Below, one piece after another: positions 1 through 64,000 of a stretch of 64,000 nucleotides of DNA. The DNA lies in NCBI GenBank assembly GCA_029782225.1, contig JAKOVF010000005.1:12949-76948 (forward strand), read 5' to 3'. The position numbers and the translations under genes are program-made. The notes beneath the pieces were generated by a model, which had not been told where the DNA came from, did not search any database, and worked only from the letters and a program-made list of their open reading frames with translations. Each line of letters starts with the position of its first letter. Positions within the stretch are counted from its first letter, which is position 1. The DNA is from Chloroflexota bacterium. Lineage in GTDB: Bacteria; Chloroflexota; Anaerolineae; Anaerolineales; Villigracilaceae.

Positions 1-110
1 AAGATATGAACTTCATCAAAAAGGTTTCCAGGGTTGTAATACCTATCAGTAATCTCTCCTTTTTGGATGAGACTAGACAGTGAATCTGGAATGATAACAA
101 GTAATTTCAT
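1..110 (-). CDS. Partial CDS (N-terminus only, MKLLVIIPDSLSSLIQKGEITDRYYNPGNLFDEVHI...) running off the window edge; function unknown
   Basis: Reverse-complement translation of bases 1-110 gives an open frame with the ATG at 108-110. It is not in the ORF track because it has no stop inside the window. Confidence 0.3.
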   Translation of the reverse strand, partial: MKLLVIIPDSLSSLIQKGEITDRYYNPGNLFDEVHI

Positions 111-117
111 ACGCGCT

Positions 118-852
118 TTAGAGTTTTTGCATTAATACGCAGATCTCAGTTGCAAATGGTTTGAGATAATAGCCCGCCCACATTCTTTGTTTGATACTCA
201 GATCAGCCAGAAAATTTCTTCCGAATAGATTGAATTGATTGAGGCCATAACCGAAATACCCGAGCGGAGTTAATTTAGATTTTTTCCCAAGCTGGTAGAT
301 CTCTCGTGCTGTGTATTCTCTGTAATGCATAATAGCCGACAAAATCGGCTGCTCACCTCGAAGTATTCTGATGATGTTTTCGATTCTCAACCGGTTGGGG
401 GTGCAAATCGCAACTACACCACCCTTCGCACAACTTCGCACACAGGACTTCAAATATTCGGCGGGGCGGTTAAAGTGTTCGAATACTGCAAAACTCACCA
501 CGAGGTCGTATGGCTCTCTGGGAGTAAAAACAAGAAAATCGTGTACGCTTCGCTGAACTTTGAGGTGAGGATATTCGGCATTGGCTTTAAGCACGCTTTG
601 CTCTGAATAATCAATAGCGTCGACACGCTTGACGAAAGGATACTGCACCATCAAAACGTCTTGATAGCCGCATCCACAGCCAACATTTAATACTGTGGCT
701 GGCTGAACCCGGCGAAACAGTTGCTGGATCTCAAATGTTCTAGAATAATCCCAGTCTGAAGATAAGTATGTTCCCCATTCCTCGGTGATCTTCTCATCGA
801 AAAATTGTCTCTGATCTTCAATATATTCTGGATATCGATCTTGAACTGGCAT
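118..852 (-). CDS. Class I SAM-dependent methyltransferase
   Basis: Motif I VLNVGCGCGY is followed by an acidic residue. Its length and local context fit a glycan-modifying methyltransferase. Confidence 0.75.
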   Translation of the reverse strand: MPVQDRYPEYIEDQRQFFDEKITEEWGTYLSSDWDYSRTFEIQQLFRRVQPATVLNVGCGCGYQDVLMVQYPFVKRVDAIDYSEQSVLKANAEYPHLKVQRSVHDFLVFTPREPYDLVVSFAVFEHFNRPAEYLKSCVRSCAKGGVVAICTPNRLRIENIIRILRGEQPILSAIMHYREYTAREIYQLGKKSKLTPLGYFGYGLNQFNLFGRNFLADLSIKQRMWAGYYLKPFATEICVLMQKL

Positions 853-924
853 TTACTCAACTCCTCTTAAATGTGAAACCAACAATATTGACTGAAACCA
901 CCCGGTATTCCCGACCCGGAAGAA

Positions 925-1854
925 TTAGATGGGATAGCCCCAACAAGCCAGATCCCGGTCAAGCCATACCGAAGTTCTATAGTTGCTGACAGCATAAAAA
1001 GATCGGATGAATGCTTCATCAGCTTCACTCAATATCGGTGGACGCTTACGAATTGAGGACAGTTTCCTGAATGTCAAGCCGAGTTTTCGAAGTAGTCCTC
1101 GAAGGGCAGACTGTTCTTCAGGCACCAAACTGTAAGAAGTGGAAAGCGCCTTGTTTTGGTCTGCCTCTGATAGGTCCATGGGAAAGAAGGGTACTTCTAA
1201 AAACCTACATAACCCGTGTAAAACGTTTTCCTCATCACTGGCAATCTCCTCTAGGATCATTACATGGATATTTTCTTTGCCAAAACAGGCTGCATATGAT
1301 TCAAGCAGCCGGTCATAGGCAGCAGCATAGGCTGCCGCCTTTCCCTCGAGCGTGCTCAGAAAATCGACGAAAAAACAGCGCCCAGCCGGGAAGTGTGGAA
1401 GATAATGCAGATACATAGAACGAAACCAATCAAATTGGTTCCTCAAAACAATGAGAATCCGGGCATCAGGTAAAGCATGTTTAATCCTGCGCGCTAGTTC
1501 AGCATGGTCAGGCGAAATCACCGTTCCATCCATACGGCCATTCAATTTAACTGCCCAGTGAGCAGACCATTCTGGATTGATAGAAGTAGAATAATCTTTC
1601 TGAGGTGTCTCCTTAAGAACATATCCCAAGGAAAGGCTCTCATACATGTCAATAAAACATGAGGCTGATTGTTCGTTCTCAAAAAATTTTAGATATCTCT
1701 GTTTTCGAATCTCATCGTCCGATTCGAGTTGAAAAAACCAGGCTCTACGGGTCCAATGAATACTTGGATGCTGAGTGAAATAGCTTCGTAGATAGGTTGA
1801 GCCTGACCTCATATAGCCAACGTAAACGATATTTGGTTTGGTATGGTTATCCAT
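925..1854 (-). CDS. Sulfotransferase family protein
   Basis: A 5'-PSB-like YMRSGSTYL motif near the N-terminus and a 3'-PB-like RNQFDWFRSMY motif are typical of PAPS-dependent sulfotransferases. Confidence 0.65.
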   Translation of the reverse strand: MDNHTKPNIVYVGYMRSGSTYLRSYFTQHPSIHWTRRAWFFQLESDDEIRKQRYLKFFENEQSASCFIDMYESLSLGYVLKETPQKDYSTSINPEWSAHWAVKLNGRMDGTVISPDHAELARRIKHALPDARILIVLRNQFDWFRSMYLHYLPHFPAGRCFFVDFLSTLEGKAAAYAAAYDRLLESYAACFGKENIHVMILEEIASDEENVLHGLCRFLEVPFFPMDLSEADQNKALSTSYSLVPEEQSALRGLLRKLGLTFRKLSSIRKRPPILSEADEAFIRSFYAVSNYRTSVWLDRDLACWGYPI

Positions 1855-1937
1855 AGGTATCCTCTTCGCCTGCCATGCACATTACTTAAATTAACCAAAT
1901 CAGAAGGTAAATCCAGCCACTTATTGATCTGGTCCTG

Positions 1938-2753
1938 CTACAACTTCTCGCAAACAAGAATATGCCGAAAGGCAAACAACTTCAATAACGGCAAATTACT
2001 GATCCACTCATCCAGCAGTTTACCCTTAACTCGCCGGGATAATAATTGTGTCCAGACCGGCAGCAAGAACAGCTTGAGCCATTTGGGACGATCGCCTCCC
2101 CATAATGGGAGTATCTGAAAGGTGCGGTGCTCCACGATTTTCATCCCTGCTTGATGGATCATCCTTTTCATGGCCGGCACGGAAACCGCATAATTTTGGG
2201 CCCATCCCAGTTCTTTATGGTAAGCATTGACTACGATCACATTTAACGAATACAGGTTACCCAGGTCAAGAATACATTTGCCAGTGGGTCTTAAAACCCG
2301 TGCTATTTCGCTGATCACCATGCCAACATTGGGGATTACATACAGTGAGGAAAAGGAATAAGCAAGATCGAAGGAGTTTGACCGAAATGGCATTCTGCAG
2401 GCATCGCTGCAGGCATAGCGCGTGTTTTGCAAATCTTTTGTAATTTTGTCCTTGTTGGCTTTTTGGAGATAAGGCAGGCTAAAATCCACTCCGGTGCATG
2501 TCTGCATTCTGCCGGCAAATCCCATGAGGTGCTGGCCTGTTGCGCAGCACACATCCAGGACATTTGAATGGTCGGCATAAAAGTGAACTAAATCCAAGCG
2601 GATCTTCAACAAGATATCGCTATAGGTCTCTGGAACCGGGGGCGGCAGATGGTTAATGGTGTCGACCGTATAAATTCCTTCTTTTGTGAAAAGGTCCCGC
2701 TGGTCTGACGCTTGTTGAATATCTGTGGTTTTATCTACAGGTTCAAGCTTCAT
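1938..2753 (-). CDS. Class I SAM-dependent methyltransferase
   Basis: Motif I VLDVCCATGQHLMGFA. The reading frame overlaps the downstream gene by 11 bp, consistent with an operon. Confidence 0.7.
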   Translation of the reverse strand: MKLEPVDKTTDIQQASDQRDLFTKEGIYTVDTINHLPPPVPETYSDILLKIRLDLVHFYADHSNVLDVCCATGQHLMGFAGRMQTCTGVDFSLPYLQKANKDKITKDLQNTRYACSDACRMPFRSNSFDLAYSFSSLYVIPNVGMVISEIARVLRPTGKCILDLGNLYSLNVIVVNAYHKELGWAQNYAVSVPAMKRMIHQAGMKIVEHRTFQILPLWGGDRPKWLKLFLLPVWTQLLSRRVKGKLLDEWISNLPLLKLFAFRHILVCEKL

Positions 2754-3918
2754 TGCTTTTCTTTCCCAGTAAACCAGTCAATCCCAGCAGAAGCTTTCTC
2801 ATGAGGCTGATCATCTTCCTGCCCAAGATCACCGTCGACAGGTCACGACTCGCGTTTAGCCAATTTCTGATTATTGTTTTCTTGTCCGGCATCAATTTCG
2901 CCTCCACCGGAGTCAAAACTGCCGGCGATTCAGGTTCCGGCTGCGGCATAATCAGTTCGCCTCTAAACAACCGGTGCAATTCTCCGCCAAACTTGCCTTT
3001 GAAATCGGTCAGTCCTTTATCTTTCCCTTCGGCTGCGTTGGGGAAAGCCTCGCCGGTTTCATACCATGCACACCCATCCGCTTTTGCAGCCAGGACTGCT
3101 TCCCAAAAGAGGAGGTAGTTAACACCCGATTTCAGATGTGCTGTTTCTGAGCAACCCGTGTGATAGAGCTCCGATGAAGAAAAACGCGCATCATTGTGAA
3201 ATGCAACGGGGGATCCGTCCGGAGAAAAACCTACCCAAAGGATATGATGTGAGTCTGGTTGCGCGGCGATGCCTTCGAAATACGATTTAGGGTGCGACTG
3301 GACACCGGTGCGTTGATAGGTTTCAATGTGAACGCGATAATACTCATCGACCATTTCCCTCCAGGAACATCTGCGGGCTGAATATCCGGCGGAGCGTGCC
3401 TGTTTAATTTTTTGCCTTGCATCCTTTGCCATTCCGAACCACAGATCCTCTTCGCTCTGTAGAAGATCAATGATCCGTGTATGCGTTGAAACGTCCGTAA
3501 AACCGACTTCAACGAGGGGATTCACACCCCAGCCGTTCTTCAATGAAGATTGACAAATTGGACTAATAACAACTGTTATTCGCTCTGCACAAAACTGCGC
3601 GGCTATATCCCTGGCGCGTGCCCAACATGCCTCCCATAAGCGCTGGCGAACCGCCCTTGAAGCACCAGCTGCGATCACCGGGCCGCCATGGCCCCAGCCG
3701 CTCGAAGATAATCTTTTTCCGGCTGAAATCCAATGAAGCGGCATGATAGCAACCAGTTTGCCGTTCTCACGGACGGCAAAACTGAGCTGCTGCATATTCC
3801 AAACGAGGGTGACCATCTCAAGCCATTCAGCCAGGCTGAATACCCATCCATCCTCTGAATGGTAGACAATCTCATCCCATTCCCGTGCTTTTATTTGATT
3901 AAATCCAATAAATTCCAT
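2743..3918 (-). CDS. FemAB-like / Acetyltransf_6 (BioF2-like GNAT) family protein. The real start is probably the internal MEFIGF codon at 3918.
   Basis: The ~370-aa overall layout resembles FemAB/GNAT-like acyltransferases common in polysaccharide loci. The internal ATG leaves an 8-bp gap to the upstream asnB-like stop. Confidence 0.45.
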   Translation of the reverse strand: MEFIGFNQIKAREWDEIVYHSEDGWVFSLAEWLEMVTLVWNMQQLSFAVRENGKLVAIMPLHWISAGKRLSSSGWGHGGPVIAAGASRAVRQRLWEACWARARDIAAQFCAERITVVISPICQSSLKNGWGVNPLVEVGFTDVSTHTRIIDLLQSEEDLWFGMAKDARQKIKQARSAGYSARRCSWREMVDEYYRVHIETYQRTGVQSHPKSYFEGIAAQPDSHHILWVGFSPDGSPVAFHNDARFSSSELYHTGCSETAHLKSGVNYLLFWEAVLAAKADGCAWYETGEAFPNAAEGKDKGLTDFKGKFGGELHRLFRGELIMPQPEPESPAVLTPVEAKLMPDKKTIIRNWLNASRDLSTVILGRKMISLMRKLLLGLTGLLGKKSNEA

Positions 3919-3926
3919 GGACGTTA

Positions 3927-5816
3927 TTATCCGCTCTTTATCATTGTCTCTGCTGGAGATGTGTGGCTTAACCACATACCAAGCATAAACCCCAACATCA
4001 TATCCCCAGCTGACGCTCGAAGCTTGACTCCAGCACATAGATCTGCAATAAACTGCTTCCAAGCTGAGCGATAGGACTCTGAATCTATGCCGGCCTGATC
4101 CAAAGCATCATAGGCACGAACAAATGCAGTCCGATAATTTGGATCGTCAACGATATTGTTTTGCCAGCGAAGATTAAAACCCATTCCTTTCTTGCGAGCC
4201 CAGGCAATTTCCTTTCCGACCAGTTTTTCGTAGAAAAGTTTTGGTAGATACTTATTTGTTTTGGGCGAGAAAGGATCTGCCACCTTGTATTGGTGAGGCA
4301 GCCTGGCCGCGAACTCGATCAGACGGTAGTCAAGGTACGGACTGCGGACTTCCACCTGCGCAGCAAGCCCGGAGATATCAGGCAAACGGTAATTGCTGTC
4401 ACTCGTGGAACAAAGCAAGTTCAGATACATCAACCGATCCAGAAAATTATCCACCCCCGCCTCGGTAATATCCTTCATGATCCTGTCAACCATTGAGAGC
4501 ACCGCATTCCCAGTGGGTGTAGCTAATTCCCCGGGAGAGAGACGCGCGCTGAGATTGGAATAAACATAATTTCCCCACATTCCTGCGAGCGAATCTGCCT
4601 GTTTTTTTATTCCAAAATGGCGATGAAGAAACGGCAGACGTTGAAATCGTTCCAAGTCATCCTTGCGGGCTACCTCGTCCCCGATATAACCAGTAAAAAT
4701 TTCATCCGATCCATTGCCGCTTAAAACCACCTTTGCGAGTGGACGTATGGTCTCATAAAGCCGGTGTGAATAGACCAGCGGAAGCTGTACAGACGGCTGG
4801 TCATAAAATGAATAAGTACGCGGCAGGCCGCTGAGCAAGTCCTCATGGTAGTTAAATTGAATATATCGCCAGGTCAAACCCAGCTCACGCGCGACGCGTT
4901 CCGCAATCATTGTCTCAGGGCTGGGATCGTCATCCGTGTGATAGTCGATTGTGTAACAATCCAGAGAGACATTCAATCGTCGAGCACAGAGCGCAGCAAT
5001 TGTCCCGGAATCAACGCCGCCCGAAAAGGTGAGAGCAAGCGGCACGTCGGAACGCAGACGAATGGCAATGGCATCCGTCAACAGAGTTTCGTATTCTTCA
5101 AGCAACTGAGAAAGCGAGCGGCGGCTTTTCCTGCGGAGGTCCATCTGCCAGTAGCGGCCCACTTGCGGGACCGGATTCTCGGGACTGACCCAGGCAAAGA
5201 AAGCCGGTGGAAGCGCCCTCGCTTGCTCATACACGGTCAGCTCGAGAGGAAAGCCTGCGACCAGACGGTACAATTCGATCGCACCGATAGACAGTTTGCC
5301 GGTCCAACCCGGAATAGAGCGAAAGGCATCGAGCGTAGAGGCAAAATAAAAGTCACCGCCAATTTCGCACCAAACCAGCGGCTTCTTGCCAAGCCGGTCG
5401 CGCGCCAGAAACAGTCGCTTTTTCTGCGTATCCCAGATTGCAAAGGCAAACATGCCATTTAGATCCTCGCAGACATGTTCCCCTTTCAACTTGAACCCTT
5501 CCAGAATTGCCTCGGTATCGCTCTGAGTCTCGAACCGGGCACCCATCCGCTCGTAGGCGGTGCGTAATTCTTTGTAGTTATAGATTTCGCCGTTGTAGAT
5601 GATCACATATCGCTTGCTAACATCCCACATCGGCTGGTGACCGGTTGTCAGGTCAATAATGCTCAAGCGGGAATGGAAAAAATGAAGGTTTTTCTCATCG
5701 CTCCATTCATCCTGTTCATCGCGCCCGCGATAAAGGATGCTGGATCTCATGTACCGGGTTGTTGTCTCCGGGATTCGTCCAATATCAGTTGAGATGATGC
5801 CGGCAATTCCGCACAT
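3927..5816 (-). CDS. Asparagine synthase (glutamine-hydrolysing) family amidotransferase. In a glycan locus this is probably a uronic-acid amidating enzyme.
   Basis: An MCGIAGI N-terminal Ntn Cys2 nucleophile fixes the start at 5816. An SGGVDSG PP-loop ATP pyrophosphatase motif lies in the C-terminal half. Confidence 0.85.
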   Translation of the reverse strand: MCGIAGIISTDIGRIPETTTRYMRSSILYRGRDEQDEWSDEKNLHFFHSRLSIIDLTTGHQPMWDVSKRYVIIYNGEIYNYKELRTAYERMGARFETQSDTEAILEGFKLKGEHVCEDLNGMFAFAIWDTQKKRLFLARDRLGKKPLVWCEIGGDFYFASTLDAFRSIPGWTGKLSIGAIELYRLVAGFPLELTVYEQARALPPAFFAWVSPENPVPQVGRYWQMDLRRKSRRSLSQLLEEYETLLTDAIAIRLRSDVPLALTFSGGVDSGTIAALCARRLNVSLDCYTIDYHTDDDPSPETMIAERVARELGLTWRYIQFNYHEDLLSGLPRTYSFYDQPSVQLPLVYSHRLYETIRPLAKVVLSGNGSDEIFTGYIGDEVARKDDLERFQRLPFLHRHFGIKKQADSLAGMWGNYVYSNLSARLSPGELATPTGNAVLSMVDRIMKDITEAGVDNFLDRLMYLNLLCSTSDSNYRLPDISGLAAQVEVRSPYLDYRLIEFAARLPHQYKVADPFSPKTNKYLPKLFYEKLVGKEIAWARKKGMGFNLRWQNNIVDDPNYRTAFVRAYDALDQAGIDSESYRSAWKQFIADLCAGVKLRASAGDMMLGFMLGMWLSHTSPAETMIKSG

Positions 5817-5827
5817 AAGGGCACCTC

Positions 5828-6715
5828 TTAAGCCTTGTTGGCGTCCTCGACCCAAAACCCATCCGGATATCCATACCAGGCCGGGATTCTGCCTTGCATC
5901 GTATCGCGCAAAAAGCGAACATCCGCTTCGGATAAATACTCGTGATACCCACCAACCTGGCCTTTGCGCACATGAAATGCTTCCTGCGTGCTCGCCGTGT
6001 CTCCCGTCGCAAAAATCGGCAACCCGGAGCTGGAGTAGACAAGGGTCCGGGTATGTCGATTATCCATTTCCAGCTTCCGCATATTCTTGAAATCACTGAA
6101 AGCAACGGCTTGACCTATGTAATCCTCACGGATCGGAATCTGAAAAAACTCCAGGAGGCGACAAAACTCTTCGGCGGGTTTAAATCGTAAATCCTCGTAA
6201 CGCATCAGCATTAGCTTTGGGATAGAGAGTCGTCCAGCCTCCCAGAGCTGAAGGAAGGCTACTGCTTTTTCAACGCCCTGAACCGGATTGCGAATGTATT
6301 CAGAAATGTCGCCCTGATAAGGCGGGGTTGCCTGTGTCTTTGCCTGCCAGAATAGAGAAACCAAAACGTCCGGGATATTGCGAACCAGAAGCATGACGTT
6401 CGTATGACGCCAACACGAAACGGTATTCTCCATCGTCAGGTCGGCAGCTGTTTGATAAGTCCATTCCAAATTCCCATGCGTGAACTGAATCAATGGTACG
6501 CGAGGATCGATGTATTCGAACTGGTCAAACAGCGGTAACGGTAATTTCTCATCCCGCCCTGTGAACAATTGGACATACTTGCCCAACATCACACGCAGCC
6601 AGGTTGTGCCAGATTTAGGATAGCCAACCACATAATATTCCTGCAACGCCGGGTGTATATCCTCTCGGGTCTTCCGGCCAAACCACTTTTGGAACTTGGT
6701 CAATACTCTTTTCAT
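5828..6715 (-). CDS. Sulfotransferase domain protein
   Basis: Canonical 5'-PSB motif YPKSGTTWL and 3'-PB-like LLVRNIPDVLVSLFW. The start was chosen at MKRVLTK (6715) to avoid a 62-bp overlap with wzt; this start is uncertain. Confidence 0.75.
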   Translation of the reverse strand: MKRVLTKFQKWFGRKTREDIHPALQEYYVVGYPKSGTTWLRVMLGKYVQLFTGRDEKLPLPLFDQFEYIDPRVPLIQFTHGNLEWTYQTAADLTMENTVSCWRHTNVMLLVRNIPDVLVSLFWQAKTQATPPYQGDISEYIRNPVQGVEKAVAFLQLWEAGRLSIPKLMLMRYEDLRFKPAEEFCRLLEFFQIPIREDYIGQAVAFSDFKNMRKLEMDNRHTRTLVYSSSGLPIFATGDTASTQEAFHVRKGQVGGYHEYLSEADVRFLRDTMQGRIPAWYGYPDGFWVEDANKA

Positions 6716-6737
6716 GCTACTGTTACTCCAAGACGGA

Positions 6738-8054
6738 TCAAGGGCTGAAAACTTGCCACTCCGAACGTTGTGCAAAAGATGTCTCAGACTGTGAAACATT
6801 GCTGCCGTTTAGATAATCGTCAATATCTACATTGATATGAATCGTGTCGCTGATACTATCCAGCCAGCGCTTATCATCTTTGCTTACAACCTGACCGATC
6901 GTGACCATAAGAATATAACTTCCACCCACCAGCAGCAATTCTGGAATCACGCATTCAAGGTAGCCATCTCCTGAAAGCTTTAATTCCGAGCGCGAGTGGT
7001 GTACCCCAACCGTCATGACCTGCAGGCCCGTATAGTTCAGGAAGTTCACGTTGCAAAAAGCAGAAAGATCCTCGTTCAGATGAAATCCAATCCGGATTCG
7101 CAATCCTCTCCCTGTCTTGAACTCAACCGATTCAGTCCCGTCCATATTGTGAGTGGAAATCCAGGTGAGGATCGGTTTGCTTCCGTCCCAGCGCTTGACG
7201 TTCTCCCGCAGGTCAAGATAACTGATGCGAGGACGTCCACCTTCGGCTCGAAGGCGTTCTTCATCAATCTGGTGAATATCCTTCAGGTACCTTTCGGTGG
7301 TGGCATGAGCACTTCCCCAATAAAGGATCCTGCCTCCATCTAAATATAATCCCCGGTCACATAAACGTGCTATGGAAGTAAGCGAATGGCTCACAAACAA
7401 TACTGTTTTCCCGCTTCTGGCAGCGCCCTCCATTTTATCAAGACTCCTTTTTTGGAAAGTCGCATCTCCAACAGCCAGCACTTCATCCAGAATCAGGATC
7501 TCCGGGTCAAAATGGGCGGCCACTGCAAAAGCCAGACGGACGTACATTCCGCTTGAGTAATGTTTGACCGGGGTATCAATGAATTTCTCAACCCCTGAGA
7601 AATCCACGATCTCATCAAACACCCGATCTATTTCGGCGCGTTTCATGCCAAGAATAGCCCCATTCAAGTAAACATTCTCTCGCCCGGTCAACTCCGGATG
7701 AAAACCTGTGCCAACCTCAAGCAGGCTACCCACCCGGCCATAGAGGTCAACTCGTCCACAAGTCGGGGCTGTCACCCTGCTCAAGATCTTAAGCAGGGTG
7801 CTCTTTCCTGAACCATTACGTCCGATGATGCCCAGCACCTCCCCGCGTTTTAGTTCAAAGGAAACATCCTTTAGCGCCCATAGCTCATCTAGTTGATCAG
7901 CGCCGATACGCGCCAGCCGGGGATCAAAAATCCGGCGCACCGCACGCGCAAAGGAGGTGGTTGCTGATTGAATCAGCGTATCAGGCCTCTGCTTGGCCGC
8001 GCCAATGTAATATAGCTTGCTCAGATTTTCCACACGCACCATAACATCATTCAT
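6738..8054 (-). CDS. wzt: Polysaccharide ABC exporter ATP-binding protein, Wzt/TagH-like, with a ~180-aa C-terminal extension
   Basis: Walker A GIIGRNGSGKSTLLK, an ABC signature and a Walker B ILILDE. The NBD is followed by an extra beta-rich C-terminal domain, as in Wzt proteins that bind capped glycan termini. Confidence 0.85.
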   Translation of the reverse strand: MNDVMVRVENLSKLYYIGAAKQRPDTLIQSATTSFARAVRRIFDPRLARIGADQLDELWALKDVSFELKRGEVLGIIGRNGSGKSTLLKILSRVTAPTCGRVDLYGRVGSLLEVGTGFHPELTGRENVYLNGAILGMKRAEIDRVFDEIVDFSGVEKFIDTPVKHYSSGMYVRLAFAVAAHFDPEILILDEVLAVGDATFQKRSLDKMEGAARSGKTVLFVSHSLTSIARLCDRGLYLDGGRILYWGSAHATTERYLKDIHQIDEERLRAEGGRPRISYLDLRENVKRWDGSKPILTWISTHNMDGTESVEFKTGRGLRIRIGFHLNEDLSAFCNVNFLNYTGLQVMTVGVHHSRSELKLSGDGYLECVIPELLLVGGSYILMVTIGQVVSKDDKRWLDSISDTIHINVDIDDYLNGSNVSQSETSFAQRSEWQVFSP

Positions 8055-8056
8055 AT

Positions 8057-8911
8057 TTACACCAGATCAATGAAGGTTTTTTCAACGCGATGGAAATAAA
8101 GCAAGCCTGTTATCAGCAGGCCCAGCACTAGAAGAAGAGAGATACCCATCAGCGGATAAGGCGGAAGCGGCGATCCAAGCAGCGCCCAGCGAAACCCTTG
8201 TACTACGACTGCCATTGGATTAAGCCAGTAAAGTGTGCTCACAATTCCCTGGGGCAACAGCGTAGGTGAATATGCGACAGGGGAAGCATACATCCACATC
8301 GTGGTCAACAAGGAGATTGCCTGTGCGATATCCCGGTATTGAACTGTGAGCGCGGATAGCCATACCCCGGCTGCCAAAGCTGTTAGCAGGGCAAGGAAGA
8401 TAAAAATCGGCAGGGCCACTGCCGACCAACCCGGGAAAATACCGAAACCAAATAGAATGAGAACAAGGAGAGTAAATGCGATGGCAAAGTCCACGAGGGA
8501 AATAACAAGAGCAGAGATGGTCCCAATCAATCTTGGAAAATAGACTTTTGCCGAGAGAGCCGAACCTCCCAGCAGGCTGCTGCTTGCTCCTGTCAGCGCC
8601 CGGGAGAATAATCCCCATGCAGTCAGCCCCGTCAAAGAAAAAACGGCATAAGGTATTCCCTCCGAAGGCAGCTTTGCCAGCCCACCAAAAATGAGAGTAA
8701 AGACCAACATATTGAAGATCGGAGGGATAACCGCCCAGCCCACGCCGATCGCGGTCTGTTTATACCGAACTTTGAGATCGCGCCAGACAAAGTAATAAAG
8801 CAACTCACGATATTCCCGCAGCTCCCGGAAATCGGGGAATGGCAATCCCTGAACTGGTTGAATGACGAACATCGGCTCGGAGGCCTGAGACTGGTAATCC
8901 TTTTGAATCAT
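8057..8911 (-). CDS. wzm: ABC-2 type polysaccharide exporter permease (Wzm-like)
   Basis: Six predicted TM helices and an ABC-2 permease topology. Its stop lies 3 bp from the wzt start. The start was chosen at MIQKDY (8911), which is preceded by AAGGAAAA. Confidence 0.8.
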   Translation of the reverse strand: MIQKDYQSQASEPMFVIQPVQGLPFPDFRELREYRELLYYFVWRDLKVRYKQTAIGVGWAVIPPIFNMLVFTLIFGGLAKLPSEGIPYAVFSLTGLTAWGLFSRALTGASSSLLGGSALSAKVYFPRLIGTISALVISLVDFAIAFTLLVLILFGFGIFPGWSAVALPIFIFLALLTALAAGVWLSALTVQYRDIAQAISLLTTMWMYASPVAYSPTLLPQGIVSTLYWLNPMAVVVQGFRWALLGSPLPPYPLMGISLLLVLGLLITGLLYFHRVEKTFIDLV

Positions 8912-8956
8912 GTTTTCCTTTGGAGAGGAATGAAGCAGAAGAGCAACGAGCATTCA

Positions 8957-8998
8957 GTTTTTGAATTCTCACATGAAAGGCAATCACTGTCAAGGGAT
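8957..8998 (-). promoter_or_regulatory. Conserved promoter/operator element, copy 1. Read on the minus strand it is ATCCCTTGACAG-N-TTCATGTGAGAATTCAAAAACTGAATG: TTGACA, a 17-bp spacer, then TGTGAGAAT.
   Basis: It aligns nearly base-for-base with 16047-16088. The -35 TTGACA and the extended -10-like TGTGAGAAT are 17 bp apart. It sits 46 bp upstream of the wzm start. Confidence 0.55.
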
Positions 8999-9185
8999 TA
9001 GGGTCCATCGAGTCCAAGGATTTCACTTATAATGTCAGTTGAGATCTTATAGTACTTTTGTCAAGTTGCCTGACAGTTCTGTGAGGCGGGTACAGCCACA
9101 ATGAATTTAGAATGCTAATAGATGTGGTTTTATCCATATAATAAATTCAGGGAATTTGTACTACCTCACCGTTTTGGAGGAACCA

Positions 9186-11665
9186 TGAAAACAGGAAATC
9201 ATTTCTTACTTGGCCGTGGCATTTTGGTGCTTGCACTTCTCAGCACGCTGCTCATGACCAACACGCAAAATGTACGTGCAGCCGCGCCATCCAATGACCT
9301 TTTTGATGGGGCAACGAACATCATCATCACCGGAAACTCCTTCACGGATGCGATTCAGGATGTTACCGGTACAGCAACTCCCAAGCCTGGTGATCCCCCC
9401 AATGGCGAGCCAGCCATTAGTTGCAATACGAATTATCCCGGGTTGTCAAGCCTTTGGTATCGCTATGATCCCAGCCAAAATGGCATGCTTAATGTGAGCA
9501 CAGTGGGCAGCAACTACGATACGGTAGTAGCCATCTGGCAGGGCACCACACTGGCCAACCTTGTTGCTGTTTCCTGCAATAATGACTATTATTCCCCCAT
9601 CAAGCAGTCTTTTGCCAGTGCATATGTGGAAGTGGGAAGTGCCTACTACGTTGAGGTCACTGCAGCAGGTGGGATCGGAGGAGCAGCTGCGCTAAGCGCA
9701 AACAAAGCCCAGCCTTTTGCGGTCACTGACGACTTGAGTCTCACTGTCACTTTCGATCCCGGAACCGCCGTGGGAGTGGGGGTCTATGATGACAGCCATG
9801 CAAATTGGACTTGGGGGGACGACGGAGGAGGATCGGGGGCCTGGACGCACGGTACGGGTATAACAGGTCCCTTCGCCAATACCCATACATACAGCAGCAC
9901 GGCTGGCGATACAACCAAATTCAACTTCGTCGGCGATCAATTCACCTTGTATTATACAAAAGCCAGCAATGGCGGCCACATGGAGGTTTGGATTGATAAT
10001 ATCAAAATTCAATTTGGAAACCAATTCTATCTGGACGAGAATTCTCCCACGACTCAATACCAGCAAACGTGGGCTAGTCCCACCTTGGATCCAGGCGGTC
10101 ACCAGGTATTGCTAAAAAATCTGACCGGTACCATTTATGTAGATGCGATCAAAGTAGCCTATCGAATTGCCCCGCTGGGGGATATCAGCACGGACTATAA
10201 TCCGACCTATCAATGGAATGAAGTCGCTGGCGCGACTTGGTATTATCTATGGGTAAATGGACCATCCGGCCCTGTCATCCAGAAGTGGTATCAGGCCTCG
10301 GCCATTTGCGGAGGAGGCCTTTGTTCCGTTAAGCCCAGCACCATTTTAGGCGGCGGGAATCATACCTGGTGGGTTCAGACTTGGAATAACGTAGGAACCG
10401 GTCCATGGAGTTCTGCAAAGTATTTCACTACAGCGATTCCGACCATTCCGGATCAAGCCACCTTATACTCGCCCATCGGAGATATCGGCACGAACTTCAC
10501 CCCGACTTTTGAATGGGAACAAGTCCCAGGCGCCACATGGTTTTATCTATGGATAAATGGCCCCACCGGAGTCGTGCTGAAGCAATGGTATCCAGTGTAT
10601 TCGGCCTGCAATGGTGGTACCTGTTCTGTTACGCCCAGCACTCCTCTGGCGGGAGGGGATTACACGTGGTGGATTCAGCCCTGGAACGCCGCAGGTACCG
10701 GACGTTGGAGCGCACCTATGACCTTCCATGCTGCCAGCTCAGCAGCGCCCGGTCAGGCTACTCTAACTGCGCCGACCGGAGATATCGGGCCGAACTATAA
10801 TCCCACCTATCAGTGGAATGAAGTGCTTGGGGCAACTTGGTATCGCTTATGGATTAATGGAGCAAGCGGACTAGTGCTCAACAAATGGTACCAGGCCTAT
10901 TCCATCTGCAACGCTGGAGTCTGCTCTGTCACATCGGCCGCCACTCTGGGCGGTGGAAATTATTCATGGGCGGTTCAAACCTGGAATGACGCCGGTACAG
11001 GTCCCTGGAGCATTACCGTGAATTTCATCACAGCCCCGCCGCTTCCCCCTGATAAAGCCATCCTTTATACGCCAGAGGGCGACATTGGCACGGAATATAA
11101 CCCCACGTATCAGTGGCAGGATTTCCCGGGTGCTACCTGGTACTATCTGTGGGTGAACGGATCCTCTGGGGCTGAAATCAAGCAATGGTATCAGGCCTCT
11201 TCCATCTGCACTGCAGGCACATGTTCTGTCAGGCCCAGCACCAGTTTGAGTGGTGGAAACCACACATGGTGGGTTCAAACCTGGAACTCGACAGGCCAGG
11301 GCCCATGGAGTGATCCTAAGATGTTCACAACCCCAGCCCTCACGGTTCCCGGTCAGGCCACTCTAACTGCGCCCACCGGAGATATCGGGGCAGAATACAA
11401 TCCCACCTACCAATGGAATGAAGTTTCAGGCGCGACCTGGTATTATCTATGGGTGAAGGGTCCCAGTGGACCGGTGATCCAGAAATGGTATCAAGCCATT
11501 TCTGTTTGCAGTGCCGGTGTCTGCTCTGTCACGCCCAGCACTACATTGGCTGGAGGAAGCTATCGCTGGTGGATCCAGGCATGGAACAGCGCAGGAAAAG
11601 GACTCTGGAGCGATCCTATGGATTTCACCGCCACCACGGCAACACCACCTCCTGGTGTTCCATAG
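9186..11665 (+). CDS. Secreted multi-domain protein: signal peptide, PPC (pre-peptidase C-terminal)-like domain, CBM6/35-like beta-sandwich, then 5x ~100-aa Cys-containing tandem repeats
   Basis: MKTGNHFLLGRGILVLALLSTLLMT signal peptide with GGAGGA RBS. LWYRYD...YYVEV matches the PPC pattern. The repeats share the consensus PTYQWNEVxGATWYYLWVNGxSGxVIxKWYQAxxICxxGxCSVxPSTxLxGGxHTWWVQTWNxxGTGPWS. Confidence 0.7.
10154..11653 (+). repeat. Five in-frame tandem repeats of exactly 300 bp. Unit starts are near 10171, 10471, 10771, 11071 and 11371, with about 70-85% nucleotide identity.
   Basis: Direct inspection shows ...GGAGATATCGG...AATCCCACCTATCA(A/G)TGGAATGAAGT...TGGTATTATCTATGGGT recurring with a 300-bp period and no indels. 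Confidence 0.85.
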
Positions 11666-11804
11666 TCTGTAGTGCGCATTTACATCGTAGTTCGGGATGA
11701 GATTTGCGTAAGAGTGCGGACGAGATGGGCAATTCTCTCGATATGCGGCAATGAAAATACTTTGTTAGCCGTCGAGCGGATGGTAGAATCCAAAGTACTA
11801 GCAT

Positions 11805-11843
11805 AACTGCCAGAGTTTCTATCGCTCTGGCAGTTATATTTGG
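11805..11843 (+). terminator. Rho-independent terminator-like hairpin (AACTGCCAGAG / CTCTGGCAGTT stem followed by ATATTT)
   Basis: Perfect 11-bp stem with a 9-nt loop and a T-rich tail downstream of the repeat-protein stop. Confidence 0.5.
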
Positions 11844-11863
11844 AGTGCAATCGGCTAAAACCT

Positions 11864-12835
11864 ATGAAACTGGACAAAATCAAATCAAACCCAACACAAT
11901 TCCTGATGTACGGTGTACTTGCACTGTTCGTGATCGTGATTGTGATCTGGATGCTGATCCAATCATTTTCAGGATCAAAACCCAATGCGGGGCTACCAAC
12001 TGAGACACAGGCCATAGCATCCACCTTTCAGGCTGGTACTGAGGTGCCTGGAGTCATTAACCAGAGAGGCACAGCGACATCTACCCCCGCTGGATCTTCT
12101 GGCAGCACCACCTCAGCAGCACAAACCTCCACGGCAGTTCCTGGTACTTTGTCAGCTAACCCAACCTCGAAGTCACCTGCCGTCGGGAGTCCCCCGCCTG
12201 GCGTGACTCCTGCTGCATCGGGTCAGGGAACGCCAACAGTCTCGGGTCCACAATCAAACAGCACCCCGCCCTCGGGCTCGGGCGGACAGACTGGGCCAAC
12301 ACAAAGTGGCGGGCCGCCGGCCAATGGAACTCCACCCCCGAATTCGCAAACCACCGCAACGCAAAGCGGGCCGCCTTCCAACGGAAACCCGCCTCCAACC
12401 TTGCAGGCCACTCCCACAGAAAAGGGACCTCCATCCGATGTTAATCCCCCCCCCACGGCAACACCAGTCAGCGGCGGCACCTATGATGATACGAACGCTG
12501 CCTGGCAGTACAGCGGCGGCTGGGCATATATAACCAAAGACAGTGGCCCATACAATAAGACGATTCACTCAACCGGCACAACCGGGAGCTATGCTGAGGT
12601 TAGCTTCAGGGGCACTGGCTTCACTTTCATCTATACCATAGGCCCCAATCAGGGACAGATCGATGTTTTTGTGGATGGAGCTAAGGTGGATACAATCGAT
12701 GCCCAGGGCAGTACAGTGGAGTGGCAATCTACATGGTCCAGCGGTTCACTGACCAATGCTGCACATACTGTTCGCTTCGCTTATGCCGAGGGCGGAACCA
12801 ATATTGACGTTGATGCGATAACCATCCTGCCATAA
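11864..12835 (+). CDS. Membrane-anchored surface protein: N-terminal TM helix, ~170-aa Pro/Thr/Ser/Gly-rich linker, C-terminal CBM6/35-like domain paralogous to the one in 9186..11665
   Basis: Hydrophobic VLALFVIVIVIWMLI segment followed by a low-complexity PT/SG tract. The C-terminal YDDTNAAWQYSGGW...TFIYT...VDAITIL aligns with aa ~215-340 of the upstream protein. The start at 11864 was chosen after the terminator hairpin; the ORF track gives 11840. Confidence 0.6.
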   Translation: MKLDKIKSNPTQFLMYGVLALFVIVIVIWMLIQSFSGSKPNAGLPTETQAIASTFQAGTEVPGVINQRGTATSTPAGSSGSTTSAAQTSTAVPGTLSANPTSKSPAVGSPPPGVTPAASGQGTPTVSGPQSNSTPPSGSGGQTGPTQSGGPPANGTPPPNSQTTATQSGPPSNGNPPPTLQATPTEKGPPSDVNPPPTATPVSGGTYDDTNAAWQYSGGWAYITKDSGPYNKTIHSTGTTGSYAEVSFRGTGFTFIYTIGPNQGQIDVFVDGAKVDTIDAQGSTVEWQSTWSSGSLTNAAHTVRFAYAEGGTNIDVDAITILP

Positions 12836-12849
12836 CGAATCACTTGGAG

Positions 12850-12884
12850 AAAAACAGCGCGGAGAACATCCGCGCTGTTTTTCT
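12850..12884. terminator. Bidirectional rho-independent terminator (AAAAACAGCGCGGA-gaacat-TCCGCGCTGTTTTTC)
   Basis: GC-rich 9-bp stem flanked by an A-run and a T-run, between convergent genes. Confidence 0.65.
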
Positions 12885-12905
12885 TTCCAGGCCAATGTAT
12901 TTCGT

Positions 12906-14003
12906 TCAGGACAGGAAGTCGCGTATAGCATTCACAACTTCATCCTGCTGGGTGCCGCTCAGCTCCGGGTAAAGCGGTAACGCAAGAGTTTCGCGGCTGG
13001 CCTGCTCCGCAAAGGGGAATTGGCCTTCTTTGTACCCGAATTTCCTGCAGGGCACAGATAAATGCGGCGGCAGTGGATAATATACTTCCGAGGCAATGCC
13101 TTTTTGTTTCAGGAAGGCCTGCAGCTCATCCCGCCGGTCGGATCGAATTACGTACAGATGATAAACGTGACGGCCCCACTCACATTCCATTGGCACAGTG
13201 ACGCGCAAACTGGCAAGTTGTTCGCTGTAACGCTCAGCAATCTCGCGCCGCTTTTCATTCCAGGCATCCACGTGAGGAAATTTCGCCTGCAGGATCGCAG
13301 CCTGCAGCGCGTCGAGGCGGCTGTTATATCCCACTTCCTCTGAATAGTATTTCTTCTTCCAGCCATGGGTTCTCAGCATTCGCATCCGCTCAGCCAGCGC
13401 GGAATCGTTCGTCACGACCATGCCGCCATCACCAAACGCGCCCAGGTTCTTGGTAGGGAAAAAGCTCAGGCACCCAATATCGCCTATCGAACCTGTTTTC
13501 CTGCCTTTATACTCGGCGCCAAAACCCTGGGCATTATCTTCGATCACTTTCAATCCGTGTGCCCGTGCCAGTTCCATCACAGGATCCATATCTGCTGGAT
13601 GCCCGTAAAGGTGGACGGGAATGATCGCTTTCGTCCCTGGCGTAATGCGAGTCTCGATTTCTGCCACATCAATTTCATAAGTTGATGGGTCAACATCCAC
13701 GAACACCGGTGTTGCGCCCACAGACATGACGGTTCCTGCCGTGGCAAAAAATGTATAAGCCGGGATAATGACTTCATCCCCTGCACCGATATTCAAGGCG
13801 CGCAATGCCAGAACCAGAGCATCTGTTCCGGAGGCGAGACCAATCGCGTGGTCCACGCCGAGATACGACGCGATACTTTCCTCAAACCGGGTCACTGCTG
13901 GCCCAAGGATGAAGTGACCCGATTCCAACGTCGCGTTGACCGCGGCGTCAATTTCGTTCTTGATGGAATGATACTGCGCAACCAGATCAACCAATGGGAT
14001 CAT
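12906..14003 (-). CDS. wbpE: DegT/DnrJ/EryC1 family PLP-dependent sugar aminotransferase, WbpE-like (UDP-2-acetamido-2-deoxy-3-oxo-glucuronate aminotransferase)
   Basis: Sequence pattern throughout ([28 protein letters not shown]) matches DegT-family enzymes and closely resembles WbpE. The start was chosen at MIPLVDL, giving a 4-bp overlap with the upstream gene. Confidence 0.85.
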
Positions 14004-14593
14004 TCTCCGCTTCTTTCCGGACCGACCAGCTGGTCTCGTTTCCAATAAGAATCACCACAACTGTTGCAGACAGCCCGCTCGTGCCCATCGTGAGCTGTGA
14101 ATTCAAGCTGTTCACCGCACTGACATATCCACCCGCGTAATCGAGCAGGTGAACCGTAGACCAGAGCATAGTCCGGCACATCGCGCGTGACGACAGAGCC
14201 CGCGCCCACAAAACTGTAACATCCCAGGGTCACACCACACACAATCGTCGCATTCGCTCCTATGGATGCACCTCTGCGTACCAACGTGGTTTTATATTCA
14301 TCCTTGCGGCTGACATGGCTGCGCGGGTTGATCACATTGGTAAAAACCATGGACGGACCGAGGAACACATCATCCTCCACGATCACGCCGGTATAAAGCG
14401 AAACATTGTTCTGGATCTTTACATTGTTGCCAATCGTCACATCCGGGGAAACAAGCACATTCTGACCGATGTTGCATCGCTCGCCAATACGAGCCTTTGG
14501 CATCACATGGCAAAAATGCCAGATCTTTGTGCCTGCGCCTATTTCTGCGCCTTCATCTACATAGCTGGATTCGTGAACAAAATAGTCTGACAT
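14000..14593 (-). CDS. wbpD: Left-handed beta-helix (hexapeptide) sugar N-acetyltransferase, WbpD-like, with an extra C-terminal Cys4 zinc-ribbon-like tail
   Basis: Hexapeptide repeats and long stretches ([41 protein letters not shown]) resemble WbpD-type UDP-2-acetamido-3-amino-2,3-dideoxy-glucuronate N-acetyltransferases. The C-terminus reads CQCGEQ...CNSCGD. Confidence 0.85.
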
Positions 14594-14603
14594 AAACGCA
14601 TAC

Positions 14604-15545
14604 CTACTTGTTCAACAGGGGATGGGCGCACTCATCTTTTGGCGAGATGGGGGTCGTACGAATCGCATGTGTCAACGTAATGGAAGGGCGGGCCTCGGCG
14701 ATCCCAAAGCCGCGTCCTGCTAGTGTTTCTTCATAGACGCGGGTATGGAGATCCGTAAAACCCTCGGAAAACTCAATTTCCTTGCCATCCACTGTGATAG
14801 AACGATAAGTTGTTTTGCCGCCTGCTTTCGCCGGAAACGGCAGGTCCCGGGAATCGACAGAGAGGAACCAACGCACGCGCGCGTGTTCCAGCTCGATAAA
14901 ACCTGACATGCAATTGTTATCAGAGTAGTACACCCGAATATCTCCAGAAGGGCCAAAGAGCCATAACAGGAGGTCAAAGAAATGCACTCCTATATTTGTG
15001 GCAACGCCACCTGATTTATCCGGCTGGCCCTTCCACGAGACGTGGTACCAGGGGCCGCGGCTTGTGATGTACGTCAGTTGCACATCGTGCTGGCCGCCTT
15101 CCTGCTCAAGAGACTGTTTCAGCTTGAGCAGCTCCGGGTGCACGCGCAGCTGTAAGACCGTATGGATGCGGTGCTGCGTCTCTGTCTCCAGCTCCTCCAG
15201 GGCGTCGAAGTTCCAGGGGTTGATCACCAGCGGTTTTTCGCAGATCGCATTCGCCCCAACCCGCAGGGCCAGACGGCAATGTGCATCGTGCAAATAATTG
15301 GGCGAACAAACGGAAACATAATGGACTCGGTTTTCGTCCGGACCCCGGCGCAATTTCTCCAGATGGCGATCAAAACGCTCGATCTCGGTGAAGAACTTTA
15401 CATCGAAGGAGTATTGATCCAACAGTCCTACAGAGTCCTTGGGGTCAACAGCCGCCACCAGGCGATTTCCCGTATCCCGAATGGCACGCAAATGACGGGG
15501 CGCAATGTAACCGCCCACGCCAATCACCGCAAAGTTTTTTGACAT
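14604..15545 (-). CDS. wbpB: Gfo/Idh/MocA family oxidoreductase, WbpB-like (UDP-N-acetyl-2-amino-2-deoxyglucuronate 3-dehydrogenase)
   Basis: N-terminus [37 protein letters not shown] is closely similar to WbpB-type enzymes. Tightly linked to the wbpD/wbpE homologs. Confidence 0.85.
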
Positions 15546-15566
15546 TTGATTACGGCCTTTCAGTGA

Positions 15567-16031
15567 TTAGTCTTTGGTGTTTACTTGATAATCCTGCCCA
15601 ACGACCTTCATCGTTACACCGTTTGGTGCATCGCTTAAATCAATCCCCGCCTCAATGCAAGTCAAACGCAGAATATCCGTTGCTTCATCATCGCCTTCGA
15701 GATAGACCTGCTTGACACCCTTTTGCTGCAATTCAGTAATCAGCAATTTCGCTCTCTTACGGAAGCGACTATAGACTTTCAGGGAATCGCGCGCATAGAG
15801 CAAGGCGCGCTGGGTAAAGACAGACATCCCTTCCGGGGTGAGATCGTACTTCAAACGGGTTCGGTCCAAATGCGAGACCTTTACCCAGCCTCGATGGATC
15901 AGCCGTTTGATATACCAATTCACACTGCCGACGGCGATGCCGAGCCGATCAGACAGACTGGCCTGCGTCACCATGGAGTCTTGCGCAATCTCGTTGAGGA
16001 GTTCGTATTCGTGTGGTTTTATTTCTGTCAT
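15567..16031 (-). CDS. Winged-helix DNA-binding regulator with a C-terminal domain of unknown function
   Basis: The N-terminal ~70 aa (ELLNEIAQDSMVTQASLSDRLGIAVGSVNWYIKRLIHRGWVKV) look like a MarR/IclR-type wHTH. It is the first gene of the wbpB/D/E operon and is preceded by the conserved promoter element. Confidence 0.5.
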   Translation of the reverse strand: MTEIKPHEYELLNEIAQDSMVTQASLSDRLGIAVGSVNWYIKRLIHRGWVKVSHLDRTRLKYDLTPEGMSVFTQRALLYARDSLKVYSRFRKRAKLLITELQQKGVKQVYLEGDDEATDILRLTCIEAGIDLSDAPNGVTMKVVGQDYQVNTKD

Positions 16032-16046
16032 AGGTTTGAGAATTCA

Positions 16047-16088
16047 ATTTTTGAATTCTGACATGGAAATTAAGCCCTGTCAAGGGAT
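16047..16088 (-). promoter_or_regulatory. Conserved promoter/operator element, copy 2 (minus strand: ATCCCTTGACAGGGCTTAATTTCCATGTCAGAATTCAAAAATTGAATTC). It contains the perfect palindrome GAATTCAA-TTT-TTGAATTC.
   Basis: Same layout as copy 1: TTGACA, a 17-bp spacer, TGTCAGAAT, then TTCAAAAANTGAAT. It lies 16 bp upstream of the regulator start codon. Confidence 0.55.
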
Positions 16089-16203
16089 ACCTTTCAGCGC
16101 TTGGATAATTCCACTGCCGCAACCGGGTTAAGGTGCAGGGTTGAAATTGATGGTGCACCTTGAAGTTCAACTAGATCCCCTACAGTTCAAGGAAGTTGCG
16201 GCA

Positions 16204-17280
16204 CTAGCGAAGTTGCCGGGCTAAAATTTCGCAAATCTCCCCCGCTGCCTGCCCATCTCCATATAAAGCCGGACGTTCCCCTGACGGATGCCAGTTCTCA
16301 AATGCGGCGCGAATGGCATTCTTGTCCACTCCGGCAAGCCTGTTCCAGCCGGCTTCGACAGTCTCCACCCACTCAGTCTCTTCTCGCAGGGTAATACACC
16401 GCACGCCGAGCAGGTAGGCCTCCTTTTGCATGCCGCCCGAATCGGTCAGGATGCAATCGGCATTCTCCTGTAAAACCAGCACATCGAACGCACCGAGAGG
16501 CTCGATCAATTTAACGTTTTGTGAAACGGCCAGGCCCATTTCCCCGATGATCTTGCGCGTGCGCGGGTGGACCGGGAATATGACCGGCTTCGACAGTGAA
16601 CCCAGCGCTTCCAGAATGGAAGTCAGGCGCGCGTGATCATCCGTATTCGCCGCACGATGGACGGTTGCCAGTGCATATTCGCCTTTTTTCACTCCAAGCG
16701 AACGCAGAATATGGGAATGCTTGCGCGCCAGAGCAAGATTATGCAGGAGCGCGTCGTACATCACATCGCCTACGCGGTGGACACCGTTCGTGATCCCCTC
16801 TTTGAGCAGGTTTTGAACGGCTCTATCGGTTGGACAAAATAAAAGTGTGGACACATGGTCGGTCAGCACGCGGTTGATCTCTTCCGGCATCGTTCGGTTA
16901 TAGGACCTCAGGCCGGCTTCCACGTGAGCGAGAGGGATCTGCGCCTTGGCCGCCGCGAGCGCGCCTGCCAGAGTTGAGTTGGTATCGCCATAGACAAGGA
17001 CGTAATCTGGTTTTAGCGAATCCAGAACCTCTTCAATTTCAATTAGCATTTTTCCGGTTTGCTCGGCATGGCTTCCGCCGCCGATTCCGAGATTGAAATC
17101 GGGCGGACGCATTTCCATCTCTTCAAAGAACACCTCCGACATGCCATAATCATAATGCTGACCGGTATGGATCATCACCTCATGGAACGTCCCGGCCAGT
17201 GCACGTGAAACCGGCGCCGCTTTGATGAACTGCGGCCTGGCCCCCACAATCGTTGCGATGGTTCTAGTCTTCTCGCCCAT
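16204..17280 (-). CDS. UDP-N-acetylglucosamine 2-epimerase (non-hydrolysing) family, WecB/WbpI-like
   Basis: N-terminal IATIVGARPQFIKAAPV and HTGQHYDYGMS motifs are typical of the WecB family. It is the last gene of the long minus-strand glycan operon. Confidence 0.85.
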   Translation of the reverse strand: MGEKTRTIATIVGARPQFIKAAPVSRALAGTFHEVMIHTGQHYDYGMSEVFFEEMEMRPPDFNLGIGGGSHAEQTGKMLIEIEEVLDSLKPDYVLVYGDTNSTLAGALAAAKAQIPLAHVEAGLRSYNRTMPEEINRVLTDHVSTLLFCPTDRAVQNLLKEGITNGVHRVGDVMYDALLHNLALARKHSHILRSLGVKKGEYALATVHRAANTDDHARLTSILEALGSLSKPVIFPVHPRTRKIIGEMGLAVSQNVKLIEPLGAFDVLVLQENADCILTDSGGMQKEAYLLGVRCITLREETEWVETVEAGWNRLAGVDKNAIRAAFENWHPSGERPALYGDGQAAGEICEILARQLR

Positions 17281-18403
17281 ATACTACACTCTGAAAAACA
17301 CTTTCGTACTGCTCTGTAACCCGCTCGATATTGAAATGAGCTGACTTAACGAGACTAGCCTTGCGGTAGTGCAGCAGGAGGCTCTGGTCTAATATCAATT
17401 CGCGCAACGTGCGCTCGAACTTAACAAGGTCATCAATTTCAACCAGGCAGCCGTTGTGACCATCATCCACGAGGTCGAGAAATCCGCCGATGTTACTGGA
17501 AACGATGGCAAGCCCTCTCGCAAGCGCCTGCACGCCAACCACCGGTAATCCCTCGGAAAGGGACGGCATGAACAAAATGTCACTTCGCGAGAACCAATCC
17601 AGCACATCTTCAGGCGTAACCCAGCCCGGCAAATCGAAGCGGTCCTGTAAACCACTCTTTTCAATTTCGGCTTTTACCTGCCCCATTAAAAAGCCGTCGC
17701 CGAGCATGGCACAGCGCCAGTCCAGGTCTTTGACCCTGGCGAGGACGCGCACGATCTCCAGCGGATTCTTTTGCGGAACGAACCGACCGGCAAACACCAG
17801 CTGAGGCGACCGATTGAGCCTGATCTCAGCAGGCGCGAGATGTTTCAGGTCCGCGCCATTTGGAATCACCTGAATATCAACGGGATAATGTCGCAGCGCA
17901 AGCTGACGCGTGTATTCACTGACTGCCACCGCGCGGCGAGCATGGTCCCAGATCGGATGAGTAAAGGGCAACACCCAGCGAAACCACGGATCGGTTTTTT
18001 CGGGGACGCCGCCGGGTACATCGCCAAGGTGGGCCGTCAAAACGTAGGGGACTCTGGTCAGCACAGATAATGCAAATGCAAGCGCGCCCGCGGGGACAGC
18101 AAAGTGCGCGTGGATCACATCGGGGCGAAAACTGAACATTAAACGGAGGCCAGCCCAAAGTCCCGCGAGAACGTAGGCAGACATCGTCCAAAAGCTCGCG
18201 CCGAAAAACTCCGTCCGAAACGAACGGATGCGATAAATGCTGAGTCCGTCCTTCTCCTCATAAAAAGGCAGGCCGCGCATGTGTGCGGTCAGGACGACCA
18301 CCTTGTGCCCGCGCTCGGCCAGCTTTCTGCAAATATCCTGCGCCGCGCGTCCGCCTCCACCTCCGATCGGTGGAAATTCATGGATGAGTGTAAGGATACG
18401 CAT
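17264..18403 (-). CDS. Glycosyltransferase family 4 (GT-B). Start at MRILTL.
   Basis: MRILTLIHEFPPIGGGGGRAAQ N-terminus and a C-terminal EGLPVVGVQALARGLAIVSS region are characteristic of GT4. Confidence 0.75.
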   Translation of the reverse strand: MRILTLIHEFPPIGGGGGRAAQDICRKLAERGHKVVVLTAHMRGLPFYEEKDGLSIYRIRSFRTEFFGASFWTMSAYVLAGLWAGLRLMFSFRPDVIHAHFAVPAGALAFALSVLTRVPYVLTAHLGDVPGGVPEKTDPWFRWVLPFTHPIWDHARRAVAVSEYTRQLALRHYPVDIQVIPNGADLKHLAPAEIRLNRSPQLVFAGRFVPQKNPLEIVRVLARVKDLDWRCAMLGDGFLMGQVKAEIEKSGLQDRFDLPGWVTPEDVLDWFSRSDILFMPSLSEGLPVVGVQALARGLAIVSSNIGGFLDLVDDGHNGCLVEIDDLVKFERTLRELILDQSLLLHYRKASLVKSAHFNIERVTEQYESVFQSVVYGRED

Positions 18404-18411
18404 GCAGGGAT

Positions 18412-20409
18412 TCAGTCCTGGAATGGATTTTTGCAATCGGGATTGGATGGCCGGGGGACAAAGACAACAATGTTGGTTGATACAAGAGTCTCAGAAGGTT
18501 TGTAGGCGCACAACAGCGGCGCACCGACATATTTTACCCAGGCCACATTTTCTTCCACAAACGCGCCTTCTTTTTGCGTTGTGAATTTCTGGTCTTCGGC
18601 AATGATAATGGCAAAGCGATGATTCTTGAGGTCAGCGTAATATTGCTCAAGATACGCACGATTGCCCGACATCGCCATTTCCATCAGCTCGATCTGTTCG
18701 TATTCAGAAACCAGCGGAACATTTTTGACCATATCAAACGTGAGCAGTTGACGCTCCGTGACAAACAAAACCTGGCCGTTGTTTGCAATCACATCAGATG
18801 TGACCTGCTGCAAGCGCTGGACATCTTTTTGTGCATTGACCGTATCATAGCGAGGCAAGAAGCCAATTTGCGGAAGAGCGAAACCCAGCGGGACAAGGAT
18901 GGCTGCTACCGTTACGGGCCAACTGACCTGCCCCCAGGCAGGTTCCGTTCCTTGCTCACCCGCAACAAGCCCGGCAATGATGGAAGTAGCGATCAAGGCA
19001 AGGAGGACGAGGAATGCATCCATGTTATGCAAATCACCGCCGCCGCCGATCTTCACGCTGACGACCATTCCACCGAGCAACAGGACGAGCAGCAGAGATA
19101 AAAGCGCCAGCCAGCGCAAGGGATGCAGAGATGCAAGCCTTCCGCGTATCATCTGATACAGGGCAAGGATAAGTGGCAAGGAAACGATCAATAATCCAAG
19201 CAAAACCCCGGGCGGGAAATTTTCGTTCGGCAGCAGACGATTCCACAACAAGTCGGATGTGAAGCTCGACCCGAAGCTTCGTACATCTGCGTCTCCAGAA
19301 ATGCTGATGTAGAGGAATTGCGACGCCAGGGCAGCCGCGATCCCGCTGACTCCCCAGATAAATGGAGTGATCCAGTAGTGCCATCCTTTTTGAGCGAGAG
19401 GCATTTCGAGCAGATAGATGGAAATCCCCAGCATTGCGGGAACGGGAAACCAGTTGACGCGGCTGATTCCTGCCCACAACGACGACAGGATTACGAAGAG
19501 CAAAGACCTGCCCGGGCGGCGGGCTGAGACGCCGACCAAAATCAGGATGACACAAACCTGAAGATGATAATAAACTGCGCCCTGCAGGAAATAAAGAAAC
19601 GCCCAGGCCGCAATAAATATTGACATCCACCCCTTCAACTGCAAGCGACGCGCCAGAAGAACAGAGGATGTGCCCGTCAAGGCAATCCACAACAAGGCCT
19701 GCCACATGCGGTGGAACCAGAGCGGCAGGCCTTTGATCAGAAAGGGAATGGACATCAACAGGTAACGCGAGGGGTGGAGAAACGGCAGTGCCAGATCTTC
19801 ATCATAGATAGACTTTGCAAAATAAAGGGAGGCGTAATAATGACGCGCCGCCTCGGAATAGCCTATCGAAAACGGGAAATCCGTGATGACGCTGAGATGT
19901 CCATAAATTTGATAAACCAATCCCTGCACGAGAATCGTCAGGGCAAAGAGCGCAGGCCAGCTTCGATCCGTTATCAGCTTGAGGCCCAGCGACTGGAGGA
20001 GACTCATCCAGAGAAACATCCACAAAATCGGGAAAATGCCCGGGAGGATATTTCCAAAAACAAACAGCCTTATGATCCAGACCAGCGCAAAGCCTAGAAC
20101 CAACAAGACAATGCCAAACCATCGAAAAGCCGATGACCTATTTTTGAATTCGATTTTTTCGATCCAGTGATTGCTATCATCGCGTGCGGGCCAGCGAAGG
20201 AGGAACAACCCTGCAAGGATGTTGAAGGCAAACAATAACAATACATACAGCCACTTTGAGCGCCAGAGAATGATCTCCAGCTTTGACGCCTGTTGAACGG
20301 TTCCATAAACAGCCAGCAGGCTGAGCAGGATACTCGCCCAGAGAAATGTCTGCCAAAATGTCCTGGAAGAGATGGATTTCATTCGCGTTATGGCTGTGAT
20401 GGCGGACAT
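18412..20409 (-). CDS. Large polytopic membrane protein (~13 TM plus a ~180-aa C-terminal soluble domain), putative GT-C-type glycosyltransferase; paralog A
   Basis: Multi-TM N-terminal ~480 aa with a DFPFSIGYSEAARHYY loop motif and a conserved GGGGDLHNMDA segment. About 40% identical to the adjacent paralog. Confidence 0.4.
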   Translation of the reverse strand: MSAITAITRMKSISSRTFWQTFLWASILLSLLAVYGTVQQASKLEIILWRSKWLYVLLLFAFNILAGLFLLRWPARDDSNHWIEKIEFKNRSSAFRWFGIVLLVLGFALVWIIRLFVFGNILPGIFPILWMFLWMSLLQSLGLKLITDRSWPALFALTILVQGLVYQIYGHLSVITDFPFSIGYSEAARHYYASLYFAKSIYDEDLALPFLHPSRYLLMSIPFLIKGLPLWFHRMWQALLWIALTGTSSVLLARRLQLKGWMSIFIAAWAFLYFLQGAVYYHLQVCVILILVGVSARRPGRSLLFVILSSLWAGISRVNWFPVPAMLGISIYLLEMPLAQKGWHYWITPFIWGVSGIAAALASQFLYISISGDADVRSFGSSFTSDLLWNRLLPNENFPPGVLLGLLIVSLPLILALYQMIRGRLASLHPLRWLALLSLLLVLLLGGMVVSVKIGGGGDLHNMDAFLVLLALIATSIIAGLVAGEQGTEPAWGQVSWPVTVAAILVPLGFALPQIGFLPRYDTVNAQKDVQRLQQVTSDVIANNGQVLFVTERQLLTFDMVKNVPLVSEYEQIELMEMAMSGNRAYLEQYYADLKNHRFAIIIAEDQKFTTQKEGAFVEENVAWVKYVGAPLLCAYKPSETLVSTNIVVFVPRPSNPDCKNPFQD

Positions 20410-22349
20410 TCGGGGACAGCCCGTGGTACAAACACTTGAATATTCGAGGAGTTCAACGTGAGCACTGGCTCGTACTCACACAGCAATTGATAGGCGACCA
20501 GCCGGTTCCAGGTCTCGCTTTCTTCTGCGAATTCGCCGCTCGTTGCATCCAGATTTTGTTTGCGCGCCACGATCGCTGCAAAGCGATGATTTTTCAGGTC
20601 GCTATAGAATCTGTCTAGATACGGACGATTCCCAGAAATAGCCATCTCAGTCAATGTGACCACTTCGTAATCCGGTACCACAGGTACATCGGGGATCATC
20701 TTGAAAGTCAGCAAGTGCCGTTCATAGATGAAAAGGACTGGGCCTTTGTTGTTGTAGGATTGCACCGTCTCTCGCAACTTGACCAGGTCCGCCGAGGCCT
20801 GCTTCCGGTCATATTGGATGGGAGGTAGGACTCGTGATAACGAAAACGCCACAGGAACTATCAGCATGATCATGATCAAAGATGAAGGCAGCGCTTTAAA
20901 CTCGAGCTTTCGGCCTATCTCCGCTACCACGCGTTGACTCATGAAGTAGGCAGTAATCAAGCCAACCAGGACGATGTAAGCATCCATATTATGCAGGTCG
21001 CCGCCGCCGCCGATCTTGGTGCTGACAACCAATCCACCCGCCAGAAGAATTACCAGCAATATAGCCAGCAAAAACCATCGCAAAAAATGAAGGGATTTCG
21101 TCTGTCCACGCAGAAGCCAGAAGAGGATGAGAATAAGAGGCAGAGACACCAACAGTATGCCTGGAATCACGCCCAGAGGATTTGTGGCATTGGGCCACCA
21201 ACGATACCACAGCAAGGCTGATGTAAAACTAGAACCGAACTGGGTTAAGTCCCGGTTCCCTGAAACAAAAATATAGAAAGCCTGTCCGGCAAAGGCAAGT
21301 AAGAGTCCGACCACACCATATAAGAACGGCCTGAAAAGATATCGCCAGTAATTCCCGTAGTTTGAAAAAGGCTCTTCGAGCAGGTAGATCGCGACGGCCA
21401 GCATAGCCGGGACAGGATACCAGTTCAAACGGCTCATCCCTGCCCAGAATGAAGCAATTCCCACTGCGAGCAGCGATTTCGTCAGGTCACGTGGTGTAAC
21501 CCAGGCAAGGACAATGATCACGCAGACCAGCAAGTGATAATAAACGGCGCCCTGAAACAGGAATAAAAAGAACCAGCTGCCAAAGATCAGTTTTGAATCC
21601 AGGCCTCCCCAGCGCAAGCGACGGACCAGTAGGAAAGCTGTCAGCCCGGTCAGGCCCAGCCATAGAAAGGCCTGCCATAGTCGCGAGATCCACAGCGAAG
21701 AATGACCCAACAAGAACGGGATGGACTGCAGGAAATAGCGTGTTCCATGCCAGACGGAGAGAGGCAGTCGCTCGCCGTTATAGAGCATCCTGCCAAACGG
21801 CAGAGATCCGTAATAATAACGGCTGGCCTCCGACCATCCAAGAGAGAACGGGTAGTCTGTCACAGGCTGGAGAACAAAATAGGATTGAAAAACAATCCCG
21901 TCGAGCAGGATTGTCAGAGCAAAAACTGTGGCCCAGGAAGAACGGGTCAACATCTTCAAGCCTGCTGATTGCAGAAGAGCCAGCCATAAGCAGACCCACA
22001 TGAGAGGGAAAAAGGACGGGACAGCTTTTCCGAAGAAAGCGAATTTCGCATACCAGAGCAGGGGAAATGCGCCAAATAAGAGCACGACCCCTGCAGTTTT
22101 CCAGATATTGTTAGGCGGAACAGATTCCAACCTTTCCCAGATCGGCTCACTCTTCTGGCCGCGCAAGAGCAAAATCGCACCCAGGGCAAGATTGACCGCA
22201 AAAACAGCGATGACTACCACCCATTTGTAGCGCGAGCGGATTTTCAAAAGCGCCTGAGTCTGCTGCTCTGTCTGGTAAATTGCAATGGCACTCAGGGCGA
22301 TCGAGAGCAACAGGAAGGTTTGCCAGAACCGACCGGGAGATGTCTTCAT
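20388..22349 (-). CDS. Large polytopic membrane protein, paralog B of 18412..20409 (tandem duplication)
   Basis: Same architecture and motifs (DYPFSLGWSEASRYYY, GGGGDLHNMDA, C-terminal SGNRPYLDRFYSDLKNHRFA). Nucleotide-level homology with paralog A is visible around 19015 versus 20980. Confidence 0.4.
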   Translation of the reverse strand: MKTSPGRFWQTFLLLSIALSAIAIYQTEQQTQALLKIRSRYKWVVVIAVFAVNLALGAILLLRGQKSEPIWERLESVPPNNIWKTAGVVLLFGAFPLLWYAKFAFFGKAVPSFFPLMWVCLWLALLQSAGLKMLTRSSWATVFALTILLDGIVFQSYFVLQPVTDYPFSLGWSEASRYYYGSLPFGRMLYNGERLPLSVWHGTRYFLQSIPFLLGHSSLWISRLWQAFLWLGLTGLTAFLLVRRLRWGGLDSKLIFGSWFFLFLFQGAVYYHLLVCVIIVLAWVTPRDLTKSLLAVGIASFWAGMSRLNWYPVPAMLAVAIYLLEEPFSNYGNYWRYLFRPFLYGVVGLLLAFAGQAFYIFVSGNRDLTQFGSSFTSALLWYRWWPNATNPLGVIPGILLVSLPLILILFWLLRGQTKSLHFLRWFLLAILLVILLAGGLVVSTKIGGGGDLHNMDAYIVLVGLITAYFMSQRVVAEIGRKLEFKALPSSLIMIMLIVPVAFSLSRVLPPIQYDRKQASADLVKLRETVQSYNNKGPVLFIYERHLLTFKMIPDVPVVPDYEVVTLTEMAISGNRPYLDRFYSDLKNHRFAAIVARKQNLDATSGEFAEESETWNRLVAYQLLCEYEPVLTLNSSNIQVFVPRAVPECPPSQP

Positions 22350-23263
22350 TTTGTTTCGACTGCTTCTTTTCGAGAGACAGTCATGGCTTCCATAATGCCG
22401 GGGAGGAACAATGCGCCCGGCAGGCTGGCAGTGATAAACAAGATGCGGATCAACAGTGCCAATGTAATGCCCTCGACCTTGTCGAGGCCCGCCATCTGAA
22501 CCAGGAGGAAGGAGAAGACCAACTCCTGCACGCCATATCCATTGATCGAGATTGGTAGGAGCGTCACGAAGTAAGTGAGACTCCAGATTCCGGCGATCAG
22601 CCAGTAGGAGACATTATCGTGCAACCCTGAGCTTAAAACGTAAATGGCAGCAAAAATGAACGCCATGTTGCCAAGCGTACAGGTGAGCGAAAGCAAGAGT
22701 GCGAGCGGTTTTTTGAGCCAGATTGAGAAGGCGGACAGGGTACGGCGCACAAACCCCATGATCTTTTGAAAGATGGGAGGTAACGCCATCATCTTGAATG
22801 AAAGGGTCGGAAGGACCTTCAATAGCGGGCCAATCCCTAACGGCAAAGCCAATGCCATTCCAAACATGCCAATCAAACGGTCCGCTACGAGGGAGGCCAC
22901 ACAGACGGCCCGGTCAAAGCCAAGCTGCATCGCACCGCCCAATCGCGCCAGATCCCCGCCAACAGTCGTCGGCAGGAAGTTCGAAGCGAACAAGCCGGTA
23001 AAAGTCAGCGCCGTGCTGTCTTTGATCGAAATATCCACGCCGCCAGAACGCATCAGTACATGCCAGCGCCCAACGACAAACAGCCGCGAAACCATCATGC
23101 AAGCCAGTGCCAGGAGGAATTGTTGAAACGAAACCTGCTTGATAGCGGCCCATATATCGCTCCAGTTCTCCTCACGGATCAAAAAGAGCAGCAGCAGGAC
23201 AGCCAGCCCGGTCCCGGCCCAGCGGATAACCACGCCCCTGTTTCTGGAAAGCCAGGGAATCAC
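22346..23263 (-). CDS. Flippase-like integral membrane protein (LPG-synthase-TM/UPF0104-type)
   Basis: About 300 aa with 7-8 TM helices. It is translationally coupled (4-bp overlap) to a GtrB/ArnC-like GT2, as is typical for this family. Confidence 0.45.
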   Translation of the reverse strand: MIPWLSRNRGVVIRWAGTGLAVLLLLFLIREENWSDIWAAIKQVSFQQFLLALACMMVSRLFVVGRWHVLMRSGGVDISIKDSTALTFTGLFASNFLPTTVGGDLARLGGAMQLGFDRAVCVASLVADRLIGMFGMALALPLGIGPLLKVLPTLSFKMMALPPIFQKIMGFVRRTLSAFSIWLKKPLALLLSLTCTLGNMAFIFAAIYVLSSGLHDNVSYWLIAGIWSLTYFVTLLPISINGYGVQELVFSFLLVQMAGLDKVEGITLALLIRILFITASLPGALFLPGIMEAMTVSRKEAVETK

Positions 23264-24219
23264 TGTCGCTTCTTTCCGCCCCGAATGATGGACCGCACCG
23301 TATAGGTGGGTTTCCGCTGAGACTCATGGTACGTGCGCACAAGCAACTCGGCGATCAGCCCCATGAGCATGGACTGGAACCCCAGGATGAAGAACATGGC
23401 GCTCATCTGGAACAGCGGTGATCCCATGACACTCACAGCAGAGAAAATGCGACGTAGAACGAGAATAACGAATATGACTGCACTGACGGCCATCAGTCCC
23501 AGCCCTGTACCTCCAAAAAGATAAATGGGCTTTGCTCCAAAAGCAACGAGGAATTTCACGGTGAACAGGTCAAGAATCACTTTGACCGTGCGCTCCAATC
23601 CATACTTGGTCTTTCCGGAAATACGCGGGTAGTGATTGACGGGAATTTCGGCAATCTTTGCCCCGACGGAGGCAGCATACACGGGAATAAACCGGTGCAT
23701 TTCGCCATACAGTCGAAATCCTTCAAGGGCACCGCGGCGATAGGCCTTCAAGGTGCAGCCATAATCGTGCAAATGCACGCCGGTCACACGGGAGATCAGC
23801 CAGTTCCCCACCCGCGAGGGGAAATTCCGTGTGATCGCATTATCCTTACGCTCTATGCGCCAGCCGCTGACCAGGTCATAACCTTCGTCCAGCTTGGCAA
23901 GCAACATCGGGATATCGGCCGGGTCATTTTGCATGTCCGCGTCCATTAAGATGATGGTATCCCCATTCGAATGGTCGATCCCCGCCGCCAGCGCAGCCGT
24001 CTGTCCATAGTTACGGCGAAAGACCACAACGCTGACATGCTTTGGGTCCTGCTCTGCCAGACCCTGCAGGATGGAAAGACTCTTGTCTACGCTGCCATCA
24101 TCAACAAATATAACCTCCCAAGACCGTTTTAAGCCCTTCATGGTCTTTTCAATGGCACAGAACAGGTTATCCAGGTTTCCCTCTTCGTTATAGACAGGGA
24201 TGATCAGTGAAAGTTTCAT
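23260..24219 (-). CDS. GT2 polyprenyl-phosphate glycosyltransferase (GtrB/ArnC/DPM1-like) with two C-terminal TM helices
   Basis: SLIIPVYNEEGNL, VIFVDDGSVDKS and DADMQNDP (DXD) motifs, plus a C-terminal hydrophobic hairpin as in GtrB/ArnC. Confidence 0.8.
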   Translation of the reverse strand: MKLSLIIPVYNEEGNLDNLFCAIEKTMKGLKRSWEVIFVDDGSVDKSLSILQGLAEQDPKHVSVVVFRRNYGQTAALAAGIDHSNGDTIILMDADMQNDPADIPMLLAKLDEGYDLVSGWRIERKDNAITRNFPSRVGNWLISRVTGVHLHDYGCTLKAYRRGALEGFRLYGEMHRFIPVYAASVGAKIAEIPVNHYPRISGKTKYGLERTVKVILDLFTVKFLVAFGAKPIYLFGGTGLGLMAVSAVIFVILVLRRIFSAVSVMGSPLFQMSAMFFILGFQSMLMGLIAELLVRTYHESQRKPTYTVRSIIRGGKKRQ

Positions 24220-26054
24220 GGTTTCCTTCGAAAAATACGCAGGCGCGTGTGCTCAACACAGGATGTTCCAACCGGGGTGGGAGGATACTCATCAAATTGG
24301 CTGGGATTAAAGAATATCTGCCAGCGGGGATACCTGTCCTCTTCGATCAGAAAGAACTGGGCCGTTGTTTTCCAGCTCGTATCCAGTTCAGCATTCCAAA
24401 ACCCAAACTTGTTTAACGCAGCAGGGTCACCGCCATTAATGAATGAGTAGCCGCTGTTGATCTGTGCAGGAAACATTTTGACCCGTGGAAGATACAACAG
24501 TGGAGCCGCCGAGAGACCGCCATCCCAGTAGACAACGCTGCCATCCGGGATGATCGAGCTTAAGTATGCCCCAATTTGCTCATTCGCTTCGATTACGTCT
24601 GTCCTGCAATCCGGCAGGCCTGCCTGTCCATTCAGAACAGGGGACACGATCAAGCCCAAAAGGAGAATGGCTGAAGCGTAATAACTGCCAAAAGATAGGA
24701 GGCCCGGACGGCTTCTGCGGCTCCACATATAGACGAGCAAAGTGACCAGTCCGCCAGTCATAAAACCAAAAGCCGTCGAAACGATTTTTTTGGCCGCGTT
24801 CAGCTTCAAGTCAAAACGGTTCAGGAGGATATCCTCGACCGTCACAAGGCCCGGCAAGATTCTCATCTCGCGCATTCGGGGAGCGGGGAGCCGCAAAAGG
24901 GAAGGGCCAATCTCCTCAAATGCCGAAAGTCCCATACCGGTGCAAATGACGAGAAAAACTGCAACCATCAAAACCGGGACCCACCCAGGTGTTTGCCAAT
25001 TCCAGGATTTTATGGAGATGACAAGCAATAAAATGCCGGCGATATTGAAGAACGCCACGTAAGGGCTCAGACAAAAGACGCAATAATCGCCGCCGACAGA
25101 TGCAATGGAATGCATCGCGATCAACCCCCAGAATAAAGCCAGGAGGAATATGCTTGCTCGGAAGTCCGCCCGGGATTTCCAATTCTTTAATCGAGGCCAC
25201 AGCAAAAAAGTGATGACGCTGCCAACGAGGACCGTAAAATGAAGACGAAACGTTTGAAAGAATGCCAGGGCGCGGGACAGGTTGTCAACCTCGGGTACGT
25301 ATGACGGAGAGCCCCCGCCTCCATAGGTGACCTGTGCCGGGATGGGTACCAGCGGAACCCACGTCCAGAGCTGGAGAATGTCCGGCCAATAGAGAAAGTG
25401 GATGTAAGCAACGACCAATGCTCCGCTGAGGGCCAGCCAGATCGCCTTTCGTCCATGCTGCCAGAAGGCGTACAAAGCCAGAAGCGGCAGGACCGGAAGC
25501 ATATTCTGGCGGACCATGATCATCAAGCCTGTCAGAATGCCGGCCAGAGCCAATTGCCAGCCGGACCGATTTTCGCCGAGCGAGAGCACCAGCGACCACG
25601 CCAGCAGACATGCCACCGTACTTTGCGTTGCGCCGTTGCTGTACATCTTGACCACAGCCGGGCTGAATGCCAGAACAAAGACCGCCCCTGCCGCCAGCCA
25701 CTTTCCTCCCAGTCGCCGTGAAGCGACCCATGTGCCAATCACGGCCAGGACGCCAAAAAAAATCGCCAGATAGCGTCCGGTCCGCAGGCCCGCGCCAAAG
25801 ACAGACTGCACAAAACCGGGGATCAGAAAGGCGAGAGGCGCTTTATTCGTCCAGATACCGGGATCGAAAGGGCGGTAACCACCGCCCACAAACAGAGTTC
25901 CCTTGAGAAGATATCCCGCTTCGTCCAGGTTGGAAACGGTCGTGTGCGCAAACAGTATTGCTTCGGCCAGATAAATGACCAGACCCAGCAATGCCACCGC
26001 ATCCGCAGTCCAGTTGGGCCACGCACGTCTTTGAAGGGATACCTCTTGATTCAT
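24216..26054 (-). CDS. GT-C family glycosyltransferase, ArnT/PMT-like (polyprenyl-phosphate-sugar dependent)
   Basis: Polytopic ~610-aa protein with a first-loop NLDEAGY (DE motif) as in the ArnT/PMT_2 family. Its 4-bp overlap with the GtrB-like gene suggests a GtrABC/ArnCT-type trio. Confidence 0.55.
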   Translation of the reverse strand: MNQEVSLQRRAWPNWTADAVALLGLVIYLAEAILFAHTTVSNLDEAGYLLKGTLFVGGGYRPFDPGIWTNKAPLAFLIPGFVQSVFGAGLRTGRYLAIFFGVLAVIGTWVASRRLGGKWLAAGAVFVLAFSPAVVKMYSNGATQSTVACLLAWSLVLSLGENRSGWQLALAGILTGLMIMVRQNMLPVLPLLALYAFWQHGRKAIWLALSGALVVAYIHFLYWPDILQLWTWVPLVPIPAQVTYGGGGSPSYVPEVDNLSRALAFFQTFRLHFTVLVGSVITFLLWPRLKNWKSRADFRASIFLLALFWGLIAMHSIASVGGDYCVFCLSPYVAFFNIAGILLLVISIKSWNWQTPGWVPVLMVAVFLVICTGMGLSAFEEIGPSLLRLPAPRMREMRILPGLVTVEDILLNRFDLKLNAAKKIVSTAFGFMTGGLVTLLVYMWSRRSRPGLLSFGSYYASAILLLGLIVSPVLNGQAGLPDCRTDVIEANEQIGAYLSSIIPDGSVVYWDGGLSAAPLLYLPRVKMFPAQINSGYSFINGGDPAALNKFGFWNAELDTSWKTTAQFFLIEEDRYPRWQIFFNPSQFDEYPPTPVGTSCVEHTRLRIFRRKP

Positions 26055-26234
26055 AGGATTCTACCGTTTTTAACGGGAAAAACATTCTCCACCACAAAGG
26101 ACACAAAGGTCACGAAGGAAAAAGGCTCATAGAATCGGCCGTATTCCCCCTTTGGGCACTTGGTGGCCTTCGTGGTAAGGCTCTTCCCGTTAATTACGGA
26201 AGAGCCATTCATGGGAAAACAGGCGCAGAAGATT

Positions 26235-27197
26235 CTACCCCTTTTTCAGGCGCGCCATATCCGAGTCCACCATCATCGTGACAAGATCCCTGAAAGAGAC
26301 AGAAGGCTCCCAACACAAGGCCGCCCGCGCCTTGGAAGGATCAGAGATCAGCAGGTCCACCTCTGCCGGGCGATAAAAACGCTCATCTTGAACCACATAC
26401 TTCTTGTAATCCAGGTCAAGGTAGCCGAATGCGATCTCGCAAAACTCACGGACCGAGTGAGTCTCTCCGGTGCCAACCACATAACTGTCCGGCTTTTCCT
26501 GCTGGAGCATCAGCCACATGGCCTCGACGTAGTCACCCGCAAAACCCCAGTCCCGCTGGGCATCGAGGTTGCCGAGGTGCAGATCCTTTGCCAGTCCCAG
26601 CTTGATACGGGCTACGCCGTTGGAAATCTTGCGCGTGACAAATTCCAACCCGCGGCGCGGGCTTTCATGGTTGAATAAAATCCCGGAAACCGCGAACATA
26701 TCGAAGGATTCACGATAGTTGATCGTAATCCAATGCCCGTACATTTTCGCGACGCCGTAGGGACTGCGAGGATAAAATGGCGTCGTTTCTTTTTGTGGGA
26801 CTTCCACTACTTTGCCGAACATTTCACTGGAAGAGGCCTGATAAAAACGGATCCTGGGATTGACATAGCGGACAGCTTCCAGCAAACGGGTCACACCCAG
26901 AGCGGTCACATCACCTGTCAGGGCCGGCTGATTCCAGGAAGTAGGCACAAACGACTGCGCGGCAAGGTTATAGACTTCCGTTGGCTTATATTCCTCAAGG
27001 AAGGCCAACAATGACCCCTGATCGTGCAAATCACCCTGTACAATGGTGATGTCATCCAGCAGATGTTCAATCCGCTCGAATGTGACTGTGCTCGAGCGGC
27101 GCGCCACCCCGATCACACGATATCCTTTTTTTAGTAATAGCTCAGCAAGATACGAACCATCCTGGCCTGTAATGCCAGTGACAAGTGCAGTAGGCAT
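26235..27197 (-). CDS. gmd: GDP-mannose 4,6-dehydratase
   Basis: [20 protein letters not shown]-terminus, a [10 protein letters not shown] catalytic region and a [25 protein letters not shown] region are diagnostic for Gmd. Confidence 0.9.
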
Positions 27198-27216
27198 GTT
27201 GTCTCCTGTTTCAAAA

Positions 27217-27233
27217 TTCAGCGGCTGAATTAT
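27217..27233. promoter_or_regulatory. Perfect 8-1-8 palindrome AATTCAGCGGCTGAATT between a TATAAT-like -10 and the AGGAGA RBS of gmd
   Basis: On the minus strand the sequence reads ...GCGGTATAATTCAGCCGCTGAATTTTGAAACAGGAGACAACATG. The palindrome shares the TGAATT half-site with the conserved promoter element. Confidence 0.4.
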
Positions 27234-27287
27234 ACCGCTTTTGCAGAACGTCCCGAAGGTCTTGGAGAAAATCCACCAGGAATTGCA

Positions 27288-28982
27288 TCAACCTTCGGGA
27301 GGCTGTGCATCAGCGCGGGCGCGGCGGCGATCCCGCATCCACCCTGCACCAATAATAACTAGCCAGAATCCCGCGATGAGCGCCACCATGGGGCCAAAAC
27401 TCATTTTCCCGCCGATCTGAAAATAACGGTCAGCATACCATTCACCAAAGAAGGCCAGCAGAACGCCTTCCATCAGAAGGATGCGTGTGAACCACGGATT
27501 TTTGGACTCGCGCCACGAGACCCAGGCATAACCCGCCAGAACTGACTGCCATACGAAGAGGATCGCACGATAGCGGGGATTATCCCACTGGTCGCCGCCG
27601 CCTCGTAAAGCAGCAAACAGGATCCACGTCCAGGCAATGACCGTGATCCAAATCCAGAGCTTGCGATTCTTATCGGACCCCGGTCCTGCCGCGGCCACGA
27701 GAGAGAAAATCAACACCGGGAGCAGGCTCCACCAACCCAGGGCACGCAAAACGCCGATGACCCGCCAGATGAGCGTCGTCGGCTCGATGAAAGCAGGAAT
27801 GACAACCGGCTGCAAGACTCCATACGCGACCACAAAGGGCAGATGTAACCAATCTGGAAATTGATCGAAGATCAATTGCACGCGCCCCGAGCCGCGCTCC
27901 AGTTGATACACATCCCAACTCACCGCGCCGCGCAGGAAATTGTTGATGATGCCAATCGGCGTCTCGCCGCGCAGATTGCCCTGCCGATCCAGGGCGGACG
28001 AGAGGATGAACAGCCCTGCGACAAAAACGACAGCGATCCCAACGATCACCCACCAGGGGATGCGGCCGCGCTCACTGGTGAAATAGATCCATCCAGCAAA
28101 AATGACGAGAGTGGCCAATGCCACCGCGGGTGAGACCAGCAGCATGCCGACAATGCCGAGACCAAACCAAAGTAACGCCTTTTTGGAGCCCGACGGCAAG
28201 CTGTCGGCTGCAAGAACTTGCGCCTGTACTCCAAACTTCGACCAACTGACAAATCCCCACAACGTCAACGCACTGAACAACATCAAGTATGGCTCGCGCA
28301 TGGCAGAACCACCCAGCAAAACGCTTTCAGGGTATAACGCATAAATCCAACACGCGACAACTGCAATTTTCTCTCCCCACTGTTGATTTGCCGCTTTCCA
28401 CAAAAAGGGCAGGCTCAACGCAGCCATCAAAGCCGAGAGCAGGACCAACATCAAAGGGCGGTGCGTATCGGGAGAGAGATAACGATAGATCAGCGCGCTA
28501 AACGCCAGCAAGCCGCCATATTGATCGTAGGCATAGGTCTTGCTAAATGCATCAAATATCGGCAGGTCCGAACTCGCCAGGTCCCAGGCCTGCGCATCGC
28601 GTCGGTGTGCGTCAGTGTAAACATAGCCTGCCTTATCATCCCCGCGTTCATCTTGATAACCATTGATCGGCAGCAGCAAATAAGTTGCCACTCCGCCAGC
28701 TAACCGCAATCCAAACGCCAGGGCGACCATCCAGGTAAGCACCTTCGCACTGCGAAGTCCCAGTGTACTTCTGGGAAGCGGAGGGGCAGCGTTCTTCTGC
28801 ACCGCAGCCGAAACACCCCACCTTGTAGCCAGTGTGAGCAGCAACAACGAAAGAAGAAAGAGGAAGGAGAATCCCAGCCAGCCGATGAACCGGTTGCCAG
28901 GCTGGAGGAGCGCTAAAACCGTCCCGAGACTAAGAGAAAGCGGCAAAATCCAGAGAAAATCGTGTCGAGAGAGATGTTTCAT
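27288..28982 (-). CDS. Polytopic membrane protein (~12 TM), possibly a GT-C-type glycosyltransferase
   Basis: Hydrophobicity pattern, a GYQDERGDD loop and a PESVLLGGSAMREPY segment. It is the first gene upstream of gmd in the operon. Confidence 0.35.
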   Translation of the reverse strand: MKHLSRHDFLWILPLSLSLGTVLALLQPGNRFIGWLGFSFLFLLSLLLLTLATRWGVSAAVQKNAAPPLPRSTLGLRSAKVLTWMVALAFGLRLAGGVATYLLLPINGYQDERGDDKAGYVYTDAHRRDAQAWDLASSDLPIFDAFSKTYAYDQYGGLLAFSALIYRYLSPDTHRPLMLVLLSALMAALSLPFLWKAANQQWGEKIAVVACWIYALYPESVLLGGSAMREPYLMLFSALTLWGFVSWSKFGVQAQVLAADSLPSGSKKALLWFGLGIVGMLLVSPAVALATLVIFAGWIYFTSERGRIPWWVIVGIAVVFVAGLFILSSALDRQGNLRGETPIGIINNFLRGAVSWDVYQLERGSGRVQLIFDQFPDWLHLPFVVAYGVLQPVVIPAFIEPTTLIWRVIGVLRALGWWSLLPVLIFSLVAAAGPGSDKNRKLWIWITVIAWTWILFAALRGGGDQWDNPRYRAILFVWQSVLAGYAWVSWRESKNPWFTRILLMEGVLLAFFGEWYADRYFQIGGKMSFGPMVALIAGFWLVIIGAGWMRDRRRARADAQPPEG

Positions 28983-29132
28983 ATTCCCACTTTTACCACG
29001 AAGTGATAAAAAGCATGAAATAGAGTCGCCAGCCTGGATGATAGGAATATAATTCTGTTACCAACCTGTTTGAGCTATCGAGAACTGAGCCAACTTTATG
29101 GTTACACAGCCGATCAACTTTAGGAGTAAGCC

Positions 29133-29885
29133 ATGGACAATGTTCAAACCTTCTCGCAAGGTTCGGAGCAATATGCCAAACATCGACCACAATACCCCGA
29201 AGAATTGTTCTCTTATTTGAATGAGATCGCCGACGAGCACAAATCCGCCTGGGACTGCGCCACCGGCAACGGACAGGCGGCACTTTCATGCGCCAAATAC
29301 TTTGACCGTGTTGAAGCAACCGATATCAGCGCAGAACAGCTGCAACATCGTGCAATTCATCCGAGAATAAACTATATTATTTCCACCGCCGAGCACCCGC
29401 CATTCCATCACGATTCATTTGATCTGGTTGTCTCGGCAACAGCCGTCCACTGGTTTGATCAGCCACAATTCTTCCGGGAAGTCGACCGCGTATTGAGACC
29501 CTCAGGGATTCTTGCCATATGGGCATATGGTTTCTTTGCTATCGAACCCGAAATGGACAAGCTCATTGCAAAGGAATTCATTGAACCCATTGATCCGTTC
29601 TGGGCAAGCGGCAATCGCCAAATGTTCAATGGCTATCGCGATGTAGCCCTCCCATTTGACGAGATCCGCGATCCGCCGACTTTTGAGATGCGGATTGAAT
29701 GGAATTTGGAACAGTTATTGGCGTTTTTACGAACATGGTCGGCGGTGAAACGCTATGAAGTTGAGCTGGGTCACGATCCCGTTGATAGATTGAAAACAAA
29801 GTTGGAAACAGTCTGGAACGAGCCTGAAGAAGTCAAAGTTATGAAAATGCCTGTATTCTTTAGAGCAAGCAGAAAGTCTGCGTGA
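29133..29885 (+). CDS. Class I SAM-dependent methyltransferase
   Basis: AWDCATGNGQAAL motif I, a VVSATAVHWF region and an overall Methyltransf_11-like layout. Confidence 0.75.
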   Translation: MDNVQTFSQGSEQYAKHRPQYPEELFSYLNEIADEHKSAWDCATGNGQAALSCAKYFDRVEATDISAEQLQHRAIHPRINYIISTAEHPPFHHDSFDLVVSATAVHWFDQPQFFREVDRVLRPSGILAIWAYGFFAIEPEMDKLIAKEFIEPIDPFWASGNRQMFNGYRDVALPFDEIRDPPTFEMRIEWNLEQLLAFLRTWSAVKRYEVELGHDPVDRLKTKLETVWNEPEEVKVMKMPVFFRASRKSA

Positions 29886-29898
29886 AGATACGAAATGA

Positions 29899-30336
29899 TT
29901 GAGGAAAGGATCACTGATTGTTATGTCTGCACCCAACTATCCTGTTCTTGAACTGCGCGTTGCGCTCACCACCAGCGATTATGAACGCCTGACGACATTC
30001 TATTGCGAAGGGCTTGGGCTCGAGCCTGCCGCGATATGGAACAACGGCCAGGGCCGGGCGCTGATGCTCGACATGGGCAATGCCACGCTGGAGCTTTTTG
30101 ACGAAGCGCAGGCAGCGACCATTGACGAAATCGAAGCGGAGCAGCGCATCAGTGGACAGATCCGTTTTGCGCTTCAGGTGCCGGACCTGAAGGCCGCGAT
30201 GGAGCGATTACTTGCCCACGGTGCGACGCTGGTCCATCCGCCGGTGATCACGCCGTGGGGCGATTCCAATGTGCGGCTGCAGGACCCCGATGGTATGCAA
30301 ATTACGCTATTTCAGAAAAGTGAACCGGAGAAGTGA
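29899..30336 (+). CDS. VOC (glyoxalase/bleomycin-resistance/dioxygenase) family protein
   Basis: Paired beta-alpha-beta-beta-beta pattern, CEGLGLEP, and His/Glu metal ligands (H at LAHGAT, E at LELFDE). Confidence 0.65.
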   Translation: MRKGSLIVMSAPNYPVLELRVALTTSDYERLTTFYCEGLGLEPAAIWNNGQGRALMLDMGNATLELFDEAQAATIDEIEAEQRISGQIRFALQVPDLKAAMERLLAHGATLVHPPVITPWGDSNVRLQDPDGMQITLFQKSEPEK

Positions 30337-30978
30337 ATGAGAGACAGAGTTCTCGATGAGCAAATCGAATACTATCGTGCCCGCGCGCAGGAATATGCCG
30401 CGTCCATTTCAAGCACAGTTGAAATGTTTGAGCCTGGAAGGGCCATGCTGCTCCAACTGGGAAAGTTTGACCAGATCCTTGAACTGGCGTGCGGCACGGG
30501 ATTTTGGACAGAAACCCTGTTGAGAATGGGAAGTCAGGTCACCGCCGTGGACGCCGCGCCGGAAATGCTCAATATCACGAAAGCAAGGCTCGGCGAGGAG
30601 CGGATCAAATATCAGCAGGCAGATTTGTTTCAGTGGGAGCCGAAGGGAGAGTATGACCTTGTATTCTTTGCAAACTGGCTATCGCATGTCCCGCCCTTTG
30701 CGCTGGATGATTTTCTGGATAAAGTTCGCCGCGCCATCCACCCGGGTGGATACCTTGCCATCGTTGACCAGCATGCCCCCAGCAACACCGATAAGGAAGT
30801 GGCGAAGGAGTATATCTACGCCACGCGTCCGCTGGAGAATGGACGTCAATTCACTATCGTAAAGGCGTTTTACAAGCTTGATGATCTACAGAAAAAACTG
30901 GAACGCCTGGGCTTTGAAGTCACAGTAAGCAAATTCGCAGATGTGTTCTTCTTTCTTGCCGGAAAGCGAGCGAAATAG
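30337..30978 (+). CDS. Class I SAM-dependent methyltransferase
   Basis: ILELACGTGFWTE motif I followed by VTAVDAAPEM. The stop of the upstream gene and this start are fused (TGAATG). Confidence 0.75.
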   Translation: MRDRVLDEQIEYYRARAQEYAASISSTVEMFEPGRAMLLQLGKFDQILELACGTGFWTETLLRMGSQVTAVDAAPEMLNITKARLGEERIKYQQADLFQWEPKGEYDLVFFANWLSHVPPFALDDFLDKVRRAIHPGGYLAIVDQHAPSNTDKEVAKEYIYATRPLENGRQFTIVKAFYKLDDLQKKLERLGFEVTVSKFADVFFFLAGKRAK

Positions 30979-31109
30979 TTTATCTATCGACCACTGCGGA
31001 GTTTCGACTGCCGACTGGACAAGCCACATTGGATTCAGCAATCTTGTAAGAATATTGTAAATACAGTGTCTAGGAATTAAGTGATATAAGAACACATGCA
31101 ATGATCTAC

Positions 31110-31138
31110 TTGTAAACATGGAACTTATGTTCTATAAT
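31110..31138 (+). promoter_or_regulatory. Near-consensus sigma-70 type promoter: TTGTAA, 17 bp, TATAAT
   Basis: Seen directly: ttgtaa acatggaacttatgttc tataat, followed by an AGGAGA RBS and an ATG at 31160. Confidence 0.6.
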
Positions 31139-31159
31139 CTTGAGTGCAGGAGAGCTATT

Positions 31160-31387
31160 ATGTCTAACAACCTAAAACCCTGGTTCCGCGAAGATATTGC
31201 ACGCGCAATAATGAGCATATATTTTTCATCTCTTGTTTCAAGGCCGAGAAAACAGACGAATGATGAATATAGGGCCGGCTTCGCGGCAGCATTATCAAGC
31301 CTAGCAATTGTAATGGGCATCAATCCTGAAAGTATCCTTCAGGGCGAAGATATACAACTGCTTCGCGATGTATCCAATCGACCCTAA
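31160..31387 (+). CDS. Small hypothetical protein (75 aa; MSNNLKPWFREDIARAIMSIYFSS...) in an AT-rich islet
   Basis: ORF with a strong promoter and RBS. The ORF track shows a longer version from 31118. No recognisable domain. Confidence 0.4.
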   Translation: MSNNLKPWFREDIARAIMSIYFSSLVSRPRKQTNDEYRAGFAAALSSLAIVMGINPESILQGEDIQLLRDVSNRP

Positions 31388-31391
31388 CATT

Positions 31392-32621
31392 CTACTGACT
31401 GGAATTATCTGGCAACTGTTTCTGATCTGAATTGCTGTTTTCGGCAGTTCCATTTTTGCCTTGTTTTTCCAGTAAACCTTTAGCCAGATTAGTTAGTTCC
31501 AAAGGCAGAATATATTTTGTTGCGTTTCCCTCACCCAGGCTCTTAAGCGTGTCGTAGTATTTCAGGGATTTTGTTTTTTCATCCATTTCAGTTGCCGCCT
31601 CATTAAGCATCCTTAAGGCCTGTGCTTCTCCATCTGCCTCAATTACTGTCGCTTTTCTTTGCCATTCCGCCGAGACTTGTTTGTGCATTGAATCTACAAT
31701 TTCCTTGGGCGGTTTGATCTCCCGGATCTCCATTGTTGTAACATAAACACCCCAATCCGCACTGATCTCATCGATCTTTTGCTTTAGCAGATCATTGATG
31801 CTTTCTCGCTGGTTCAACACATCATTGAACTTAAAGTGAGCAATAACAGCACGCAGAAGGGCGGTTGCCAGCAAACGGATCGACTCTTCAGCGTCAGTTA
31901 CTTTGGTTATGCTCCAAATCGGTTCTTGTATCTTCCAGTAGAATACAAAATCAACATCGAGTTGTACATTGTCTTGTGTAATACAGGTTTCATGAGGGAC
32001 TTCTTGATGTTTTACCCGTAGGTCCACGCTTTGAGGTTTATCAAGAAACGGAAGAACCAATATCGGCCCTGGACCCCGCTTTCCAATACACTTTCCTAAT
32101 CGAAAAATGACAAGGTTTTCAAATTCGGGAACCTTGCGAAACGACATGATGAAATAGCCAATTAACAACGCGATAATAAAAATGTAAATTGTTATTGCCA
32201 GAATGGTATGCAGTAACCCACTCATATTTAGCAGGTAGATTACAAAAAACAGTGTTACGAATGTGACAGGGGTTATGATCCAATAAATAAACTCTGGAAA
32301 TGAACCGAATGGATGTATATTCCATTTATCAGAATCCCTTTTAGCTTTCTTCTCATCAATTGGCTTAGGAATGTTGTATCCGAGGCTTAACAATAAATTC
32401 GATCCTTCTTTTGAGAGTCGATAACCATCGCTTTCGATCTCAACAGTTTTGTTCTTTTCAAGCAATACAATGCGATTCCAGATCTCACCCATAGGTTGAC
32501 CTATAGCTCTGGAAATCTCATGAACCGAGAAATGCTTCTTGCTGCGCAGGAACAGGAGGATCTGAAGGGATATTTGATCCAGTGAAATAACTTCAAGATT
32601 AGGTTGCATACATTCCTCCAC
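31392..32621 (-). CDS. SPFH/band-7 (stomatin-like) domain protein with an N-terminal winged-helix domain and two TM helices
   Basis: N-terminal ~75 aa look like a wHTH (SVHEISRAIGQP...VLLEKNKTVE...YRLSKEG), followed by two hydrophobic helices. The SPFH core runs LVIFRLGKCIGKRGPGPILVLPFLD...VQLDVDFVFYW...ATVIEADGEAQA. The region is noticeably AT-richer than its flanks. Confidence 0.7.
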   Translation of the reverse strand: MEECMQPNLEVISLDQISLQILLFLRSKKHFSVHEISRAIGQPMGEIWNRIVLLEKNKTVEIESDGYRLSKEGSNLLLSLGYNIPKPIDEKKAKRDSDKWNIHPFGSFPEFIYWIITPVTFVTLFFVIYLLNMSGLLHTILAITIYIFIIALLIGYFIMSFRKVPEFENLVIFRLGKCIGKRGPGPILVLPFLDKPQSVDLRVKHQEVPHETCITQDNVQLDVDFVFYWKIQEPIWSITKVTDAEESIRLLATALLRAVIAHFKFNDVLNQRESINDLLKQKIDEISADWGVYVTTMEIREIKPPKEIVDSMHKQVSAEWQRKATVIEADGEAQALRMLNEAATEMDEKTKSLKYYDTLKSLGEGNATKYILPLELTNLAKGLLEKQGKNGTAENSNSDQKQLPDNSSQ

Positions 32622-32680
32622 TATGGTTCTCCCTTAAACTATACAGCCCCCAGAAAACTTCTACAAGTACCAAATGTCAT

Positions 32681-33886
32681 TCAATCCAATTTCGGGTTTG
32701 CCCTGCGCATCACCCTCTCTTCCCTCTTCATCCACGTAAACTTCTCCACTTCTCGCTGCGCTTGGGCGCCCAGCATCAGCCTGCGTGCTTCATCTCGAAG
32801 CAAAGACTCAATCGTCAGTCTCCAGGCTCGAATTATCAATTCTGAATTACCACTTACTTGCTGGTCTCGATAAGGCAGGATAGCACTGCCTACTCGACCA
32901 GATGTTGGTTCACAAAACACCGCATTCCCCTCATTCAACACTTCCCGGATCGACGGCAGATCCGCTGAAACTATGGCGCGCCCGGCGGCCATGTACTCGA
33001 ACATCTTCATCGGGTTAATGACTTCGGCGATGTCCTGTCCGCTGCTGCCTTCCACCGAGCGGCTATAGGGCATGAGCAAAATGTCCGCGGCGGCCTGATA
33101 AAGCGGGATCTTTTCATGCTGGAGGAAGCCTGTCATCGTAACGTTCGTTACATGCGCTTCGCCCAGCTTGCCACGCCAAAGTTCCACCAACTCAGGCGTC
33201 CCACCCACCCACAAGAACCGGACCTCTGGCATCTGTTTCGCCAATTCGAACAACAGGTCCGCGCCGCGGCCGGGGTAGATGTGGCCCGTGAATCCAACGG
33301 TTGGACATTCGGGCAAATCCAACTGACGACGCGCTTCCGAGGGATCAGGCAATCCCGTGTAGCGCTCGAGTTCGACGCCGTTCGGCGCGACCAGCACCGC
33401 ATCATTCGGGAACTTGAGCTGGGTCGAACGTTCTAGTGCATTTCTCAACGCTGACGTAGTCACCGTCATCAGCTTGCGGCCGCGCGCCTTCCAGAATTGA
33501 CTCAGCCACCACGCGCCCATGCGCCCGGCCACGTCCGCATGCATTTCGAGGATGGCAGGATAGCCGAGCCAGAGTCCCAGCGCGGCAGATTGCGGCAGCC
33601 AGGTATAAATCAGGTCTGCGTGGAAGCGTCTCGCGGCAAGCGCGGCGTGGAGGATAAAGTCAAAGCGTTTGAGATGCCGATTTGACGGAAGCCATTCAAG
33701 GTCAGGAGTGGAGCGCAGACCGTAATGTGAGGCGAGGGCCTGTTTGGAAACAGCGTCGCCTTCACGAGGGGCGAACATGCAAATTTCGTGATCCAACTGA
33801 ATCAAGGCCTGTGCGACCTTCATCGCCTGGATCGAATTGGCCGTGAGGGAGGGAATCCGCGAGTTGGTGATGAGGGCGATTTTCAT
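32681..33886 (-). CDS. Glycosyltransferase family 4. Start at MKIALIT.
   Basis: MKIALITNSRIP N-terminus, typical GT-B layout, and a C-terminal GFTGHIYPGRG...EGSSGQ sugar-donor binding region. Confidence 0.75.
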   Translation of the reverse strand: MKIALITNSRIPSLTANSIQAMKVAQALIQLDHEICMFAPREGDAVSKQALASHYGLRSTPDLEWLPSNRHLKRFDFILHAALAARRFHADLIYTWLPQSAALGLWLGYPAILEMHADVAGRMGAWWLSQFWKARGRKLMTVTTSALRNALERSTQLKFPNDAVLVAPNGVELERYTGLPDPSEARRQLDLPECPTVGFTGHIYPGRGADLLFELAKQMPEVRFLWVGGTPELVELWRGKLGEAHVTNVTMTGFLQHEKIPLYQAAADILLMPYSRSVEGSSGQDIAEVINPMKMFEYMAAGRAIVSADLPSIREVLNEGNAVFCEPTSGRVGSAILPYRDQQVSGNSELIIRAWRLTIESLLRDEARRLMLGAQAQREVEKFTWMKREERVMRRANPKLD

Positions 33887-35190
33887 TTGATTTCCTGCAC
33901 GCCGCGCCAAGCCATGATACCCACCGATGAAATGTAGTAGAACGAAAGCAGGACGCCGGCACCCACAATGCCGAACTGCGGGATCAGCCAGAATGCCAGC
34001 CCAAGCTTGATGAGGCCAACAGTGAGTGTGACATAGATGGGAATTTCAGGCAGCCCCAGCGAAAGCAGCAACGGTCGATTCCAGAAGAGAGTGTAGTTGA
34101 AGACGAGGCCAACTGTGAGGGCGATCAGCGCAGGATAAGCGGCGAGATATTCTTCACCCGAGTAAATGATGATAACCCAGCGGCCCAAAAGGATGAGGCC
34201 CAGGCCGAGTGCAAGATTATATGCGAAGGAAAGCGCGGTGATCTTACGCAGGAAGTCACGCAGGCGCGGCCATGCCTTTTCCACGATGAGGCGGTTGATT
34301 TCAGGGAAGGTGGTCGAGATGAGCGGGTCGGCAGGGACGGCAAGGAAACTCACAAGGGTATAGGCGATGCTGTAATATCCTACGGCCGTTTTGGTGAGAA
34401 AGAAAGCCACCCACAGCAATTCACTCTCGCGGAAGATCTTGATGATGGTCGCACTGATGTTGGAACTCACCGCGAAGCGGATTAGTTCGCGCGGCGACGT
34501 AAGCGAGGTGAGAGGCTGCTTCCACCAGCCACCGCCGAGGGCGCGATGCAATTGCAGCTGTGCCGTAATGAACAGGCCGAGGCCGAGGATCGTTTTGCTC
34601 AACAGGTATGCAACCAAAACGATTTGCAGGGTGCCGCTCCATATATAGGCGGCCACGATGATGAGCGATGTAATGACGCTTTGTGCAAGATTAAGTGTGC
34701 CCTGCCATTTGATCCTGTCTGTGACCTGTAAAATGCCCGTGGATGTCTCTGTATTGAAGTTCGCCAGCAGGCCGAATGCGTAGAATGAAAACATCCATGC
34801 CACGCCGCTGGTCTTGGCAAAATAACGCTCGGCCAGTCCCGCCGAGAACACGACGATCAAAAACGCCAGCATGGACACGGCAGCTTCGGTCAATCCGGCA
34901 GCTTTCATAAGGGCGGAGGCCCTTTCCTTTTCCCCTTTGGCCAGATATTCGCCTCCATAGCGTACGACCAGTTCGCTCATCCGAAAGGACAGAATGCTGT
35001 TGATCGTGGATGCATACACCATCACGACCTTGAGGAGGCCCAGTCCTTCCGGCGCGAGCAGGCGTGCAACCAGGGCTCCCTGAATAACGCTCAATCCCAG
35101 GCTGAGAGTATTGCTGGTAAATAAATGTGCGCTGGAACGGAGCACACGCGTAAACAAAGGATCTGATTTGACTCTGGAGAGCAGAGACAT
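33883..35190 (-). CDS. MOP-superfamily polysaccharide flippase (Wzx-like)
   Basis: About 12-14 TM helices and a 'polysaccharide biosynthesis protein' family pattern in the N-terminal region (SNTLSLGLSVIQGALVARLLAPEGLG). Confidence 0.65.
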   Translation of the reverse strand: MSLLSRVKSDPLFTRVLRSSAHLFTSNTLSLGLSVIQGALVARLLAPEGLGLLKVVMVYASTINSILSFRMSELVVRYGGEYLAKGEKERASALMKAAGLTEAAVSMLAFLIVVFSAGLAERYFAKTSGVAWMFSFYAFGLLANFNTETSTGILQVTDRIKWQGTLNLAQSVITSLIIVAAYIWSGTLQIVLVAYLLSKTILGLGLFITAQLQLHRALGGGWWKQPLTSLTSPRELIRFAVSSNISATIIKIFRESELLWVAFFLTKTAVGYYSIAYTLVSFLAVPADPLISTTFPEINRLIVEKAWPRLRDFLRKITALSFAYNLALGLGLILLGRWVIIIYSGEEYLAAYPALIALTVGLVFNYTLFWNRPLLLSLGLPEIPIYVTLTVGLIKLGLAFWLIPQFGIVGAGVLLSFYYISSVGIMAWRGVQEIK

Positions 35191-35211
35191 GAAGGAAATT
35201 ATAAACGGTCT

Positions 35212-35247
35212 AAAAAATCTCCGAGTTCCTTCTGAACCCGGAGATTT
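35212..35247 (-). terminator. Rho-independent terminator on the minus strand after the epimerase gene (AAATCTCCG stem, T6 tail)
   Basis: Minus strand reads aaatctccgggttcagaaggaactcggagatttttt. Confidence 0.6.
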
Positions 35248-35254
35248 GCCTTTA

Positions 35255-36241
35255 CTATAGCGTCAGGACTTCCTTTGCCCATTCACGTTCTTCGTTATAC
35301 CAGGCAATCAGGTTGGCAATTCCCTCCCGCAAGTTGACCTGTGGATTCCAGCCGAGCATTTCGCGCGCCTTCGACACGTCTGCCTGATTGGTGAACATAT
35401 CCGCCAGATTGGGCGGTCCATACTGGACTTTGGCCTGCTTGCCAGTCAATTCTTCGATCATCTCGACCAGTCCATTAATCGTGACAACTTCGTGGCCGCC
35501 AAGGTTGATGATCTCGTAGCCCAAAGGCTTGAGGGCGGCAATCGTCCCTCGTGCAATATCGTCCACGTAGGTGAAGCCGCGCGATTGTTGGCCGTCCCCA
35601 TAAATCCTGACCGGTTCGCCTTCCGTGATCCACTTTACGAAGCGGAACATGGCGAGGTCCGGGCGGCCCGCCGGGCCATAGACGGTGAAATAGCGGACAA
35701 CAGTCACATCGATGTCGTAGAGATGATGATAGGAGTGGGCGATCGCTTCCGCCCCTTTTTTGCTGGCCGCGTAAGGCTGCATAGGTTCACTGCTGGAGGC
35801 GGTTTCAGGCGTCGGGTAGGGAGGATTCGCCCCATAAATGCTGGAAGTGGAGGCGAGCACGAATTTCCTGCATCCATGTTGGCGACAGATTTCCAGCATG
35901 TTCAGCGTGCCAGTCACATTGGATTCGAGAAATACCCAGGGATCTTCCACGCTGTAGCGGACGCCGGCGCGCGCAGCGAGATTGATCACGCCGTCAAATT
36001 TCCGGTCTACGATTGCCGAATGGCGATTGATGATACCGCGTTCAGAGATGTCATCGCGGATAAACTGGAAGCCATCCAGCGCCTGCAGCTTTTTCAGGCG
36101 ATGTTCCTTCATACGGGGGTCGTAGGCGTTGTTCATGTTGTCAATGCCAACGACCGTATGTCCCTGCTCGATCAGCATTTGCGAAGTGCGTGCGCCGATA
36201 AAACCTGCCGCGCCTGTGACCAGATAATGTCCCATCGTCAT
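35255..36241 (-). CDS. NAD-dependent nucleotide-sugar epimerase, UDP-glucuronate 4-epimerase-like
   Basis: YLVTGAAGFIGAR Rossmann motif, DNMNNAYDPRMKEHRL and a YAASKKGAE catalytic YxxxK, with the overall pattern of GalE-like UDP-uronate epimerases. Confidence 0.75.
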   Translation of the reverse strand: MTMGHYLVTGAAGFIGARTSQMLIEQGHTVVGIDNMNNAYDPRMKEHRLKKLQALDGFQFIRDDISERGIINRHSAIVDRKFDGVINLAARAGVRYSVEDPWVFLESNVTGTLNMLEICRQHGCRKFVLASTSSIYGANPPYPTPETASSSEPMQPYAASKKGAEAIAHSYHHLYDIDVTVVRYFTVYGPAGRPDLAMFRFVKWITEGEPVRIYGDGQQSRGFTYVDDIARGTIAALKPLGYEIINLGGHEVVTINGLVEMIEELTGKQAKVQYGPPNLADMFTNQADVSKAREMLGWNPQVNLREGIANLIAWYNEEREWAKEVLTL

Positions 36242-36320
36242 CTCCCTGTCAAAAGCGCCGGAGTGTCGAAATGTCAGAATGTCGATCCGACACTTTTGAC
36301 ACCTGACACTCCGACACAGA

Positions 36321-37643
36321 TTAAAGTCTCACAACCTTATCGCTATTCTTTCCGAGTTTTCCTGTTGCATTCCGTGAGTCAAAGACGAATTTCGCCGCGT
36401 CAATGATCGCCTTGTAATCGTAGACCGTGTGGTTGGTCACGATGACCACGGCATCTGCCTCCTTCACGGCCTGCATCATATCCTTGACCGAGTCCATGTG
36501 CCAGCCATCATATTCATGATGAATATGCGGGATGTAAGGATCATGATACTGTACCTTTGCGCCTTTTTTCTGTAGCAGGCCGATCACATCCAGCGACGGT
36601 GATTCGCGGACATCGTCAATATCGGGCTTGTAAGCCGCGCCGAGCACCAGGACCTTGCTCCCCTTGAGAATCTGGCCGCGGTCATTCATGGCATCCAACA
36701 TGCGGGTCACAACGTAACGCGGCATGTTCGTGTTGATCTCAGATGCCAGCTCGATGAAGCGCGCATTGTAATGGAAGGATTTCATCTTCCACGAAAGATA
36801 AAGCGGATCGATCGGGATGCAGTGTCCGCCCAGGCCAGGACCTGGTGTGAATTTCATGAAACCAAAGGGCTTCGTAGCCGCTGCATCGATCACCTCCCAT
36901 ACATCCACCCCGAGGCGTTCGCACATGATCGCCAATTCATTGACCAGACCGATGTTGATCATGCGGAAAGTGTTCTCCAACAGTTTGGACATCTCCGCTG
37001 CTTCTGCAGAAGAAACCGCATGGATATGCTGGATCGCGCCGGCATACCAGGCCGCGGCAACTTCGCTACAGCTTTCCGTAATGCCGCCCACAACCTTCGG
37101 AGTGTTAAGTGTGGTGAAATCCTCGCGCCCTGGATCGACGCGCTCGGGCGAGAATGCCAGGAACCAGTCCTCGCCCACGGTCAAACCATTGTCCGTGCCA
37201 AGTTTTGGAAGGAGCAGTTCCCGTGTCGTGCCTGGATAGGTGGTGGATTCAAGCACAACAACCATGCCCTTGTGCATGTACTTCGCCAACTCATCCATGG
37301 CAGAGATGATGAACGACATATCGGGATCGCCCGTTTGACGCAGCGGCGTCGGCACACAAATGCTGACCGCATCCATTTGCTTGAGCACCGAGAAATCAGT
37401 GGTCGCAGTCAAATGGCCGGATTGCACCAGCCTGGTGACTGCCTCAGTCTTCACGTCCGGGATATAGGATACGCAATTGTTCAGCGAATTGACCTTGCGC
37501 TCATCTGGATCCACGCCTGTAACGTGGAACCCCGCCTCCCCAAACACGACAGCCAATGGCAGACCAACGTACCCAAGTCCCAGAATGGCAATACTGGCTT
37601 TCTTTTCTTTCAGGTTACTGATGAGTGTTTCTTTCGTAGACAT
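36321..37643 (-). CDS. UDP-sugar 6-dehydrogenase family (WbpA/WecC-like). Start at MSTKE.
   Basis: IAILGLGYVGLPLAVVF NAD-binding motif and a catalytic Cys region GGHCIPID. The internal start is supported because a repeat-element copy occupies the upstream in-frame extension. Confidence 0.85.
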   Translation of the reverse strand: MSTKETLISNLKEKKASIAILGLGYVGLPLAVVFGEAGFHVTGVDPDERKVNSLNNCVSYIPDVKTEAVTRLVQSGHLTATTDFSVLKQMDAVSICVPTPLRQTGDPDMSFIISAMDELAKYMHKGMVVVLESTTYPGTTRELLLPKLGTDNGLTVGEDWFLAFSPERVDPGREDFTTLNTPKVVGGITESCSEVAAAWYAGAIQHIHAVSSAEAAEMSKLLENTFRMINIGLVNELAIMCERLGVDVWEVIDAAATKPFGFMKFTPGPGLGGHCIPIDPLYLSWKMKSFHYNARFIELASEINTNMPRYVVTRMLDAMNDRGQILKGSKVLVLGAAYKPDIDDVRESPSLDVIGLLQKKGAKVQYHDPYIPHIHHEYDGWHMDSVKDMMQAVKEADAVVIVTNHTVYDYKAIIDAAKFVFDSRNATGKLGKNSDKVVRL

Positions 37644-37649
37644 TTTTTC

Positions 37650-37795
37650 CTTTTTGATGTCATGGCGAGACGGTGCTTTCCCGAAGGGGTCCAAGCAATC
37701 CCCAATTTGGCAAGAGGGAGCTGCTCAGTGAGATCAGCCCACTTAGCGAGAGATTGCTTCGCACACGGTCCTGCGTTCGGTGCAGGGACGTGCGC
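37650..37795. repeat. MITE-like imperfect-palindromic repeat, copy R4
   Basis: Left arm tgtcatggcgagacggtgc...ccaagcaatcccc and right arm gagattgcttcgcac...gcgctcgcaatgacataattaac. These align with the copies at ~38455, ~50520 and ~61030. Confidence 0.6.
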
Positions 37796-37813
37796 TCGCA
37801 ATGACATAATTAA

Positions 37814-38452
37814 CTAGAACAAACTTAACTGCTTTGGCTCTTCCTTTGGTGTTTCTTCTATTTTCACGGCAGGCGCAGACCTGCCCATGCCGGTCCGTGC
37901 TTCCTTCAACAGTTCAGGCAGTTTCGCAAAATCACCCAAAATGGCCGGCTTGAGCGCAGCCTGGTGCAACGCGGCAGCCGGGTGGAACATGGGGATCACA
38001 TAGCGGTCGCCTACTTTTCGCATCTGCCCGTGCACTGCACTGATCTTTGCGCCGGGCAGAAACTTGTTCATCGAAAAGCGGCCCAGCGTCACAATGATAC
38101 TCGGATTAATGGCGTTTATCTGCGCTTCGAGATAAACATCACAGGCAGCAAGCTCTTCAGGCAATGGATCGCGATTGCCCGGCGGGCGGCACTTGACTAC
38201 GTTCCCGATCCAGACATCGGCGCGGGTTACACTGGCCTGTGCCAGTAATTGGTCAAGAAATTGCCCGGCTGCCCCTACAAACGGGCGTCCCTGTTCATTT
38301 TCGTGGAAACCCGGCCCTTCTCCAATAAACATGATCTCCGCATGGGTCGGACCCTCGCCCGGCACAGCTTTCTTCCGCGAGCGATGAAGCTCGCATTTGG
38401 TACAAACCGAGACATCCTTTGCAACCTGTGCCAGTACTTCCTCAGGGGTCAT
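37814..38452 (-). CDS. Uracil-DNA glycosylase, family 4
   Basis: CTKCELHRSRKKAVPGEGPTHAEIMFIGEGPGFHENEQGRPFVGAAG is the hallmark family-4 UDG motif region. Confidence 0.85.
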   Translation of the reverse strand: MTPEEVLAQVAKDVSVCTKCELHRSRKKAVPGEGPTHAEIMFIGEGPGFHENEQGRPFVGAAGQFLDQLLAQASVTRADVWIGNVVKCRPPGNRDPLPEELAACDVYLEAQINAINPSIIVTLGRFSMNKFLPGAKISAVHGQMRKVGDRYVIPMFHPAAALHQAALKPAILGDFAKLPELLKEARTGMGRSAPAVKIEETPKEEPKQLSLF

Positions 38453-38454
38453 AT

Positions 38455-38640
38455 CATACCTCCGTTTTCATCTGTCATTACCCCGCGTGCTTCCCCGCAC
38501 CATCCTTTGGTTGGCAGTGAAAGGCGGGGCTTTCAGCAGGGTTGCGAGGGCGTTAGCCAGAAGCATTCCCCCATGAAGGAGGAGATTGCTTTGTCGCGAA
38601 GAACGCTCCTTGCAATGACGTGAGCGTCATCAAAATCGCA
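38455..38640. repeat. MITE-like repeat, copy R1. Its right arm appears to overlap or extend the rimI 3' end.
   Basis: Left arm ...gggttgcgagggcgttagccagaagcattccc and right arm gagattgctttgtcgcgaagaacgctccttgcaatgacgtgagcgtcat, with an internal ccccgc/gcgggg hairpin insert. Confidence 0.55.
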
Positions 38641-39059
38641 TCTTCGTCATTATCCTTGTAATAGTGCGGCCTGCGGCCGGTCTCGACAAATCCATATTTG
38701 CGGTACATGGATTGAGCAGCGACGTTGTTCTCACGCACCTCCAGAAATGCGGTTTTTGCGCCCTCATCCCGGGCAAAGATTAATGCAGAGACGAGTAATT
38801 CCTGTGCCACACCCTGCCTGCGATATTCAGGCTTCGTGGCGATCGTGGCAATGTGCGCCTCATCCACGATCAACCACAGCACCAGCATTCCGATCACAGC
38901 CCCATCTTCTCCCTCAGCCACCCAGCAGCGCGCCGCAGGGTTATCCGTCAGCTCAAACCGGAACGAGCGTTCCGGCCATGGCAGGCTAAAAGAGGCACGG
39001 TCGATCGCGATGACTTGTTCAAGGTCATCAGTTGTCATCTTGCGAACACGAAATTTCAT
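38553..39059 (-). CDS. rimI: Ribosomal-protein-alanine N-acetyltransferase (GNAT), RimI
   Basis: GNAT motifs (VIGMLVLWLIVDEAHIATIATKPEYRRQGVAQELL). Position in a tsaE-tsaB-rimI arrangement, with an ATGA overlap with tsaB. The last ~20 aa are likely read-through into the repeat element. Confidence 0.75.
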   Translation of the reverse strand: MKFRVRKMTTDDLEQVIAIDRASFSLPWPERSFRFELTDNPAARCWVAEGEDGAVIGMLVLWLIVDEAHIATIATKPEYRRQGVAQELLVSALIFARDEGAKTAFLEVRENNVAAQSMYRKYGFVETGRRPHYYKDNDEDAILMTLTSLQGAFFATKQSPPSWGNASG

Positions 39060-39724
39060 GCAGGTGGCGCCCCCGCAACATGAAGATATATTGGCGCAAG
39101 CGAGGCAATCTCGTCCGCTTTGCCATCCTTCCAGCGCATCCACGCCAGTTCGGCCAGGATCGCAGGACGACGCATGGAGTGGGCCGGTGAGGCCAGCAGG
39201 ACATTGACGCGTTTCCGCGCCAGCCGTTGACGATCATCCGCAGAGAGTTCTCCCGCTACATGAGTTGGACTTTCGATCTCATCGGCCAGCTCATCCGCCG
39301 TCCCGCTGCGCGCGGGACCCTCGGCCTGCCAGCCGTTCTTCGAGCTTCGGTACCAGCCAGTAGCGATCCGCCCGCGCCCGGCCTGCAGCACGACCACCAG
39401 TGGATACTGGCTGACCGGCTGCTCTGCGGCGACGATATCCATTGTCGGAATGCCGATCAGCGGAAGATGACGCGCGAGGGCCAGTCCTTTTGCGAGGGCC
39501 AACCCGACTCTGAGACTCGTGAACGAACCCGGCCCAATCGCCACCCCCAGGGCGCTGACCATCTCCATCGAAACACCGGACCGTTCCAACAGTCCCGCCA
39601 GAGCCGGTGCCAGTTGTGTGGTGTGATGCTGTCCGCTGGTCCACACCATTTCCGCGAGGACTTCCGTCCCATCGTAAACAGCCAGTCCCACCTGTGCGGT
39701 GGATGTATCCAGGGCGAGTAACAT
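39056..39724 (-). CDS. tsaB: tRNA threonylcarbamoyladenosine biosynthesis protein TsaB (YeaZ)
   Basis: MLLALDTSTAQVGLAVYDG N-terminus plus GPGSFTSLRVGLALAKGLA. Confidence 0.85.
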   Translation of the reverse strand: MLLALDTSTAQVGLAVYDGTEVLAEMVWTSGQHHTTQLAPALAGLLERSGVSMEMVSALGVAIGPGSFTSLRVGLALAKGLALARHLPLIGIPTMDIVAAEQPVSQYPLVVVLQAGRGRIATGWYRSSKNGWQAEGPARSGTADELADEIESPTHVAGELSADDRQRLARKRVNVLLASPAHSMRRPAILAELAWMRWKDGKADEIASLAPIYLHVAGAPPA

Positions 39725-40221
39725 CAGCTTGCTCCAAACATAGTCCTGCGGATTTCGTTCAACAGGCTATCATAGTGTTTGCCGCTGGCCTTGAAGACCA
39801 TCTGGCGGTGTTCATCGCTCATATAGTCGAAATGGACCCAAAGCTTGTTCGTGGGGATCAGACTGCCCATTCGCTCCGGCCATTCGATCACCAGCGGGCC
39901 CTGCTCGAGCATGGATTCAAGGTCGAGTTCCTCCGCCTCAGGCACAGAGTCAAGGCGATAGGCATCGAGATGAAAGAGCTGCTTGGCATCCGCGCGGCGA
40001 TATATGTTGACGAGGATAAATGTGGGGCTTGAAACCAGATCGAGCGACCCCCAGCCTTGAGCCAGTCCCTGGACAAATGTGGTCTTGCCGGCACCCAGAT
40101 CGCCCTGCAAACAGACAACATCCCCAGCGTGCAAGGTGCCGCCCAGACGCATCCCAACGCGCCGCGTCTGTTCAGGACTGCGGCTGAAGAATTCAAGCGT
40201 GTGGGCATCGAGGATGGGCAT
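39724..40221 (-). CDS. tsaE: tRNA threonylcarbamoyladenosine biosynthesis ATPase TsaE (YjeE)
   Basis: Walker A GDLGAGKTTFVQGL in a ~160-aa protein immediately upstream of tsaB. Confidence 0.85.
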   Translation of the reverse strand: MPILDAHTLEFFSRSPEQTRRVGMRLGGTLHAGDVVCLQGDLGAGKTTFVQGLAQGWGSLDLVSSPTFILVNIYRRADAKQLFHLDAYRLDSVPEAEELDLESMLEQGPLVIEWPERMGSLIPTNKLWVHFDYMSDEHRQMVFKASGKHYDSLLNEIRRTMFGAS

Positions 40222-40241
40222 GTTCCCTCAAATTCTACTCC

Positions 40242-40272
40242 AAAAATAAAAGACGCATTACAAAATGCGTCT
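40242..40272 (-). terminator. Rho-independent terminator after the MGDG-synthase-like gene (AGACGCATT/AATGCGTCT stem with a T-run on the minus strand)
   Basis: ccaaaaataaaagacgcattacaaaatgcgtctcg has a perfect 9-bp stem with an adjacent A/T run. Confidence 0.6.
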
Positions 40273-40353
40273 CGTCGAATGTTTAGTTTTTCTTCAAGCA
40301 GGCAAAAGACCCTGCGATATTTTCTTCTGCCACAGGAAAATATTCGTTTGAGT

Positions 40354-41520
40354 TTATTCGCTCGATATATCTGTCGCTGCGACCCGCTCCAAACCTAACC
40401 GTTCCCCAATGGAGCGTGCAATGGCGCGAGCCGAGTCAGGACGCGACGCGTGCCGGGCATTCTCCACGATCCGGGCATATTCCTTCGGGCGCACGATCCA
40501 GCGTGTGAGTGCGCGGACGACAAGATGAGGCTCCGGCGCAAATATTCCTGCCCCTGATTCTTCGACGAAGGTGACATTGCCATCTTCCTGGCCCGGCAGT
40601 TTCGCGTACATCACAATGGGTACGTTGGCATTCAGCCCCTCGGTGAGGGTCGCGGCGCCGGCCTTTGTCACGAGGATATCAGCGGCACGCATAAAATCGG
40701 GCATGGCGCGTGTGAACCCATAGACGATGGTTGGATTCTCCCACTTGTAGTTATCAAGATAATTTTTCAGGCGCTCGTTCCGCCCGGCAATGATGATCAG
40801 GCCAATGTCCAGGCCGGATTCGTCAATGGCGCGCGCCGTCTTTGCCAGCGGGCCCATTCCCTCTCCGCCGCCTACAAGCAGAACGATGGGCTTGTCGAGG
40901 GGCCAGCCAAGTTTCTCGCGTAATTCCCGTTTGTTTCCCGCGGGCTGACAGTAACGGTCCGCCACCGGAAAACCCACTACTTCCAGTCTCTCGGCCGAGA
41001 TTCCCAGTTCCAGTCCGCGTTGACGCGCTGCTTCAGAAGGGACGAAGATCTTGTCGGCGCGTTTGTCGAACCAGAGTGCGTGTGTTGTGACAATATCGGT
41101 GACTACGGTGAAGAAAGGAGGTCGAATCCAGCCGAGCGCTTTCAAAACAAAGGTATTGGCAAAAGGATGGACCGTGACGATCAAATCTGCAGGGTGACCC
41201 TTGACCATGGCCTTGATCGAGCGGCGGACATAGGGCCAGACAGAGGCCGTGATCAGCCGTACGCGTGCGCCTCCATCCGTTGCATAAAAGGAGGCTTCCC
41301 ACAGCTTCGGCGCCTTGACCATTTGTGGATACAGGTCCGGCATCTTATTTAGAGGAAGCGGTGCATAATCCTTGAAGGCATCCACCATTTCGGTGGTTAC
41401 GGCATCATCATACTCAAGATATAAGGCCTCGATAATGGCTTCGGCAGCAGAGCGATGTCCCCCTCCCGTATCAGAAAAATAGACGACAACATGCGGAGAT
41501 TTACTGAGTCTGTTGTTCAT
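40354..41520 (-). CDS. MGDG synthase / UgtP-like diacylglycerol glycosyltransferase (GT28)
   Basis: N-terminal VVVYFSDTGGGHRSAAEAI and a C-terminal LVTKAGAATLTEG region are typical of the monogalactosyldiacylglycerol synthase family. Confidence 0.7.
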   Translation of the reverse strand: MNNRLSKSPHVVVYFSDTGGGHRSAAEAIIEALYLEYDDAVTTEMVDAFKDYAPLPLNKMPDLYPQMVKAPKLWEASFYATDGGARVRLITASVWPYVRRSIKAMVKGHPADLIVTVHPFANTFVLKALGWIRPPFFTVVTDIVTTHALWFDKRADKIFVPSEAARQRGLELGISAERLEVVGFPVADRYCQPAGNKRELREKLGWPLDKPIVLLVGGGEGMGPLAKTARAIDESGLDIGLIIIAGRNERLKNYLDNYKWENPTIVYGFTRAMPDFMRAADILVTKAGAATLTEGLNANVPIVMYAKLPGQEDGNVTFVEESGAGIFAPEPHLVVRALTRWIVRPKEYARIVENARHASRPDSARAIARSIGERLGLERVAATDISSE

Positions 41521-41713
41521 TTTGTTCGTGTTTCGTCAGGTTTGCCTTCATCCGTTTCGCCAGTTCACGGCGGGTGAGCATGACCCGCCTGCCACAGCCC
41601 TTACATTCCAGGCCAATGTCCGCGCCAAGACGCACAACTGTCCATTCGAAGGAGCCGCATGGGTGTTGTTTGCGCAGGCGCAGATGATCGTTGAGCTGCA
41701 AGTCGGGAAGCAT
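41501..41713 (-). CDS. Small zinc-ribbon protein (DUF951-like)
   Basis: 70 aa with CG...C..CGRRV spacing. Weak family recall only. Confidence 0.35.
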   Translation of the reverse strand: MLPDLQLNDHLRLRKQHPCGSFEWTVVRLGADIGLECKGCGRRVMLTRRELAKRMKANLTKHEQNEQQTQ

Positions 41714-41815
41714 TTCAGGAATATGTAAGCAGGGTAGCAGAGGAATTATACCGCCTCGGCCATATTGAATTGTGATAAACTAGCCCCGACCTTCAACCAT
41801 CCTGCGAGGGAATCC

Positions 41816-42367
41816 ATGTCGAATCGTGAAACCTATTCCATCGAAATTGCCGGTATCAAGCGTGATCTTCGTTTATTTGAGATCAAACCCGGCCTGCGAA
41901 TTGCCATTCTCAACATTCTGGGCGATACCGAACTTGTCACGGCCTGTGCGCGCGAGCTTGGGAAGAAGCTTAAAGATGTAAGTTACGATGTACTAGTCAC
42001 AGCGGAGGCCAAATCCATTCCGCTGGCCCACGCGTTATCCATCGAAACAGGCAAGCCCTATATTGTCCTGCGCAAGTTATACAAACCCTATATGGGCGAC
42101 GCATTGAAAGCAGAAACGCTGTCCATTACCACCGGGCAGCCGCAGATTCTGATTCTGGATGAAAAAGACCGGGAGATGATGAAAGGGAAGAAGGTCGTGA
42201 TCGTAGACGATGTCATCAGCACCGGATCCACGTTGCAGGGGATGCGCATGCTCATGGACAAAGCCGGTGCCGCTGTGGTTGGTGAGGCCGCTATCCTGAC
42301 CGAGGGAGACCGCGCCCAGTGGATGCACATCTATTCATTGGGGCATTTGCCGTTGTTTACCGATTAA
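41816..42367 (+). CDS. Type I phosphoribosyltransferase family protein. Start at MSNRETY.
   Basis: PRPP-binding motif VVIVDDVISTGSTL. A GAGGGA RBS precedes the start. Confidence 0.6.
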   Translation: MSNRETYSIEIAGIKRDLRLFEIKPGLRIAILNILGDTELVTACARELGKKLKDVSYDVLVTAEAKSIPLAHALSIETGKPYIVLRKLYKPYMGDALKAETLSITTGQPQILILDEKDREMMKGKKVVIVDDVISTGSTLQGMRMLMDKAGAAVVGEAAILTEGDRAQWMHIYSLGHLPLFTD

Positions 42368-42397
42368 TGTGCAGGGGCGACTCGCGAGTCACCCCTC

Positions 42398-42637
42398 CTA
42401 CGAAAACAATTTTTGTTTTTGCGTACGCGCCATCTTTTTGATGGCGCGTTCTCTTTTCATAGCCGTGCGCCGGTCGGCCTGGGGCTCGAGATAAACCAAT
42501 TTGACCGGCCGCCTGCTGCGGGTGTAGCGCGAACCGATACCCCTGTTATGCTGGGAAAGACGTCGCTCGGGATCCGTTGTCCAGCCCGTGTAATAAGTCC
42601 CATCCGCGCATTCGAGGATGTAACAAAAGCAGCTCAT
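42398..42637 (-). CDS. GIY-YIG nuclease superfamily protein (UPF0213/YhbQ-like)
   Basis: CFCYILECADGTYYTGWTTDPERRLSQHN carries GIY...YIG and conserved Arg and Glu residues. Confidence 0.8.
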   Translation of the reverse strand: MSCFCYILECADGTYYTGWTTDPERRLSQHNRGIGSRYTRSRRPVKLVYLEPQADRRTAMKRERAIKKMARTQKQKLFS

Positions 42638-43617
42638 TCTTTTTTCTTAGGCCGGGAAAACAGGCTCCCAAACAAACGCTCTGAAAGAGACTGCGCTTCG
42701 ATGGTGCCGCTTGCGGCTTGCAGCCAATCCGAGCTCGCACGCTCATCGAACCAGCGTTCACGACCCGTGCGTGCCTTCTTCAGATATTCAGTCACAGCAC
42801 TTTCATCACCGCTTTCGATATTCTCGCGCAGATCAAACAAGGAAGTAATAATGCTGTTCAATTTACTTGTCATCATCTCGCGATTCTGCATGATCGCCAT
42901 GCTCAGAGATTCGGCATCGTCCTGGTCGATCATGGCGGCAGTGCTTAGAGCGAAAGCGCGACCGGCGACCTTGCGTGCCTCCTGCCAGCCAGGTTGACCC
43001 ACTGTTGCGTTCAGCAGGGATGCAGCAAGGAGCTGAGGCAGGATATGCGTGGAAGCGGCCAGGCCGTCCGATTCGAGCATATCCGCAAACAGCGGCATGG
43101 CTCCCAATAAACGGACAAAGCCTGCCGCCAGTTCAACAGCTTCTCCGGGTGTGCCAGCCGGCGCATCGATCATGAACAGGCCGCGTGAGAATAAGTCCGC
43201 GTTTGCGGTTTGCAAGCCAGAGCCAACTTTGTTGAGGAATTCGGGGTTGATCGCCGGGACGAGTCCCACATAATGACGGCCGGATGGCAGATACTTCTTT
43301 GCCCACCTGGCAACTTCCGATTTGATGGGAGCGGTATCCAGGATCAGCGCACCGTGGGGCACATCCTGAGAGATGTAGCGCAACGTATCCTGAACCTGGC
43401 TCAGCGGCAGGCACAAGACAACGATCTGCGAGCCTTCGACAGAAGCCGGTAGATTGAGAACAACCTTGTCTACCGCGCCCTTCTTTTGGGCTTCACGCGC
43501 AGTTTCCACATTCTTGTCGTGTCCTACACGGAAGATGCTGTCCTGGTGCGCGCCAAGCGCCAGACCCATTGAAGCGCCGATCTGCCCAAGACCGATAATC
43601 GTGATCTGTGTCGCCAT
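42634..43617 (-). CDS. tyrA: Prephenate/arogenate dehydrogenase. Start at MATQITI.
   Basis: ITIIGLGQIGASMGLAL Rossmann motif plus the PDH family pattern. A GAGGA RBS lies before the internal ATG; the longer ORF in the track has no RBS support. Confidence 0.75.
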   Translation of the reverse strand: MATQITIIGLGQIGASMGLALGAHQDSIFRVGHDKNVETAREAQKKGAVDKVVLNLPASVEGSQIVVLCLPLSQVQDTLRYISQDVPHGALILDTAPIKSEVARWAKKYLPSGRHYVGLVPAINPEFLNKVGSGLQTANADLFSRGLFMIDAPAGTPGEAVELAAGFVRLLGAMPLFADMLESDGLAASTHILPQLLAASLLNATVGQPGWQEARKVAGRAFALSTAAMIDQDDAESLSMAIMQNREMMTSKLNSIITSLFDLRENIESGDESAVTEYLKKARTGRERWFDERASSDWLQAASGTIEAQSLSERLFGSLFSRPKKKE

Positions 43618-44134
43618 TATTATCCTCGCAAATCTCAGTGCTCCACGAAAGTTGGAGGAATACCCGAAAACAGGGGGCGGGCCTCTCGCAGTCGTTTCGC
43701 GATCTACTGAATTTTGGATAACGGGATTATACTGCCGAGTCCCCGCCTCAATTTCCGCGACAGAGAGCACATCGTTCGTGATGGCCCGGCCCTCGAAATG
43801 GTCCCCGCTTTAAAGTGCGAGAGCCACGGACGCCGACCGTGGCTCTCTATTGAAAGGAGGAGAAGAGAAATCACCTTACGAACGTAACTTTATCATGCTT
43901 GTCCGAAAAGTACTTGACGCCAAATATACGATTACCCTACGTTTATGCGATAACTTGCATCGTTGTAAGCGTCAAACTAACAAGCGCCTTACAATCCTTT
44001 TTGCGATGAGACCCTGCGCTCCCCTGGTTTGGCTGCAAATGCGCGAAATATTAAGGAATGTTTGAGCCTTTGCACTGTATAATAATAGAACAAAAGTTTC
44101 ATTTTTTCCACTCACAATTTATAGAAGGAGAGAG

Positions 44135-45163
44135 ATGCCTACCTACGCGATTGAAACGCAGGACCTCGGCCGCGTGTACAAGATCCGCGGGAACAAGAAG
44201 GAGAAGCAGATTCGCAAGGAACTGGTCGCTCTGGAAAATGTCAGCCTGACGGTGGAACGCGGTGAATTGTTTGGACTGCTTGGCCCGAACGGCGCCGGCA
44301 AAACGACCCTGATCAAGATCCTGACCACGCTTCTCGCCCCGACCTCGGGCATGGCGCGCGTCGCCGGCCATGATGTGATCAAAAACCCGGAGCTGGTGCG
44401 GCCGCGCATCAACATGGTCTCCGGTGGAGAGTCCTCCGGCTACGGCCTGTTGACGGTACGCGAGAACTTATGGATGTTCTCGCAATTTTACGGTTTGCCT
44501 TCCAAGGAAGCCAATGAGCGCATTATCGAACTGCTCAAAATGGTTGGACTGGAGGACCGCATCCACACCAAATCATCCGACCTTTCCACCGGTCTGCGCC
44601 AGAAAATGAACATCGTACGCGGATTCATGACCGACCCCGATGTTCTGTTTCTCGATGAACCCACCCTCGGCCTGGACGTGGGCGCCTCGCGTGATGTCCG
44701 TAAGTTGATCCGCGGCTGGCTGGATGCGGATAAGTCCCGCACGCTTCTCCTTACCACCCACTATATGGTCGAGGCTGAAGAGCTGTGTGACCGCGTGGCG
44801 ATCATCAACAAGGGACGCGTGCTGGCCTGCGATACGCCGGCCAACCTCAAACGCGACCTGCAGCGCGATGCGATCTTCGAGATCGAAACCACTCCCCTCA
44901 ACGGGCTGGGCAGCCACATGATCGAGAGCCTGCCCGAGGTCCGCAAAGCTGCGCTGACCGAGATCGAGGGCGGTGCGAAGCTGGAACTGATCCTCCCGGA
45001 AGAATCCGCGCTGGCGAATGTCATCAATGTCCTTACTCAGAAGCATGTGAAGGTCATGCGCCTGAGCAAGCATGAGCCGACGCTGGAAGATGTCTTCATG
45101 GAACTGGTTGGCCAGAAGATGGAAGATGTGGAAAACGAGGAGGAGCCGAATGCAGACCAATAA
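44135..45163 (+). CDS. ABC transporter ATP-binding protein (ABC-2/DrrA-like)
   Basis: Walker A GPNGAGKTTLIKIL, signature LSTGLRQKMNI and Walker B LFLDEPTLGLD. A strong AAGGAGAG RBS precedes the start. Confidence 0.85.
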   Translation: MPTYAIETQDLGRVYKIRGNKKEKQIRKELVALENVSLTVERGELFGLLGPNGAGKTTLIKILTTLLAPTSGMARVAGHDVIKNPELVRPRINMVSGGESSGYGLLTVRENLWMFSQFYGLPSKEANERIIELLKMVGLEDRIHTKSSDLSTGLRQKMNIVRGFMTDPDVLFLDEPTLGLDVGASRDVRKLIRGWLDADKSRTLLLTTHYMVEAEELCDRVAIINKGRVLACDTPANLKRDLQRDAIFEIETTPLNGLGSHMIESLPEVRKAALTEIEGGAKLELILPEESALANVINVLTQKHVKVMRLSKHEPTLEDVFMELVGQKMEDVENEEEPNADQ

Positions 45164-46007
45164 GGTACTGGCGTCATCAGCATTCGAAAAAGCAACGGGC
45201 TGGAAACTGTTCTTGAAGACCATCCTGGCCCGTTCATATCCGCGCGTGATCGGGATGCAGCGCGAAAAATCGTGGCTGTTCTTCGATGTATTTCTGCCCA
45301 TGCTGGCAGTCGCGGCGTATGTTTACGTATACCGTGCCATCGGCGCGCCGGAAGAATATGTTGGATTTGTGGTGGTCGGCGGCGCGATGACCGCGTTCTG
45401 GATGAACATCCTGTGGAGCATGTCGAGCCAGCTATATTGGGAGAAGGAACAGGGCAACCTGTCGCTGTACATCATGGCGCCGAATTCGATGATGGCGATC
45501 CTGCTCGGCATGGCTCTGGGTGGGCTGGTCGCAACCGCATTGCGCGCTGTTGCGATCATCGTGATCGGTTCCATCCTCTTTCATGTCCAATACTCGGTGA
45601 GCAGCTTCACGAATCTGATCGTGGTGTTCCTGCTTGCAATGACCGCGCTCTACGGCATGGGCATGATGAGCGCGTCGCTTTTCCTGCTCTTAAGCCGGGA
45701 AGCCTGGCACATTGCCAACCTGGCACAGGAACCGGTCTATCTTGTGACGGGTTTCTACTTCCCGATCAAATCGTTCAACTTCTGGATCGCGCTGGCCGCG
45801 TCCTTTATCCCGCTCACACTCGGGTTGGACGCGATGCGTCAGTTGATCTTTCCCTCCGGCGCAGCACTTGGTTTTCTGAACGTAACCGTGGAGATCGCGG
45901 TGCTGGTTGTCCTTTGCATCTTCTTTGTCGCGGGAGCCAAGTTCCTGCTCGATTACATGGAAAAGCTTGCCATCCGCGAAGGAAGATTGACGGAAAGCCG
46001 CCGCTAG
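45150..46007 (+). CDS. ABC-2 family transporter permease
   Basis: Six TM helices. The start at MQTNKV overlaps the ATPase stop by 14 bp. Confidence 0.7.
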   Translation: MQTNKVLASSAFEKATGWKLFLKTILARSYPRVIGMQREKSWLFFDVFLPMLAVAAYVYVYRAIGAPEEYVGFVVVGGAMTAFWMNILWSMSSQLYWEKEQGNLSLYIMAPNSMMAILLGMALGGLVATALRAVAIIVIGSILFHVQYSVSSFTNLIVVFLLAMTALYGMGMMSASLFLLLSREAWHIANLAQEPVYLVTGFYFPIKSFNFWIALAASFIPLTLGLDAMRQLIFPSGAALGFLNVTVEIAVLVVLCIFFVAGAKFLLDYMEKLAIREGRLTESRR

Positions 46008-46096
46008 CCCTCATCCCCAACCCTTCCCCCGAAATGGGAAGGGAGTCCCCTCTTCCTGCGGGAGAGGGCTAGGGTGAGGGCATATTAGGAGATTTT

Positions 46097-46951
46097 ATGA
46101 ACCGCTCCGAAACTGCTCGTTCTTTTACCATGGCTACCTGGCTTGGCTGGCAGATCGAATCAAACTGGACTGACCCGTTTCTGTTCGCCATATATGTCAT
46201 CATCAAGCCGCTATCTGCCGCGGCCATCCTGGTTGTGATGTATTCGCTCATTACCGGCGGCAATTACAACTCGCCGCTCTTTCCTTACATCTACTTGGGG
46301 AACGCCTTTTATACCTATGTTGGTGCAGTGATGGTTGGCGTTTCCTGGGCCGTGATCGACGACCGGGAGCATTACAAAACGCTCAAGTATATGTACATTG
46401 CACCGATCAAGATTCCCTTTTACTGGCTGGGCCGCGGCGTGGCGCGCTTTCTGATAGGAACCGTCGCAGTTTTCGTGATCCTGGCTGCAGGCGTCTGGCT
46501 CCTGCACCTACCGCTCGACCTTACCAGGGCGAACTGGGGATTGTTCATCGTTTCCTTATTCATTGGCGTGTTGATGCTTGCCATGATGGGATTGATCCTT
46601 GCCAGTGTGACACTTCTGTTCGCGCATCATGTTGGCATGATCGGCGAGGCAGTCGCTGGCGCACTCTACCTCTTTAGCGGCGCGATCTTCCCACTCGAGG
46701 TGCTGCCTGCCTGGCTTCGCCCGATCGGCTATGCCATGCCTATCACCTACTGGCTTGAACTGATGCGGCGATCTCTGATCGGCAGCGTGGCCGAAGCTTT
46801 TCCCACTCTCGCGCGGTTCAGCAACCTGCAGTTGCTGGGCATCCTGACCGCGCTGACCGTCGTGTTCGCGGTCATTGCAGTCTTCACCTTCCGCTGGTGT
46901 GACTATCGCGCCCGCGAGCGCGGCTTGATTGACCGCGTCACAAATTATTAA
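46097..46951 (+). CDS. ABC-2 family transporter permease (second subunit)
   Basis: Six TM helices and similar topology, downstream of the first permease. Confidence 0.7.
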   Translation: MNRSETARSFTMATWLGWQIESNWTDPFLFAIYVIIKPLSAAAILVVMYSLITGGNYNSPLFPYIYLGNAFYTYVGAVMVGVSWAVIDDREHYKTLKYMYIAPIKIPFYWLGRGVARFLIGTVAVFVILAAGVWLLHLPLDLTRANWGLFIVSLFIGVLMLAMMGLILASVTLLFAHHVGMIGEAVAGALYLFSGAIFPLEVLPAWLRPIGYAMPITYWLELMRRSLIGSVAEAFPTLARFSNLQLLGILTALTVVFAVIAVFTFRWCDYRARERGLIDRVTNY

Positions 46952-47039
46952 GCAGAGGCCCTCGCTACCCCGGCAGGCGGGGCATGAGTGCGATAAAATG
47001 GACACGCGTTCGCGTGTCCTTCTTTTTTCGGAGGAAATC

Positions 47040-47570
47040 ATGTCTCGAGATCCATCTGCCTCCCCGATCTATCTCGGCGAATTAAATAACACTCCCCTTG
47101 GAGATTTCCGCCTCGCGGCCTCGGACTTCGGCCTGGTCGCCGTTGAATGGGCAGAATCCCAACTCGAGTTTGACGCGTACTTGTACAAACTAAAACGTCC
47201 CTGCCAGCCGAATGTAAAAAAGATCGCCCCTTATGTAAAGGAACTACGTGAGTACATCGAAGGCAGGCGGACTGCATTCACCATCCCCATCGACTGGACT
47301 CTCTTCCGCCCGTTCCAACGCGAGGCTCTTCAGGCCGTTTTTAGAATCCCCTATGGTGAAACGCGCACCTACAGTGAAATCGCGGAGCAGATCAATCGTC
47401 CGCATGCCCCTCGCGCGGTCGGCCGCGCCAATGCGACCAACCCCATGCCTCTGGTCATCCCCTGTCACCGTGTCATCGGCACGGACGGCAAACTCCACGG
47501 CTACGGCGGCGGGGAAGGATTACCTACGAAGGAATGGTTGTTGAAGATGGAAGGCGCGGTGATTACTTGA
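47040..47570 (+). CDS. ogt: Methylated-DNA--protein-cysteine methyltransferase
   Basis: IPCHRVIG active-site motif with a preceding TYSEIAEQINRPHAPRAVGRANATNP helix-turn-helix region. Confidence 0.8.
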   Translation: MSRDPSASPIYLGELNNTPLGDFRLAASDFGLVAVEWAESQLEFDAYLYKLKRPCQPNVKKIAPYVKELREYIEGRRTAFTIPIDWTLFRPFQREALQAVFRIPYGETRTYSEIAEQINRPHAPRAVGRANATNPMPLVIPCHRVIGTDGKLHGYGGGEGLPTKEWLLKMEGAVIT

Positions 47571-47603
47571 AGTGCATTCGAATGACTTCAAGCATTACAT
47601 GAT

Positions 47604-47641
47604 AAACTCGGGCATTAACCAAAACCCGAGTTTATTTTTAT
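47604..47641 (+). terminator. Rho-independent terminator after ogt (AAACTCGGG/CCCGAGTTT stem then ATTTTTAT)
   Basis: Seen directly in the sequence. Confidence 0.6.
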
Positions 47642-47657
47642 CTGGGAAAATACACCC

Positions 47658-48173
47658 TTGAACATCCTCCTCGAACTATTCTGGGTATTCTTAAAAGTCA
47701 ATCTGTTGAGTACGTCCGGGCCTGCTTCGGTGGGATTGCTTTATCACGAGGCCGTTGGCAAATTTGTCACCGAGGCGCAATTCGTGCAGGCGGTTGGTTT
47801 CTCAGCCGTACTTCCTGGAAGTGACGCCTTGCAGCTTGCCATGTACGTTGGGTATGCCGCGGCTGGAATCCCCGGCGGATTGGTGGCGTTATTCGCATCC
47901 ATTCTGCCTCCTACCCTCATTATCCTCGGCGTGACCATGATCCTGCACCGATTACGCCGCGAAGCCTGGATCAGCAGTTTCATCACCGGGCTGACCCCCG
48001 CAATTTCCGTGCTGATGATCTTTACAGCCTGGAAGATATTTCAAAAAGGCGGGGCCATCGGCTGGCAGGGCTGGCTGATCGGGATTGTCTGCCTGATTGC
48101 GATGTGGCTGAAAGCACCTGAACGTCTTGTCGTGCTCATTGCAGGAATAGTTGGCGTGATTTTCCTTCGATGA
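47658..48173 (+). CDS. chrA: Chromate transporter ChrA, short (half-size) subunit 1
   Basis: KVNLLSTSGPASVGLLYHEAV..AVLPGSDALQLAMYVGY is the CHR family signature. About 170 aa. Confidence 0.8.
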   Translation: MNILLELFWVFLKVNLLSTSGPASVGLLYHEAVGKFVTEAQFVQAVGFSAVLPGSDALQLAMYVGYAAAGIPGGLVALFASILPPTLIILGVTMILHRLRREAWISSFITGLTPAISVLMIFTAWKIFQKGGAIGWQGWLIGIVCLIAMWLKAPERLVVLIAGIVGVIFLR

Positions 48174-48712
48174 ATCGATCCAATTTCACTGTCTGGATAA
48201 AATTATTATGGATGTTCCTCAAGGTGAATTTGCTTTCACCTTCCGGCCCGGCTTCCGTCGGCCTGTTATACAGGGAAGCCGTTGGAACAATCATGACGGA
48301 GGAACGCTTTGTCGAAGCGGTGGGCTTCTCGAACGTCCTGCCCGGAAGCGAAGCGCTGAAGCTGGCGATGTTCGTCGGCTTTGCGGCAGGCGGAATCCCG
48401 GGCGTGTTCACAGCACTGCTGGGCGCGGTCCTGCCACCCACGGTGATGATGTTCATTTTGGCAACGGTGCTTCAAAGGTTCCAGCATGAAGACTGGCTGG
48501 GCGGCTTTGTAGCAGGGATGAGTCCCGCGGTGGCCGCGTTGATCATCGTGGTGGCCATCGAACTTCTGCGCGTCGGCCAGACCAAAAAACTTGGTAAACG
48601 GACTCTGCTCATCGCCGCTCTCAGCGCGGTGGCCTTCTATTTTGAAGTCCCATCACCGTTTGTCCTGTTGGGCGCTGGGATTTTGGGCGTGCTCCTGTTT
48701 CGTAATGGATAG
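48170..48712 (+). CDS. chrA: Chromate transporter ChrA, short subunit 2
   Basis: Paralogous signature KVNLLSPSGPASVGLLYREAV. It overlaps subunit 1 by 4 bp (ATGA). Confidence 0.8.
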   Translation: MNRSNFTVWIKLLWMFLKVNLLSPSGPASVGLLYREAVGTIMTEERFVEAVGFSNVLPGSEALKLAMFVGFAAGGIPGVFTALLGAVLPPTVMMFILATVLQRFQHEDWLGGFVAGMSPAVAALIIVVAIELLRVGQTKKLGKRTLLIAALSAVAFYFEVPSPFVLLGAGILGVLLFRNG

Positions 48713-48716
48713 CAAA

Positions 48717-49565
48717 ATGAAACTTGATCTATTAATTGCAACCAACGGCTTCAAGGGGACCTGGCCTGCCATTGAATATGGCGCGTGGCTGGCGCGGACT
48801 CTGCCCGCTAAAGTTACGCTTCTGGGCGTGACCGAGCACCTGAGTCCCGCTGCGATAGACGACCACCACCCTTTGGAGGATGTCTTCGCCCGCGCCGTGG
48901 AACTGTTTCAGCAGAACGGCGTGGAATACACCCTCGAAGTTGAGAACGGGCATGCCGAGCAGATCATCCCGCTCAAAGCAAGCGAGAGGGATTTCATCAC
49001 AGTCCTTGGCCCGCTGGGGCGCCCACAGCTGCGACGCTGGTTGATGAGGCGCTCGATTCATTATTTGATGGAACAGATCAAGGGACCGATTCTATATGTT
49101 CCTCAAGCGTGTCTGCCTTTGAAGAAGGTCTTAATCTGCTTTGGCGGCCTGGGTTATGAAGTGACGGCTGAACACCTGGGTGTGCAGATGGCCATGAGGA
49201 GCCACGCTGAAATTACGCTGTTGCACGTTGTCCCGCCCGTAGACATGGAATATCCCACCACGCGCGTCGAGCGCGAGCACTGGCAGAGTCTTGTGGAAAC
49301 AGACACGCCTGTGGGCCGCAGCTTGCGTGAAGCGGTGGAGTTTGCGAAAGCCAACGGGTTGACAGCGACTGCTAAATCGCGTCAGGGAAACGTGGTGGAA
49401 CAGATACTGGCTGAGGTGCGCACGAACGACTATGAGCTGATCTGCATGGGTTCTGCCTATAGCGCCAGCCCATTGCGGCAGATCTATACTCCAAATGTCA
49501 CCGCCGAAGTGACTGACGCCGGGATTTGTCCGGTGTTGACGGCAAGATACAAAAAAGAAGCATAG
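48717..49565 (+). CDS. Tandem universal stress protein (UspA) domain protein
   Basis: Two alpha/beta Usp-like halves (VTLLGVTE..., ITLLHVVPP...). Start at MKLDLL, directly after the chrA stop. Confidence 0.65.
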   Translation: MKLDLLIATNGFKGTWPAIEYGAWLARTLPAKVTLLGVTEHLSPAAIDDHHPLEDVFARAVELFQQNGVEYTLEVENGHAEQIIPLKASERDFITVLGPLGRPQLRRWLMRRSIHYLMEQIKGPILYVPQACLPLKKVLICFGGLGYEVTAEHLGVQMAMRSHAEITLLHVVPPVDMEYPTTRVEREHWQSLVETDTPVGRSLREAVEFAKANGLTATAKSRQGNVVEQILAEVRTNDYELICMGSAYSASPLRQIYTPNVTAEVTDAGICPVLTARYKKEA

Positions 49566-49580
49566 ACTTCGCTTCCAAAA

Positions 49581-49610
49581 GCAAAAATCCGCTTTTCGGC
49601 GGATTTTTGC
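49581..49610. terminator. Bidirectional rho-independent terminator (GCAAAAATCCGC-ttttc-GGCGGATTTTTGC)
   Basis: Perfect 12-bp stem between the convergent usp and folP genes. Confidence 0.7.
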
Positions 49611-49633
49611 TTCATCTATGAATATGAAACTGA

Positions 49634-50518
49634 CTACACACGTCTTACCAGCGCATCCGTCATCTTTGCCACGCGGGCGATTTGCACCACATCATGCACA
49701 CGGACAATGTCTGCGCCGCGGGCGATGCCGATGGCAATCGTGGCGGCTGTCCCTTCAACGCGTTGATCGGCAGGCAGGTCGAGCGTGAACCCGATAAAGG
49801 ACTTGCGCGAGGGCCCCAACAGAACTGGATATCCCAAAGCCCGGATTTCGTCTAAACGGTTGATCAGCTCGAGATTATGAGTTACCGTCTTGCCGAAGCC
49901 AATTCCGGGGTCCAGAATGATGCGGCCGTCAGGAATACCAACTTTATGTGCGATCGCGACACTGTCCATCAGCTCGCGCTTTACATCTTCGATTAGATTT
50001 TGATATTCAGAGCCGATGTAGGCATTCCCGAGTTTCTCGCGGACTTCCACACTGGCCGGGTTACTGCGATTGTGCATGAGGATTACAGGGACGCGATATT
50101 TTGCAGCAACCTTTCCAAGCTCAGGGTCCGCGCGCAAGGCCCAGACATCATTCAAGATCTGCGCGCCTGCCCTGAAAGCTTCCACTGCCACGCTGGCTTT
50201 ATAGGTATCAATGGAAATCAGTGCGTCGGGAAAATTCTGCTTGAGCGCCTGAACCACCGGGATGACGCGCTCCATCTCCTGCTCGGTCGTGACAGGCGCG
50301 GACCCCGGCCGAGTGGATTCGCCTCCCACGTCGAGAATGTGCGCGCCAGCATCGAGAAATTCCTTTGCCTGGGAAAGAGACACCTCAACGGCCGGTCCCT
50401 TTGCGATGATGCCATCTCCGCTGAAACTATCCGGCGTGACGTTGAGAATGCCCATCACATAGGTGCGGGAACCCCATTCAAAGGTGAAATTGCCAACCTG
50501 GAGGGAAGAGGATTTCAT
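49634..50518 (-). CDS. folP: Dihydropteroate synthase
   Basis: VMGILNVTPDSFSGDG N-terminal motif and the Pterin_bind pattern throughout. Confidence 0.9.
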   Translation of the reverse strand: MKSSSLQVGNFTFEWGSRTYVMGILNVTPDSFSGDGIIAKGPAVEVSLSQAKEFLDAGAHILDVGGESTRPGSAPVTTEQEMERVIPVVQALKQNFPDALISIDTYKASVAVEAFRAGAQILNDVWALRADPELGKVAAKYRVPVILMHNRSNPASVEVREKLGNAYIGSEYQNLIEDVKRELMDSVAIAHKVGIPDGRIILDPGIGFGKTVTHNLELINRLDEIRALGYPVLLGPSRKSFIGFTLDLPADQRVEGTAATIAIGIARGADIVRVHDVVQIARVAKMTDALVRRV

Positions 50519-50519
50519 G

Positions 50520-50640
50520 GAAGAGTATCGTCATTGCGAGCGAGTGCCAACAAGCGAAGCAATCCCCAAATCAACAAGACATTGCTTTGTCGTGCTACCG
50601 CATTCCTCGCAACCCCGCCGTAGGCAGGCGGGGCAATGAC
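50520..50640. repeat. MITE-like repeat, copy R2 (most complete: 11-bp terminal inverted repeats GTCATTGCGAG / CTCGCAATGAC)
   Basis: cgtcattgcgagcgagtgccaacaagcgaagcaatcccc ... gacattgctttgtcgtgctaccgcattcctcgcaa[ccccgccgtaggcaggcgggg]caatgacattaag. The arms are mutually complementary. Confidence 0.65.
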
Positions 50641-50641
50641 A

Positions 50642-51064
50642 TTAAGGGATCTGATCTAAGGGACGCCCAAGCCAGGCCTCTGCTTCATTGATATCAGTAA
50701 AAAGCTTCATTGCAGAGGCTGTTTCAGGCAAGGCCATCGCGGCCACGTTGCGAATCGCATTTGCCACCTGATTATCTGCGACGACAACCGCTACACGGAT
50801 ATGGCGCGCAGAGGGATCGCTATTCGCCTCCACAGCCATGCGGATCGCTTTTTCGGGAATTTCCTTCACCGCGCGTAAATCGTAGAGGTTGCGTGTTCGA
50901 CGGTCCACCCCCAGGAGGTGTTCGAGTGCGAAATCATGCCAGTGTTGAAGCGTCGCGTCAGAGAGGTCAGTGAACGTAAGGGTCATTCCGCCATCGCCGC
51001 GGCGTACAACGGTGTAGCCGATGCCAGGAGCGGGGCTAAAGTTCAGGGGTTTGGGTTGAGTCAT
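50642..51064 (-). CDS. Hypothetical protein (140 aa), possibly STAS/SpoIIAA-like
   Basis: Open frame with typical codon usage. No confident motif. Confidence 0.3.
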   Translation of the reverse strand: MTQPKPLNFSPAPGIGYTVVRRGDGGMTLTFTDLSDATLQHWHDFALEHLLGVDRRTRNLYDLRAVKEIPEKAIRMAVEANSDPSARHIRVAVVVADNQVANAIRNVAAMALPETASAMKLFTDINEAEAWLGRPLDQIP

Positions 51065-51145
51065 AGATCGCCTCCGAAGTGCAGTTGGTCTCTATTTCAT
51101 TATAACAACACATGAGGCTTTGAGATATGGAGGACTAACCTTGTT

Positions 51146-51718
51146 TTACTGAATCGACTCGATGAAGGTCTGGATCAAGTCGTCATCCCAGCGGTCGGTG
51201 GTGCCCTGGAACATCAAAATCGTCGGGCCTTTGTCACCCTTGAAAATCGCCATCCATTGCCGGAACTGGACCGTGCTCGATGAAGTGGTCTCGCTAATGG
51301 TGACATTGACATCCTCCCCGCGAATGACCTCTATACGCTGCTCAACGACTTTCATCTGCATGTTCGGCTGGTTGTTCTGCTGACTGAACGCCCGCTGCAT
51401 CTGCTCCTGGCTCATGGATGTGCCTCCAGTGAATTGCATCATCATGATCATTATATCTGTGGAGGCGGATGAAGTGGGTATGAGCGAGACCACATCGTAA
51501 TTTAGAAAGGACATGCCCATATTCAGCTCATAACCATCAGGGATATCAAATTGAGCAATGCTGTCGCTGACCCTGGCGATATCGGTGGGATCCGTCTTGA
51601 AGGTGTTCTTGACACGCGATCCGATCTCACGGATGACCAGGAATGATGCGACCGCCGCGCACATACAAAGTCCCGCGACGATGCCGACGCCAATCCAAAT
51701 CTTGTTGTTCTTGTTCAT
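51146..51718 (-). CDS. Hypothetical membrane-anchored protein (N-terminal TM, Met/Gln-rich middle)
   Basis: N-terminal hydrophobic helix IWIGVGIVAGLCMCAAVASFLVI. No recognised domain. Confidence 0.3.
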   Translation of the reverse strand: MNKNNKIWIGVGIVAGLCMCAAVASFLVIREIGSRVKNTFKTDPTDIARVSDSIAQFDIPDGYELNMGMSFLNYDVVSLIPTSSASTDIMIMMMQFTGGTSMSQEQMQRAFSQQNNQPNMQMKVVEQRIEVIRGEDVNVTISETTSSSTVQFRQWMAIFKGDKGPTILMFQGTTDRWDDDLIQTFIESIQ

Positions 51719-51736
51719 CGCGTATCCTCCTCCAAA

Positions 51737-52573
51737 TCACTCTGAACGCGAATTTTGTTGTTTCCACGCCACATAGATGGCCGCCAGCATATCGTCCGAG
51801 TTCTGAACTGGATATTCGCCAGTTGATTCGCCCAGCTTTTCCAGGAGCGTGTTCAGAATATGACCTGCCAGCTGCTGGCGATTGGTCAACTGGCCGCGGC
51901 GCAGCAGGTATTCTTCGATAATCTGGATATCCTCCGTCTTGAGGCGATCCATCGGGAAGGAGAGCGGAGCCGTGCTGTTTGTGGTAACAGCGCCGAGTGT
52001 GCGCTGACGGTTTGCAGTCAGTTCCTGTAATTCGCTCGTCTTCTTTTCATGGACCACAACGGTCCCGGCCGAAAGGTCACCGAGGCGCCGTGAATTGTGA
52101 GTGACGAACATCGTCACCACTCCCACGCCGTAGGCCACGGGCAGCAGGTCAATCGTGCGGACCAGATTGCGGATCACCACCTCGGAGGCAGAGACCGGCG
52201 TCCCGTCCACACGGATCACACGCAGGCTGACCAGGCGTTTGCCCGGGGTTTGTCCATTCCAGAGGATCTCAAAGAAGATATAGTAGCCCCAGTAAAAGAC
52301 AAAACTGAGTAGGACCAGGATGCCGAAAACCCAGTAGAGAACCTTTGCATCGGATGAACTGCCTGAGGAATCCAGCAGTGAGAAACCTGACATCCGAGAC
52401 AGGACCCACAGCAGAGTCCCAAAGACAATCACCTGTAACAGGCCAATGATGAACGTATCCACTAGGGCTGCCAGGAAGCGCGACCCGATCCCTGCCACCG
52501 AATAATCAAAGGTGACATTTTCAGGAGTGTCGATTTTCAGAGTGTCAAACGAATTGGTCATGTGTATAATCAC
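51737..52573 (-). CDS. RDD family membrane protein
   Basis: GIGSRFLAALVDTFIIGLL ... GQTPGKRLVSLRV are typical RDD motifs. Confidence 0.7.
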   Translation of the reverse strand: MIIHMTNSFDTLKIDTPENVTFDYSVAGIGSRFLAALVDTFIIGLLQVIVFGTLLWVLSRMSGFSLLDSSGSSSDAKVLYWVFGILVLLSFVFYWGYYIFFEILWNGQTPGKRLVSLRVIRVDGTPVSASEVVIRNLVRTIDLLPVAYGVGVVTMFVTHNSRRLGDLSAGTVVVHEKKTSELQELTANRQRTLGAVTTNSTAPLSFPMDRLKTEDIQIIEEYLLRRGQLTNRQQLAGHILNTLLEKLGESTGEYPVQNSDDMLAAIYVAWKQQNSRSE

Positions 52574-52623
52574 GGAATGAAATCGGACGGCGGGAATTTT
52601 CGCTCACTCCCCAGGAAGAAGAT

Positions 52624-53592
52624 ATGAATCCAGATGAATTTTACCAGTCTCGCAGGCAGGAATGGGAACTCTTAAGTACGCTCGTGGAGAGCGGAGGAAA
52701 AGATATTCATCGTCTTTCACCGGAAAACATCGAGAAACTGGCCAGCCTGTACCGCGCGGCCAGTTCTGACCTCGCGCTGGCGAAGCGAGATTTTCCGCGT
52801 CACCAGGTCGCTCAGTATCTCAATCAACTTGTCGGACGCGCTCATGCCATGCTGTATCAGGGTGAGCCGCTGGCATGGAACCGCATCCGCGACTTTGCTT
52901 TGGCGGGTTTCCCGCGCCTGTTCCGCGAAACCCTGGCTTTCACCACAGCCGCGTTTCTCATGTTCATCATTCCGGCGGTGCTGGCAGGTGTAAACGTCGC
53001 TTCTTCCCCAAAGACAGCCCAATGGTATCTGCCCGCAGAAGTCCAAAGCCTGATCCCCATCGTTGAAAACAAGGAACTGTGGATTGACATGCCGATCGAG
53101 CAGCGCCCCTTTATCTCAGCGTTCATCATGCAGAATAATATCCGCGTCTCGATCCTTGCCTTCGGCAGCGGATTGACCGGCGGTCTGCTCACGCTTTGGA
53201 TTCTGATCGAAAACGGATTGATCCTGGGAGGCTTGTTGGGGCTGACCACGTATTATGGGATCGGCTTTGATCTCGCCACCTTCGTCATTGGACATGGCGT
53301 GATCGAGTTGAGCGTGATCTTCATGTCCGGCGGCTCAGGCTTGATGTTGGGCTGGGCCATCCTTCATCCCGGCTTGATGCGGCGCCGTGACGCGCTCGCG
53401 CTGGCGGCGCGGAACTCGATCAAGTTACTGGGCGGTGCTGTACCGTGGTTGATCGTAGCCGGAACCATCGAAGCATTTATTTCCCCTTCAGAAACCATCC
53501 CCTGGCCGGTCAAGTGGGCAGTCGGTATAGGCAGTGGGATCATCTTCTATAGCTATTTGTTTCTTGCAGGGCGCGAGAAGAAGCGACATTAG
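52624..53592 (+). CDS. Stage II sporulation protein M-like (DUF95) membrane protein
   Basis: Cytoplasmic N-terminal helical region followed by about 6 TM helices. It sits in a neighbourhood with DUF58 and MoxR, as is typical for this family. Confidence 0.55.
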   Translation: MNPDEFYQSRRQEWELLSTLVESGGKDIHRLSPENIEKLASLYRAASSDLALAKRDFPRHQVAQYLNQLVGRAHAMLYQGEPLAWNRIRDFALAGFPRLFRETLAFTTAAFLMFIIPAVLAGVNVASSPKTAQWYLPAEVQSLIPIVENKELWIDMPIEQRPFISAFIMQNNIRVSILAFGSGLTGGLLTLWILIENGLILGGLLGLTTYYGIGFDLATFVIGHGVIELSVIFMSGGSGLMLGWAILHPGLMRRRDALALAARNSIKLLGGAVPWLIVAGTIEAFISPSETIPWPVKWAVGIGSGIIFYSYLFLAGREKKRH

Positions 53593-53742
53593 TGTCACTC
53601 TCCCAAAGGACACACCGTACTTGCGCTCGGTGCAAGTGTCGGGACGATGTGAGGGAGCGTATGCCGCGACCGAAGAGTCTGGTTCATCAGAGCAGAGATT
53701 CTTCGCTTCGCTCAGAATGACATACCAGTGCTCAGAGTGACA

Positions 53743-55053
53743 TCACAAAATCATCCTCCCCTTCAATTCCAGGTACCGATTGATGACTGCCATCGAAAGC
53801 TGATTGGCAGGGACATCCAAGGTCAGTACGCCGCGCTTGCGTAATGTGTCTAGAATGACTTTCCTTTCATCCAGCATCTGCCGGGCCGTCGCGCGCTGAT
53901 AGACTGTGAGGGAATCATGCGGCTGTTGCTCCGAGGCTTTGTGCACATCGGGGTCGCTGATCGTCACCACCAGCGGCAAACTCGAACGGGCCAGCAGCGA
54001 CACCTGTGCCACCAATGACTCCATGCTGGCGCCGCTGCTCAAATCCGTAAAGATCACAATCAGAGCGCGGCGTCTCTGTTTGGCCGCAAGATAGGTCAGT
54101 GCCTTGCGGTAATTGGGCTCGATCTGCTGAGCATCCACGCCATATAAAACTTCCAACATGCGATAGAACTGACCGCGTCCCTGGCGCGGCGCGAGATAGT
54201 GACTCACGTCATCCGCAAAGCTCATCACTCCCACACGGTCACCCTTGCCGGTTGCTACATAACCGAGCAATAAAACCGCGTTCACTGCATAATCCAGCTT
54301 GGCGATATCCGCCACGGGCGATTGCATCATGCGGCCTGTATCGAGCACGGCCATTACATTCTGGCTCCGCTCCGTCTGATACTGGATCGTCACCGGGCGA
54401 TGACGCCGCGCGGTCGCCTTCCAATTGATACGGCGATATTCGTCGTCAGGCAGGTACTCGCGCAGCCGCTCGAACTCGGTCCCTTCGCCGAACATGCGCG
54501 TGTTCCGCAGACCAATTTCCTGCAGGCGATTGCGCCGCAGCATCAGGTCATACTTCCGCACATCCATCAGATTTGGGTAGACCTTCACGGGATTTGCGGC
54601 TTTGACCCTACCCTGTCTTAAAACTAATCGCAGCGGGCCCAGCCAACGCAGGCTGATATCCCCAAATTGATAATCGCCTCGTCTCAATGGTTGGACATGG
54701 TAGATGCCTTCCCAGGCACCGAGCGGCTGGGCTTCTCCACTCAACAAACGCGTCTCGATTCTGAATTGCTCGGGCGCTTCATCGCGGACCGTGAAACTGG
54801 TCCCGCGTCGAGAACGATTCCTCAAGTTGATGGTGACCGGATTATCCACACCCAGTGACAGTTTGGTGTCGTGAAGACGCGCCACTTCAAATCGATCCAC
54901 GCGGCCTGCCAGATACCAATCCATGTAGAACAACAGGATGACAAGTAACGCGTAAACCCAACCGACCCATTCCATCGCTTTGAACCATGTGCCAAGCGCG
55001 ATGATGGGCGCGGCGAGCAGAAGAATCAGGATAGCCCGCGTGGTGGGAATCAT
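53743..55053 (-). CDS. DUF58 domain protein (vWA-like partner of MoxR)
   Basis: N-terminal TM pair and a vWA-like core (VMAVLDTGRMM...). It is immediately downstream of the MoxR gene with a 3-bp gap. Confidence 0.7.
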   Translation of the reverse strand: MIPTTRAILILLLAAPIIALGTWFKAMEWVGWVYALLVILLFYMDWYLAGRVDRFEVARLHDTKLSLGVDNPVTINLRNRSRRGTSFTVRDEAPEQFRIETRLLSGEAQPLGAWEGIYHVQPLRRGDYQFGDISLRWLGPLRLVLRQGRVKAANPVKVYPNLMDVRKYDLMLRRNRLQEIGLRNTRMFGEGTEFERLREYLPDDEYRRINWKATARRHRPVTIQYQTERSQNVMAVLDTGRMMQSPVADIAKLDYAVNAVLLLGYVATGKGDRVGVMSFADDVSHYLAPRQGRGQFYRMLEVLYGVDAQQIEPNYRKALTYLAAKQRRRALIVIFTDLSSGASMESLVAQVSLLARSSLPLVVTISDPDVHKASEQQPHDSLTVYQRATARQMLDERKVILDTLRKRGVLTLDVPANQLSMAVINRYLELKGRMIL

Positions 55054-55055
55054 GT

Positions 55056-56012
55056 TTAGCGGGGAACCTCCACTTGTGCCAGCAACCGGTTGATGACTGA
55101 ATCCGCGTCCAGGCCTTCGATCTCGGCCTCAGGTTTGAGCAATATGCGATGACGGAAGACTGGCGGCACGATGAACTTGACATCATCCGGCGTGACGTAA
55201 TCCCGTCCCTGCAAGGCGGCAAACGTTTTGCAGGCCATCAAAACATGGGTCGCAGCCCGGGCGGAGGCGCCCAGCACGAGGTCCGGTGAGCGGCGGCTGG
55301 CGGCGTTGATGTTCGCGATATAGTTGAGAATCCCATCCTCCACGGTCACCTGCTGCACAAGCTTCCGTATCGCAACAACTTCCTTCGAGGTGATGACTTT
55401 GTTTAGCCCCGCGGCTTCGAGATCGTGCGCGTCAAATCCATGATGATAACGGCGTAGAATCTCAACTTCCACTTCCTGAGGAGAATAAGGAACAAGCACC
55501 TTGAACATGAAGCGGTCAAGCTGAGCCTCAGGCAGCGGATACGTCCCTTCATATTCGATGGGGTTCTGCGTGGCAATGACCATGAATGGCGCATCGAGTA
55601 TGTGACGCTCGCCTTCCAGGTTGACCTGCCGTTCCTCCATCGCCTCCAGCAAAGCAGACTGTGTCTTGGCCGGTGCGCGGTTGATCTCGTCGGCGAGCAG
55701 AAGTTGGGTAAATATCGGTCCCTTCTTCAAATGGAAGAGGGATGTGTTCATATCGAAGACGCTCGTGCCGAGGATATCGGAGGGCATGAGGTCGGGCGTA
55801 AATTGCACGCGCGTGAACTGGGCCTGCACCATGTAGGAAAGGGTTTTCGCCATCAATGTTTTGGCTGTGCCCGGCACGCCTTCGAGCAAAACATGTCCAT
55901 TGCTGAATAAGGCCACAACAAGAAGTTCAAATGGTTCTTCCAGACCAACAAGGACTTTCCCCGCTTCCGTCCGCAGGTTTTCAAATGTGTTCTTCAAATC
56001 TGTGATGTTCAT
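55056..56012 (-). CDS. moxR: MoxR family AAA+ ATPase
   Basis: [18 protein letters not shown] Walker [24 protein letters not shown], and a MoxR-specific C-terminal region. The start at MNITDL is preceded by GGAGGAG. Confidence 0.9.
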
Positions 56013-56182
56013 TTGCATTCTCCTCTTCCATCCATGACCGGTGGTCGAGTAGGGCGTGGCGCAACCTGCGAAGCCCATATCGAAACCACCGCGTTCTCAG
56101 GTTAAATTCGCTGCTTGATTGCAACAGTTGGTCTCGATATGCCCCTCAAAGAGCATTCGGGGCTAAAAACTCGACCAACAGA

Positions 56183-57325
56183 TTATTTCTCCATCCACTT
56201 CGCGGTCTCTGCCGCGAGTTTAACGATCTCACTTTCAGCGGGATTTTTCTGCGAGAGCTGCTTCAACAAGTCTGTCAGCACGGGGATATCCAGTTCAGGG
56301 TTGAGACGCTCCAATTGATGCAAATATTCTGCATCAGGCAGCGATGAGTCAAGCCGGTAGCGTCGGCCGAGATGCCGCTTCAGGTGGTGATGATATTGCT
56401 GCAGGACGGCATTGCGATGTCCTGCCTTGCGGTTGAGGTTTGCAATCGCCGTGACGTGTTCCAGTGGGCCGCGGCGCTTGATCTCGTGCGGCAAGGGAAT
56501 GGGCCGCCCGAAACCGCGTCCACGCAGGAAGAGAGCCACAAAGATCACGCCAGTGACAAACAAGAGCGCATGTCCCGGTGATGTACCGCGCAGCCATTGC
56601 CCTGGCCCAATAATTGTGCTGCCTTGCACACCGTGATGCCAGTCATCCAGCCAGGCAACTTTCGGTTTTTGACTGGCAAGCGCGAGCAGATTCAAGACCA
56701 ATTCGGCATCGGCGTCATTCTTCAAAGCCAGGTTCGAGAATGGATATGGTGTGGAGGAAAGGACGACCCGTCCCTTTCCCTGTTCGAAGGAGACCAGGAT
56801 CGGCAGATCATTGATCGCAAGATGGGTGACGAAATCTGTCCGCTCGGAAAACAGCGCGTAGTCCGGGCTGAGCGGGATCGGGTCCGTGAGAGGCGGAGAG
56901 GAAAGCAGCGGTGTTTGCACGGTCAATTGATCGCGCTGATTCGGCTGGAAGCCGATCTCAAAATGATAGTGACCGAATGCCTGATATGACGATAAAGTAT
57001 CGCCCGCTAATACCAACGTCCCACCGGCCTCCACCCATTTGTCGACCAGGTTCCATTCGTTGTCGCTGATCTGCAATGCCGGTTCGATGATCAGGATAAT
57101 ACCCGCGTTCTGCGGCGGGTTGAAGGTGGTCAGAGGCTCATCCAGCGTTTGGATGCCAAGCTCATTCAACCAGAGCTTGAGCGCCAGCATCCCATCCGGG
57201 TTGGAGGAGGTAGCAAGATAGGGTATCTGCTTGCTTTTGGTCTGACGGAGCGCGGCGGCCGCAGTGACCAATGCCAGCAGCAGGAACAGCCCGATCGCCA
57301 GCCAGGTATCGCGGGAGAGCCTCAC
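56183..57325 (-). CDS. DUF4350-like protein (N-terminal TM/signal, periplasmic domain)
   Basis: Position in the conserved MoxR-DUF58 neighbourhood with 4-bp gene overlaps. Family assignment rests on context and architecture only. Confidence 0.4.
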   Translation of the reverse strand: MRLSRDTWLAIGLFLLLALVTAAAALRQTKSKQIPYLATSSNPDGMLALKLWLNELGIQTLDEPLTTFNPPQNAGIILIIEPALQISDNEWNLVDKWVEAGGTLVLAGDTLSSYQAFGHYHFEIGFQPNQRDQLTVQTPLLSSPPLTDPIPLSPDYALFSERTDFVTHLAINDLPILVSFEQGKGRVVLSSTPYPFSNLALKNDADAELVLNLLALASQKPKVAWLDDWHHGVQGSTIIGPGQWLRGTSPGHALLFVTGVIFVALFLRGRGFGRPIPLPHEIKRRGPLEHVTAIANLNRKAGHRNAVLQQYHHHLKRHLGRRYRLDSSLPDAEYLHQLERLNPELDIPVLTDLLKQLSQKNPAESEIVKLAAETAKWMEK

Positions 57326-58326
57326 TGCTTCTTCTCCTTCAACTCTTCGACGCGATCGCTGTAATGCTTGAAAGTATCATCGTCCAACGAGTGATAGCCG
57401 TACCAGACTTCGTCGAAAACCTCGATCACTTCGCTGAGAGGCTTCTCCAGTTCCGGCGAGTTTGAAATGCTCCGCAAATATTCGCGGTTCGTTTTCGATC
57501 GGTCGTATCGAAGCACGCCTCGCTCATCCAGGAGCAGCAGCGACGAAAGATAGAGGAAACGGACCGCCGAGCGATAGTCACCGCCGCGGGAAAGCGCCTG
57601 TGCTTTTTGAAAAGCCGACTCCGATGTCAATAGCTCTTCGGCGATATTCTCTTCAGCGAGCCGCGCGTCGTTGATGAAGTCTACGAACAGCGTGCGGAAC
57701 ACAAAGAACAACACCACTACCAGAGCAATTACCGCAACCGCATAAAGCAGGGAAGGCGACCCGGGGATGCGAATGCTTCTTCCCCCGAGAATTTTGTTCA
57801 ACCATGCAAGCAATTGATTGAGAATTCGGTTCAAAAATTCGGTGAGTGGATTCGCGCCCGCCTCTTTCCATTGGAACTCCGGCCGGGCCATTACTTCATG
57901 CAGCGATTCCAGATCCTGCGCGGTAAAGACCCTCGATGGATATTTTTCGTGAGCATCCAGAAGCGCCTTGAAGATATCGGAAATGTGCTTGATATCCGGC
58001 TGCGTCGCGTTCAGCATCGAGAGCAGATAACTGTTATCGAGGGTGATGACCTGTCCACTATCCAGCGTGACCGAATCGATCGCGGTCCATCTGCCAGCCA
58101 GGCTTACCAGTTCCGGTACGATCTTCGCATCCGGCGAAACGTTCAGTCCGGAAACGACTTGCTGGGACTCTTTGACCAGGTTCCAGTAATCCGACTCCGA
58201 AATCACATCGCTTCGATCTGGAAGCGGGTCTCGTTTAGGAGAGTCTGCCAGCGCCGATGAGATTCCGCCGGCAAAAATAAAGAGAAGAAGCAGGGGGATG
58301 AAAAATCGCCTGAGGATGGATCTCAT
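57322..58326 (-). CDS. DUF4129-like protein (signal peptide, internal TM)
   Basis: Context and architecture only. Confidence 0.4.
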   Translation of the reverse strand: MRSILRRFFIPLLLLFIFAGGISSALADSPKRDPLPDRSDVISESDYWNLVKESQQVVSGLNVSPDAKIVPELVSLAGRWTAIDSVTLDSGQVITLDNSYLLSMLNATQPDIKHISDIFKALLDAHEKYPSRVFTAQDLESLHEVMARPEFQWKEAGANPLTEFLNRILNQLLAWLNKILGGRSIRIPGSPSLLYAVAVIALVVVLFFVFRTLFVDFINDARLAEENIAEELLTSESAFQKAQALSRGGDYRSAVRFLYLSSLLLLDERGVLRYDRSKTNREYLRSISNSPELEKPLSEVIEVFDEVWYGYHSLDDDTFKHYSDRVEELKEKKQ

Positions 58327-59387
58327 AGAGGCGAGATAGCCAGAAAAGCACCGGCCAGCACAGTGACAAGCAAGATGTAAATTGCCACGAAGCCAAGCGT
58401 GAGCAGGACGAAGTACCCAACCTCTGTCCAGGTGATGAGGCTCGTCTGAGGGGCTGCAGTGATCTCCGGCAGAAAGGCCGCGCCGGACCCTTCGGCTGGG
58501 ATACCGGAGGTTTGCAGCGCCAGGTCCAGCCCTTCAGAGCGAGTGCGCAAATCAAAGTAGACAACGGTGACCGCGGTCAACTGAAGCGGCAGATACAACA
58601 GGCTGAAGACCATGGTCACCAGAGCCTGAATGATGGTTGAAAGCAGCGGATATGAAACACTCGATGCGCGGGGCAAAATGATCTGCAGTACGAAGCCGGC
58701 CAGGGCGGTCGGCCCGGTGATCACAATTTGGCTGAAAAGATACAGGATGACTGCAAAACCAACGATCCACCAGAAGCGGCTACGTGCCAGGTTCCATGCC
58801 CGCTGCAGAGAGTCCCATGCGCCATGCCTTTCGAGGACGATCACCGGCGCAATCAATGGAACAACAATGGCAAACAGGAACAACAAGATGCCCGGGCCAG
58901 TAAACCATCCTACACAAGGGATAATTGACCACAGGCCAAGGACAACTATGAAAAGGCCCGCCAGCAGGAGAGTAAGCAGCAGGCGCAGCCAGGAACCGCC
59001 CAGGCTTTTATAAGCGCCAAAAACGTCTATAGGCTTGCCAACGTAGTTATTGGCCACGGCACGCGTCAATGCGGCGGTTGCAACACCCTGAACAAAAATG
59101 AACTGGAGCAGCGACGTGAACAGGCTGCCCAGGATTCCCAGCCAGTAGGAGGGGTTAAAAAACGGATTGGTCGTTGTGCTGTACGGGTCGAAGTTCAGCA
59201 GCAATGAACTGGTCATTAGATAGGACATCGTCGTCTGCAGGATGATCAGCGGGATATAGGGGATGGCCAGGATGCCGATAAAGTTCGCAAAATTATTGCG
59301 GTACAGGCGGATGGCCTGATCGAGGATCTCAGGCAGAGAGAGCGGTCTTAATACCGGTGAAAACGAAGTCGTCATTAAACCCTCCAA
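58323..59387 (-). CDS. Polytopic membrane protein (glycerophosphodiester-phosphodiesterase membrane-domain-like), first gene of the MoxR cluster
   Basis: About 7 TM helices, translationally coupled to the next gene. Confidence 0.35.
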   Translation of the reverse strand: MEGLMTTSFSPVLRPLSLPEILDQAIRLYRNNFANFIGILAIPYIPLIILQTTMSYLMTSSLLLNFDPYSTTTNPFFNPSYWLGILGSLFTSLLQFIFVQGVATAALTRAVANNYVGKPIDVFGAYKSLGGSWLRLLLTLLLAGLFIVVLGLWSIIPCVGWFTGPGILLFLFAIVVPLIAPVIVLERHGAWDSLQRAWNLARSRFWWIVGFAVILYLFSQIVITGPTALAGFVLQIILPRASSVSYPLLSTIIQALVTMVFSLLYLPLQLTAVTVVYFDLRTRSEGLDLALQTSGIPAEGSGAAFLPEITAAPQTSLITWTEVGYFVLLTLGFVAIYILLVTVLAGAFLAISPL

Positions 59388-59471
59388 ATTGCGATATAGT
59401 TTTCTGTAATTTTTGGCATCACTGGGTCATGCATCAACGCAAATTATAACCCGCCTGCATCTTGAAAACTC

Positions 59472-59948
59472 TCACTTCACGAGCTGAATCCCGCTCGTAT
59501 CGCATTCGGCCAGCATTTCGCGAACCGTCTTCTTGAATTCGGGGTGAACGAGGTCGGGAGCAATATCATTCAACGGCACCAGCACAAAGGCGCGCTCATG
59601 CAGGCGAGGGTGAGGGATGGTCAGCCCCGATGTTTTCACCACAAAGTCATCGAAGAAAAGCAAGTCGAGATCGATCAGGCGTGGTCCATTTTGGAAGGTG
59701 GGTTCGCGGCCAAGCACCACTTCCAGGCGCTTGAGATGCCGAAGCAGAGGCTCAGGCTCAAGATAGGTCTCCACTTTAGCAGCTTGATTCAGGAATGATG
59801 GCTGATCGGTGTATCCCCAGGGTAGAGTCTCGTAAATGTGGGATTTCTCCAGCACGGTCATTTGCGGTGTAAAAGCGGTGAGCGCCGCCTTGAGGTTTGT
59901 CAGGCGATTACCAAGATTGGTACCGAGGGCGATATAGGCTGTGTGCAT
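59472..59948 (-). CDS. folK: 2-amino-4-hydroxy-6-hydroxymethyldihydropteridine pyrophosphokinase
   Basis: AYIALGTNLGNR N-terminus and a ~158-aa HPPK pattern (ETLPWGY...IDLDLL). Confidence 0.85.
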   Translation of the reverse strand: MHTAYIALGTNLGNRLTNLKAALTAFTPQMTVLEKSHIYETLPWGYTDQPSFLNQAAKVETYLEPEPLLRHLKRLEVVLGREPTFQNGPRLIDLDLLFFDDFVVKTSGLTIPHPRLHERAFVLVPLNDIAPDLVHPEFKKTVREMLAECDTSGIQLVK

Positions 59949-59982
59949 ATTTTCCCCGAAGTCTGGAGACTTCGGACTCCCA

Positions 59983-61020
59983 TTATTTCACGATATTCAC
60001 AAAATCAGCAAAGAGACCGTAGGCCGTCTCCTGTGGGCCACCGCGCATGCCTTCGCGCTCAGAAACGGTGATCGAATAATCGGGGAGCACGTCCGTGACA
60101 AAGGTGACGCCGGTGGAGGAGTTCACCATGCCGTATAAGGGTGACGAGGCATCGACCAGTTCCGGTGCGACACGTGCGTTGATCTTATCGCCATCCCGCT
60201 CCGCCGAACAGACCAATTTGTACCGTTTGCCTTGCATCTTCGCAGATTCGATCATCTCCGGCGTGAGGTCGCGGATACCGGTGCGTTCCACCTGCTGCGG
60301 CGTGAATGGCGTGTCCATTAGCACGGTGATGAGCGCGGCCACTTTGATGGCCGCATCCCAGCCGTCGACATCGTTGGTGGGATCCGTTTCGGCGATGCCG
60401 ATGTTTTGACAGAATTTGACTGCATCCTCATAGGATTCGCCTCGTTCCATGCGGGAAAGGATGAGGTTGGTCGTTGCATTGAGGATGCCCTTGAACGAGT
60501 GCAGGTCTGCCGCAGGCATGGCTTCGCGGAACACCGAAAAGAGCGCCGCGCCGCCCAGCACCGTGGACTCAAACAGGAAGCGCTTCCCTTTGGATTTCGC
60601 CAACGCGGTCAGCTCGTGATACCCGTGTACCACCGGGCCTTTGTTCGCCGTGCTGACGTTCATGCCCATCTCCAGTGCTGCGCGGATATGGTCAATGGCG
60701 GGCAGACCTGTGGAATGATTGACCGGCGTGTTCTCGAACATGAAGTCCGCGCCGCAGTTTTTGATCAGGTCAATGTTATCGGTCGCGGTGAGCCTGCCGA
60801 GGGATGAAATGTACTGCCCGGCCTCCACGGCTTTGACGCATTCCATGGCGTCCAGGCCGGTCGGGTCCATGGCGGAGCCATGTTTGCCGGTAGCGATGCC
60901 GGTCGTCGCGAAAGTGATGTCATAGTTTTCTTTGAGCAATGTGCGTTTGCGCTCCAGCAAACGGACGAGCGAACGAGCGACATTGCCGAAACCGATAAAT
61001 GCAAGTTTTACGTGAGGCAT
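59983..61020 (-). CDS. hom: Homoserine dehydrogenase (short form). Start at MPHVKLAF.
   Basis: VKLAFIGFGNVARSL NAD-binding N-terminus and a catalytic region matching the Homoserine_dh family. The upstream in-frame extension in the track is occupied by a repeat element. Confidence 0.75.
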   Translation of the reverse strand: MPHVKLAFIGFGNVARSLVRLLERKRTLLKENYDITFATTGIATGKHGSAMDPTGLDAMECVKAVEAGQYISSLGRLTATDNIDLIKNCGADFMFENTPVNHSTGLPAIDHIRAALEMGMNVSTANKGPVVHGYHELTALAKSKGKRFLFESTVLGGAALFSVFREAMPAADLHSFKGILNATTNLILSRMERGESYEDAVKFCQNIGIAETDPTNDVDGWDAAIKVAALITVLMDTPFTPQQVERTGIRDLTPEMIESAKMQGKRYKLVCSAERDGDKINARVAPELVDASSPLYGMVNSSTGVTFVTDVLPDYSITVSEREGMRGGPQETAYGLFADFVNIVK

Positions 61021-61029
61021 GATTCTCCT

Positions 61030-61185
61030 TATGTCGCACCTGCACTTGCATGCAGGTGCAAGTGTTGCGAGGGCGAAGCCCGAAGCAATCTCATGTTTAA
61101 TGCATACTTTATCAATGAATCTCTGCCATTTAACGGGAGATTGCCTCGTCGGGAAGAGTGTCCTCCTCGCAATGACATTAAACAG
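61030..61185. repeat. MITE-like repeat, copy R3 (with an extra CACCTGCA/TGCAGGTG hairpin and an AT-rich insert)
   Basis: Left arm tgttgcgagggcgaagcccgaagcaatctc and right arm gagattgcctcgtcgggaagagtgtcctcctcgcaatgacattaaac. Confidence 0.6.
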
Positions 61186-61891
61186 GCGGATACGGAAACG
61201 CCCGTCGATCCCTCGGCTGGTTTGGAAATTTCCTGGATCTGAGCAGGGCCTTTGAGCGGGCGAGCAGCGCAGTGATCTCGTCAGGGCTGAGATAGGGCTC
61301 GAGCAGCGGAGGCAGTTCCGAGGTCCGCGCAAGAAGCGAGAGAGTTTCGCTCGGGATGGGTTCGCCGGCAAAGTCCCACAGCACGGTCCGCAATTTATTC
61401 TCCTCATGAAAACAGATCCCGTGATCTATCGCCCAGAGCTTGTGCGTAGTCTTCCCAAAGAAGACATGACTCCCCTTGCGGTCAGCATTGTTAATCAGCA
61501 GGTCGAATAAGACCACGGGCCGGAGCAGTTGCCTGTCGCTTTCTGTAAAGTTGAAGTAATGATATTCGGGATCGTAATCGATGAACTGTTGAAGCGAGCC
61601 AGCGCCATAGGGACCTTCTTCGCGAATGGTCGTGAATGGGACAAAATGAAAGCCGAGCGTTTCACTCACGATGTACGCCGCCACTTCGCGCAAGGCCAGT
61701 GTGTTTTCAGGAAAATCCCACAGCGGCTGCTCACCGCGTGAGGGTTTGTAAACCGCATCATAGTCCACGCCTTCATGATGGACGTTCACCAGAAAGGTGT
61801 AATTCGAGCCAAGCATGAAACGCCCGGTGATCTCAAAATCGCCGTGCTGCAGGGCGGATTGGAGCTCTTTGGAGGAGTGGGGGTTGAGCAT
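61178..61891 (-). CDS. SCO1664-family protein (PI3/4-kinase-like fold)
   Basis: About 237 aa with a kinase-like D..N catalytic loop (DLLINNADRKGSHVF) and a WAIDHGICF 'DFG-like' region. Adjacent to a DUF3090 gene. Confidence 0.55.
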   Translation of the reverse strand: MLNPHSSKELQSALQHGDFEITGRFMLGSNYTFLVNVHHEGVDYDAVYKPSRGEQPLWDFPENTLALREVAAYIVSETLGFHFVPFTTIREEGPYGAGSLQQFIDYDPEYHYFNFTESDRQLLRPVVLFDLLINNADRKGSHVFFGKTTHKLWAIDHGICFHEENKLRTVLWDFAGEPIPSETLSLLARTSELPPLLEPYLSPDEITALLARSKALLRSRKFPNQPRDRRAFPYPPV

Positions 61892-61985
61892 TTTCGATGC
61901 GGGTCACGATAAAGTCTTGATCATGTGGAGAATGCCCCTTATCGATACCAACAGGAAACGTCAGATCACGCGTCCTGCAAGATCC

Positions 61986-62525
61986 CTAAATTGGGTCTGA
62001 AGGCATATGCCCGTTTTTCTTGGGACAAAAATGCCCTTCCGGCTCCATCGGCTGGCCACATTGCGGGCAGACCGGCCGGCCGCGCTGGACAACCTCCGCG
62101 CCCCAACGCGCCATCTTACGGATCTGCTCGCGCGAGCACCAGAAGCGCACTGCCGCGGCCGATTCAGGGTCGGCATCTTCGGGAAGCAGCTCCTTAGTAA
62201 AGATGACCACCTTATCGCGTTCCTTGTCGTACCCGAGCCCAATCTCACCCACGCGGAAGAGCGGATCGACCGGCGGGTTGATATGCATGGTCTCCTCCAC
62301 AAAATCGCCGGAAGGCTCATCGAGCATTGGGTTCTGCTCGCTGATCTGGGAGAGGAACTGTTCCACCCCAATGGACAAAGACTGCAGCTGTGCTTTCTCG
62401 ATGATGACCGTGATCGTACGCTGGTCCTGATAGGCGTGAAGATAGAATACACGTTGTCCGGGCTGGCCGATGGCATCTGCCGTGATGTGGTCACATGGAT
62501 CTACGTCAATTTCAAAGCGGGGCAT
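61986..62525 (-). CDS. DUF3090 family protein (C-terminal CPQCGQP...GHFCPKKNGH zinc ribbon)
   Basis: Family-typical C-terminal CxxCGxP...GHxCP motif. Partner of the SCO1664-family gene. Confidence 0.6.
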   Translation of the reverse strand: MPRFEIDVDPCDHITADAIGQPGQRVFYLHAYQDQRTITVIIEKAQLQSLSIGVEQFLSQISEQNPMLDEPSGDFVEETMHINPPVDPLFRVGEIGLGYDKERDKVVIFTKELLPEDADPESAAAVRFWCSREQIRKMARWGAEVVQRGRPVCPQCGQPMEPEGHFCPKKNGHMPSDPI

Positions 62526-62589
62526 GGGAAACCTTCACAAGTATGTAAAAATAGTATACCAGAAGCTCATTGTAACGGGAATAAGACAC

Positions 62590-62660
62590 CTGTAGTTTTC
62601 GTCTGAGCGAAGTGCAACGAAGTCGAAGGCCACTGTTGGAGCCGTGCTTCGACTGCGCCT
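62590..62660. repeat. Degenerate fragment (R5) of the MITE-like repeat family in the divergent intergenic region upstream of the mutase
   Basis: gagcgaagtgcaacgaagtcgaagg is comparable to R2 gagcgagtgccaacaagcgaag, with a short cgaagtcgaag/cttcgact stem. Confidence 0.35.
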
Positions 62661-62761
62661 ACGCCTCCGCTCAGCGCGAAGTAAAGGGATTCACCCCATT
62701 GACTTCATGGGCCGGGCAGTATAATTAAACGGTACGTGATCTTCTGCCAAAGGAGAGGCGA

Positions 62762-64000
62762 ATGTACGACAAAAAAGAACTGGATGAACTAAAAAACTCG
62801 CTCGAAAAATGGGAGGAAACAACTTTACGCAAAACACTCGCGTCCATGCCGGAACGACAGGATAGGTTCATCACAACTTCCTCTGAACCGATCAACCGAC
62901 TCTACACGCCGCTTGATGTGGCGGATATGGAATACGCTTCCTCTCTTGGACTTCCGGGAGTCTACCCTTATACGCGCGGAATCCACCCGACGCTTCACCG
63001 CAGCAAACTCTGGACGATGCGCATGTTTGCCGGCTTCGGCACCGCCGAGGAGACGAACAAACGCTTCAAATACTTACTGGAACAGGGCCAGACCGGGCTG
63101 AGCATCGCCTTCGATCTCGCCACTTTAATGGGCTACGACACCGACCAGCCCGAGGCACTTGGCGAGTTTGGTAAATGCGGCGTAGCGATCTCCTCCCTCA
63201 AGGACATGGAAATCCTGCTGGACGGTATCCCGCTCGACAAGGTCTCCTCCAGCATGACGATCAACTCCCCGGCTGCGATCGTCTGGGCCATGTACATTGT
63301 TGCCGCGGAAAAGCAGGGAGTGCGCGCCGATCATTTGCGCGGCACGATCCAGAACGACATCCTCAAGGAGTTCATCGCTCAAAAGGAATTCATCTTCCCG
63401 CCGGAGCCGTCCATGCGGCTGGTGGTGGACACAATGCAGTTCGGCGCAGAGTGTGTGCCTCAATGGAATACGATCTCGATCAGCGGGTATCACATCCGTG
63501 AAGCTGGCTCGACCGCGGCGCAGGAACTTGCATTCACATTATCGGATGGAATGGAGTATGTCCGCTGGGGCACGGCCCGCGGCATGGATGTGGATGAGTT
63601 CGCGCCGCGTCTCTCGTTCTTCTTCAACGCCCACAATGACTTCTTCGAGGAAATTGCCAAGTATCGTGCAGCACGTCGCATCTGGGCGCGTGAAATGCGC
63701 GAAACCTTCCAGGCCAAAGACCCGCGTTCCTGGCTGCTCAGATTCCACACGCAGACCGCCGGAGTCTCGCTCACCGCGCAGCAGCCGGAGAACAATGTGG
63801 TGCGCGTCGCACTTCAGGCCCTGGCTGCAGTCCTGGGCGGGACGCAATCCCTGCATACGAATTCGCTCGACGAAGCACTGGCCCTTCCGTCTGAACATGC
63901 AGTCACCATCGCCCTGCGAACCCAGCAGATCATAGCGGAAGAGTCAGGGGTATCGAACACGGTCGATCCGCTCGGAGGCAGCTTCTTCGTCGAGGCCCAG
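62762..64000 (+). CDS. Methylmalonyl-CoA mutase family, large-subunit substrate-binding (TIM barrel) domain; 5' partial, continues beyond the window
   Basis: Self-translated: [40 protein letters not shown] and [19 protein letters not shown] are hallmark MCM motifs. AAGGAGAGG RBS, with TTGACT...TATAAT upstream. It is absent from the ORF track because it has no stop in the window. Confidence 0.85.

Follow-up and report, generated by a model that had tools for sequence, protein, structure and literature searches.

A standard Anaerolineales surface-polymer gene block with a rare add-on set predicted to attach sulfate, methyl and amide groups

Gene content and borders of the locus

The window analysed here, a 64,000-nucleotide stretch from a Chloroflexota bacterium, begins with a surface-polymer locus whose genes follow one another closely, either overlapping or separated by 2-83 nt. 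Coordinates are those of the window, and genes lie on the minus strand unless a plus sign is given. The original prediction had drawn the locus from 1 to 37700. Its right border, near 37.7 kb, is conserved: genes for UDG, GNAT, TsaB and TsaE lie beyond it, and UDG also adjoins the locus in L005 (UDG-UGDH-SDR-Wzx), with L006 having UGDH-SDR-Wzx without UDG. The left border is open at the window edge, since a GT4 gene that starts at position 110 (1..110; Glycos_transf_1, 83 bits) continues past it. In contig L084 of the same organism a complete 414-aa GT4 is followed by a polysaccharide-deacetylase-like gene. Profile and structure searches uphold nearly all of the earlier gene calls at their coordinates, with corrections. 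The genes that had been overlooked encode a FemAB/Acetyltransf_6 protein, a UDP-uronate 4-epimerase-like SDR, a MarR-type regulator, an LPG_synthase_TM flippase-like protein, two secreted proteins, a glyoxalase and an SPFH protein.

The backbone has the order UGDH-SDR-Wzx-GT4-GT-C-Gmd-GT-C-GT2-flippase-like-GT-C-GT4-MarR-WbpB-D-E-Wzm-Wzt and is collinear in many Anaerolineales species. The gene combination had been called unusual for a Chloroflexi-like genome, which does not hold for this UGDH-to-Wzt block, a typical feature of Anaerolineales. Among 47 related species-representative loci, where counts are limited by 10-kb flanks, the order from P564 (a GT-C protein) to WbpE is identical in 15, and 12 of these continue into Wzm-Wzt; core genes occur in 37, WbpBDE in 15 and Wzm-Wzt in 21. 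Loci with the same gene order include L032, L034, L040, L051, L053, L060, L061, L063, L064, L069 and L073. Close homologues all come from Chloroflexota/Anaerolineales, the median identity of WbpB, WbpD and WbpE across relatives is 76-82%, and variation among relatives clusters 3' of Wzt. The MarR/HTH_24 regulator (15567..16031; MarR_EPS 51.5 bits, below cut-off), encoded beside WbpB, is present in 28 of 48 loci.

Two inserts, at 9.2-12.8 kb and 29.1-32.6 kb, are strain-specific. The former encodes two proteins. One (9185..11665, +; 826 aa) is secreted or anchored and carries a jelly-roll-like domain plus five tandem repeats, each of about 95 aa. The other, the membrane-anchored P331 (11864..12835, +), has a Pro/Thr/Ser-rich linker some 190 aa long, and its C-terminal domain is related to a portion of the 826-aa protein; neither protein is found in any of the 47 related loci. 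The insert at 29.1-32.6 kb holds a methyltransferase, glyoxalase/VOC, methyltransferase group (29133..30978, +), which occurs in 0-1 of 48 loci and is doubtful as a member of the pathway, and an SPFH/Band 7 membrane protein (31392..32621). Five class I methyltransferases had been counted and taken to imply heavy decoration. Four lie within 1-37700 (at 118, 1938, 29133 and 30337), with no unassigned space for a fifth, and the two in the plus-strand insert beside the glyoxalase may have a substrate other than the glycan. Genes for a priming phosphoglycosyltransferase, Wzy, a chain-length regulator, a ligase, an LCP-type attachment enzyme or PAPS synthesis are all missing from the window.

Nucleotide sugars and membrane glycosyltransferases

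The predicted Wbp-type 2,3-diacetamido-uronic acid pathway, manno-epimer included, is borne out by homologues of all five enzymes known from P. aeruginosa O5 (WbpA/B/E/D/I), B. pertussis (WlbA-D) and T. thermophilus HB27. The WbpB, WbpD and WbpI assignments are strong, and these proteins match the solved enzymes far above any other family. The WbpB/WlbA UDP-GlcNAcA 3-dehydrogenase (14604..15545) matches 3o9z (E 5e-106) and 3oa2 (E 1e-100), with the next match only 4e-7, and the WbpD/WlbB-type 3-N-acetyltransferase (14000..14593) matches 3mqg (2.3e-66). The WbpI/WlbD-type UDP-GlcNAc3NAcA 2-epimerase (16204..17280) scores 413 bits against 8sxv and at most 319 bits against UDP-GlcNAc enzymes. In its K-A, Y-G-D and T-E-W motifs it has the three substitutions (Ala, Tyr, Trp) described for the T. 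thermophilus UDP-GlcNAc3NAcA enzyme, which make room for the 3-N-acetyl group and the C6 carboxylate. The WbpE-like PLP-dependent sugar 3-aminotransferase (DegT; about 12906..14003) is, judged by its sequence, a member of the 3-aminotransferase clade, but is nearer to 7b0d, its top PDB match (411 bits), than to WbpE (297 bits); its orthologues are 79-83% identical and lie within the conserved WbpB-D-E triad. The UDP-N-acetylhexosamine 6-dehydrogenase (UGDH, 36321..37694; TIGR03026, 444 bits) belongs to the WbpA/TviB/WecC clade and has UDP-ManNAc dehydrogenases as its best PDB relatives; from clade and pathway logic it would act as WbpA. In contrast to the Wbp/Wlb systems, the dehydrogenase gene lies about 19 kb from the remaining four, the host phylum is reported to be without LPS, and most relatives of the locus have no epimerase. 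Because the epimerase gene occurs in only five of the 47 relatives, this lineage probably makes the gluco-form by default.

The SDR beside UGDH (35255..36241) is most like UDP-(N-acetyl)hexuronate 4-epimerases (6zl6, 194 bits; MoeE5, 168 bits) and probably also yields a UDP-uronic acid 4-epimer. A UDP-N-acetylhexosamine dehydrogenase likewise adjoins an SDR epimerase in P. aeruginosa O6 (WbpO/WbpP/WbpS) and in the Vi system (TviB/TviC), although, compared with WbpP and TviC, the present SDR is nearer to UDP-GlcA 4-epimerases. Gmd (26235..27197; TIGR01472, 438 bits against a cut-off of 415) is a GDP-mannose 4,6-dehydratase; no reductase or aminotransferase for its product was found.

All four polytopic proteins described earlier as GT-C-like have the GT-C fold, and three of them fall into two large families that are confined to Anaerolineales and have no Pfam model. 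DUFa (18412..20382), which has no Pfam or NCBIfam model, is a paralogue of DUFb (20388..22349; 47% identity) in one family, P564 (27288..28982) belongs to the second, and the fourth protein is a PMT_2-family glycosyltransferase (24216..26054; 42 bits against a cut-off of 26). The GT2 polyprenyl-phosphate sugar synthase (23260..24219), ArnC/GtrB-like with C-terminal TM helices, matches the ArnC model over its full length (222 bits). Both enzyme types proposed for outer-face steps are supported. An LPG_synthase_TM flippase-like membrane protein (22346..23263; TIGR00374) is present in 47 of 48 loci and the core glycosyltransferase GT4a (17264..18403) in 45 of 48. Another core gene, GT4b (32681..33910; profile and synteny), adjoins the Wzx-type MOP flippase (33883..35190; Polysacc_synt, 62 bits). 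As in the ArnC/ArnT and GtrA/B/C systems, an ArnC-like GT2, a small polytopic flippase candidate and a GT-C transferase share one overlapping operon, but here the GT-C genes number four and fall into three families unrelated in sequence, and the flippase candidate comes from the MprF-flippase-domain family.

The Wzm-Wzt exporter and the cassette downstream of it

MOP and ABC-2 exporters coexist, as had been predicted, with Wzx, Wzm and Wzt all confirmed by profile. The ABC-2 permease Wzm (about 8057..8911) and the ABC ATPase Wzt (6738..8054) match NCBIfam galactan-exporter models below cut-off. The C-terminal part of Wzt (about residues 266-438) is a domain of carbohydrate-binding type (Wzt_C 22.8 bits, below cut-off), and the protein can be aligned to the complete A. 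aeolicus Wzt (8dku) over residues 56-401, a stretch that runs through the carbohydrate-binding domain of the latter. In 22 orthologous loci that do not have the downstream cassette, the nucleotide-binding domain shows 48-63% identity, while the 173-aa C-domain has no match there; the Wzt ORF is complete in 18 of these loci. In each of the four other cassette loci, themselves somewhat closer relatives, the C-domain is 58-63% identical, including L090, though its nucleotide-binding domain is only 65% identical. At the sequence level, the C-domain is conserved only among cassette loci.

The cassette continues 3' of Wzt in the order sulfotransferase, AsnB, FemAB-like, methyltransferases, second sulfotransferase, GT4. 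Both PAPS-type sulfotransferases of the original prediction are genuine: their 5'-PSB and 3'-PB motifs can be read in the sequence and line up with human SULT1A; they and the methyltransferases MT1 and MT2 have no TM segments. ST_B (about 5828..6715; Sulfotransfer_1, 75 bits; soluble) has canonical PKSGTTW and RNxxDVxVS motifs and lies 22 nt 3' of Wzt and 11 nt 5' of AsnB, on one strand. Among solved structures it comes closest to cytosolic phenol/steroid sulfotransferases and to the enzymes Teg12, Teg14 and StaL from glycopeptide-antibiotic pathways. ST_A (925..1854; Sulfotransfer_3, 73 bits; soluble) has the motifs YMRSGSTYL (5'-PSB) and LRNQFDWFRS (3'-PB-like), 3rnl as its nearest PDB entry (2.8e-11) and an orthologue only in L085 (59% identity). 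The AsnB-type glutamine amidotransferase (about 3927..5816; TIGR01536, 329 against a cut-off of 267) has the called start Met-Cys-Gly-Ile-Ala-Gly, that is, an N-terminal nucleophile Cys, as in P. aeruginosa O6 WbpS, and by analogy with WbpS its reaction is presumably uronamide formation. GalNAcA-type residues are an equally possible target of amidation, because the 4-epimerase-like SDR adjoins the dehydrogenase. The FemAB/Acetyltransf_6 protein (2743..3918; 391 aa, GNAT-fold; TIGR03019 62 bits, below cut-off) is predicted to N-acylate or aminoacylate an amino sugar; a PDB search gave no relative, and in L085 it is fused to a DegT aminotransferase. MT1 (118..852) and MT2 (1938..2753), class I SAM methyltransferases by profile match, have orthologues in L085 and L088-L090 with 51-66% and 51-74% identity, respectively.

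The cassette recurs in four other metagenomic loci (L085, L088, L089 and L090) in the order Wzm-Wzt-ST_B-(MT)-AsnB-FemAB-MT-MT-GT4-(MT-deacetylase). It always closes with GT4, followed in L088-L090 by a polysaccharide deacetylase. ST_B comes directly after Wzt in five loci, the present one and all four others that have both genes; among relatives, the gene 3' of Wzt is a methyltransferase in 5 of 12. In L086 and L087 the ST_B cassette occurs with Wzx in place of Wzm-Wzt.

PAPS-type sulfotransferases are also encoded within the polysaccharide clusters for Synechocystis synechan (xss) and for the sulfated capsules of marine Vibrio and Cobetia (PMC8205485, PMC11641403, PMC11766843). Those systems use Wzx/Wzy or other routes, whereas the sulfotransferase here is coupled to Wzm-Wzt in a Chloroflexota and travels with AsnB, FemAB-like and methyltransferase genes. 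Capping-dependent recognition by Wzt is established biology (PMC9445017, PMC3482155). As in E. coli O9a WbdD/Wzt and A. aeolicus Wzt, an ABC-2 permease is paired here with an ATPase whose C-domain aligns to the A. aeolicus carbohydrate-binding domain; genes for modifying enzymes come right after Wzt, as in O9a, and, as in capping-dependent export, the C-domain changes along with the enzymes encoded downstream, whereas the nucleotide-binding domain remains conserved. However, the position right after Wzt is taken by a PAPS sulfotransferase instead of a methyltransferase or kinase, and no WbdD-like coiled-coil ruler is seen here. We know of no sulfate cap in a capping-dependent Wzm-Wzt pathway.

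A proposed pathway and its alternatives

Homology suggests that UGDH, WbpB, WbpE and WbpD would convert UDP-GlcNAc to UDP-GlcNAc3NAcA, that WbpI would convert this to UDP-ManNAc3NAcA, and that Gmd would produce GDP-4-keto-6-deoxymannose. GT4 enzymes would build a polyprenol-linked polymer on the cytoplasmic face, where soluble cassette enzymes may decorate it: the AsnB-type amidotransferase (uronamide), the FemAB-like N-acyl or aminoacyl transferase, two methyltransferases and two PAPS sulfotransferases. Wzm-Wzt would export the finished chain, with the carbohydrate-binding C-domain of Wzt recognising a cassette-specific structure. Outside the membrane, the four GT-C enzymes may add sugars from polyprenyl-phosphate donors made by the ArnC-like GT2 and flipped by the LPG_synthase_TM-type protein, and Wzx would flip a second lipid-linked unit. 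Such a cytoplasmically decorated, ABC-exported polymer with outer-face GT-C elaboration, encoded by a conserved backbone and a rare cassette, appears moderately probable. Weighing against it are the priming, polymerisation, attachment and PAPS-synthesis genes missing from the window, the want of a reductase or aminotransferase for the Gmd product, the identity of the solved relatives of UGDH, WbpE and ST_B, and a C-domain pattern that is based on four loci. In mycobacteria, arabinogalactan/LAM synthesis involves galactan export by Wzm/Wzt and then GT-C Aft/Emb enzymes using decaprenyl-phosphate sugars; an ABC exporter, several GT-C enzymes and a GT2 polyprenyl-phosphate sugar synthase are likewise combined here. 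By this analogy, convergence of both export routes on one wall-associated heteropolysaccharide is slightly favoured over two separate products. The present locus differs in that it has no sequence-level membership in the mycobacterial system, its sugars would be diacetamido-uronic acids and a Gmd-derived sugar, its flippase candidate is of the LPG_synthase_TM type and not GtrA-like, and the convergence is one that we infer.

Two independent glycans, encoded side by side for co-regulation only, are possible but less probable. GT4b, Wzx, P564, Gmd, PMT_2, GT2, the flippase-like protein, the DUF proteins and GT4a would then make a conserved product through Wzx and GT-C enzymes, and WbpBDEI with the cassette a serotype-like variable polymer exported by Wzm-Wzt. 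The prevalence of core genes over WbpBDE and Wzm-Wzt (37 against 15 and 21 of 47 loci), the variation 3' of Wzt and the Wzx-linked cassettes of L086 and L087 point this way, but the counts are subject to the 10-kb flanks, and wherever the two modules occur together, neither gene order nor strand varies between genera. Moreover, GT4a, MarR and WbpB abut without a break, and UGDH, required by the Wbp branch, sits at the far end beside Wzx. Glycosylation of S-layer or other surface proteins, with P564 or PMT_2 as a GT-C oligosaccharyltransferase and the adjacent P331 and repeat protein as possible targets, is unlikely: P564 has no AglB/PglB-like C-terminal soluble domain, its model being helical over all 564 aa, and both surface proteins are missing from all 47 related loci while the GT-C genes are conserved. 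This reading does draw on the presence of a PMT_2 family member and of the Pro/Thr/Ser-rich linker of P331 inside the locus, and on Gram-positive S-layer glycan clusters, which also use Wzm/Wzt with a methyl cap.

It is more doubtful still that the substrate of the sulfotransferases, and perhaps of the AsnB/FemAB/methyltransferase cassette as a whole, is something other than a glycan, for example a lipid, a peptide or a small metabolite. The solved relatives of ST_B, the lasso-peptide cyclase and FemAB matches from families known in peptide pathways, and methyltransferases that match generic profiles only are consistent with a non-glycan substrate; the tight placement of ST_B between Wzt and AsnB, kept after Wzt in five loci, the invariable closing GT4 with a polysaccharide deacetylase next in L088-L090, the co-variation of the Wzt C-domain with the cassette and the absence of peptide-precursor and NRPS/PKS genes argue for a glycan. 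Although Wbp genes, Wzm/Wzt and Wzx are classic components of O-antigen loci (PMC10622841), an ordinary LPS O-antigen locus of a diderm bacterium is very improbable, given that close homologues are all from Chloroflexota/Anaerolineales, that waaL and lpx genes are absent from the window, and that the phylum is described, in a passage of PMC13319060 citing Sutcliffe 2010/2011, as being without LPS and BAM pathways.

The region is a standard Anaerolineales surface-polymer gene block with a rare add-on set that would attach sulfate, methyl and amide groups. It is not a new type of system: the backbone is already widespread in Anaerolineales, and the rare part is the cassette 3' of Wzt. Its genes are candidates for the poorly understood outer layers of Anaerolineales bacteria.

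Gene order and borders of the locus

The glycan locus lies mainly on the reverse strand, and an ORF listing together with profile searches, with gene starts adjusted using gene calls on contigs of the same organism, reproduces nearly all of the original gene map. At its right end are an NDP-sugar dehydrogenase (UGDH, 36321-37694), a neighboring SDR protein (35255-36241), Wzx (33883-35190) and a GT4 glycosyltransferase (GT4b, 32681-33910), all reverse-strand genes like those that follow, then an SPFH protein and P564, a polytopic protein of 564 residues (27288-28982). Gmd (26235-27197), a PMT_2 GT-C protein (24216-26054), an ArnC-like GT2 (23260-24219) and a flippase-like LPG_synthase_TM protein (22346-23263) precede the DUF pair, two paralogous polytopic proteins of about 650 residues each (DUFb, 20388-22349, and DUFa, 18412-20382). 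The PMT_2, GT2, flippase-like and DUFb genes have 4-nt overlaps each. A second GT4 (GT4a, 17264-18403), a 2-epimerase (16204-17280), a MarR-like regulator, WbpB-, WbpD- and WbpE-like genes (15545 down to 12906), and Wzm and Wzt (8911 down to 6738) complete what is called here the backbone. The genes after Wzt form the cassette, in the order sulfotransferase, AsnB, FemAB-like, methyltransferase, sulfotransferase and methyltransferase (6715 down to 118). Four class I methyltransferases are present, not five as first counted.

The locus had been placed at 1-37700. Its right border stands, since UDG, GNAT, TsaB and TsaE come next, and UDG also marks the flank of a related locus (L005). The left border does not, because a GT4 gene that starts at 110 on the reverse strand exits the window; on another contig of the same organism (L084) this GT4 is complete and is followed by a deacetylase-like gene.

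Two blocks on the forward strand are strain-specific: a methyltransferase-glyoxalase-methyltransferase block (29133-30978) and a pair of surface proteins (9185-12835). The SPFH gene is also strain-specific relative to related loci. The GC content is 0.43-0.49 at the left end (1-4000), which contains one sulfotransferase (ST_A) and two cassette methyltransferases (MT1 and MT2), 0.48 over the insert from methyltransferase MT4 to SPFH (30001-32000), and 0.52-0.58 elsewhere. These low-GC segments suggest horizontal acquisition, and the drop at the left end is as expected if the variable region was acquired. No tandem DNA repeats were found in the 9-13 kb region, and no tRNA genes or Rfam matches across the whole window.

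In the first surface protein (826 residues, 9185-11665, +), five tandem repeats, each some 95 residues long with two Cys, accompany a jelly-roll-like domain and a signal or anchor sequence. The second (11864-12835, +) is anchored by a TM segment and has a linker of about 190 residues rich in Pro, Thr, Ser and Gly; over its C-terminal domain it shares 32% identity with part of the 826-residue protein. Both are absent from all 47 related loci; Pfam gives nothing for the larger one at E values up to 10, and NCBIfam gives nothing for either. Possible roles for them are as glycoprotein substrates or as proteins that bind glycans.

Outside the glycan locus, the window encodes an MGDG-synthase-like GT28 glycolipid glycosyltransferase just beyond the border (40354-41520, -), a second ABC-2 exporter consisting of a DrrA-like ATPase and two ABC-2 permeases (44135-46951, +), and a block of MoxR AAA ATPase, DUF58/VWA, DUF4350 and DUF4129 genes with a membrane protein (53743-59387, -). 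Folate genes are found near this block (FolP, 49634-50518; HPPK, 59472-59948).

To survey the distribution of the backbone, every window protein was searched by tblastn against 47-48 DUF-centered loci, all 17 kb or longer. The core genes are widespread in these loci (DUF 48, GT2 48, flippase-like 47, Gmd 46, GT4a 45, P564 42 and PMT_2 32). WbpB, WbpD and WbpE occur together at 60% identity or more in 15 loci, typically at 72-85% in the loci printed. All 15 have the order P564-Gmd-PMT_2-GT2-flippase-like-DUF-GT4a-MarR-WbpB-WbpD-WbpE, 12 of them continue to Wzm-Wzt, and in several loci UGDH-SDR-Wzx-GT4b is located upstream. Loci with the backbone include those of Ca. Villigracilis species, CFX2, CFX11 and an Anaerolineales genome of 4.9 Mb. 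Since the gene order is conserved across loci, the backbone is typical of the lineage. The description of the gene combination as unusual for Chloroflexi therefore applies to the cassette and, to a lesser degree, to WbpI (5 of 47 loci), but not to the backbone. All component families were already known; what is new is the recognition of a conserved Anaerolineales envelope-glycan locus.

Nucleotide-sugar enzymes and GT-C proteins

The assignment of WbpB, WbpD and WbpI homologues is borne out, as their best matches are solved Wbp/Wlb enzymes with a wide gap to other families. The WbpB-like protein, of the Gfo/Idh/MocA-family UDP-GlcNAcA 3-dehydrogenase type, matches the WlbA/WbpB structures of T. 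thermophilus and P. aeruginosa over their full length (3o9z, 358 bits, E = 5e-106; 3oa2, 340 bits, 1e-100), with the next family at 33 bits (4e-7). The WbpD-like protein, a left-handed beta-helix 3-N-acetyltransferase, matches WlbB (3mqg) over residues 6-187 at 2.3e-66, with the next match at 7e-41. The 2-epimerase scores 413 bits against T. thermophilus UDP-GlcNAc3NAcA 2-epimerase (8sxv), compared with 319 bits against an archaeal UDP-GlcNAc 2-epimerase and 127-194 bits against bacterial ones. According to Thoden et al. (2023; PMC10622841), the UDP-GlcNAc3NAcA enzyme is set apart from UDP-GlcNAc enzymes by Ala18, Tyr96 and Trp307, which replace Leu/Met, His/Gln and Arg. At the corresponding motifs, matched by inspection, the window enzyme has FIK-A (K20-A21), VY-G-D (Y97-G-D99) and TE-W (T-E-W303).

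The WbpE-like protein is a DegT family member (434 bits) whose match to WbpE (297 bits) is below those to 7b0d (411), DesV-like 2oga (350) and QdtB (340). These higher-scoring entries are 3-aminotransferases wherever their function is known; 7b0d is named by automatic annotation only, and no paper for this entry was found. The gene lies within the conserved triad with WbpB and WbpD.

UGDH groups with the N-acetylhexosamine dehydrogenases (Cap5O 232, 4r16 230 and GalNAcA dehydrogenase 212 bits, with UDP-Glc dehydrogenases at or below 146), and it reaches no equivalog cut-off. A role as WecC is unlikely, since the locus has a WbpI-type enzyme as its sole epimerase and no UDP-GlcNAc 2-epimerase that could feed a WecC-type enzyme. 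Based on its clade and on pathway logic, UGDH is probably a WbpA or TviB-type enzyme. The adjacent SDR protein is closest to UDP-glucuronate 4-epimerases (6zl6, MoeE5), so a galacto-configured uronic acid may also be made. Gmd is above its equivalog cut-off; neither a partner nor an enzyme acting on its product was found within the window. The AsnB-type protein has the AsnB/WbpS-type architecture of Ntn-glutaminase (GATase_7, 149 bits) and Asn_synthase (163 bits) domains, with MCGIAG at its called start placing Cys after the initiator Met, and a uronic acid is its putative substrate. Overall, the predicted nucleotide-sugar steps are supported by homology.

The predicted set of four GT-C-like proteins and one GtrB-like enzyme holds, and both the GT-C folds and the polyprenyl-phosphate sugar synthase are supported by homology; GT2 aligns with ArnC from end to end (222 bits) and carries TM helices at its C-terminus. 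Pfam gives nothing for DUFa, DUFb or P564 at E values up to 10, nor NCBIfam for DUFa. Homologues number at least 2346 for DUFb and at least 1659 for P564; all are annotated as hypothetical with essentially no Pfam matches, and every source with a name is a Chloroflexota or Anaerolineales one. Scanning species-representative genomes gives 291 stretches with DUF relatives; among the best 80 of these, every title naming a lineage gives Chloroflexota. Profile-profile comparison finds no relationship between DUF and P564 (probability 0.7%), and they are separate families sharing only the fold. Each has invariant acidic residues after an early TM helix, D115, D124 and D129 in YTDAHRRD of P564 and E174 in PFSxGWSEA of DUF, as candidates for the catalytic acidic motif that GT-C enzymes have in their first extracytoplasmic loop. 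The neighboring ArnC-like GT2 could be the source of the lipid-phosphate sugar donor for the GT-C enzymes. The window DUF copies, a tandem pair of 47% identity, match two orthologue groups that are found singly in different relatives. Many relatives have extra, more distant DUF copies (29-34% identical), located some 8 kb further downstream than the main one (L003/L004 at 19144, L005 at 18423, L011 at 18236 and 20404). The presence of two unmodelled GT-C families in a conserved Anaerolineales locus is new.

The putative sulfation cassette and the Wzt C-domain

Neither PAPS-type sulfotransferase call is spurious, as each protein scores above the cut-off of a family profile and has both PAPS-binding motifs. 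ST_B (5828-6715) reaches 75 bits with PF00685, contains PKSGTTW, RNIPDVLVS and a C-terminal RKGxxGG, and aligns with human SULT1A across both motifs. ST_A (925-1854) reaches 73 bits with PF13469, contains RSGST and LRNQFDWFRS, and matches a bacterial sulfotransferase structure. Both are soluble, and NCBIfam gives nothing for either. No CysC/CysDN-type or other PAPS-synthesis genes occur within the window. Judged only from operon context, the acceptor of both enzymes is probably a carbohydrate.

Since the sulfotransferases lie more than 10 kb from the DUF anchor gene, beyond the reach of the survey, ST_B homologues were used as anchors instead. At 50% identity or more there are only about 20 among 5.8 billion proteins. 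Four loci (L085, L088, L089 and L090) share the order (WbpI-MarR-)WbpB-D-E-Wzm-Wzt-ST_B-(MT)-AsnB-FemAB-like-MT-MT-GT4-(MT-deacetylase), and a second, ST_A-like sulfotransferase is found in L085 only. In L086 and L087, the ST_B, FemAB-like, methyltransferase and AsnB genes sit beside Wzx, MBOAT and an FGE-sulfatase-family gene rather than Wzm-Wzt, so the cassette can move from one export route to another. In L086 (Anaerolineales H71_742) this group of genes lies at 4203-12397, and its ST_B homologue is 55% identical. The FemAB-like protein has no solved relative. In L085 (12828-15233), FemAB/Acetyltransf_6 and DegT aminotransferase parts are joined in a single protein of 801 residues, which hints that the FemAB-like enzyme acylates an amino sugar made by a transaminase.

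A literature search turned up no account of the locus and none of sulfotransferases taking part in glycan synthesis in Chloroflexi; a mat metagenome study reported sulfotransferase genes absent from its two Chloroflexi MAGs. Sulfated bacterial glycans have precedents (PMC8205485, PMC11641403, PMC11766843), to which the cassette adds a rare case of a probable sulfated non-cyanobacterial glycan. Such a rare sulfation/amidation cassette coupled to Wzm-Wzt is new.

Profile searches and alignment identify an ABC-2 permease and a Wzt/TagH-type ATPase. The Wzt C-domain scores 22.8 bits with Wzt_C against a cut-off of 30.4, and the alignment to full-length A. aeolicus Wzt extends through the carbohydrate-binding domain to residue 401; the orthologue in L034 is above the cut-off (41 bits). 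Among 22 cassette-free loci, identity is 48-63% over the nucleotide-binding domain (residues 1-265), but the C-terminal 173 residues have no match even at E = 10; 18 of these loci have complete Wzt ORFs. All four cassette loci have the C-domain at 58-63% identity, and this includes L090, where identity over the nucleotide-binding domain is only 65%. This co-variation with the cassette, which is new (4/4 against 0/18; Fisher, about 1.4e-4 with relatedness ignored), provides a handle on the diversification of Wzt domains. Among 12 relatives, the product of the gene after Wzt is a methyltransferase (TylF, FkbM/RfbT or class I) five times, a glycosyltransferase three times and a KpsC/S-like protein once, and it is unknown in the other three. 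In this variable region, L035 (18097-19680) encodes a KpsC/KpsS-like Capsule_synth protein, and L034 (19329-20390) encodes a NeuB nonulosonic-acid synthase preceded by a TylF methyltransferase, which suggests that chain ends differ across Anaerolineales in a serotype-like manner.

Export and the outer envelope

The coexistence of a MOP flippase and an ABC-2 exporter stands, as Wzx is present and the exporter types are supported by homology. A complete Wzx/Wzy pathway is not encoded in the window, where no ORF matches Wzy, Wzz, Bac_transf or MraY-like proteins; the Wzy, Wzz and priming phosphoglycosyltransferase genes could be elsewhere in the genome. In capping-dependent export (PMC9445017, PMC3482155) the transporter recognizes a chain end that has been modified, and C-domain co-variation with modifying genes after Wzt is the pattern expected of it. 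It is conceivable, but we consider it rather unlikely, that the putative carbohydrate-binding domain of Wzt reads, as its signal of chain termination, a sulfated, possibly also methylated, non-reducing-end residue made by the sulfotransferase encoded right after wzt, and that the exported sulfated, amidated diacetamido-uronic acid polymer is part of the Chloroflexota outer layers. If true, the sulfate cap would extend the known cap chemistries of ABC-transporter-dependent glycan export.

In the overall explanation favored here, at slightly better than even odds, the polymer would be assembled in the cytoplasm by GT4 enzymes, where amidation, N-acylation, methylation and sulfation would also take place, Wzm-Wzt export would be gated by a cassette-specific terminal structure, and the GT-C enzymes would add sugars at the outer face. 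The closest working analogy is mycobacterial arabinogalactan, whose backbone is exported by an ABC transporter and then elaborated by GT-C enzymes from lipid-phosphate sugars. No priming transferase, polymerase or ligase was found in the window. An LPS O-antigen locus was rejected as an identity for these genes: the close homologues are all from Chloroflexota/Anaerolineales, the phylum is reported to be without LPS, and waaL and lpx are absent from the window.

Chloroflexota envelopes are described as multilayered and without LPS or BAM, and as to composition their outer layers are so far no more than "suggested to be polysaccharide or protein" (PMC13319060). Because an Anaerolinea thermophila-labelled MAG (L046) encodes a DUF-family GT-C relative, the envelope-layer question is testable in cultured relatives. 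As a large collinear locus common to Anaerolineales, the backbone is an obvious genetic candidate for the outer envelope layer.

Follow-up and report, generated by a model that had tools for sequence, protein, structure and literature searches.

Introduction

The closest described systems are capped glycans exported by Wzm/Wzt ABC transporters, as in Aquifex aeolicus, E. coli O9a/K. pneumoniae O3 and R. terrigena/K. pneumoniae O12. Each pairs an ABC-2 permease with a Wzt protein that joins a nucleotide-binding domain (NBD) to a carbohydrate-binding domain (CBD), and each completes the glycan in the cytoplasm before export. A coiled-coil molecular ruler on the terminator is a hallmark of capped-glycan systems (PMC11231755). 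In the capsule of Cobetia marina, which is ABC-exported (KpsMT), sulfate is a decoration of the repeat unit, Rha2S (PMC11766843). The wbsalmo cluster of Aeromonas salmonicida encodes a 216-aa protein with a sulfotransferase domain whose role is unknown, and no sulfate was found in the O-antigen (PMC4483657).

An operon that combines a Wzm/Wzt transporter with two sulfotransferases led to the original prediction of a capped, chain-length-controlled, ABC-dependent glycan in which sulfate could be the terminating or decorating group. We find that the operon is not unique, but represents a cassette for glycan synthesis that several bacterial phyla carry.

Results

We analysed a 64-kb stretch of DNA (the window), in which the minus strand from 1 to 8911 forms a single operon, as judged by the spacing of its genes, which never exceeds 83 bp and at its closest is an overlap of 11 bp. 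Its first genes, side by side, encode the ABC-2 permease Wzm (8057–8911, 284 aa by gene call, in an ORF that reaches 8953; PF01061 ABC2_membrane, E 8e-17) and the nucleotide-binding subunit Wzt (6738–8054, 438 aa). Wzt comprises an NBD (7275–8054, residues 1 to about 260; ABC_tran, PF00005, E 1e-22) and a C-terminal CBD (6738–7223 with the stop codon, residues about 278–438). There follow, in order, the PAPS-type sulfotransferase ST1 (5828–6715, 295 aa by gene call; Sulfotransfer_1, E 8e-21), an AsnB-type glutamine amidotransferase (3927–5816, 629 aa, beginning MCGIAG; asn_synth_AEB, 329 bits), a FemAB/Acetyltransf_6-like acyl or aminoacyl transferase (2743–3918, 391 aa), the class-I SAM methyltransferase MTa (1938–2753), a second PAPS-type sulfotransferase, ST2 (925–1854, 309 aa; Sulfotransfer_3, E 4e-20), a second class-I SAM methyltransferase, MTb (118–852), and a conserved GT4 glycosyltransferase. 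The GT4 gene starts at 110 and runs past the window edge, leaving the first 36 of its 414 codons inside (1–110); in full it corresponds to L001 10743–11987, with stp2-like and TuaC-like matches below cut-off. All the genes that the original prediction had placed in one operon, Wzt, two sulfotransferases and two methyltransferases, lie on this strand. Its limits of 925–8911 were too narrow, since the operon continues through MTb into the GT4 gene, and its title had omitted the amidotransferase and the FemAB-like protein. Immediately upstream of wzm, a promoter-like site (8965–8993, minus strand; TTGACA, 17-nt spacer, TG, GAGAAT) is the best match within 1–9300 (10/12), but such sites are no more numerous in the region than expected from shuffling, and the site is a positional hint only.

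Candidate precursor genes also lie on the minus strand. A block at 12906–17280 encodes a DegT aminotransferase, a hexapeptide acetyltransferase, a GFO/IDH/MocA oxidoreductase, a MarR-type regulator and a UDP-GlcNAc 2-epimerase, together WbpE/D/B/I-like, and its counterparts stand immediately upstream of wzm in three related loci (L004, L005 and L006). Next to it is a second GT4 glycosyltransferase (17264–18436). The candidate WbpA, a UDP-sugar 6-dehydrogenase (36321–37694), is 19 kb away in the window; a WbpA-like gene adjoins wzm in L004, L012 and L013. All five WbpA/B/E/D/I families of the UDP-ManNAc3NAcA pathway are present, as matches at the Pfam level only.

The Wzt C-terminal extension is about 160–180 aa long. 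With the Pfam Wzt_C profile the window Wzt scored 22.8 bits, short of the 30.4-bit cut-off, so that identification of the CBD rests on a fold search, on alignment to PDB sequences and on the precomputed Wzt_C hits of homologues. An AF2 model of the domain is all-beta (pLDDT 90.2), and its best 17 matches in the PDB were all Wzt CBDs (8dky, 2r5o, 5hno, 6o14; TM 0.56–0.71, E 7e-7 to 8e-6), with the next match at E 3e-3. The full-length model matched A. aeolicus Wzt (8dku) over 440 aligned columns (Foldseek E 2e-37), and the sequence alignment to the same full-length protein (phmmer E 1e-62) spans the CBD. These results uphold the prediction of an ABC-transporter-dependent glycan system, and the structural check that had been proposed for the extension recovered the jelly-roll fold of the Wzt CBDs; as modelled, the domain belongs with the CBDs that recognise a cap at the non-reducing end. 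Six of its residues (R321, H353, Y380, M383, D399 and W433) are invariant in loci with or without ST1, a pattern that in the alignment is consistent with a shared recognition core.

Chain-length control, by comparison, found no support. The proposed search for a WbdD-like protein revealed no WbdD/WbbB-type coiled-coil terminator and no kinase or Kdo-transferase domain among the cassette proteins, all of which are of single-domain size. In a crude heuristic scan of the window and nine related loci, helical stretches free of Pro and Gly did not exceed 48 aa, and the coiled-coil ruler hallmark is thus missing.

Both sulfotransferases have intact PAPS-binding motifs. ST1 scored 74.9 bits against PF00685 (curated threshold 22; motif GYPKSGTTW) and ST2 73.4 bits against PF13469 (curated threshold 27; motif GYMRSGSTY). 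The 37 ST1 homologues keep the 5'-PSB motif PKxGxTW, the 3'-PB motif, the catalytic histidine H80 and RKGxxGG, so that P33, K34, G36, T38, W39, H80, R112, D116, S120, R250, K251 and G252 are invariant or nearly so; the ST2 translation shows YMRSGST and RNQFDWFRS. Profile matches relate ST1 to the cytosolic SULTs, Teg12/14 and StaL, and ST2 to 3rnl (E 3e-11). The translations, read by eye without a predictor, display no obvious signal peptide or membrane segment, and both enzymes are predicted to be cytoplasmic.

The cassette is shared with Chloroflexota-type metagenome contigs, Sulfurisoma, Paramagnetospirillum and a Terrimicrobiaceae MAG, and recurs in L002–L008, L012–L017, L020–L022 and L025. 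Its genes encode the FemAB-like protein, the core methyltransferase MTa, GT4a, MTc, a deacetylase, an unknown 201-aa protein, MTd and AsnB paralogues. In L004 the FemAB-like protein is fused to a DegT aminotransferase, and the size of an ORF in L015 (711 aa) suggests a similar fusion. Wherever ST1 accompanies an ABC transporter it lies directly 3' of wzt, in every such locus examined (the window, L004, L005, L006, L026, L012, L013, L015 and L016), from Chloroflexota-type contigs, Alpha- and Betaproteobacteria and Verrucomicrobiota. An orthologue of the operon's AsnB is restricted to ST1-positive loci, and ST2 orthologues (L004, L012, L016 and L017) were found only in these cassettes.

ST1 is nevertheless an accessory gene, as is ST2. 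Six Wzm/Wzt-CBD cassettes have neither ST1 nor any other sulfotransferase (L002/L003, P0016, L020, L021, L022 and L025), and four carry ST1 with a Wzx flippase and no ABC transporter (L007, L008, L010 and L017). The ST1 of L007, a Wzx-type Anaerolineales locus, is 55% identical to that of the window, compared with 35–38% for proteobacterial ABC-type ST1s. Because ST1 is accessory and a coiled-coil terminator is absent, sulfate decoration is favoured and a universal sulfate cap is unsupported. The original prediction had allowed either role; the decorating one is the better supported, and the terminating one is disfavoured by the sulfotransferase-free CBD loci and the Wzx-type cassettes. Most likely, the sulfotransferases decorate the sugar chain rather than supply its stop signal, and the signal that all versions of the cassette share would more probably be a methyl group added by one of the core methyltransferases.

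The swapping of the cassette between Wzx flippase and Wzm/Wzt also raises an alternative that we regard as unlikely, namely that the product is a short, defined, highly modified oligosaccharide (for S-layer or protein glycosylation, or a glycolipid) that is flipped whole, with the sulfotransferases tailoring fixed positions. The cassette has just one or two conserved glycosyltransferases against 8–10 tailoring enzymes, neither a polymerase nor Wzz nor a coiled-coil ruler turned up inside it, and a GT-C/GT2 block lies close by in the window. However, the characterised Wzt proteins with a CBD act on polymers (PMC9445017, PMC11231755), and a single polymerising glycosyltransferase suffices for a homopolymer, as is typical of ABC-dependent pathways. 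A weak Wzz match in L004 lies beyond the cassette, at the far upstream end of the locus.

Comparison of the CBDs bears on a second alternative, in which ST1 would place sulfate on the non-reducing terminal residue as a chain-terminating cap that the Wzt CBD reads for export. In a neighbour-joining (NJ) tree of CBDs, all nine ST1-positive members of the Chloroflexota-type clade fall in one clade and all six ST1-negative ones outside it, whereas the two groups are intermingled in the NBD tree. CBD identity falls from 62–66% to 45–46% in ST1-negative loci, while the flanking Wzm, NBD and FemAB remain equally similar; given that the CBD alone diverges with ST1 status, ST1 appears to change what the CBD must read. 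Membership of P0019 in the ST1-positive CBD clade forecast an ST1 gene after its wzt, and one was then found there. Position 355 is basic in seven of the nine ST1-positive CBDs and in no ST1-negative one. This link within one clade keeps the cap idea alive, since a sulfate cap predicts the same pattern, and the fixed place of ST1 after wzt also speaks for it; such a cap would add a new termination chemistry to methyl, phospho-methyl and Kdo. Yet the same co-variation would be expected if all repeats including the terminal one were sulfated. Furthermore, ST1 orthologues occur in Wzx cassettes that have no CBD, cassettes with a CBD manage without a sulfotransferase, and the coiled-coil terminator is missing. 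Proteobacterial ST1-positive CBDs carry the ST1-negative state at 6 of 12 discriminating positions, no residue in the CBD alignment is specific to all ST1-positive members, and ST1-positive CBDs are on average more acidic (mean net charge −7.1 against −4.2). We consider a sulfate cap improbable.

That the sulfotransferases act on a small molecule, lipid or protein unrelated to the glycan and are merely co-located seems very remote: the closest solved ST1 relatives are small-molecule SULTs and the glycopeptide-antibiotic enzymes Teg12/14 and StaL, and in A. salmonicida a sulfotransferase-domain ORF follows wzt although no sulfate was found in the O-antigen (PMC4483657), but ST1 is closely packed in the operon, separated by 22 bp from wzt and by 11 bp from asnB, keeps its position in the same cassette across at least four phyla and two export routes, and is matched by an ST2 likewise confined to these cassettes.

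Discussion

On balance, we lean towards optional decoration, in which a conserved, horizontally shared cassette assembles on a lipid carrier an acidic, heavily tailored amino-sugar glycan and sulfate is added in some versions. The glycan would be built at the cytoplasmic face of the membrane, where the WbpA/B/E/D/I-like neighbours would provide a 2,3-diamino-uronic-acid nucleotide sugar of the UDP-ManNAc3NAcA type and the conserved GT4 enzyme or enzymes would assemble the chain. The AsnB paralogues may then convert carboxyl groups to amides or make amidines, the FemAB-like enzyme may N-acylate or aminoacylate an amino group, and the several SAM methyltransferases may methylate the glycan. ST1 and ST2 would use PAPS to sulfate residues while the glycan is still cytoplasmic. 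Wzm/Wzt would export the completed lipid-linked glycan, binding of the non-reducing end by the Wzt CBD serving as an export checkpoint. As the CBD subtype shifts with ST1 in one clade, the sulfate is probably on or near the terminal residues; it would not be a universal stop or export signal.

Several observations count against optional decoration. The 64-kb window lacks PAPS-synthesis genes, and the ORFs scanned included no recognisable initiating phosphoglycosyltransferase. The sugar is identified only by Pfam-level Wbp matches, and the solved structures closest to ST1 are of enzymes with small-molecule rather than glycan substrates.

Among known systems, the XrtA/PEP-CTERM exopolysaccharide loci share FemAB-family proteins, AsnB-type amidotransferases, GT4 enzymes and a polysaccharide deacetylase with the cassette, and TIGR03019, TIGR03108 and TIGR03088 rank first or near the top of the named NCBIfam matches for its FemAB, amidotransferase and glycosyltransferase proteins. 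We rejected such a system, since all three scores fall far below curated cut-offs (61.8 against 260, 285 against 817 and 75.6 against 409) and no exosortase or PEP-CTERM protein was seen among the ORFs scanned; export here is instead by Wzm/Wzt. The P. aeruginosa B-band O-antigen, whose precursor pathway is WbpA/B/E/D/I with the WbpG/WbpS amidotransferases, has the UDP-sugar dehydrogenase, GFO/IDH/MocA, DegT, hexapeptide acetyltransferase, 2-epimerase and AsnB-type families in common with this locus at the Pfam level, but is Wzx/Wzy-dependent and unsulfated. The ABC-dependent wbsalmo cluster of A. salmonicida (PMC4483657), likened by description alone, also has a 438-aa Wzt with a sulfotransferase-domain ORF immediately after it; it differs in its WbbB-type terminator, and the rest of the cluster is unrelated.

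Cobetia marina (PMC11766843) and the cyanobacterial synechan cluster xss (PMC8205485) resemble the cassette in placing PAPS-type tailoring sulfotransferases inside a polysaccharide cluster, and the Cobetia capsule is an earlier example of an ABC-exported bacterial polysaccharide whose repeat unit is decorated with sulfate. Cobetia, however, uses a KpsMT group-III capsule transporter without a CBD and encodes PAPS synthesis in its cluster, whereas the window has a CBD-bearing Wzt and no PAPS genes nearby; synechan is made by a Wzx/Wzy route rather than Wzm/Wzt. The predicted diamino-uronic-acid chemistry of the cassette differs from both.

The capped Wzm/Wzt systems remain the source of the best sequence and fold matches for the window Wzt. 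The cassette departs from these prototypes in having no WbdD/WbbB-type coiled-coil terminator, kinase or Kdo transferase and a CBD just 14–19% identical to the solved ones, and it adds sulfotransferases, AsnB paralogues and a FemAB-like enzyme that they do not have. Since the host is probably Chloroflexota-type, an LPS O-antigen is an unlikely product here. As in A. aeolicus (PMC9445017), a methyl cap could be supplied here by the methyltransferases of the cassette.

Operon organization and the two sulfotransferases

The first genes of the window form a tight operon on the minus strand of positions 1–8953, with intergenic spacing that ranges from an 11-bp overlap to 83 bp. Read from its upstream end, it begins with wzm (8057–8911; Pfam ABC2_membrane) and wzt (6738–8054; 438 aa), the permease and ATPase genes of an ABC exporter, followed by genes for the sulfotransferase ST1 (5828–6715; Pfam Sulfotransfer_1, E 8e-21), an AsnB-type glutamine amidotransferase starting MCGIAG (3927–5816), a FemAB/Acetyltransf_6-like protein (2743–3918), the methyltransferase MTa (1938–2753), a second sulfotransferase, ST2 (925–1854; Pfam Sulfotransfer_3, E 4e-20), the methyltransferase MTb (118–852) and a GT4 glycosyltransferase, of which the first 36 codons fall in the window. 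The remainder of the GT4 gene is seen in L001, a 26-kb Logan contig that is identical in sequence to the window and extends beyond its edge. The best promoter-like site (8993–8965) lies immediately upstream of wzm, in a region where such sites are no more numerous than expected by chance. This gene content confirms the original prediction that sulfotransferases and methyltransferases share an operon with an extended Wzt, with GYPKSGTTW present in ST1 and GYMRSGST in ST2. The genes it named stand as part of the operon; its coordinates missed part of the operon, and its title left out the AsnB and FemAB-like genes.

An alignment of 37 ST1 homologues keeps the 5'-phosphosulfate loop (P33, K34, G36, T38 and W39), an invariant His80, R112/D116/S120 and the C-terminal RKGxxGG motif; in ST2, the 3'-phosphate motif RxxxDxxxS reads RNQFDWFRS in the translation. 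Profile matches of ST1 include cytosolic SULTs, plant flavonol and steroid sulfotransferases and the glycopeptide-antibiotic enzymes Teg12/14 and StaL (E 4e-25 to 1e-17), and among solved structures the best relative of ST2 is 3rnl, an uncharacterised protein. Close sulfotransferase orthologues are few (39 and 22 matches in word-indexed searches, the former for ST1). The idea that the ST1 family is tiny was ruled out by an exhaustive profile search, which returned 1,700 50%-identity cluster representatives at E ≤ 1e-30: the wider ST1-like family is large. Neither enzyme has an obvious signal peptide or membrane segment, as judged from the translations, which would put the action of both in the cytoplasm, the compartment in which PAPS is available and ABC-dependent glycans are completed. 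No PAPS-synthesis genes were found within the 64-kb window.

The Wzt C-terminal extension is a carbohydrate-binding domain

Pfam Wzt_C scores 22.8 bits on the window Wzt, below its cut-off of 30.4. Despite this sub-threshold score, we assign the extension as a carbohydrate-binding domain (CBD) because three lines of evidence agree. A phmmer search of PDB sequences gave full-length Aquifex aeolicus Wzt as its top match (8dku/7k2t, E 1e-62), in an alignment that spans the CBD up to query residue 401. The AF2 model of the whole protein (pLDDT 87.6) aligned with 8dku across 440 columns. Finally, the model of residues 278–438 alone (pLDDT 90.2) is all-beta, and its best 17 matches in the PDB are all Wzt CBDs (TM 0.56–0.71, E 7e-7 to 8e-6; next match at E 3e-3), among them A. 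aeolicus 8dky/6o14, E. coli O9a 2r5o and the Kdo-cap-binding O12 domain 5hno/5hnp. The carbohydrate-binding module fold proposed for this extension is thus present, by a fold check set beforehand.

Candidate precursor genes and proposed sugar type

Upstream of the operon, the minus strand of 12906–18436 encodes a DegT aminotransferase, a hexapeptide acetyltransferase, a GFO/IDH/MocA oxidoreductase, a MarR-type regulator, a UDP-GlcNAc 2-epimerase and a GT4 glycosyltransferase, and a UDP-sugar dehydrogenase is encoded at 36321–37694. We take these upstream families and the dehydrogenase, matched at Pfam level only, to be those of the WbpA/B/E/D/I route to UDP-2,3-diacetamido-mannuronic acid. Genes of this candidate route directly adjoin wzm in the related loci L004–L006. 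The FemAB-like protein of L004 is fused to a DegT/DnrJ aminotransferase (14165–16570; 801 aa, with a Pfam DegT match), and L015 has an oversized 711-aa ORF at its FemAB-like gene (5532–7664), the extra part of which is without annotation, hinting at a similar fusion. Such fusion suggests that the FemAB-like enzyme acylates the sugar amino group installed by the DegT aminotransferase.

Two secreted-looking proteins are encoded on the plus strand of the window (9122–11665 and 11840–12835) between wzm and the WbpE-like gene, which are adjacent in L005 and L006. The 847-aa protein has approximately five protein-level repeats of ~95 aa (YNPTYQW..GATWYYLWVNG..WWVQTWN..GPWS) and matches no Pfam family; no tandem repeats were found at the DNA level in this neighbouring gene. 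In the 331-aa protein, a long linker rich in Pro, Thr, Ser and Gly accompanies a weak CE2_N-like domain at the C-terminus. Both could be surface proteins and, possibly, glycosylation substrates.

A recurrent cassette across phyla

Judged by gene content, the operon is one copy of a widespread cassette. The recurring set comprises the FemAB-like protein, MTa, a GT4 (GT4a), the methyltransferases MTc and MTd, a polysaccharide deacetylase, a 201-aa protein of no known function and one to three AsnB paralogues. Copies were found through close Wzt and ST1 homologues and by a scan of GTDB genomes. The genome-contig scan was seeded with a 19-sequence ST1 alignment, the single ST1 protein having given no match; a metagenome-contig scan with a CBD alignment gave four short loci, two of them usable and both without ST1. 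The cassette occurs in Chloroflexota-type metagenome contigs (L002–L006, L020–L022, L025 and L026), two Anaerolineales MAGs (L007/L011 and L017), Sulfurisoma sediminicola BSN1 (L012), a Terrimicrobiaceae MAG (L013), a deltaproteobacterial MAG (L014), Paramagnetospirillum kuznetsovii LBB-42 (L015), an uncultured proteobacterium (L016) and L008, a diderm by its Tol-Pal genes.

Sulfotransferase and exporter type among cassette versions

Six versions of the cassette have a CBD-bearing Wzm/Wzt exporter and no sulfotransferase in view (L002/L003, the contig of P0016, L020, L021, L022 and L025). Conversely, in four versions with ST1 (L007, L008, L010 and L017) Wzm/Wzt is replaced by a Wzx/Polysacc_synt flippase; the ST1 of Wzx-type L007 is 55% identical to that of the window, compared with 35–38% for proteobacterial ABC-type ST1s. 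This Wzx/ABC interchange, together with the small number of glycosyltransferases relative to tailoring enzymes, would suit a product that is a short defined oligosaccharide and not a polymer, an unlikely reading.

Sulfate had been proposed as the terminating or the decorating group of the glycan. As terminator, a sulfated (possibly amidated) terminal residue made by the ST1–AsnB pair would be the cap itself, the epitope that the CBD must bind before export. Both sets of variants argue against this role, the first by having the CBD but no sulfotransferase, the second by having ST1 but no Wzt. So does the search for a chain terminator: the WbdD-like coiled-coil protein named as a check in the original prediction was not found, the cassette proteins showing no WbdD- or WbbB-like terminator and no kinase or Kdo-transferase domain and being all of single-domain size, and a crude scan of the window and nine related loci giving no helical Pro/Gly-free stretch longer than 48 aa. 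In favour of a sulfated cap, ST1 lies immediately 3' of wzt in all nine ABC-type ST1-positive loci examined. The gene directly after wzt in ST1-negative versions is FemAB in five of six; in the P0016 contig, an insertion element (HTH_32 plus rve_3 transposase) sits where ST1 or FemAB is found elsewhere, and may mark a site of recombination or loss.

The CBD tracks ST1 among close relatives

Further support for a sulfated cap comes from the CBD. In a neighbour-joining tree of the CBD from close relatives, without bootstrap, all ST1-positive loci fall in one clade and all ST1-negative loci outside it, while the corresponding tree of the nucleotide-binding domain (NBD), likewise without bootstrap, interleaves the two. 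The Wzt homologue P0019 was placed in the ST1-positive CBD clade before its gene context was known, and ST1 was predicted; the prediction was borne out, wzt on its contig being followed by sequence for an ST1 N-terminus (...YYIVGYPKSGNTWLQLMLGKY...). The divergence of ST1-negative loci is also specific to the CBD, which in L002 and L020 is 46% and 45% identical to the window, compared with 66% and 62% in ST1-positive L004 and L005. The same pairs give 64/60% versus 68/64% for Wzm, 74/69% versus 77/72% for the NBD and 60/61% versus 61/61% for FemAB. Because divergence is confined to the CBD and the genes on either side are equally conserved with and without ST1, simple block linkage or co-inheritance is excluded as the origin of the co-variation.

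Other properties of the CBD count against the cap. At six of the 12 positions that separate ST1-positive from ST1-negative CBDs, the proteobacterial ST1-positive CBDs show the ST1-negative state; ST1 thus does not in general require the derived CBD type. No residue sets all ST1-positive CBDs apart from the others, and their mean charge is more acidic than that of ST1-negative CBDs, the wrong direction for sulfate binding; a sulfate-binding signature in the CBD was accordingly rejected. Two of the 12 discriminating positions (335 and 385) lie at or beside positions equivalent to the cap pocket of A. aeolicus, a number close to the chance expectation in a mapping based on a low-confidence HMMER alignment. 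An orthologue of the ST1-adjacent AsnB occurs only in ST1-positive loci, making AsnB an equally good candidate for what the CBD tracks. Adaptation of the CBD is expected, too, if every repeat, terminal ones included, is sulfated; in A. aeolicus, the CBD and NBD jointly contact several terminal residues (PMC9445017). On balance, we consider it improbable that sulfate is the cap.

The best-supported reading, which we regard as moderately probable, is that the operon produces a lipid-linked glycan of diamino-uronic-acid type. The glycan would be assembled on lipid in the cytoplasm, tailored by amidation, N-acylation and methylation, sulfated by ST1 and ST2 in the window version and, once finished, exported by a CBD-gated Wzm/Wzt. 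Sulfate would then be an optional decoration, near enough to the chain end to affect the CBD, and a methyl group from a core methyltransferase, as in A. aeolicus, is the likelier export signal shared by all versions. That the sulfotransferases act on a substrate unrelated to the glycan is very doubtful. Should sulfate prove to be a decoration and nothing more, the locus would be an ordinary, if elaborate, polysaccharide locus; a sulfated cap would mean a new chemistry of chain termination and export licensing, with CBD subtypes that co-evolved with sulfotransferase gain or loss.

Other loci in the window and its relatives

The minus strand of 18412–28982, a region of strong AT skew (+0.14 to +0.23), encodes proteins of 665, 653 and 564 aa without Pfam match beside an LPG_synthase_TM protein, a GT2, a PMT_2 (GT-C) protein and a GDP-mannose 4,6-dehydratase; together they resemble a module for extracytoplasmic glycosylation that depends on polyprenol-sugars, adjoining the ABC locus. 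A second glycan module (32681–36241, minus strand) has a GT4, a Wzx-type Polysacc_synt flippase (33883–35190) and an NAD-dependent epimerase/dehydratase, and the window therefore has a Wzx route as well as a Wzm/Wzt route. Unrelated to the glycan operon is a second ABC-2 transporter (44135–46951, plus strand), consisting of a DrrA-like ATPase with a DrrA1-3_C domain and two ABC2_membrane permeases. A cluster of MoxR-type AAA_3 ATPase, DUF58/VWA, DUF4350 and DUF4129 genes is found at 53743–58326 (minus strand).

Among the compared loci, L007, from an Anaerolineales MAG, has an FGE-sulfatase (formylglycine-generating-enzyme) gene (4203–5075) ~5 kb upstream of its ST1-bearing Wzx-type cassette. 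In L009 (9743–18471), a cluster of alternating sulfotransferase-like genes and four GT4 genes begins with a distant ST1 homologue (33% identity); three genes match Pfam Sulfotransfer_1, _2 and _3, and a 243-aa gene without Pfam match resembles the Sulfotransfer_2 gene by BLAST. L009 has no transporter in view. It is a candidate for the synthesis of a densely sulfated glycan.

Relation to known systems

CBD-bearing Wzt systems are well described (PMC9445017, PMC11231755, PMC3482155), and the known caps that license ABC-dependent export are methyl, phospho-methyl and Kdo groups (PMC9445017, PMC11231755). Neither the cassette nor a terminating role for sulfate was found described in the literature searched, which did not include the main census of terminators and carbohydrate-binding modules (Mann, Kimber and Whitfield 2019). 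The cassette is conserved across several phyla, pairs a CBD-bearing Wzt with a following sulfotransferase and has natural variants that lack the sulfotransferase or use Wzx, a set that makes directly testable whether the CBD reads a sulfated chain end; its presence in two cultured hosts, S. sediminicola BSN1 and P. kuznetsovii LBB-42, makes polymer chemistry feasible. It points to the existence, beyond cyanobacteria and marine Gammaproteobacteria, of an amino-uronic-acid glycan, so far uncharacterised, that is sulfated, methylated and amidated; this bears on where the sulfated extracellular polymers of sediments, microbial mats and sludge come from.

Polysaccharide clusters in which sulfotransferases are known as decorators include those of the Cobetia marina capsule, for which the exporter is a KpsMT ABC transporter (PMC11766843), and of synechan, a cyanobacterial polysaccharide that depends on Wzx/Wzy (PMC8205485). 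An ORF with a sulfotransferase domain comes right after wzt in Aeromonas salmonicida, with no function assigned and no sulfate in the O-antigen (PMC4483657). The closest named NCBIfam relatives of the cassette proteins are the FemAB, amidotransferase and GT4 models of XrtA/PEP-CTERM loci, all scoring far under their cut-offs. Compared with these systems, the pathway logic of the operon is ordinary; what is new lies in a Wzt CBD and a sulfotransferase kept together as a conserved pair, in a CBD that co-varies with ST1 within one clade and in a cassette chemistry that is uncharacterised.

Follow-up and report, generated by a model that had tools for sequence, protein, structure and literature searches.

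The 64,000-nt stretch of Chloroflexota DNA analysed here (the window) appears to hold three operator-bearing promoters, which head predicted minus-strand units extending from 27197 to 16204, from 16031 to 12906 and from 8911 to about 118. The second unit begins with REG (15567..16031, minus strand), the gene of a 154-aa winged-helix protein (HTH_24) that is the candidate binder of a palindrome found at these promoters. We consider it probable that a REG dimer binds this palindrome and represses its own, the wzm-wzt and the gmd unit, the arrangement being that of a strong housekeeping promoter with a built-in operator. As judged from comparative sequence data, a previously undescribed, order-wide regulator-operator system for surface glycan is well supported. 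It would be a switch of an ordinary type and would involve no new mechanism.

Two of the three sites are near-identical. A 47-nt motif of the form ATCCCTTGACAG-N9-TYCATGTSAGAATTCAAAAAYTGAAT is present in two minus-strand copies at 8952-8998 (copy 1, ATCCCTTGACAGTGATTGCCTTTCATGTGAGAATTCAAAAACTGAAT) and 16042-16088 (copy 2, ATCCCTTGACAGGGCTTAATTTCCATGTCAGAATTCAAAAATTGAAT). The pair had been noticed in an earlier sequence-only reading, which placed it at 8957-8998 and 16047-16088. The copies are real, but the sequence as written out there ends at 8952/16042 rather than at 8957/16047, and the coordinates fall 5-10 nt short of the conserved block, as the palindrome continues to 8948/16038 (...TGAATGCTC / ...TGAATTCTC). 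The variable gap, given there as 9-10 nt, measures 8-9 nt. With up to three mismatches allowed, a degenerate 47-mer matched solely 8952-8998 and 16042-16088 in the 64-kb window and matched in 0 of 100 shuffles. A repeat search returned the pair as 51 nt (8948-8998 versus 16038-16088) with 82% identity, the similarity ending at the promoter edges.

Copy 1 (8948..8998, minus strand) differs from the family consensus GAGAATTCAGAAACTGAATGCTC by one mismatch in its core. Its -35 element TTGACA (8993-8988) is followed by a 17-nt spacer ending in CATGT (YRTGn), the -10 element GAGAAT (8970-8965) and a 23-bp palindrome GAGAATTCAAAAACTGAATGCTC (8970-8948), which is composed of GAGAATTCA-AAAAC-TGAATGCTC and includes the -10 element; transcription is predicted to start near A8958-8959. 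Copy 2 (16038..16088, minus strand) is built alike, with TTGACA at 16083-16078, a 17-nt spacer ending in CATGT, CAGAAT at 16060-16055 and the palindrome CAGAATTCAAAAATTGAATTCTC at 16060-16038 (CAGAATTCA-AAAAT-TGAATTCTC), the arms of which are complementary at 9/10 positions. The 47-nt motif ends here 6 nt ahead of the REG ATG (16031), and the predicted start near A16048 leaves a leader of about 17 nt. In general terms the operator is a 23-bp imperfect palindrome, GAGAATTCA-N5-TGAATKCTC, that reaches from the -10 element to approximately +11, with half-site centres about 10 bp apart. A start about 7 nt past the -10 element would fall in the centre of the palindrome and would place the right arm at approximately +3 to +11. 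When the region 8000-17500 was scanned with the sigma-70 consensus, copies 1 and 2 ranked first and second, each with 10/12 matches and a TG before the -10 element. GAGAAT and CAGAAT agree with the consensus at 4 and 3 of 6 positions, respectively, A2 and T6 being present. On the strength of the -35 element, spacer, -10 element and TG, both are predicted to be extended -10 promoters of the housekeeping (sigma-A/sigma-70) type.

Comparison with other genomes extends this assignment. More than 2000 homologues of REG, nearly all about 75-82% identical, are found in Anaerolineales/Chloroflexota MAGs. In 85 loci fetched via the REG protein alone (L001-L085), the site orthologous to copy 2 lies directly upstream of the REG start codon in 85/85 cases, within 2-8 nt, with the consensus cACTTGACAGG-N6-TTTCYRTGYGAGAATTCARAAAMTGAATKCTCA-N2-6-ATG. 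Further loci (L086-L193) were ascertained with the motif itself, and the conservation figures are restricted to the protein-ascertained loci. Among 72 distinct upstream regions the -35 box had a mean pairwise identity of 0.99, TGn with the palindrome core one of 0.93, the spacer one of 0.51 and the DNA at -60..-27 one of 0.29, compared with 0.78, 0.86 and 0.44 for the first, second and third codon positions of REG. The non-coding element is more conserved than the second codon positions of a protein with roughly 80% identity, at a divergence at which synonymous sites are saturated. The T and the G of the YRTGn upstream of the -10 element are each 99% conserved, and 211 of 233 core matches have TTGACA exactly 17 nt from the -10 element. 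All but one of the remaining 22 are reverse-strand reads of near-perfect palindromes; the sole forward-strand exception (L019) lacks a TTGACA -35 element. The promoter as originally read is thus supported: about 200 independent copies from other genomes show hardly any variation in TTGACA, in the 17-nt spacing, in TG or in the -10 element.

An exact-pattern scan with TGYSAGAATTCARAAAHTGAAT covered one genome per species in 185,579 species. It returned 108 stretches, of which 105 carry the complete promoter, with TTGACA at a distance of 17 nt and CTC at the end of the right arm; the other three are chance matches in AT-rich unrelated genomes, about as the information content of the pattern predicts. 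The hosts are nearly all Anaerolineales, Anaerolineae or 'Chloroflexota' MAGs. Sixty-six assemblies have one copy, 16 have two, 3 have three and one has four. The sequence-only reading had named a genome-wide search as the way to recognise a frequent repeat unrelated to promoters, and 1-4 copies per genome do not correspond to such a repeat.

A few contigs of other taxonomic assignment also carry the full promoter-operator. They are binned as Saprospiraceae (L094), Sumerlaeota (L125, GC 0.62), Elulimicrobium (L191) and Herpetosiphon (L147/L161); REG lies downstream in L125, L191 and L161, wzm in L147 and only a short ORF in L094, and no REG was seen in the Saprospiraceae-binned assembly. Probably these contigs are mis-binned Anaerolineales, horizontal transfer of the cluster being possible. 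In L139 (JAUXUL010000036.1, 16001-24000) four promoter-operators lie within 6 kb (800-6900), three of them preceding full REG paralogues, between which truncated wzm fragments and a PemK/MazF-like ORF are located. The array reflects either duplication at a hot spot or an artefact of MAG assembly. JADZCC01, CAWAKH01 and JAEURH01 hold two REG copies each, on separate contigs.

Beyond the hexamers, a factor site had been proposed to comprise the ATCCC flank, the spacer and the downstream palindrome. This stands for the palindrome, whose right arm is 93-100% conserved and mirrors the left arm, and falls for the other two parts. ATCCC is common to both window copies directly 5' of TTGACA (5/5; 8994-8998 and 16084-16088) but is unconserved in other genomes save for the C adjoining TTGACA; the shared flank may be due to chance or to local homogenisation between the two promoters. 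The CATGT of the spacer is the generic YRTGn -16/extended -10 element of RNA polymerase, and the match of 8/14 between the spacers of the window copies equals the family background of 0.51. According to the references of PMC2613000, the TRTGn (-16) motif goes back to Voskuil & Chambliss 2002 (J Mol Biol 322:521). Extended -10 promoters of this Gram-positive type likewise have the motif directly upstream of the -10 element, whereas the present family holds its -10 element at the non-consensus GAGAAT and uses TATAAT at a second type of site (see below).

The right arm requires an explanation other than sigma, because +3 to +11 is where sigma does not read. In the promoters described so far (type 1) the centre of the palindrome is RAAAM, at type-2 sites it is any triplet, and the arms are sequence-invariant. 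A dimeric winged-helix protein would read just such a site, in which the half-sites are invariant and spaced about 10 bp centre to centre while the middle is free. The -10 element GAGAAT is non-consensus yet invariant, presumably because it also serves as the left operator arm. Alternatively, the left arm could be conserved solely as the -10 element; then only the right arm needs a separate explanation.

The genes behind the element were compared for 200 distinct copies with a -35 element, pooled from all loci, by scoring the first downstream gene. REG follows 155 copies, wzm 19, a cytidylyltransferase-like gene 6 (4 + 2), gmd 3, a WbpB-like GFO/IDH/MocA gene 3 and a GT2 gene one. Two of the remaining 13 have short ORFs only (73 and 74 aa) and 11 have no downstream ORF, mostly at the edges of fetched stretches. 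The copies are oriented toward their downstream gene throughout. A separate site at every wzm was considered and rejected: among 18 wzm homologues of the window's type, a copy of the element was found directly ahead of only 6, whereas 12 share a strand with REG and lie behind it, 8 as the next gene and 4 at a greater distance. All 18 thus follow such a promoter, and two alternative arrangements preserve the association of REG with the exporter. Comparative genomics thereby supports the earlier proposal of autoregulation and co-regulation of the exporter, as the motif is always found at REG.

The genes assigned to both window copies in the sequence-only reading, a wzm-wzt unit for copy 1 and a wHTH gene with WbpB/D/E-like genes for copy 2, were correct. 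Behind copy 2, REG is followed (12906..15545, minus strand) by 2,3-diacetamido sugar genes, namely a GFO/IDH/MocA oxidoreductase (WbpB-like, 14604-15545), a hexapeptide N-acetyltransferase (WbpD-like, 14000-14593) and a DegT aminotransferase (WbpE-like, 12906-14045); the same set follows REG in L001 and L004. The operon behind copy 1 (118..8911, minus strand) starts with wzm (ABC2_membrane, 8057-8911), the likely start codon being ATG 8911 with the ribosome-binding region AAGGAAAA and the ORF remaining open to 8953. It continues with wzt (6738-8054), a sulfotransferase (5828-6799), an AsnB-like amidotransferase (3927-5855), a GNAT/FemAB-like gene (2743-4062), a methyltransferase (1938-2753) and two further ORFs (925-1854 and 118-852). 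Wzt gives a weak match to a C-terminal carbohydrate-binding domain (Wzt_C, 22.8 bits, cut-off 30.4), and the sulfotransferase ORF comes after wzt and, as called, overlaps it by 62 nt. The sulfotransferase and the methyltransferase at 1938-2753 hint at a chain-terminating modification that would be read by Wzt. Divergent from the wzm promoter region, 9185-11665 (plus strand) encodes an 826-aa secreted protein with the signal peptide MKTGNHFLLGRGILVLALLSTLLM... and five tandem repeats of about 100 aa (10148-11638, 300-nt period; ...YNPTYQWNEVxGATWYYLWVNG...CSVxPST...WWVQTWN...GPWS). It has no match in Pfam/NCBIfam and could be a surface or glycosylated protein.

The third site is divergent, was absent from the sequence-only reading and lies upstream of gmd. 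This type-2 site, TATAATTCAGCCGCTGAATTTTG (27212..27234, minus strand), belongs to an upstream region that reads ggTATAATTCAGCCGCTGAATTTTGaaacAGGAGacaacATG on the minus strand. Its consensus -10 element TATAAT (27234-27229) overlaps a perfect 7+7 palindrome AATTCAG-CCG-CTGAATT (27231-27215), the register of palindrome and -10 element being the same as in copies 1 and 2. The predicted transcription start is near 27222, and an AGGAG Shine-Dalgarno sequence precedes the gmd ATG (27197); no good -35 element was found upstream. Allowing at most one mismatch, AATTCA-N5-TGAAT has 7 matches in the window compared with 1.9 expected. They fall in four places, three of which are the described sites. Other loci contain 17 distinct type-2 sites, and gmd is the gene immediately behind 15 of these (MPTALITGITGQ...). 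Their central triplet varies freely, and TTGACA is present as -35 element in only 4 of the 17. About 20 of 24 close gmd homologues (at least ~80% identity, the window's own included) have the operator within 200 nt. From these alignments, AATTCAG-N3-CTGAATT is the putative minimal operator shared by both types.

The operon behind the type-2 site (16204..27197, minus strand) comprises gmd (GDP-mannose 4,6-dehydratase, 26235-27197), a PMT_2-type GT-C (24216-26054), a GT2 (23260-24219), an LPG_synthase_TM-like gene (22346-23263), genes for two proteins of about 650 aa without family (20388-22349 and 18412-20409), a GT4 (17264-18436) and a UDP-GlcNAc 2-epimerase (16204-17280). The gene order from gmd through to the epimerase, with REG next, is the same in L001 and L004. 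Since no terminator-like site was found between the gmd operon and copy 2, the latter may serve as a promoter inside a longer unit. The two ~650-aa proteins are adjacent paralogues without a Pfam/NCBIfam match (DNA repeat with 75% identity), and a no-family protein of 611-760 aa occupies the equivalent position in L001 (758-3040) and L004 (2350-4185). These proteins may be a conserved membrane component of this glycan pathway.

The AF2 model of REG (pLDDT 84) consists of a three-helix wHTH with a beta wing (residues 6-64), a 38-residue helix (66-103) and an alpha/beta domain (108-152). In a fold search the modelled wHTH is MarR-like, and its winged-helix core can be superposed on MarR structures. 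The modelled HTH begins at residue 6, without the N-terminal dimerisation helix usual in MarR proteins. On the sequence level REG passes the Pfam threshold of HTH_24 only (39.3 versus 21.9 bits) and stays below the gathering scores of MarR (PF01047, 21.6 versus 24.6 bits) and MarR_2 (PF12802, 23.7 versus 27 bits). A sequence-profile search of the PDB gave marginal wHTH matches only, to eS25 and MarR. The best-scoring curated family is TIGR04176, 'MarR family EPS-associated transcriptional regulator', which is likewise found at polysaccharide loci; REG reaches 51.5 bits (E = 8.2e-14), below the cut-off of 88, with residues 7-102 aligned to positions 5-104 of 105. REG is about 50 residues longer owing to its C-terminal domain, for which no family match was obtained, and is a relative rather than a member of this family.

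Many database entries for REG begin within the operator, with ATG, GTG or TTG as the start codon, which results in proteins of 159-205 aa (MRIQKLNA..., MLKPMT...). The extension MRIQKLNA is the translation of the operator sequence AGAATTCAAAAACTGAATGCT, and the gene calls of such entries are corrected here. In L001-L085 and in the window (16031-16048) the predicted REG mRNA leader comprises about 17-20 nt and consists nearly entirely of the right operator arm. REG leaders contain no Shine-Dalgarno sequence, whereas gmd and many wzm genes have AGGAG-type sites; a leader of this kind next to the AGGAG of gmd fits a low output of the regulator.

Taken together, the operator overlaps the -10 element and the initial transcribed region of a predicted strong sigma-A/sigma-70 promoter, and a dimer of the MarR-like REG is its most likely binder. 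Since the site covers -12 to +11, bound REG would exclude RNA polymerase. REG would thereby repress its own operon with the WbpB/D/E-like genes (negative autoregulation), the wzm-wzt exporter and modification operon and, via the divergent third site, the gmd-glycosyltransferase operon. Speculatively, a signal, perhaps sensed by the C-terminal alpha/beta domain, would lift repression and thereby turn on the synthesis and the export of one surface glycan at the same time. The sites, their promoter geometry, their conservation, their restriction to these genes and to Anaerolineales and the lack of RNA-type covariation are shown in silico, whereas the existence of a ligand, REG as the binder and repression as its effect are what we infer, the last two from what is established for autoregulated wHTH repressors.

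MarR/marO-type autorepression is well established for E. coli MarR, FabT, MftR and other repressors with solved operator complexes. REG would resemble these in operation, through the proposed autorepression. It differs by scoring below the Pfam MarR and MarR_2 thresholds, by its almost absent N-terminal helix, by the additional 38-residue helix and alpha/beta domain, and by its candidate targets, which are genes of glycan synthesis and export instead of efflux or aromatic catabolism.

The sign of regulation is uncertain, since related cluster regulators such as ExpG are activators. A protein bound across -12 to +11 normally keeps RNA polymerase off the promoter, and this position is rarely used by activators. 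The present site spans just these positions, in promoters that already possess a consensus -35 element, 17-bp spacing and TGn. We therefore regard it as unlikely that REG activates, or both activates and represses, as ExpG/WggR does at galactoglucan promoters, although most type-2 gmd sites have no -35 element, a feature frequent among activator-dependent promoters. ExpG/WggR of Sinorhizobium meliloti is of the MarR type and belongs to the galactoglucan cluster, where it binds short palindromes upstream of several operons including its own and activates them (PMC1403797). Common to both systems are a regulator gene inside a polysaccharide cluster and a conserved palindrome repeated upstream of several operons. 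ExpG sites, however, overlap PHO boxes, whereas the site at REG lies across -10/+1 of a consensus promoter, a position that speaks for repression. Furthermore, the palindrome sequences are unrelated, and the hosts are Alphaproteobacteria and Chloroflexota, respectively.

Repression by REG also has to be weighed against the possibility that the palindrome is a true operator of another factor encoded elsewhere, REG being merely the first gene of one target operon. The association of REG with the site is drawn from sequence, and REG scores below the MarR family cut-offs, which leaves room for such a factor. A palindrome that adjoins a regulator's own gene and overlaps its promoter is, however, a classic mark of autoregulated wHTH proteins, and the REG site has this layout. 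In addition, all 85 REG loci have the site 2-8 nt from the start codon, 155 of the 200 distinct copies are located at REG, and even divergent REG proteins with about 60% identity (L125, L184) have both the site and the recognition helix in common with the others. A different binder thus appears quite improbable.

The part downstream of the -10 element might instead act as RNA, in the form of a leader hairpin or a protein- or ribosome-binding site that affects translation or stability. The right arm would make up the first ~12 nt of every transcript, the 23-mer folds as a hairpin (z-scores -3.3 to -4.1), and the REG leader has no Shine-Dalgarno sequence. With this -35/-10 pair, however, the predicted start lies inside the palindrome and the left arm would be untranscribed, and the hairpins are weak (-4 to -7 kcal/mol). 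Among 50 distinct cores only two pairs have both partners altered, and 440/500 shuffles attain this number as well; 83.8% of cells are paired compared with 81.8% in shuffles, which also show more of the further pair types. Of the 89 protein-ascertained copies, 26 have a mismatch at the central pair, or 29 when G-T does not count as paired, the innermost combinations being G-C in 59, A-C in 19, G-A in 5, G-T in 3, A-A in 2 and A-T in one, and pair 4/20 is A-G in 71/89 copies. No relevant Rfam family matched the region 8000-17000 at E <= 1, and the whole window likewise had no match at gathering score. Owing to the weak fold and the lack of covariation, the RNA hairpin was rejected, and a role as RNA is very unlikely.

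That the window copies are non-regulatory, arising by chance, recent local duplication, gene conversion or as a dispersed repeat or MITE, is extremely improbable: the ATCCC flank shared in the window and unconserved in other genomes would agree with it, but zero chance matches are expected, the similarity stops at the promoter edges, and the element stands at the same genes in >100 genomes with saturated synonymous sites, at 1-4 copies per genome and always in promoter orientation to the downstream gene. Dispersed repeats, MITEs and REP elements were likewise rejected, given 1-4 copies per assembly and three sites in the window that all face glycan genes.

Anaerolineae are mostly uncultured and abundant in sludge, sediments and soils. 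To our knowledge, very little is known about their transcription control. A full-text search of one literature library for the motif strings returned 0 papers, and a search on Anaerolineae with winged helix, wzm and promoter found no such regulon. The present analysis provides a candidate regulator-operator pair and a small putative regulon for the surface glycan machinery of this class, covering UDP-diacetamido-sugar genes, GDP-mannose dehydratase, cytidylyltransferases and the Wzm/Wzt exporter. As a compact promoter of consensus strength that is probably repressible, the element could also seed genetic tools for Chloroflexota. Tentatively, and with slightly less than even confidence, we propose a first defined regulon of Anaerolineales, in which a near-invariant cassette promoter-operator of about 46 bp precedes the operons for synthesis, activation and export, and in which the C-terminal domain of an atypical MarR-like regulator senses a nucleotide-sugar or envelope signal and so provides product feedback. 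If this holds true, the extreme conservation of the element would reflect a triple constraint, with RNA polymerase, repressor and leader all acting on the same bases.
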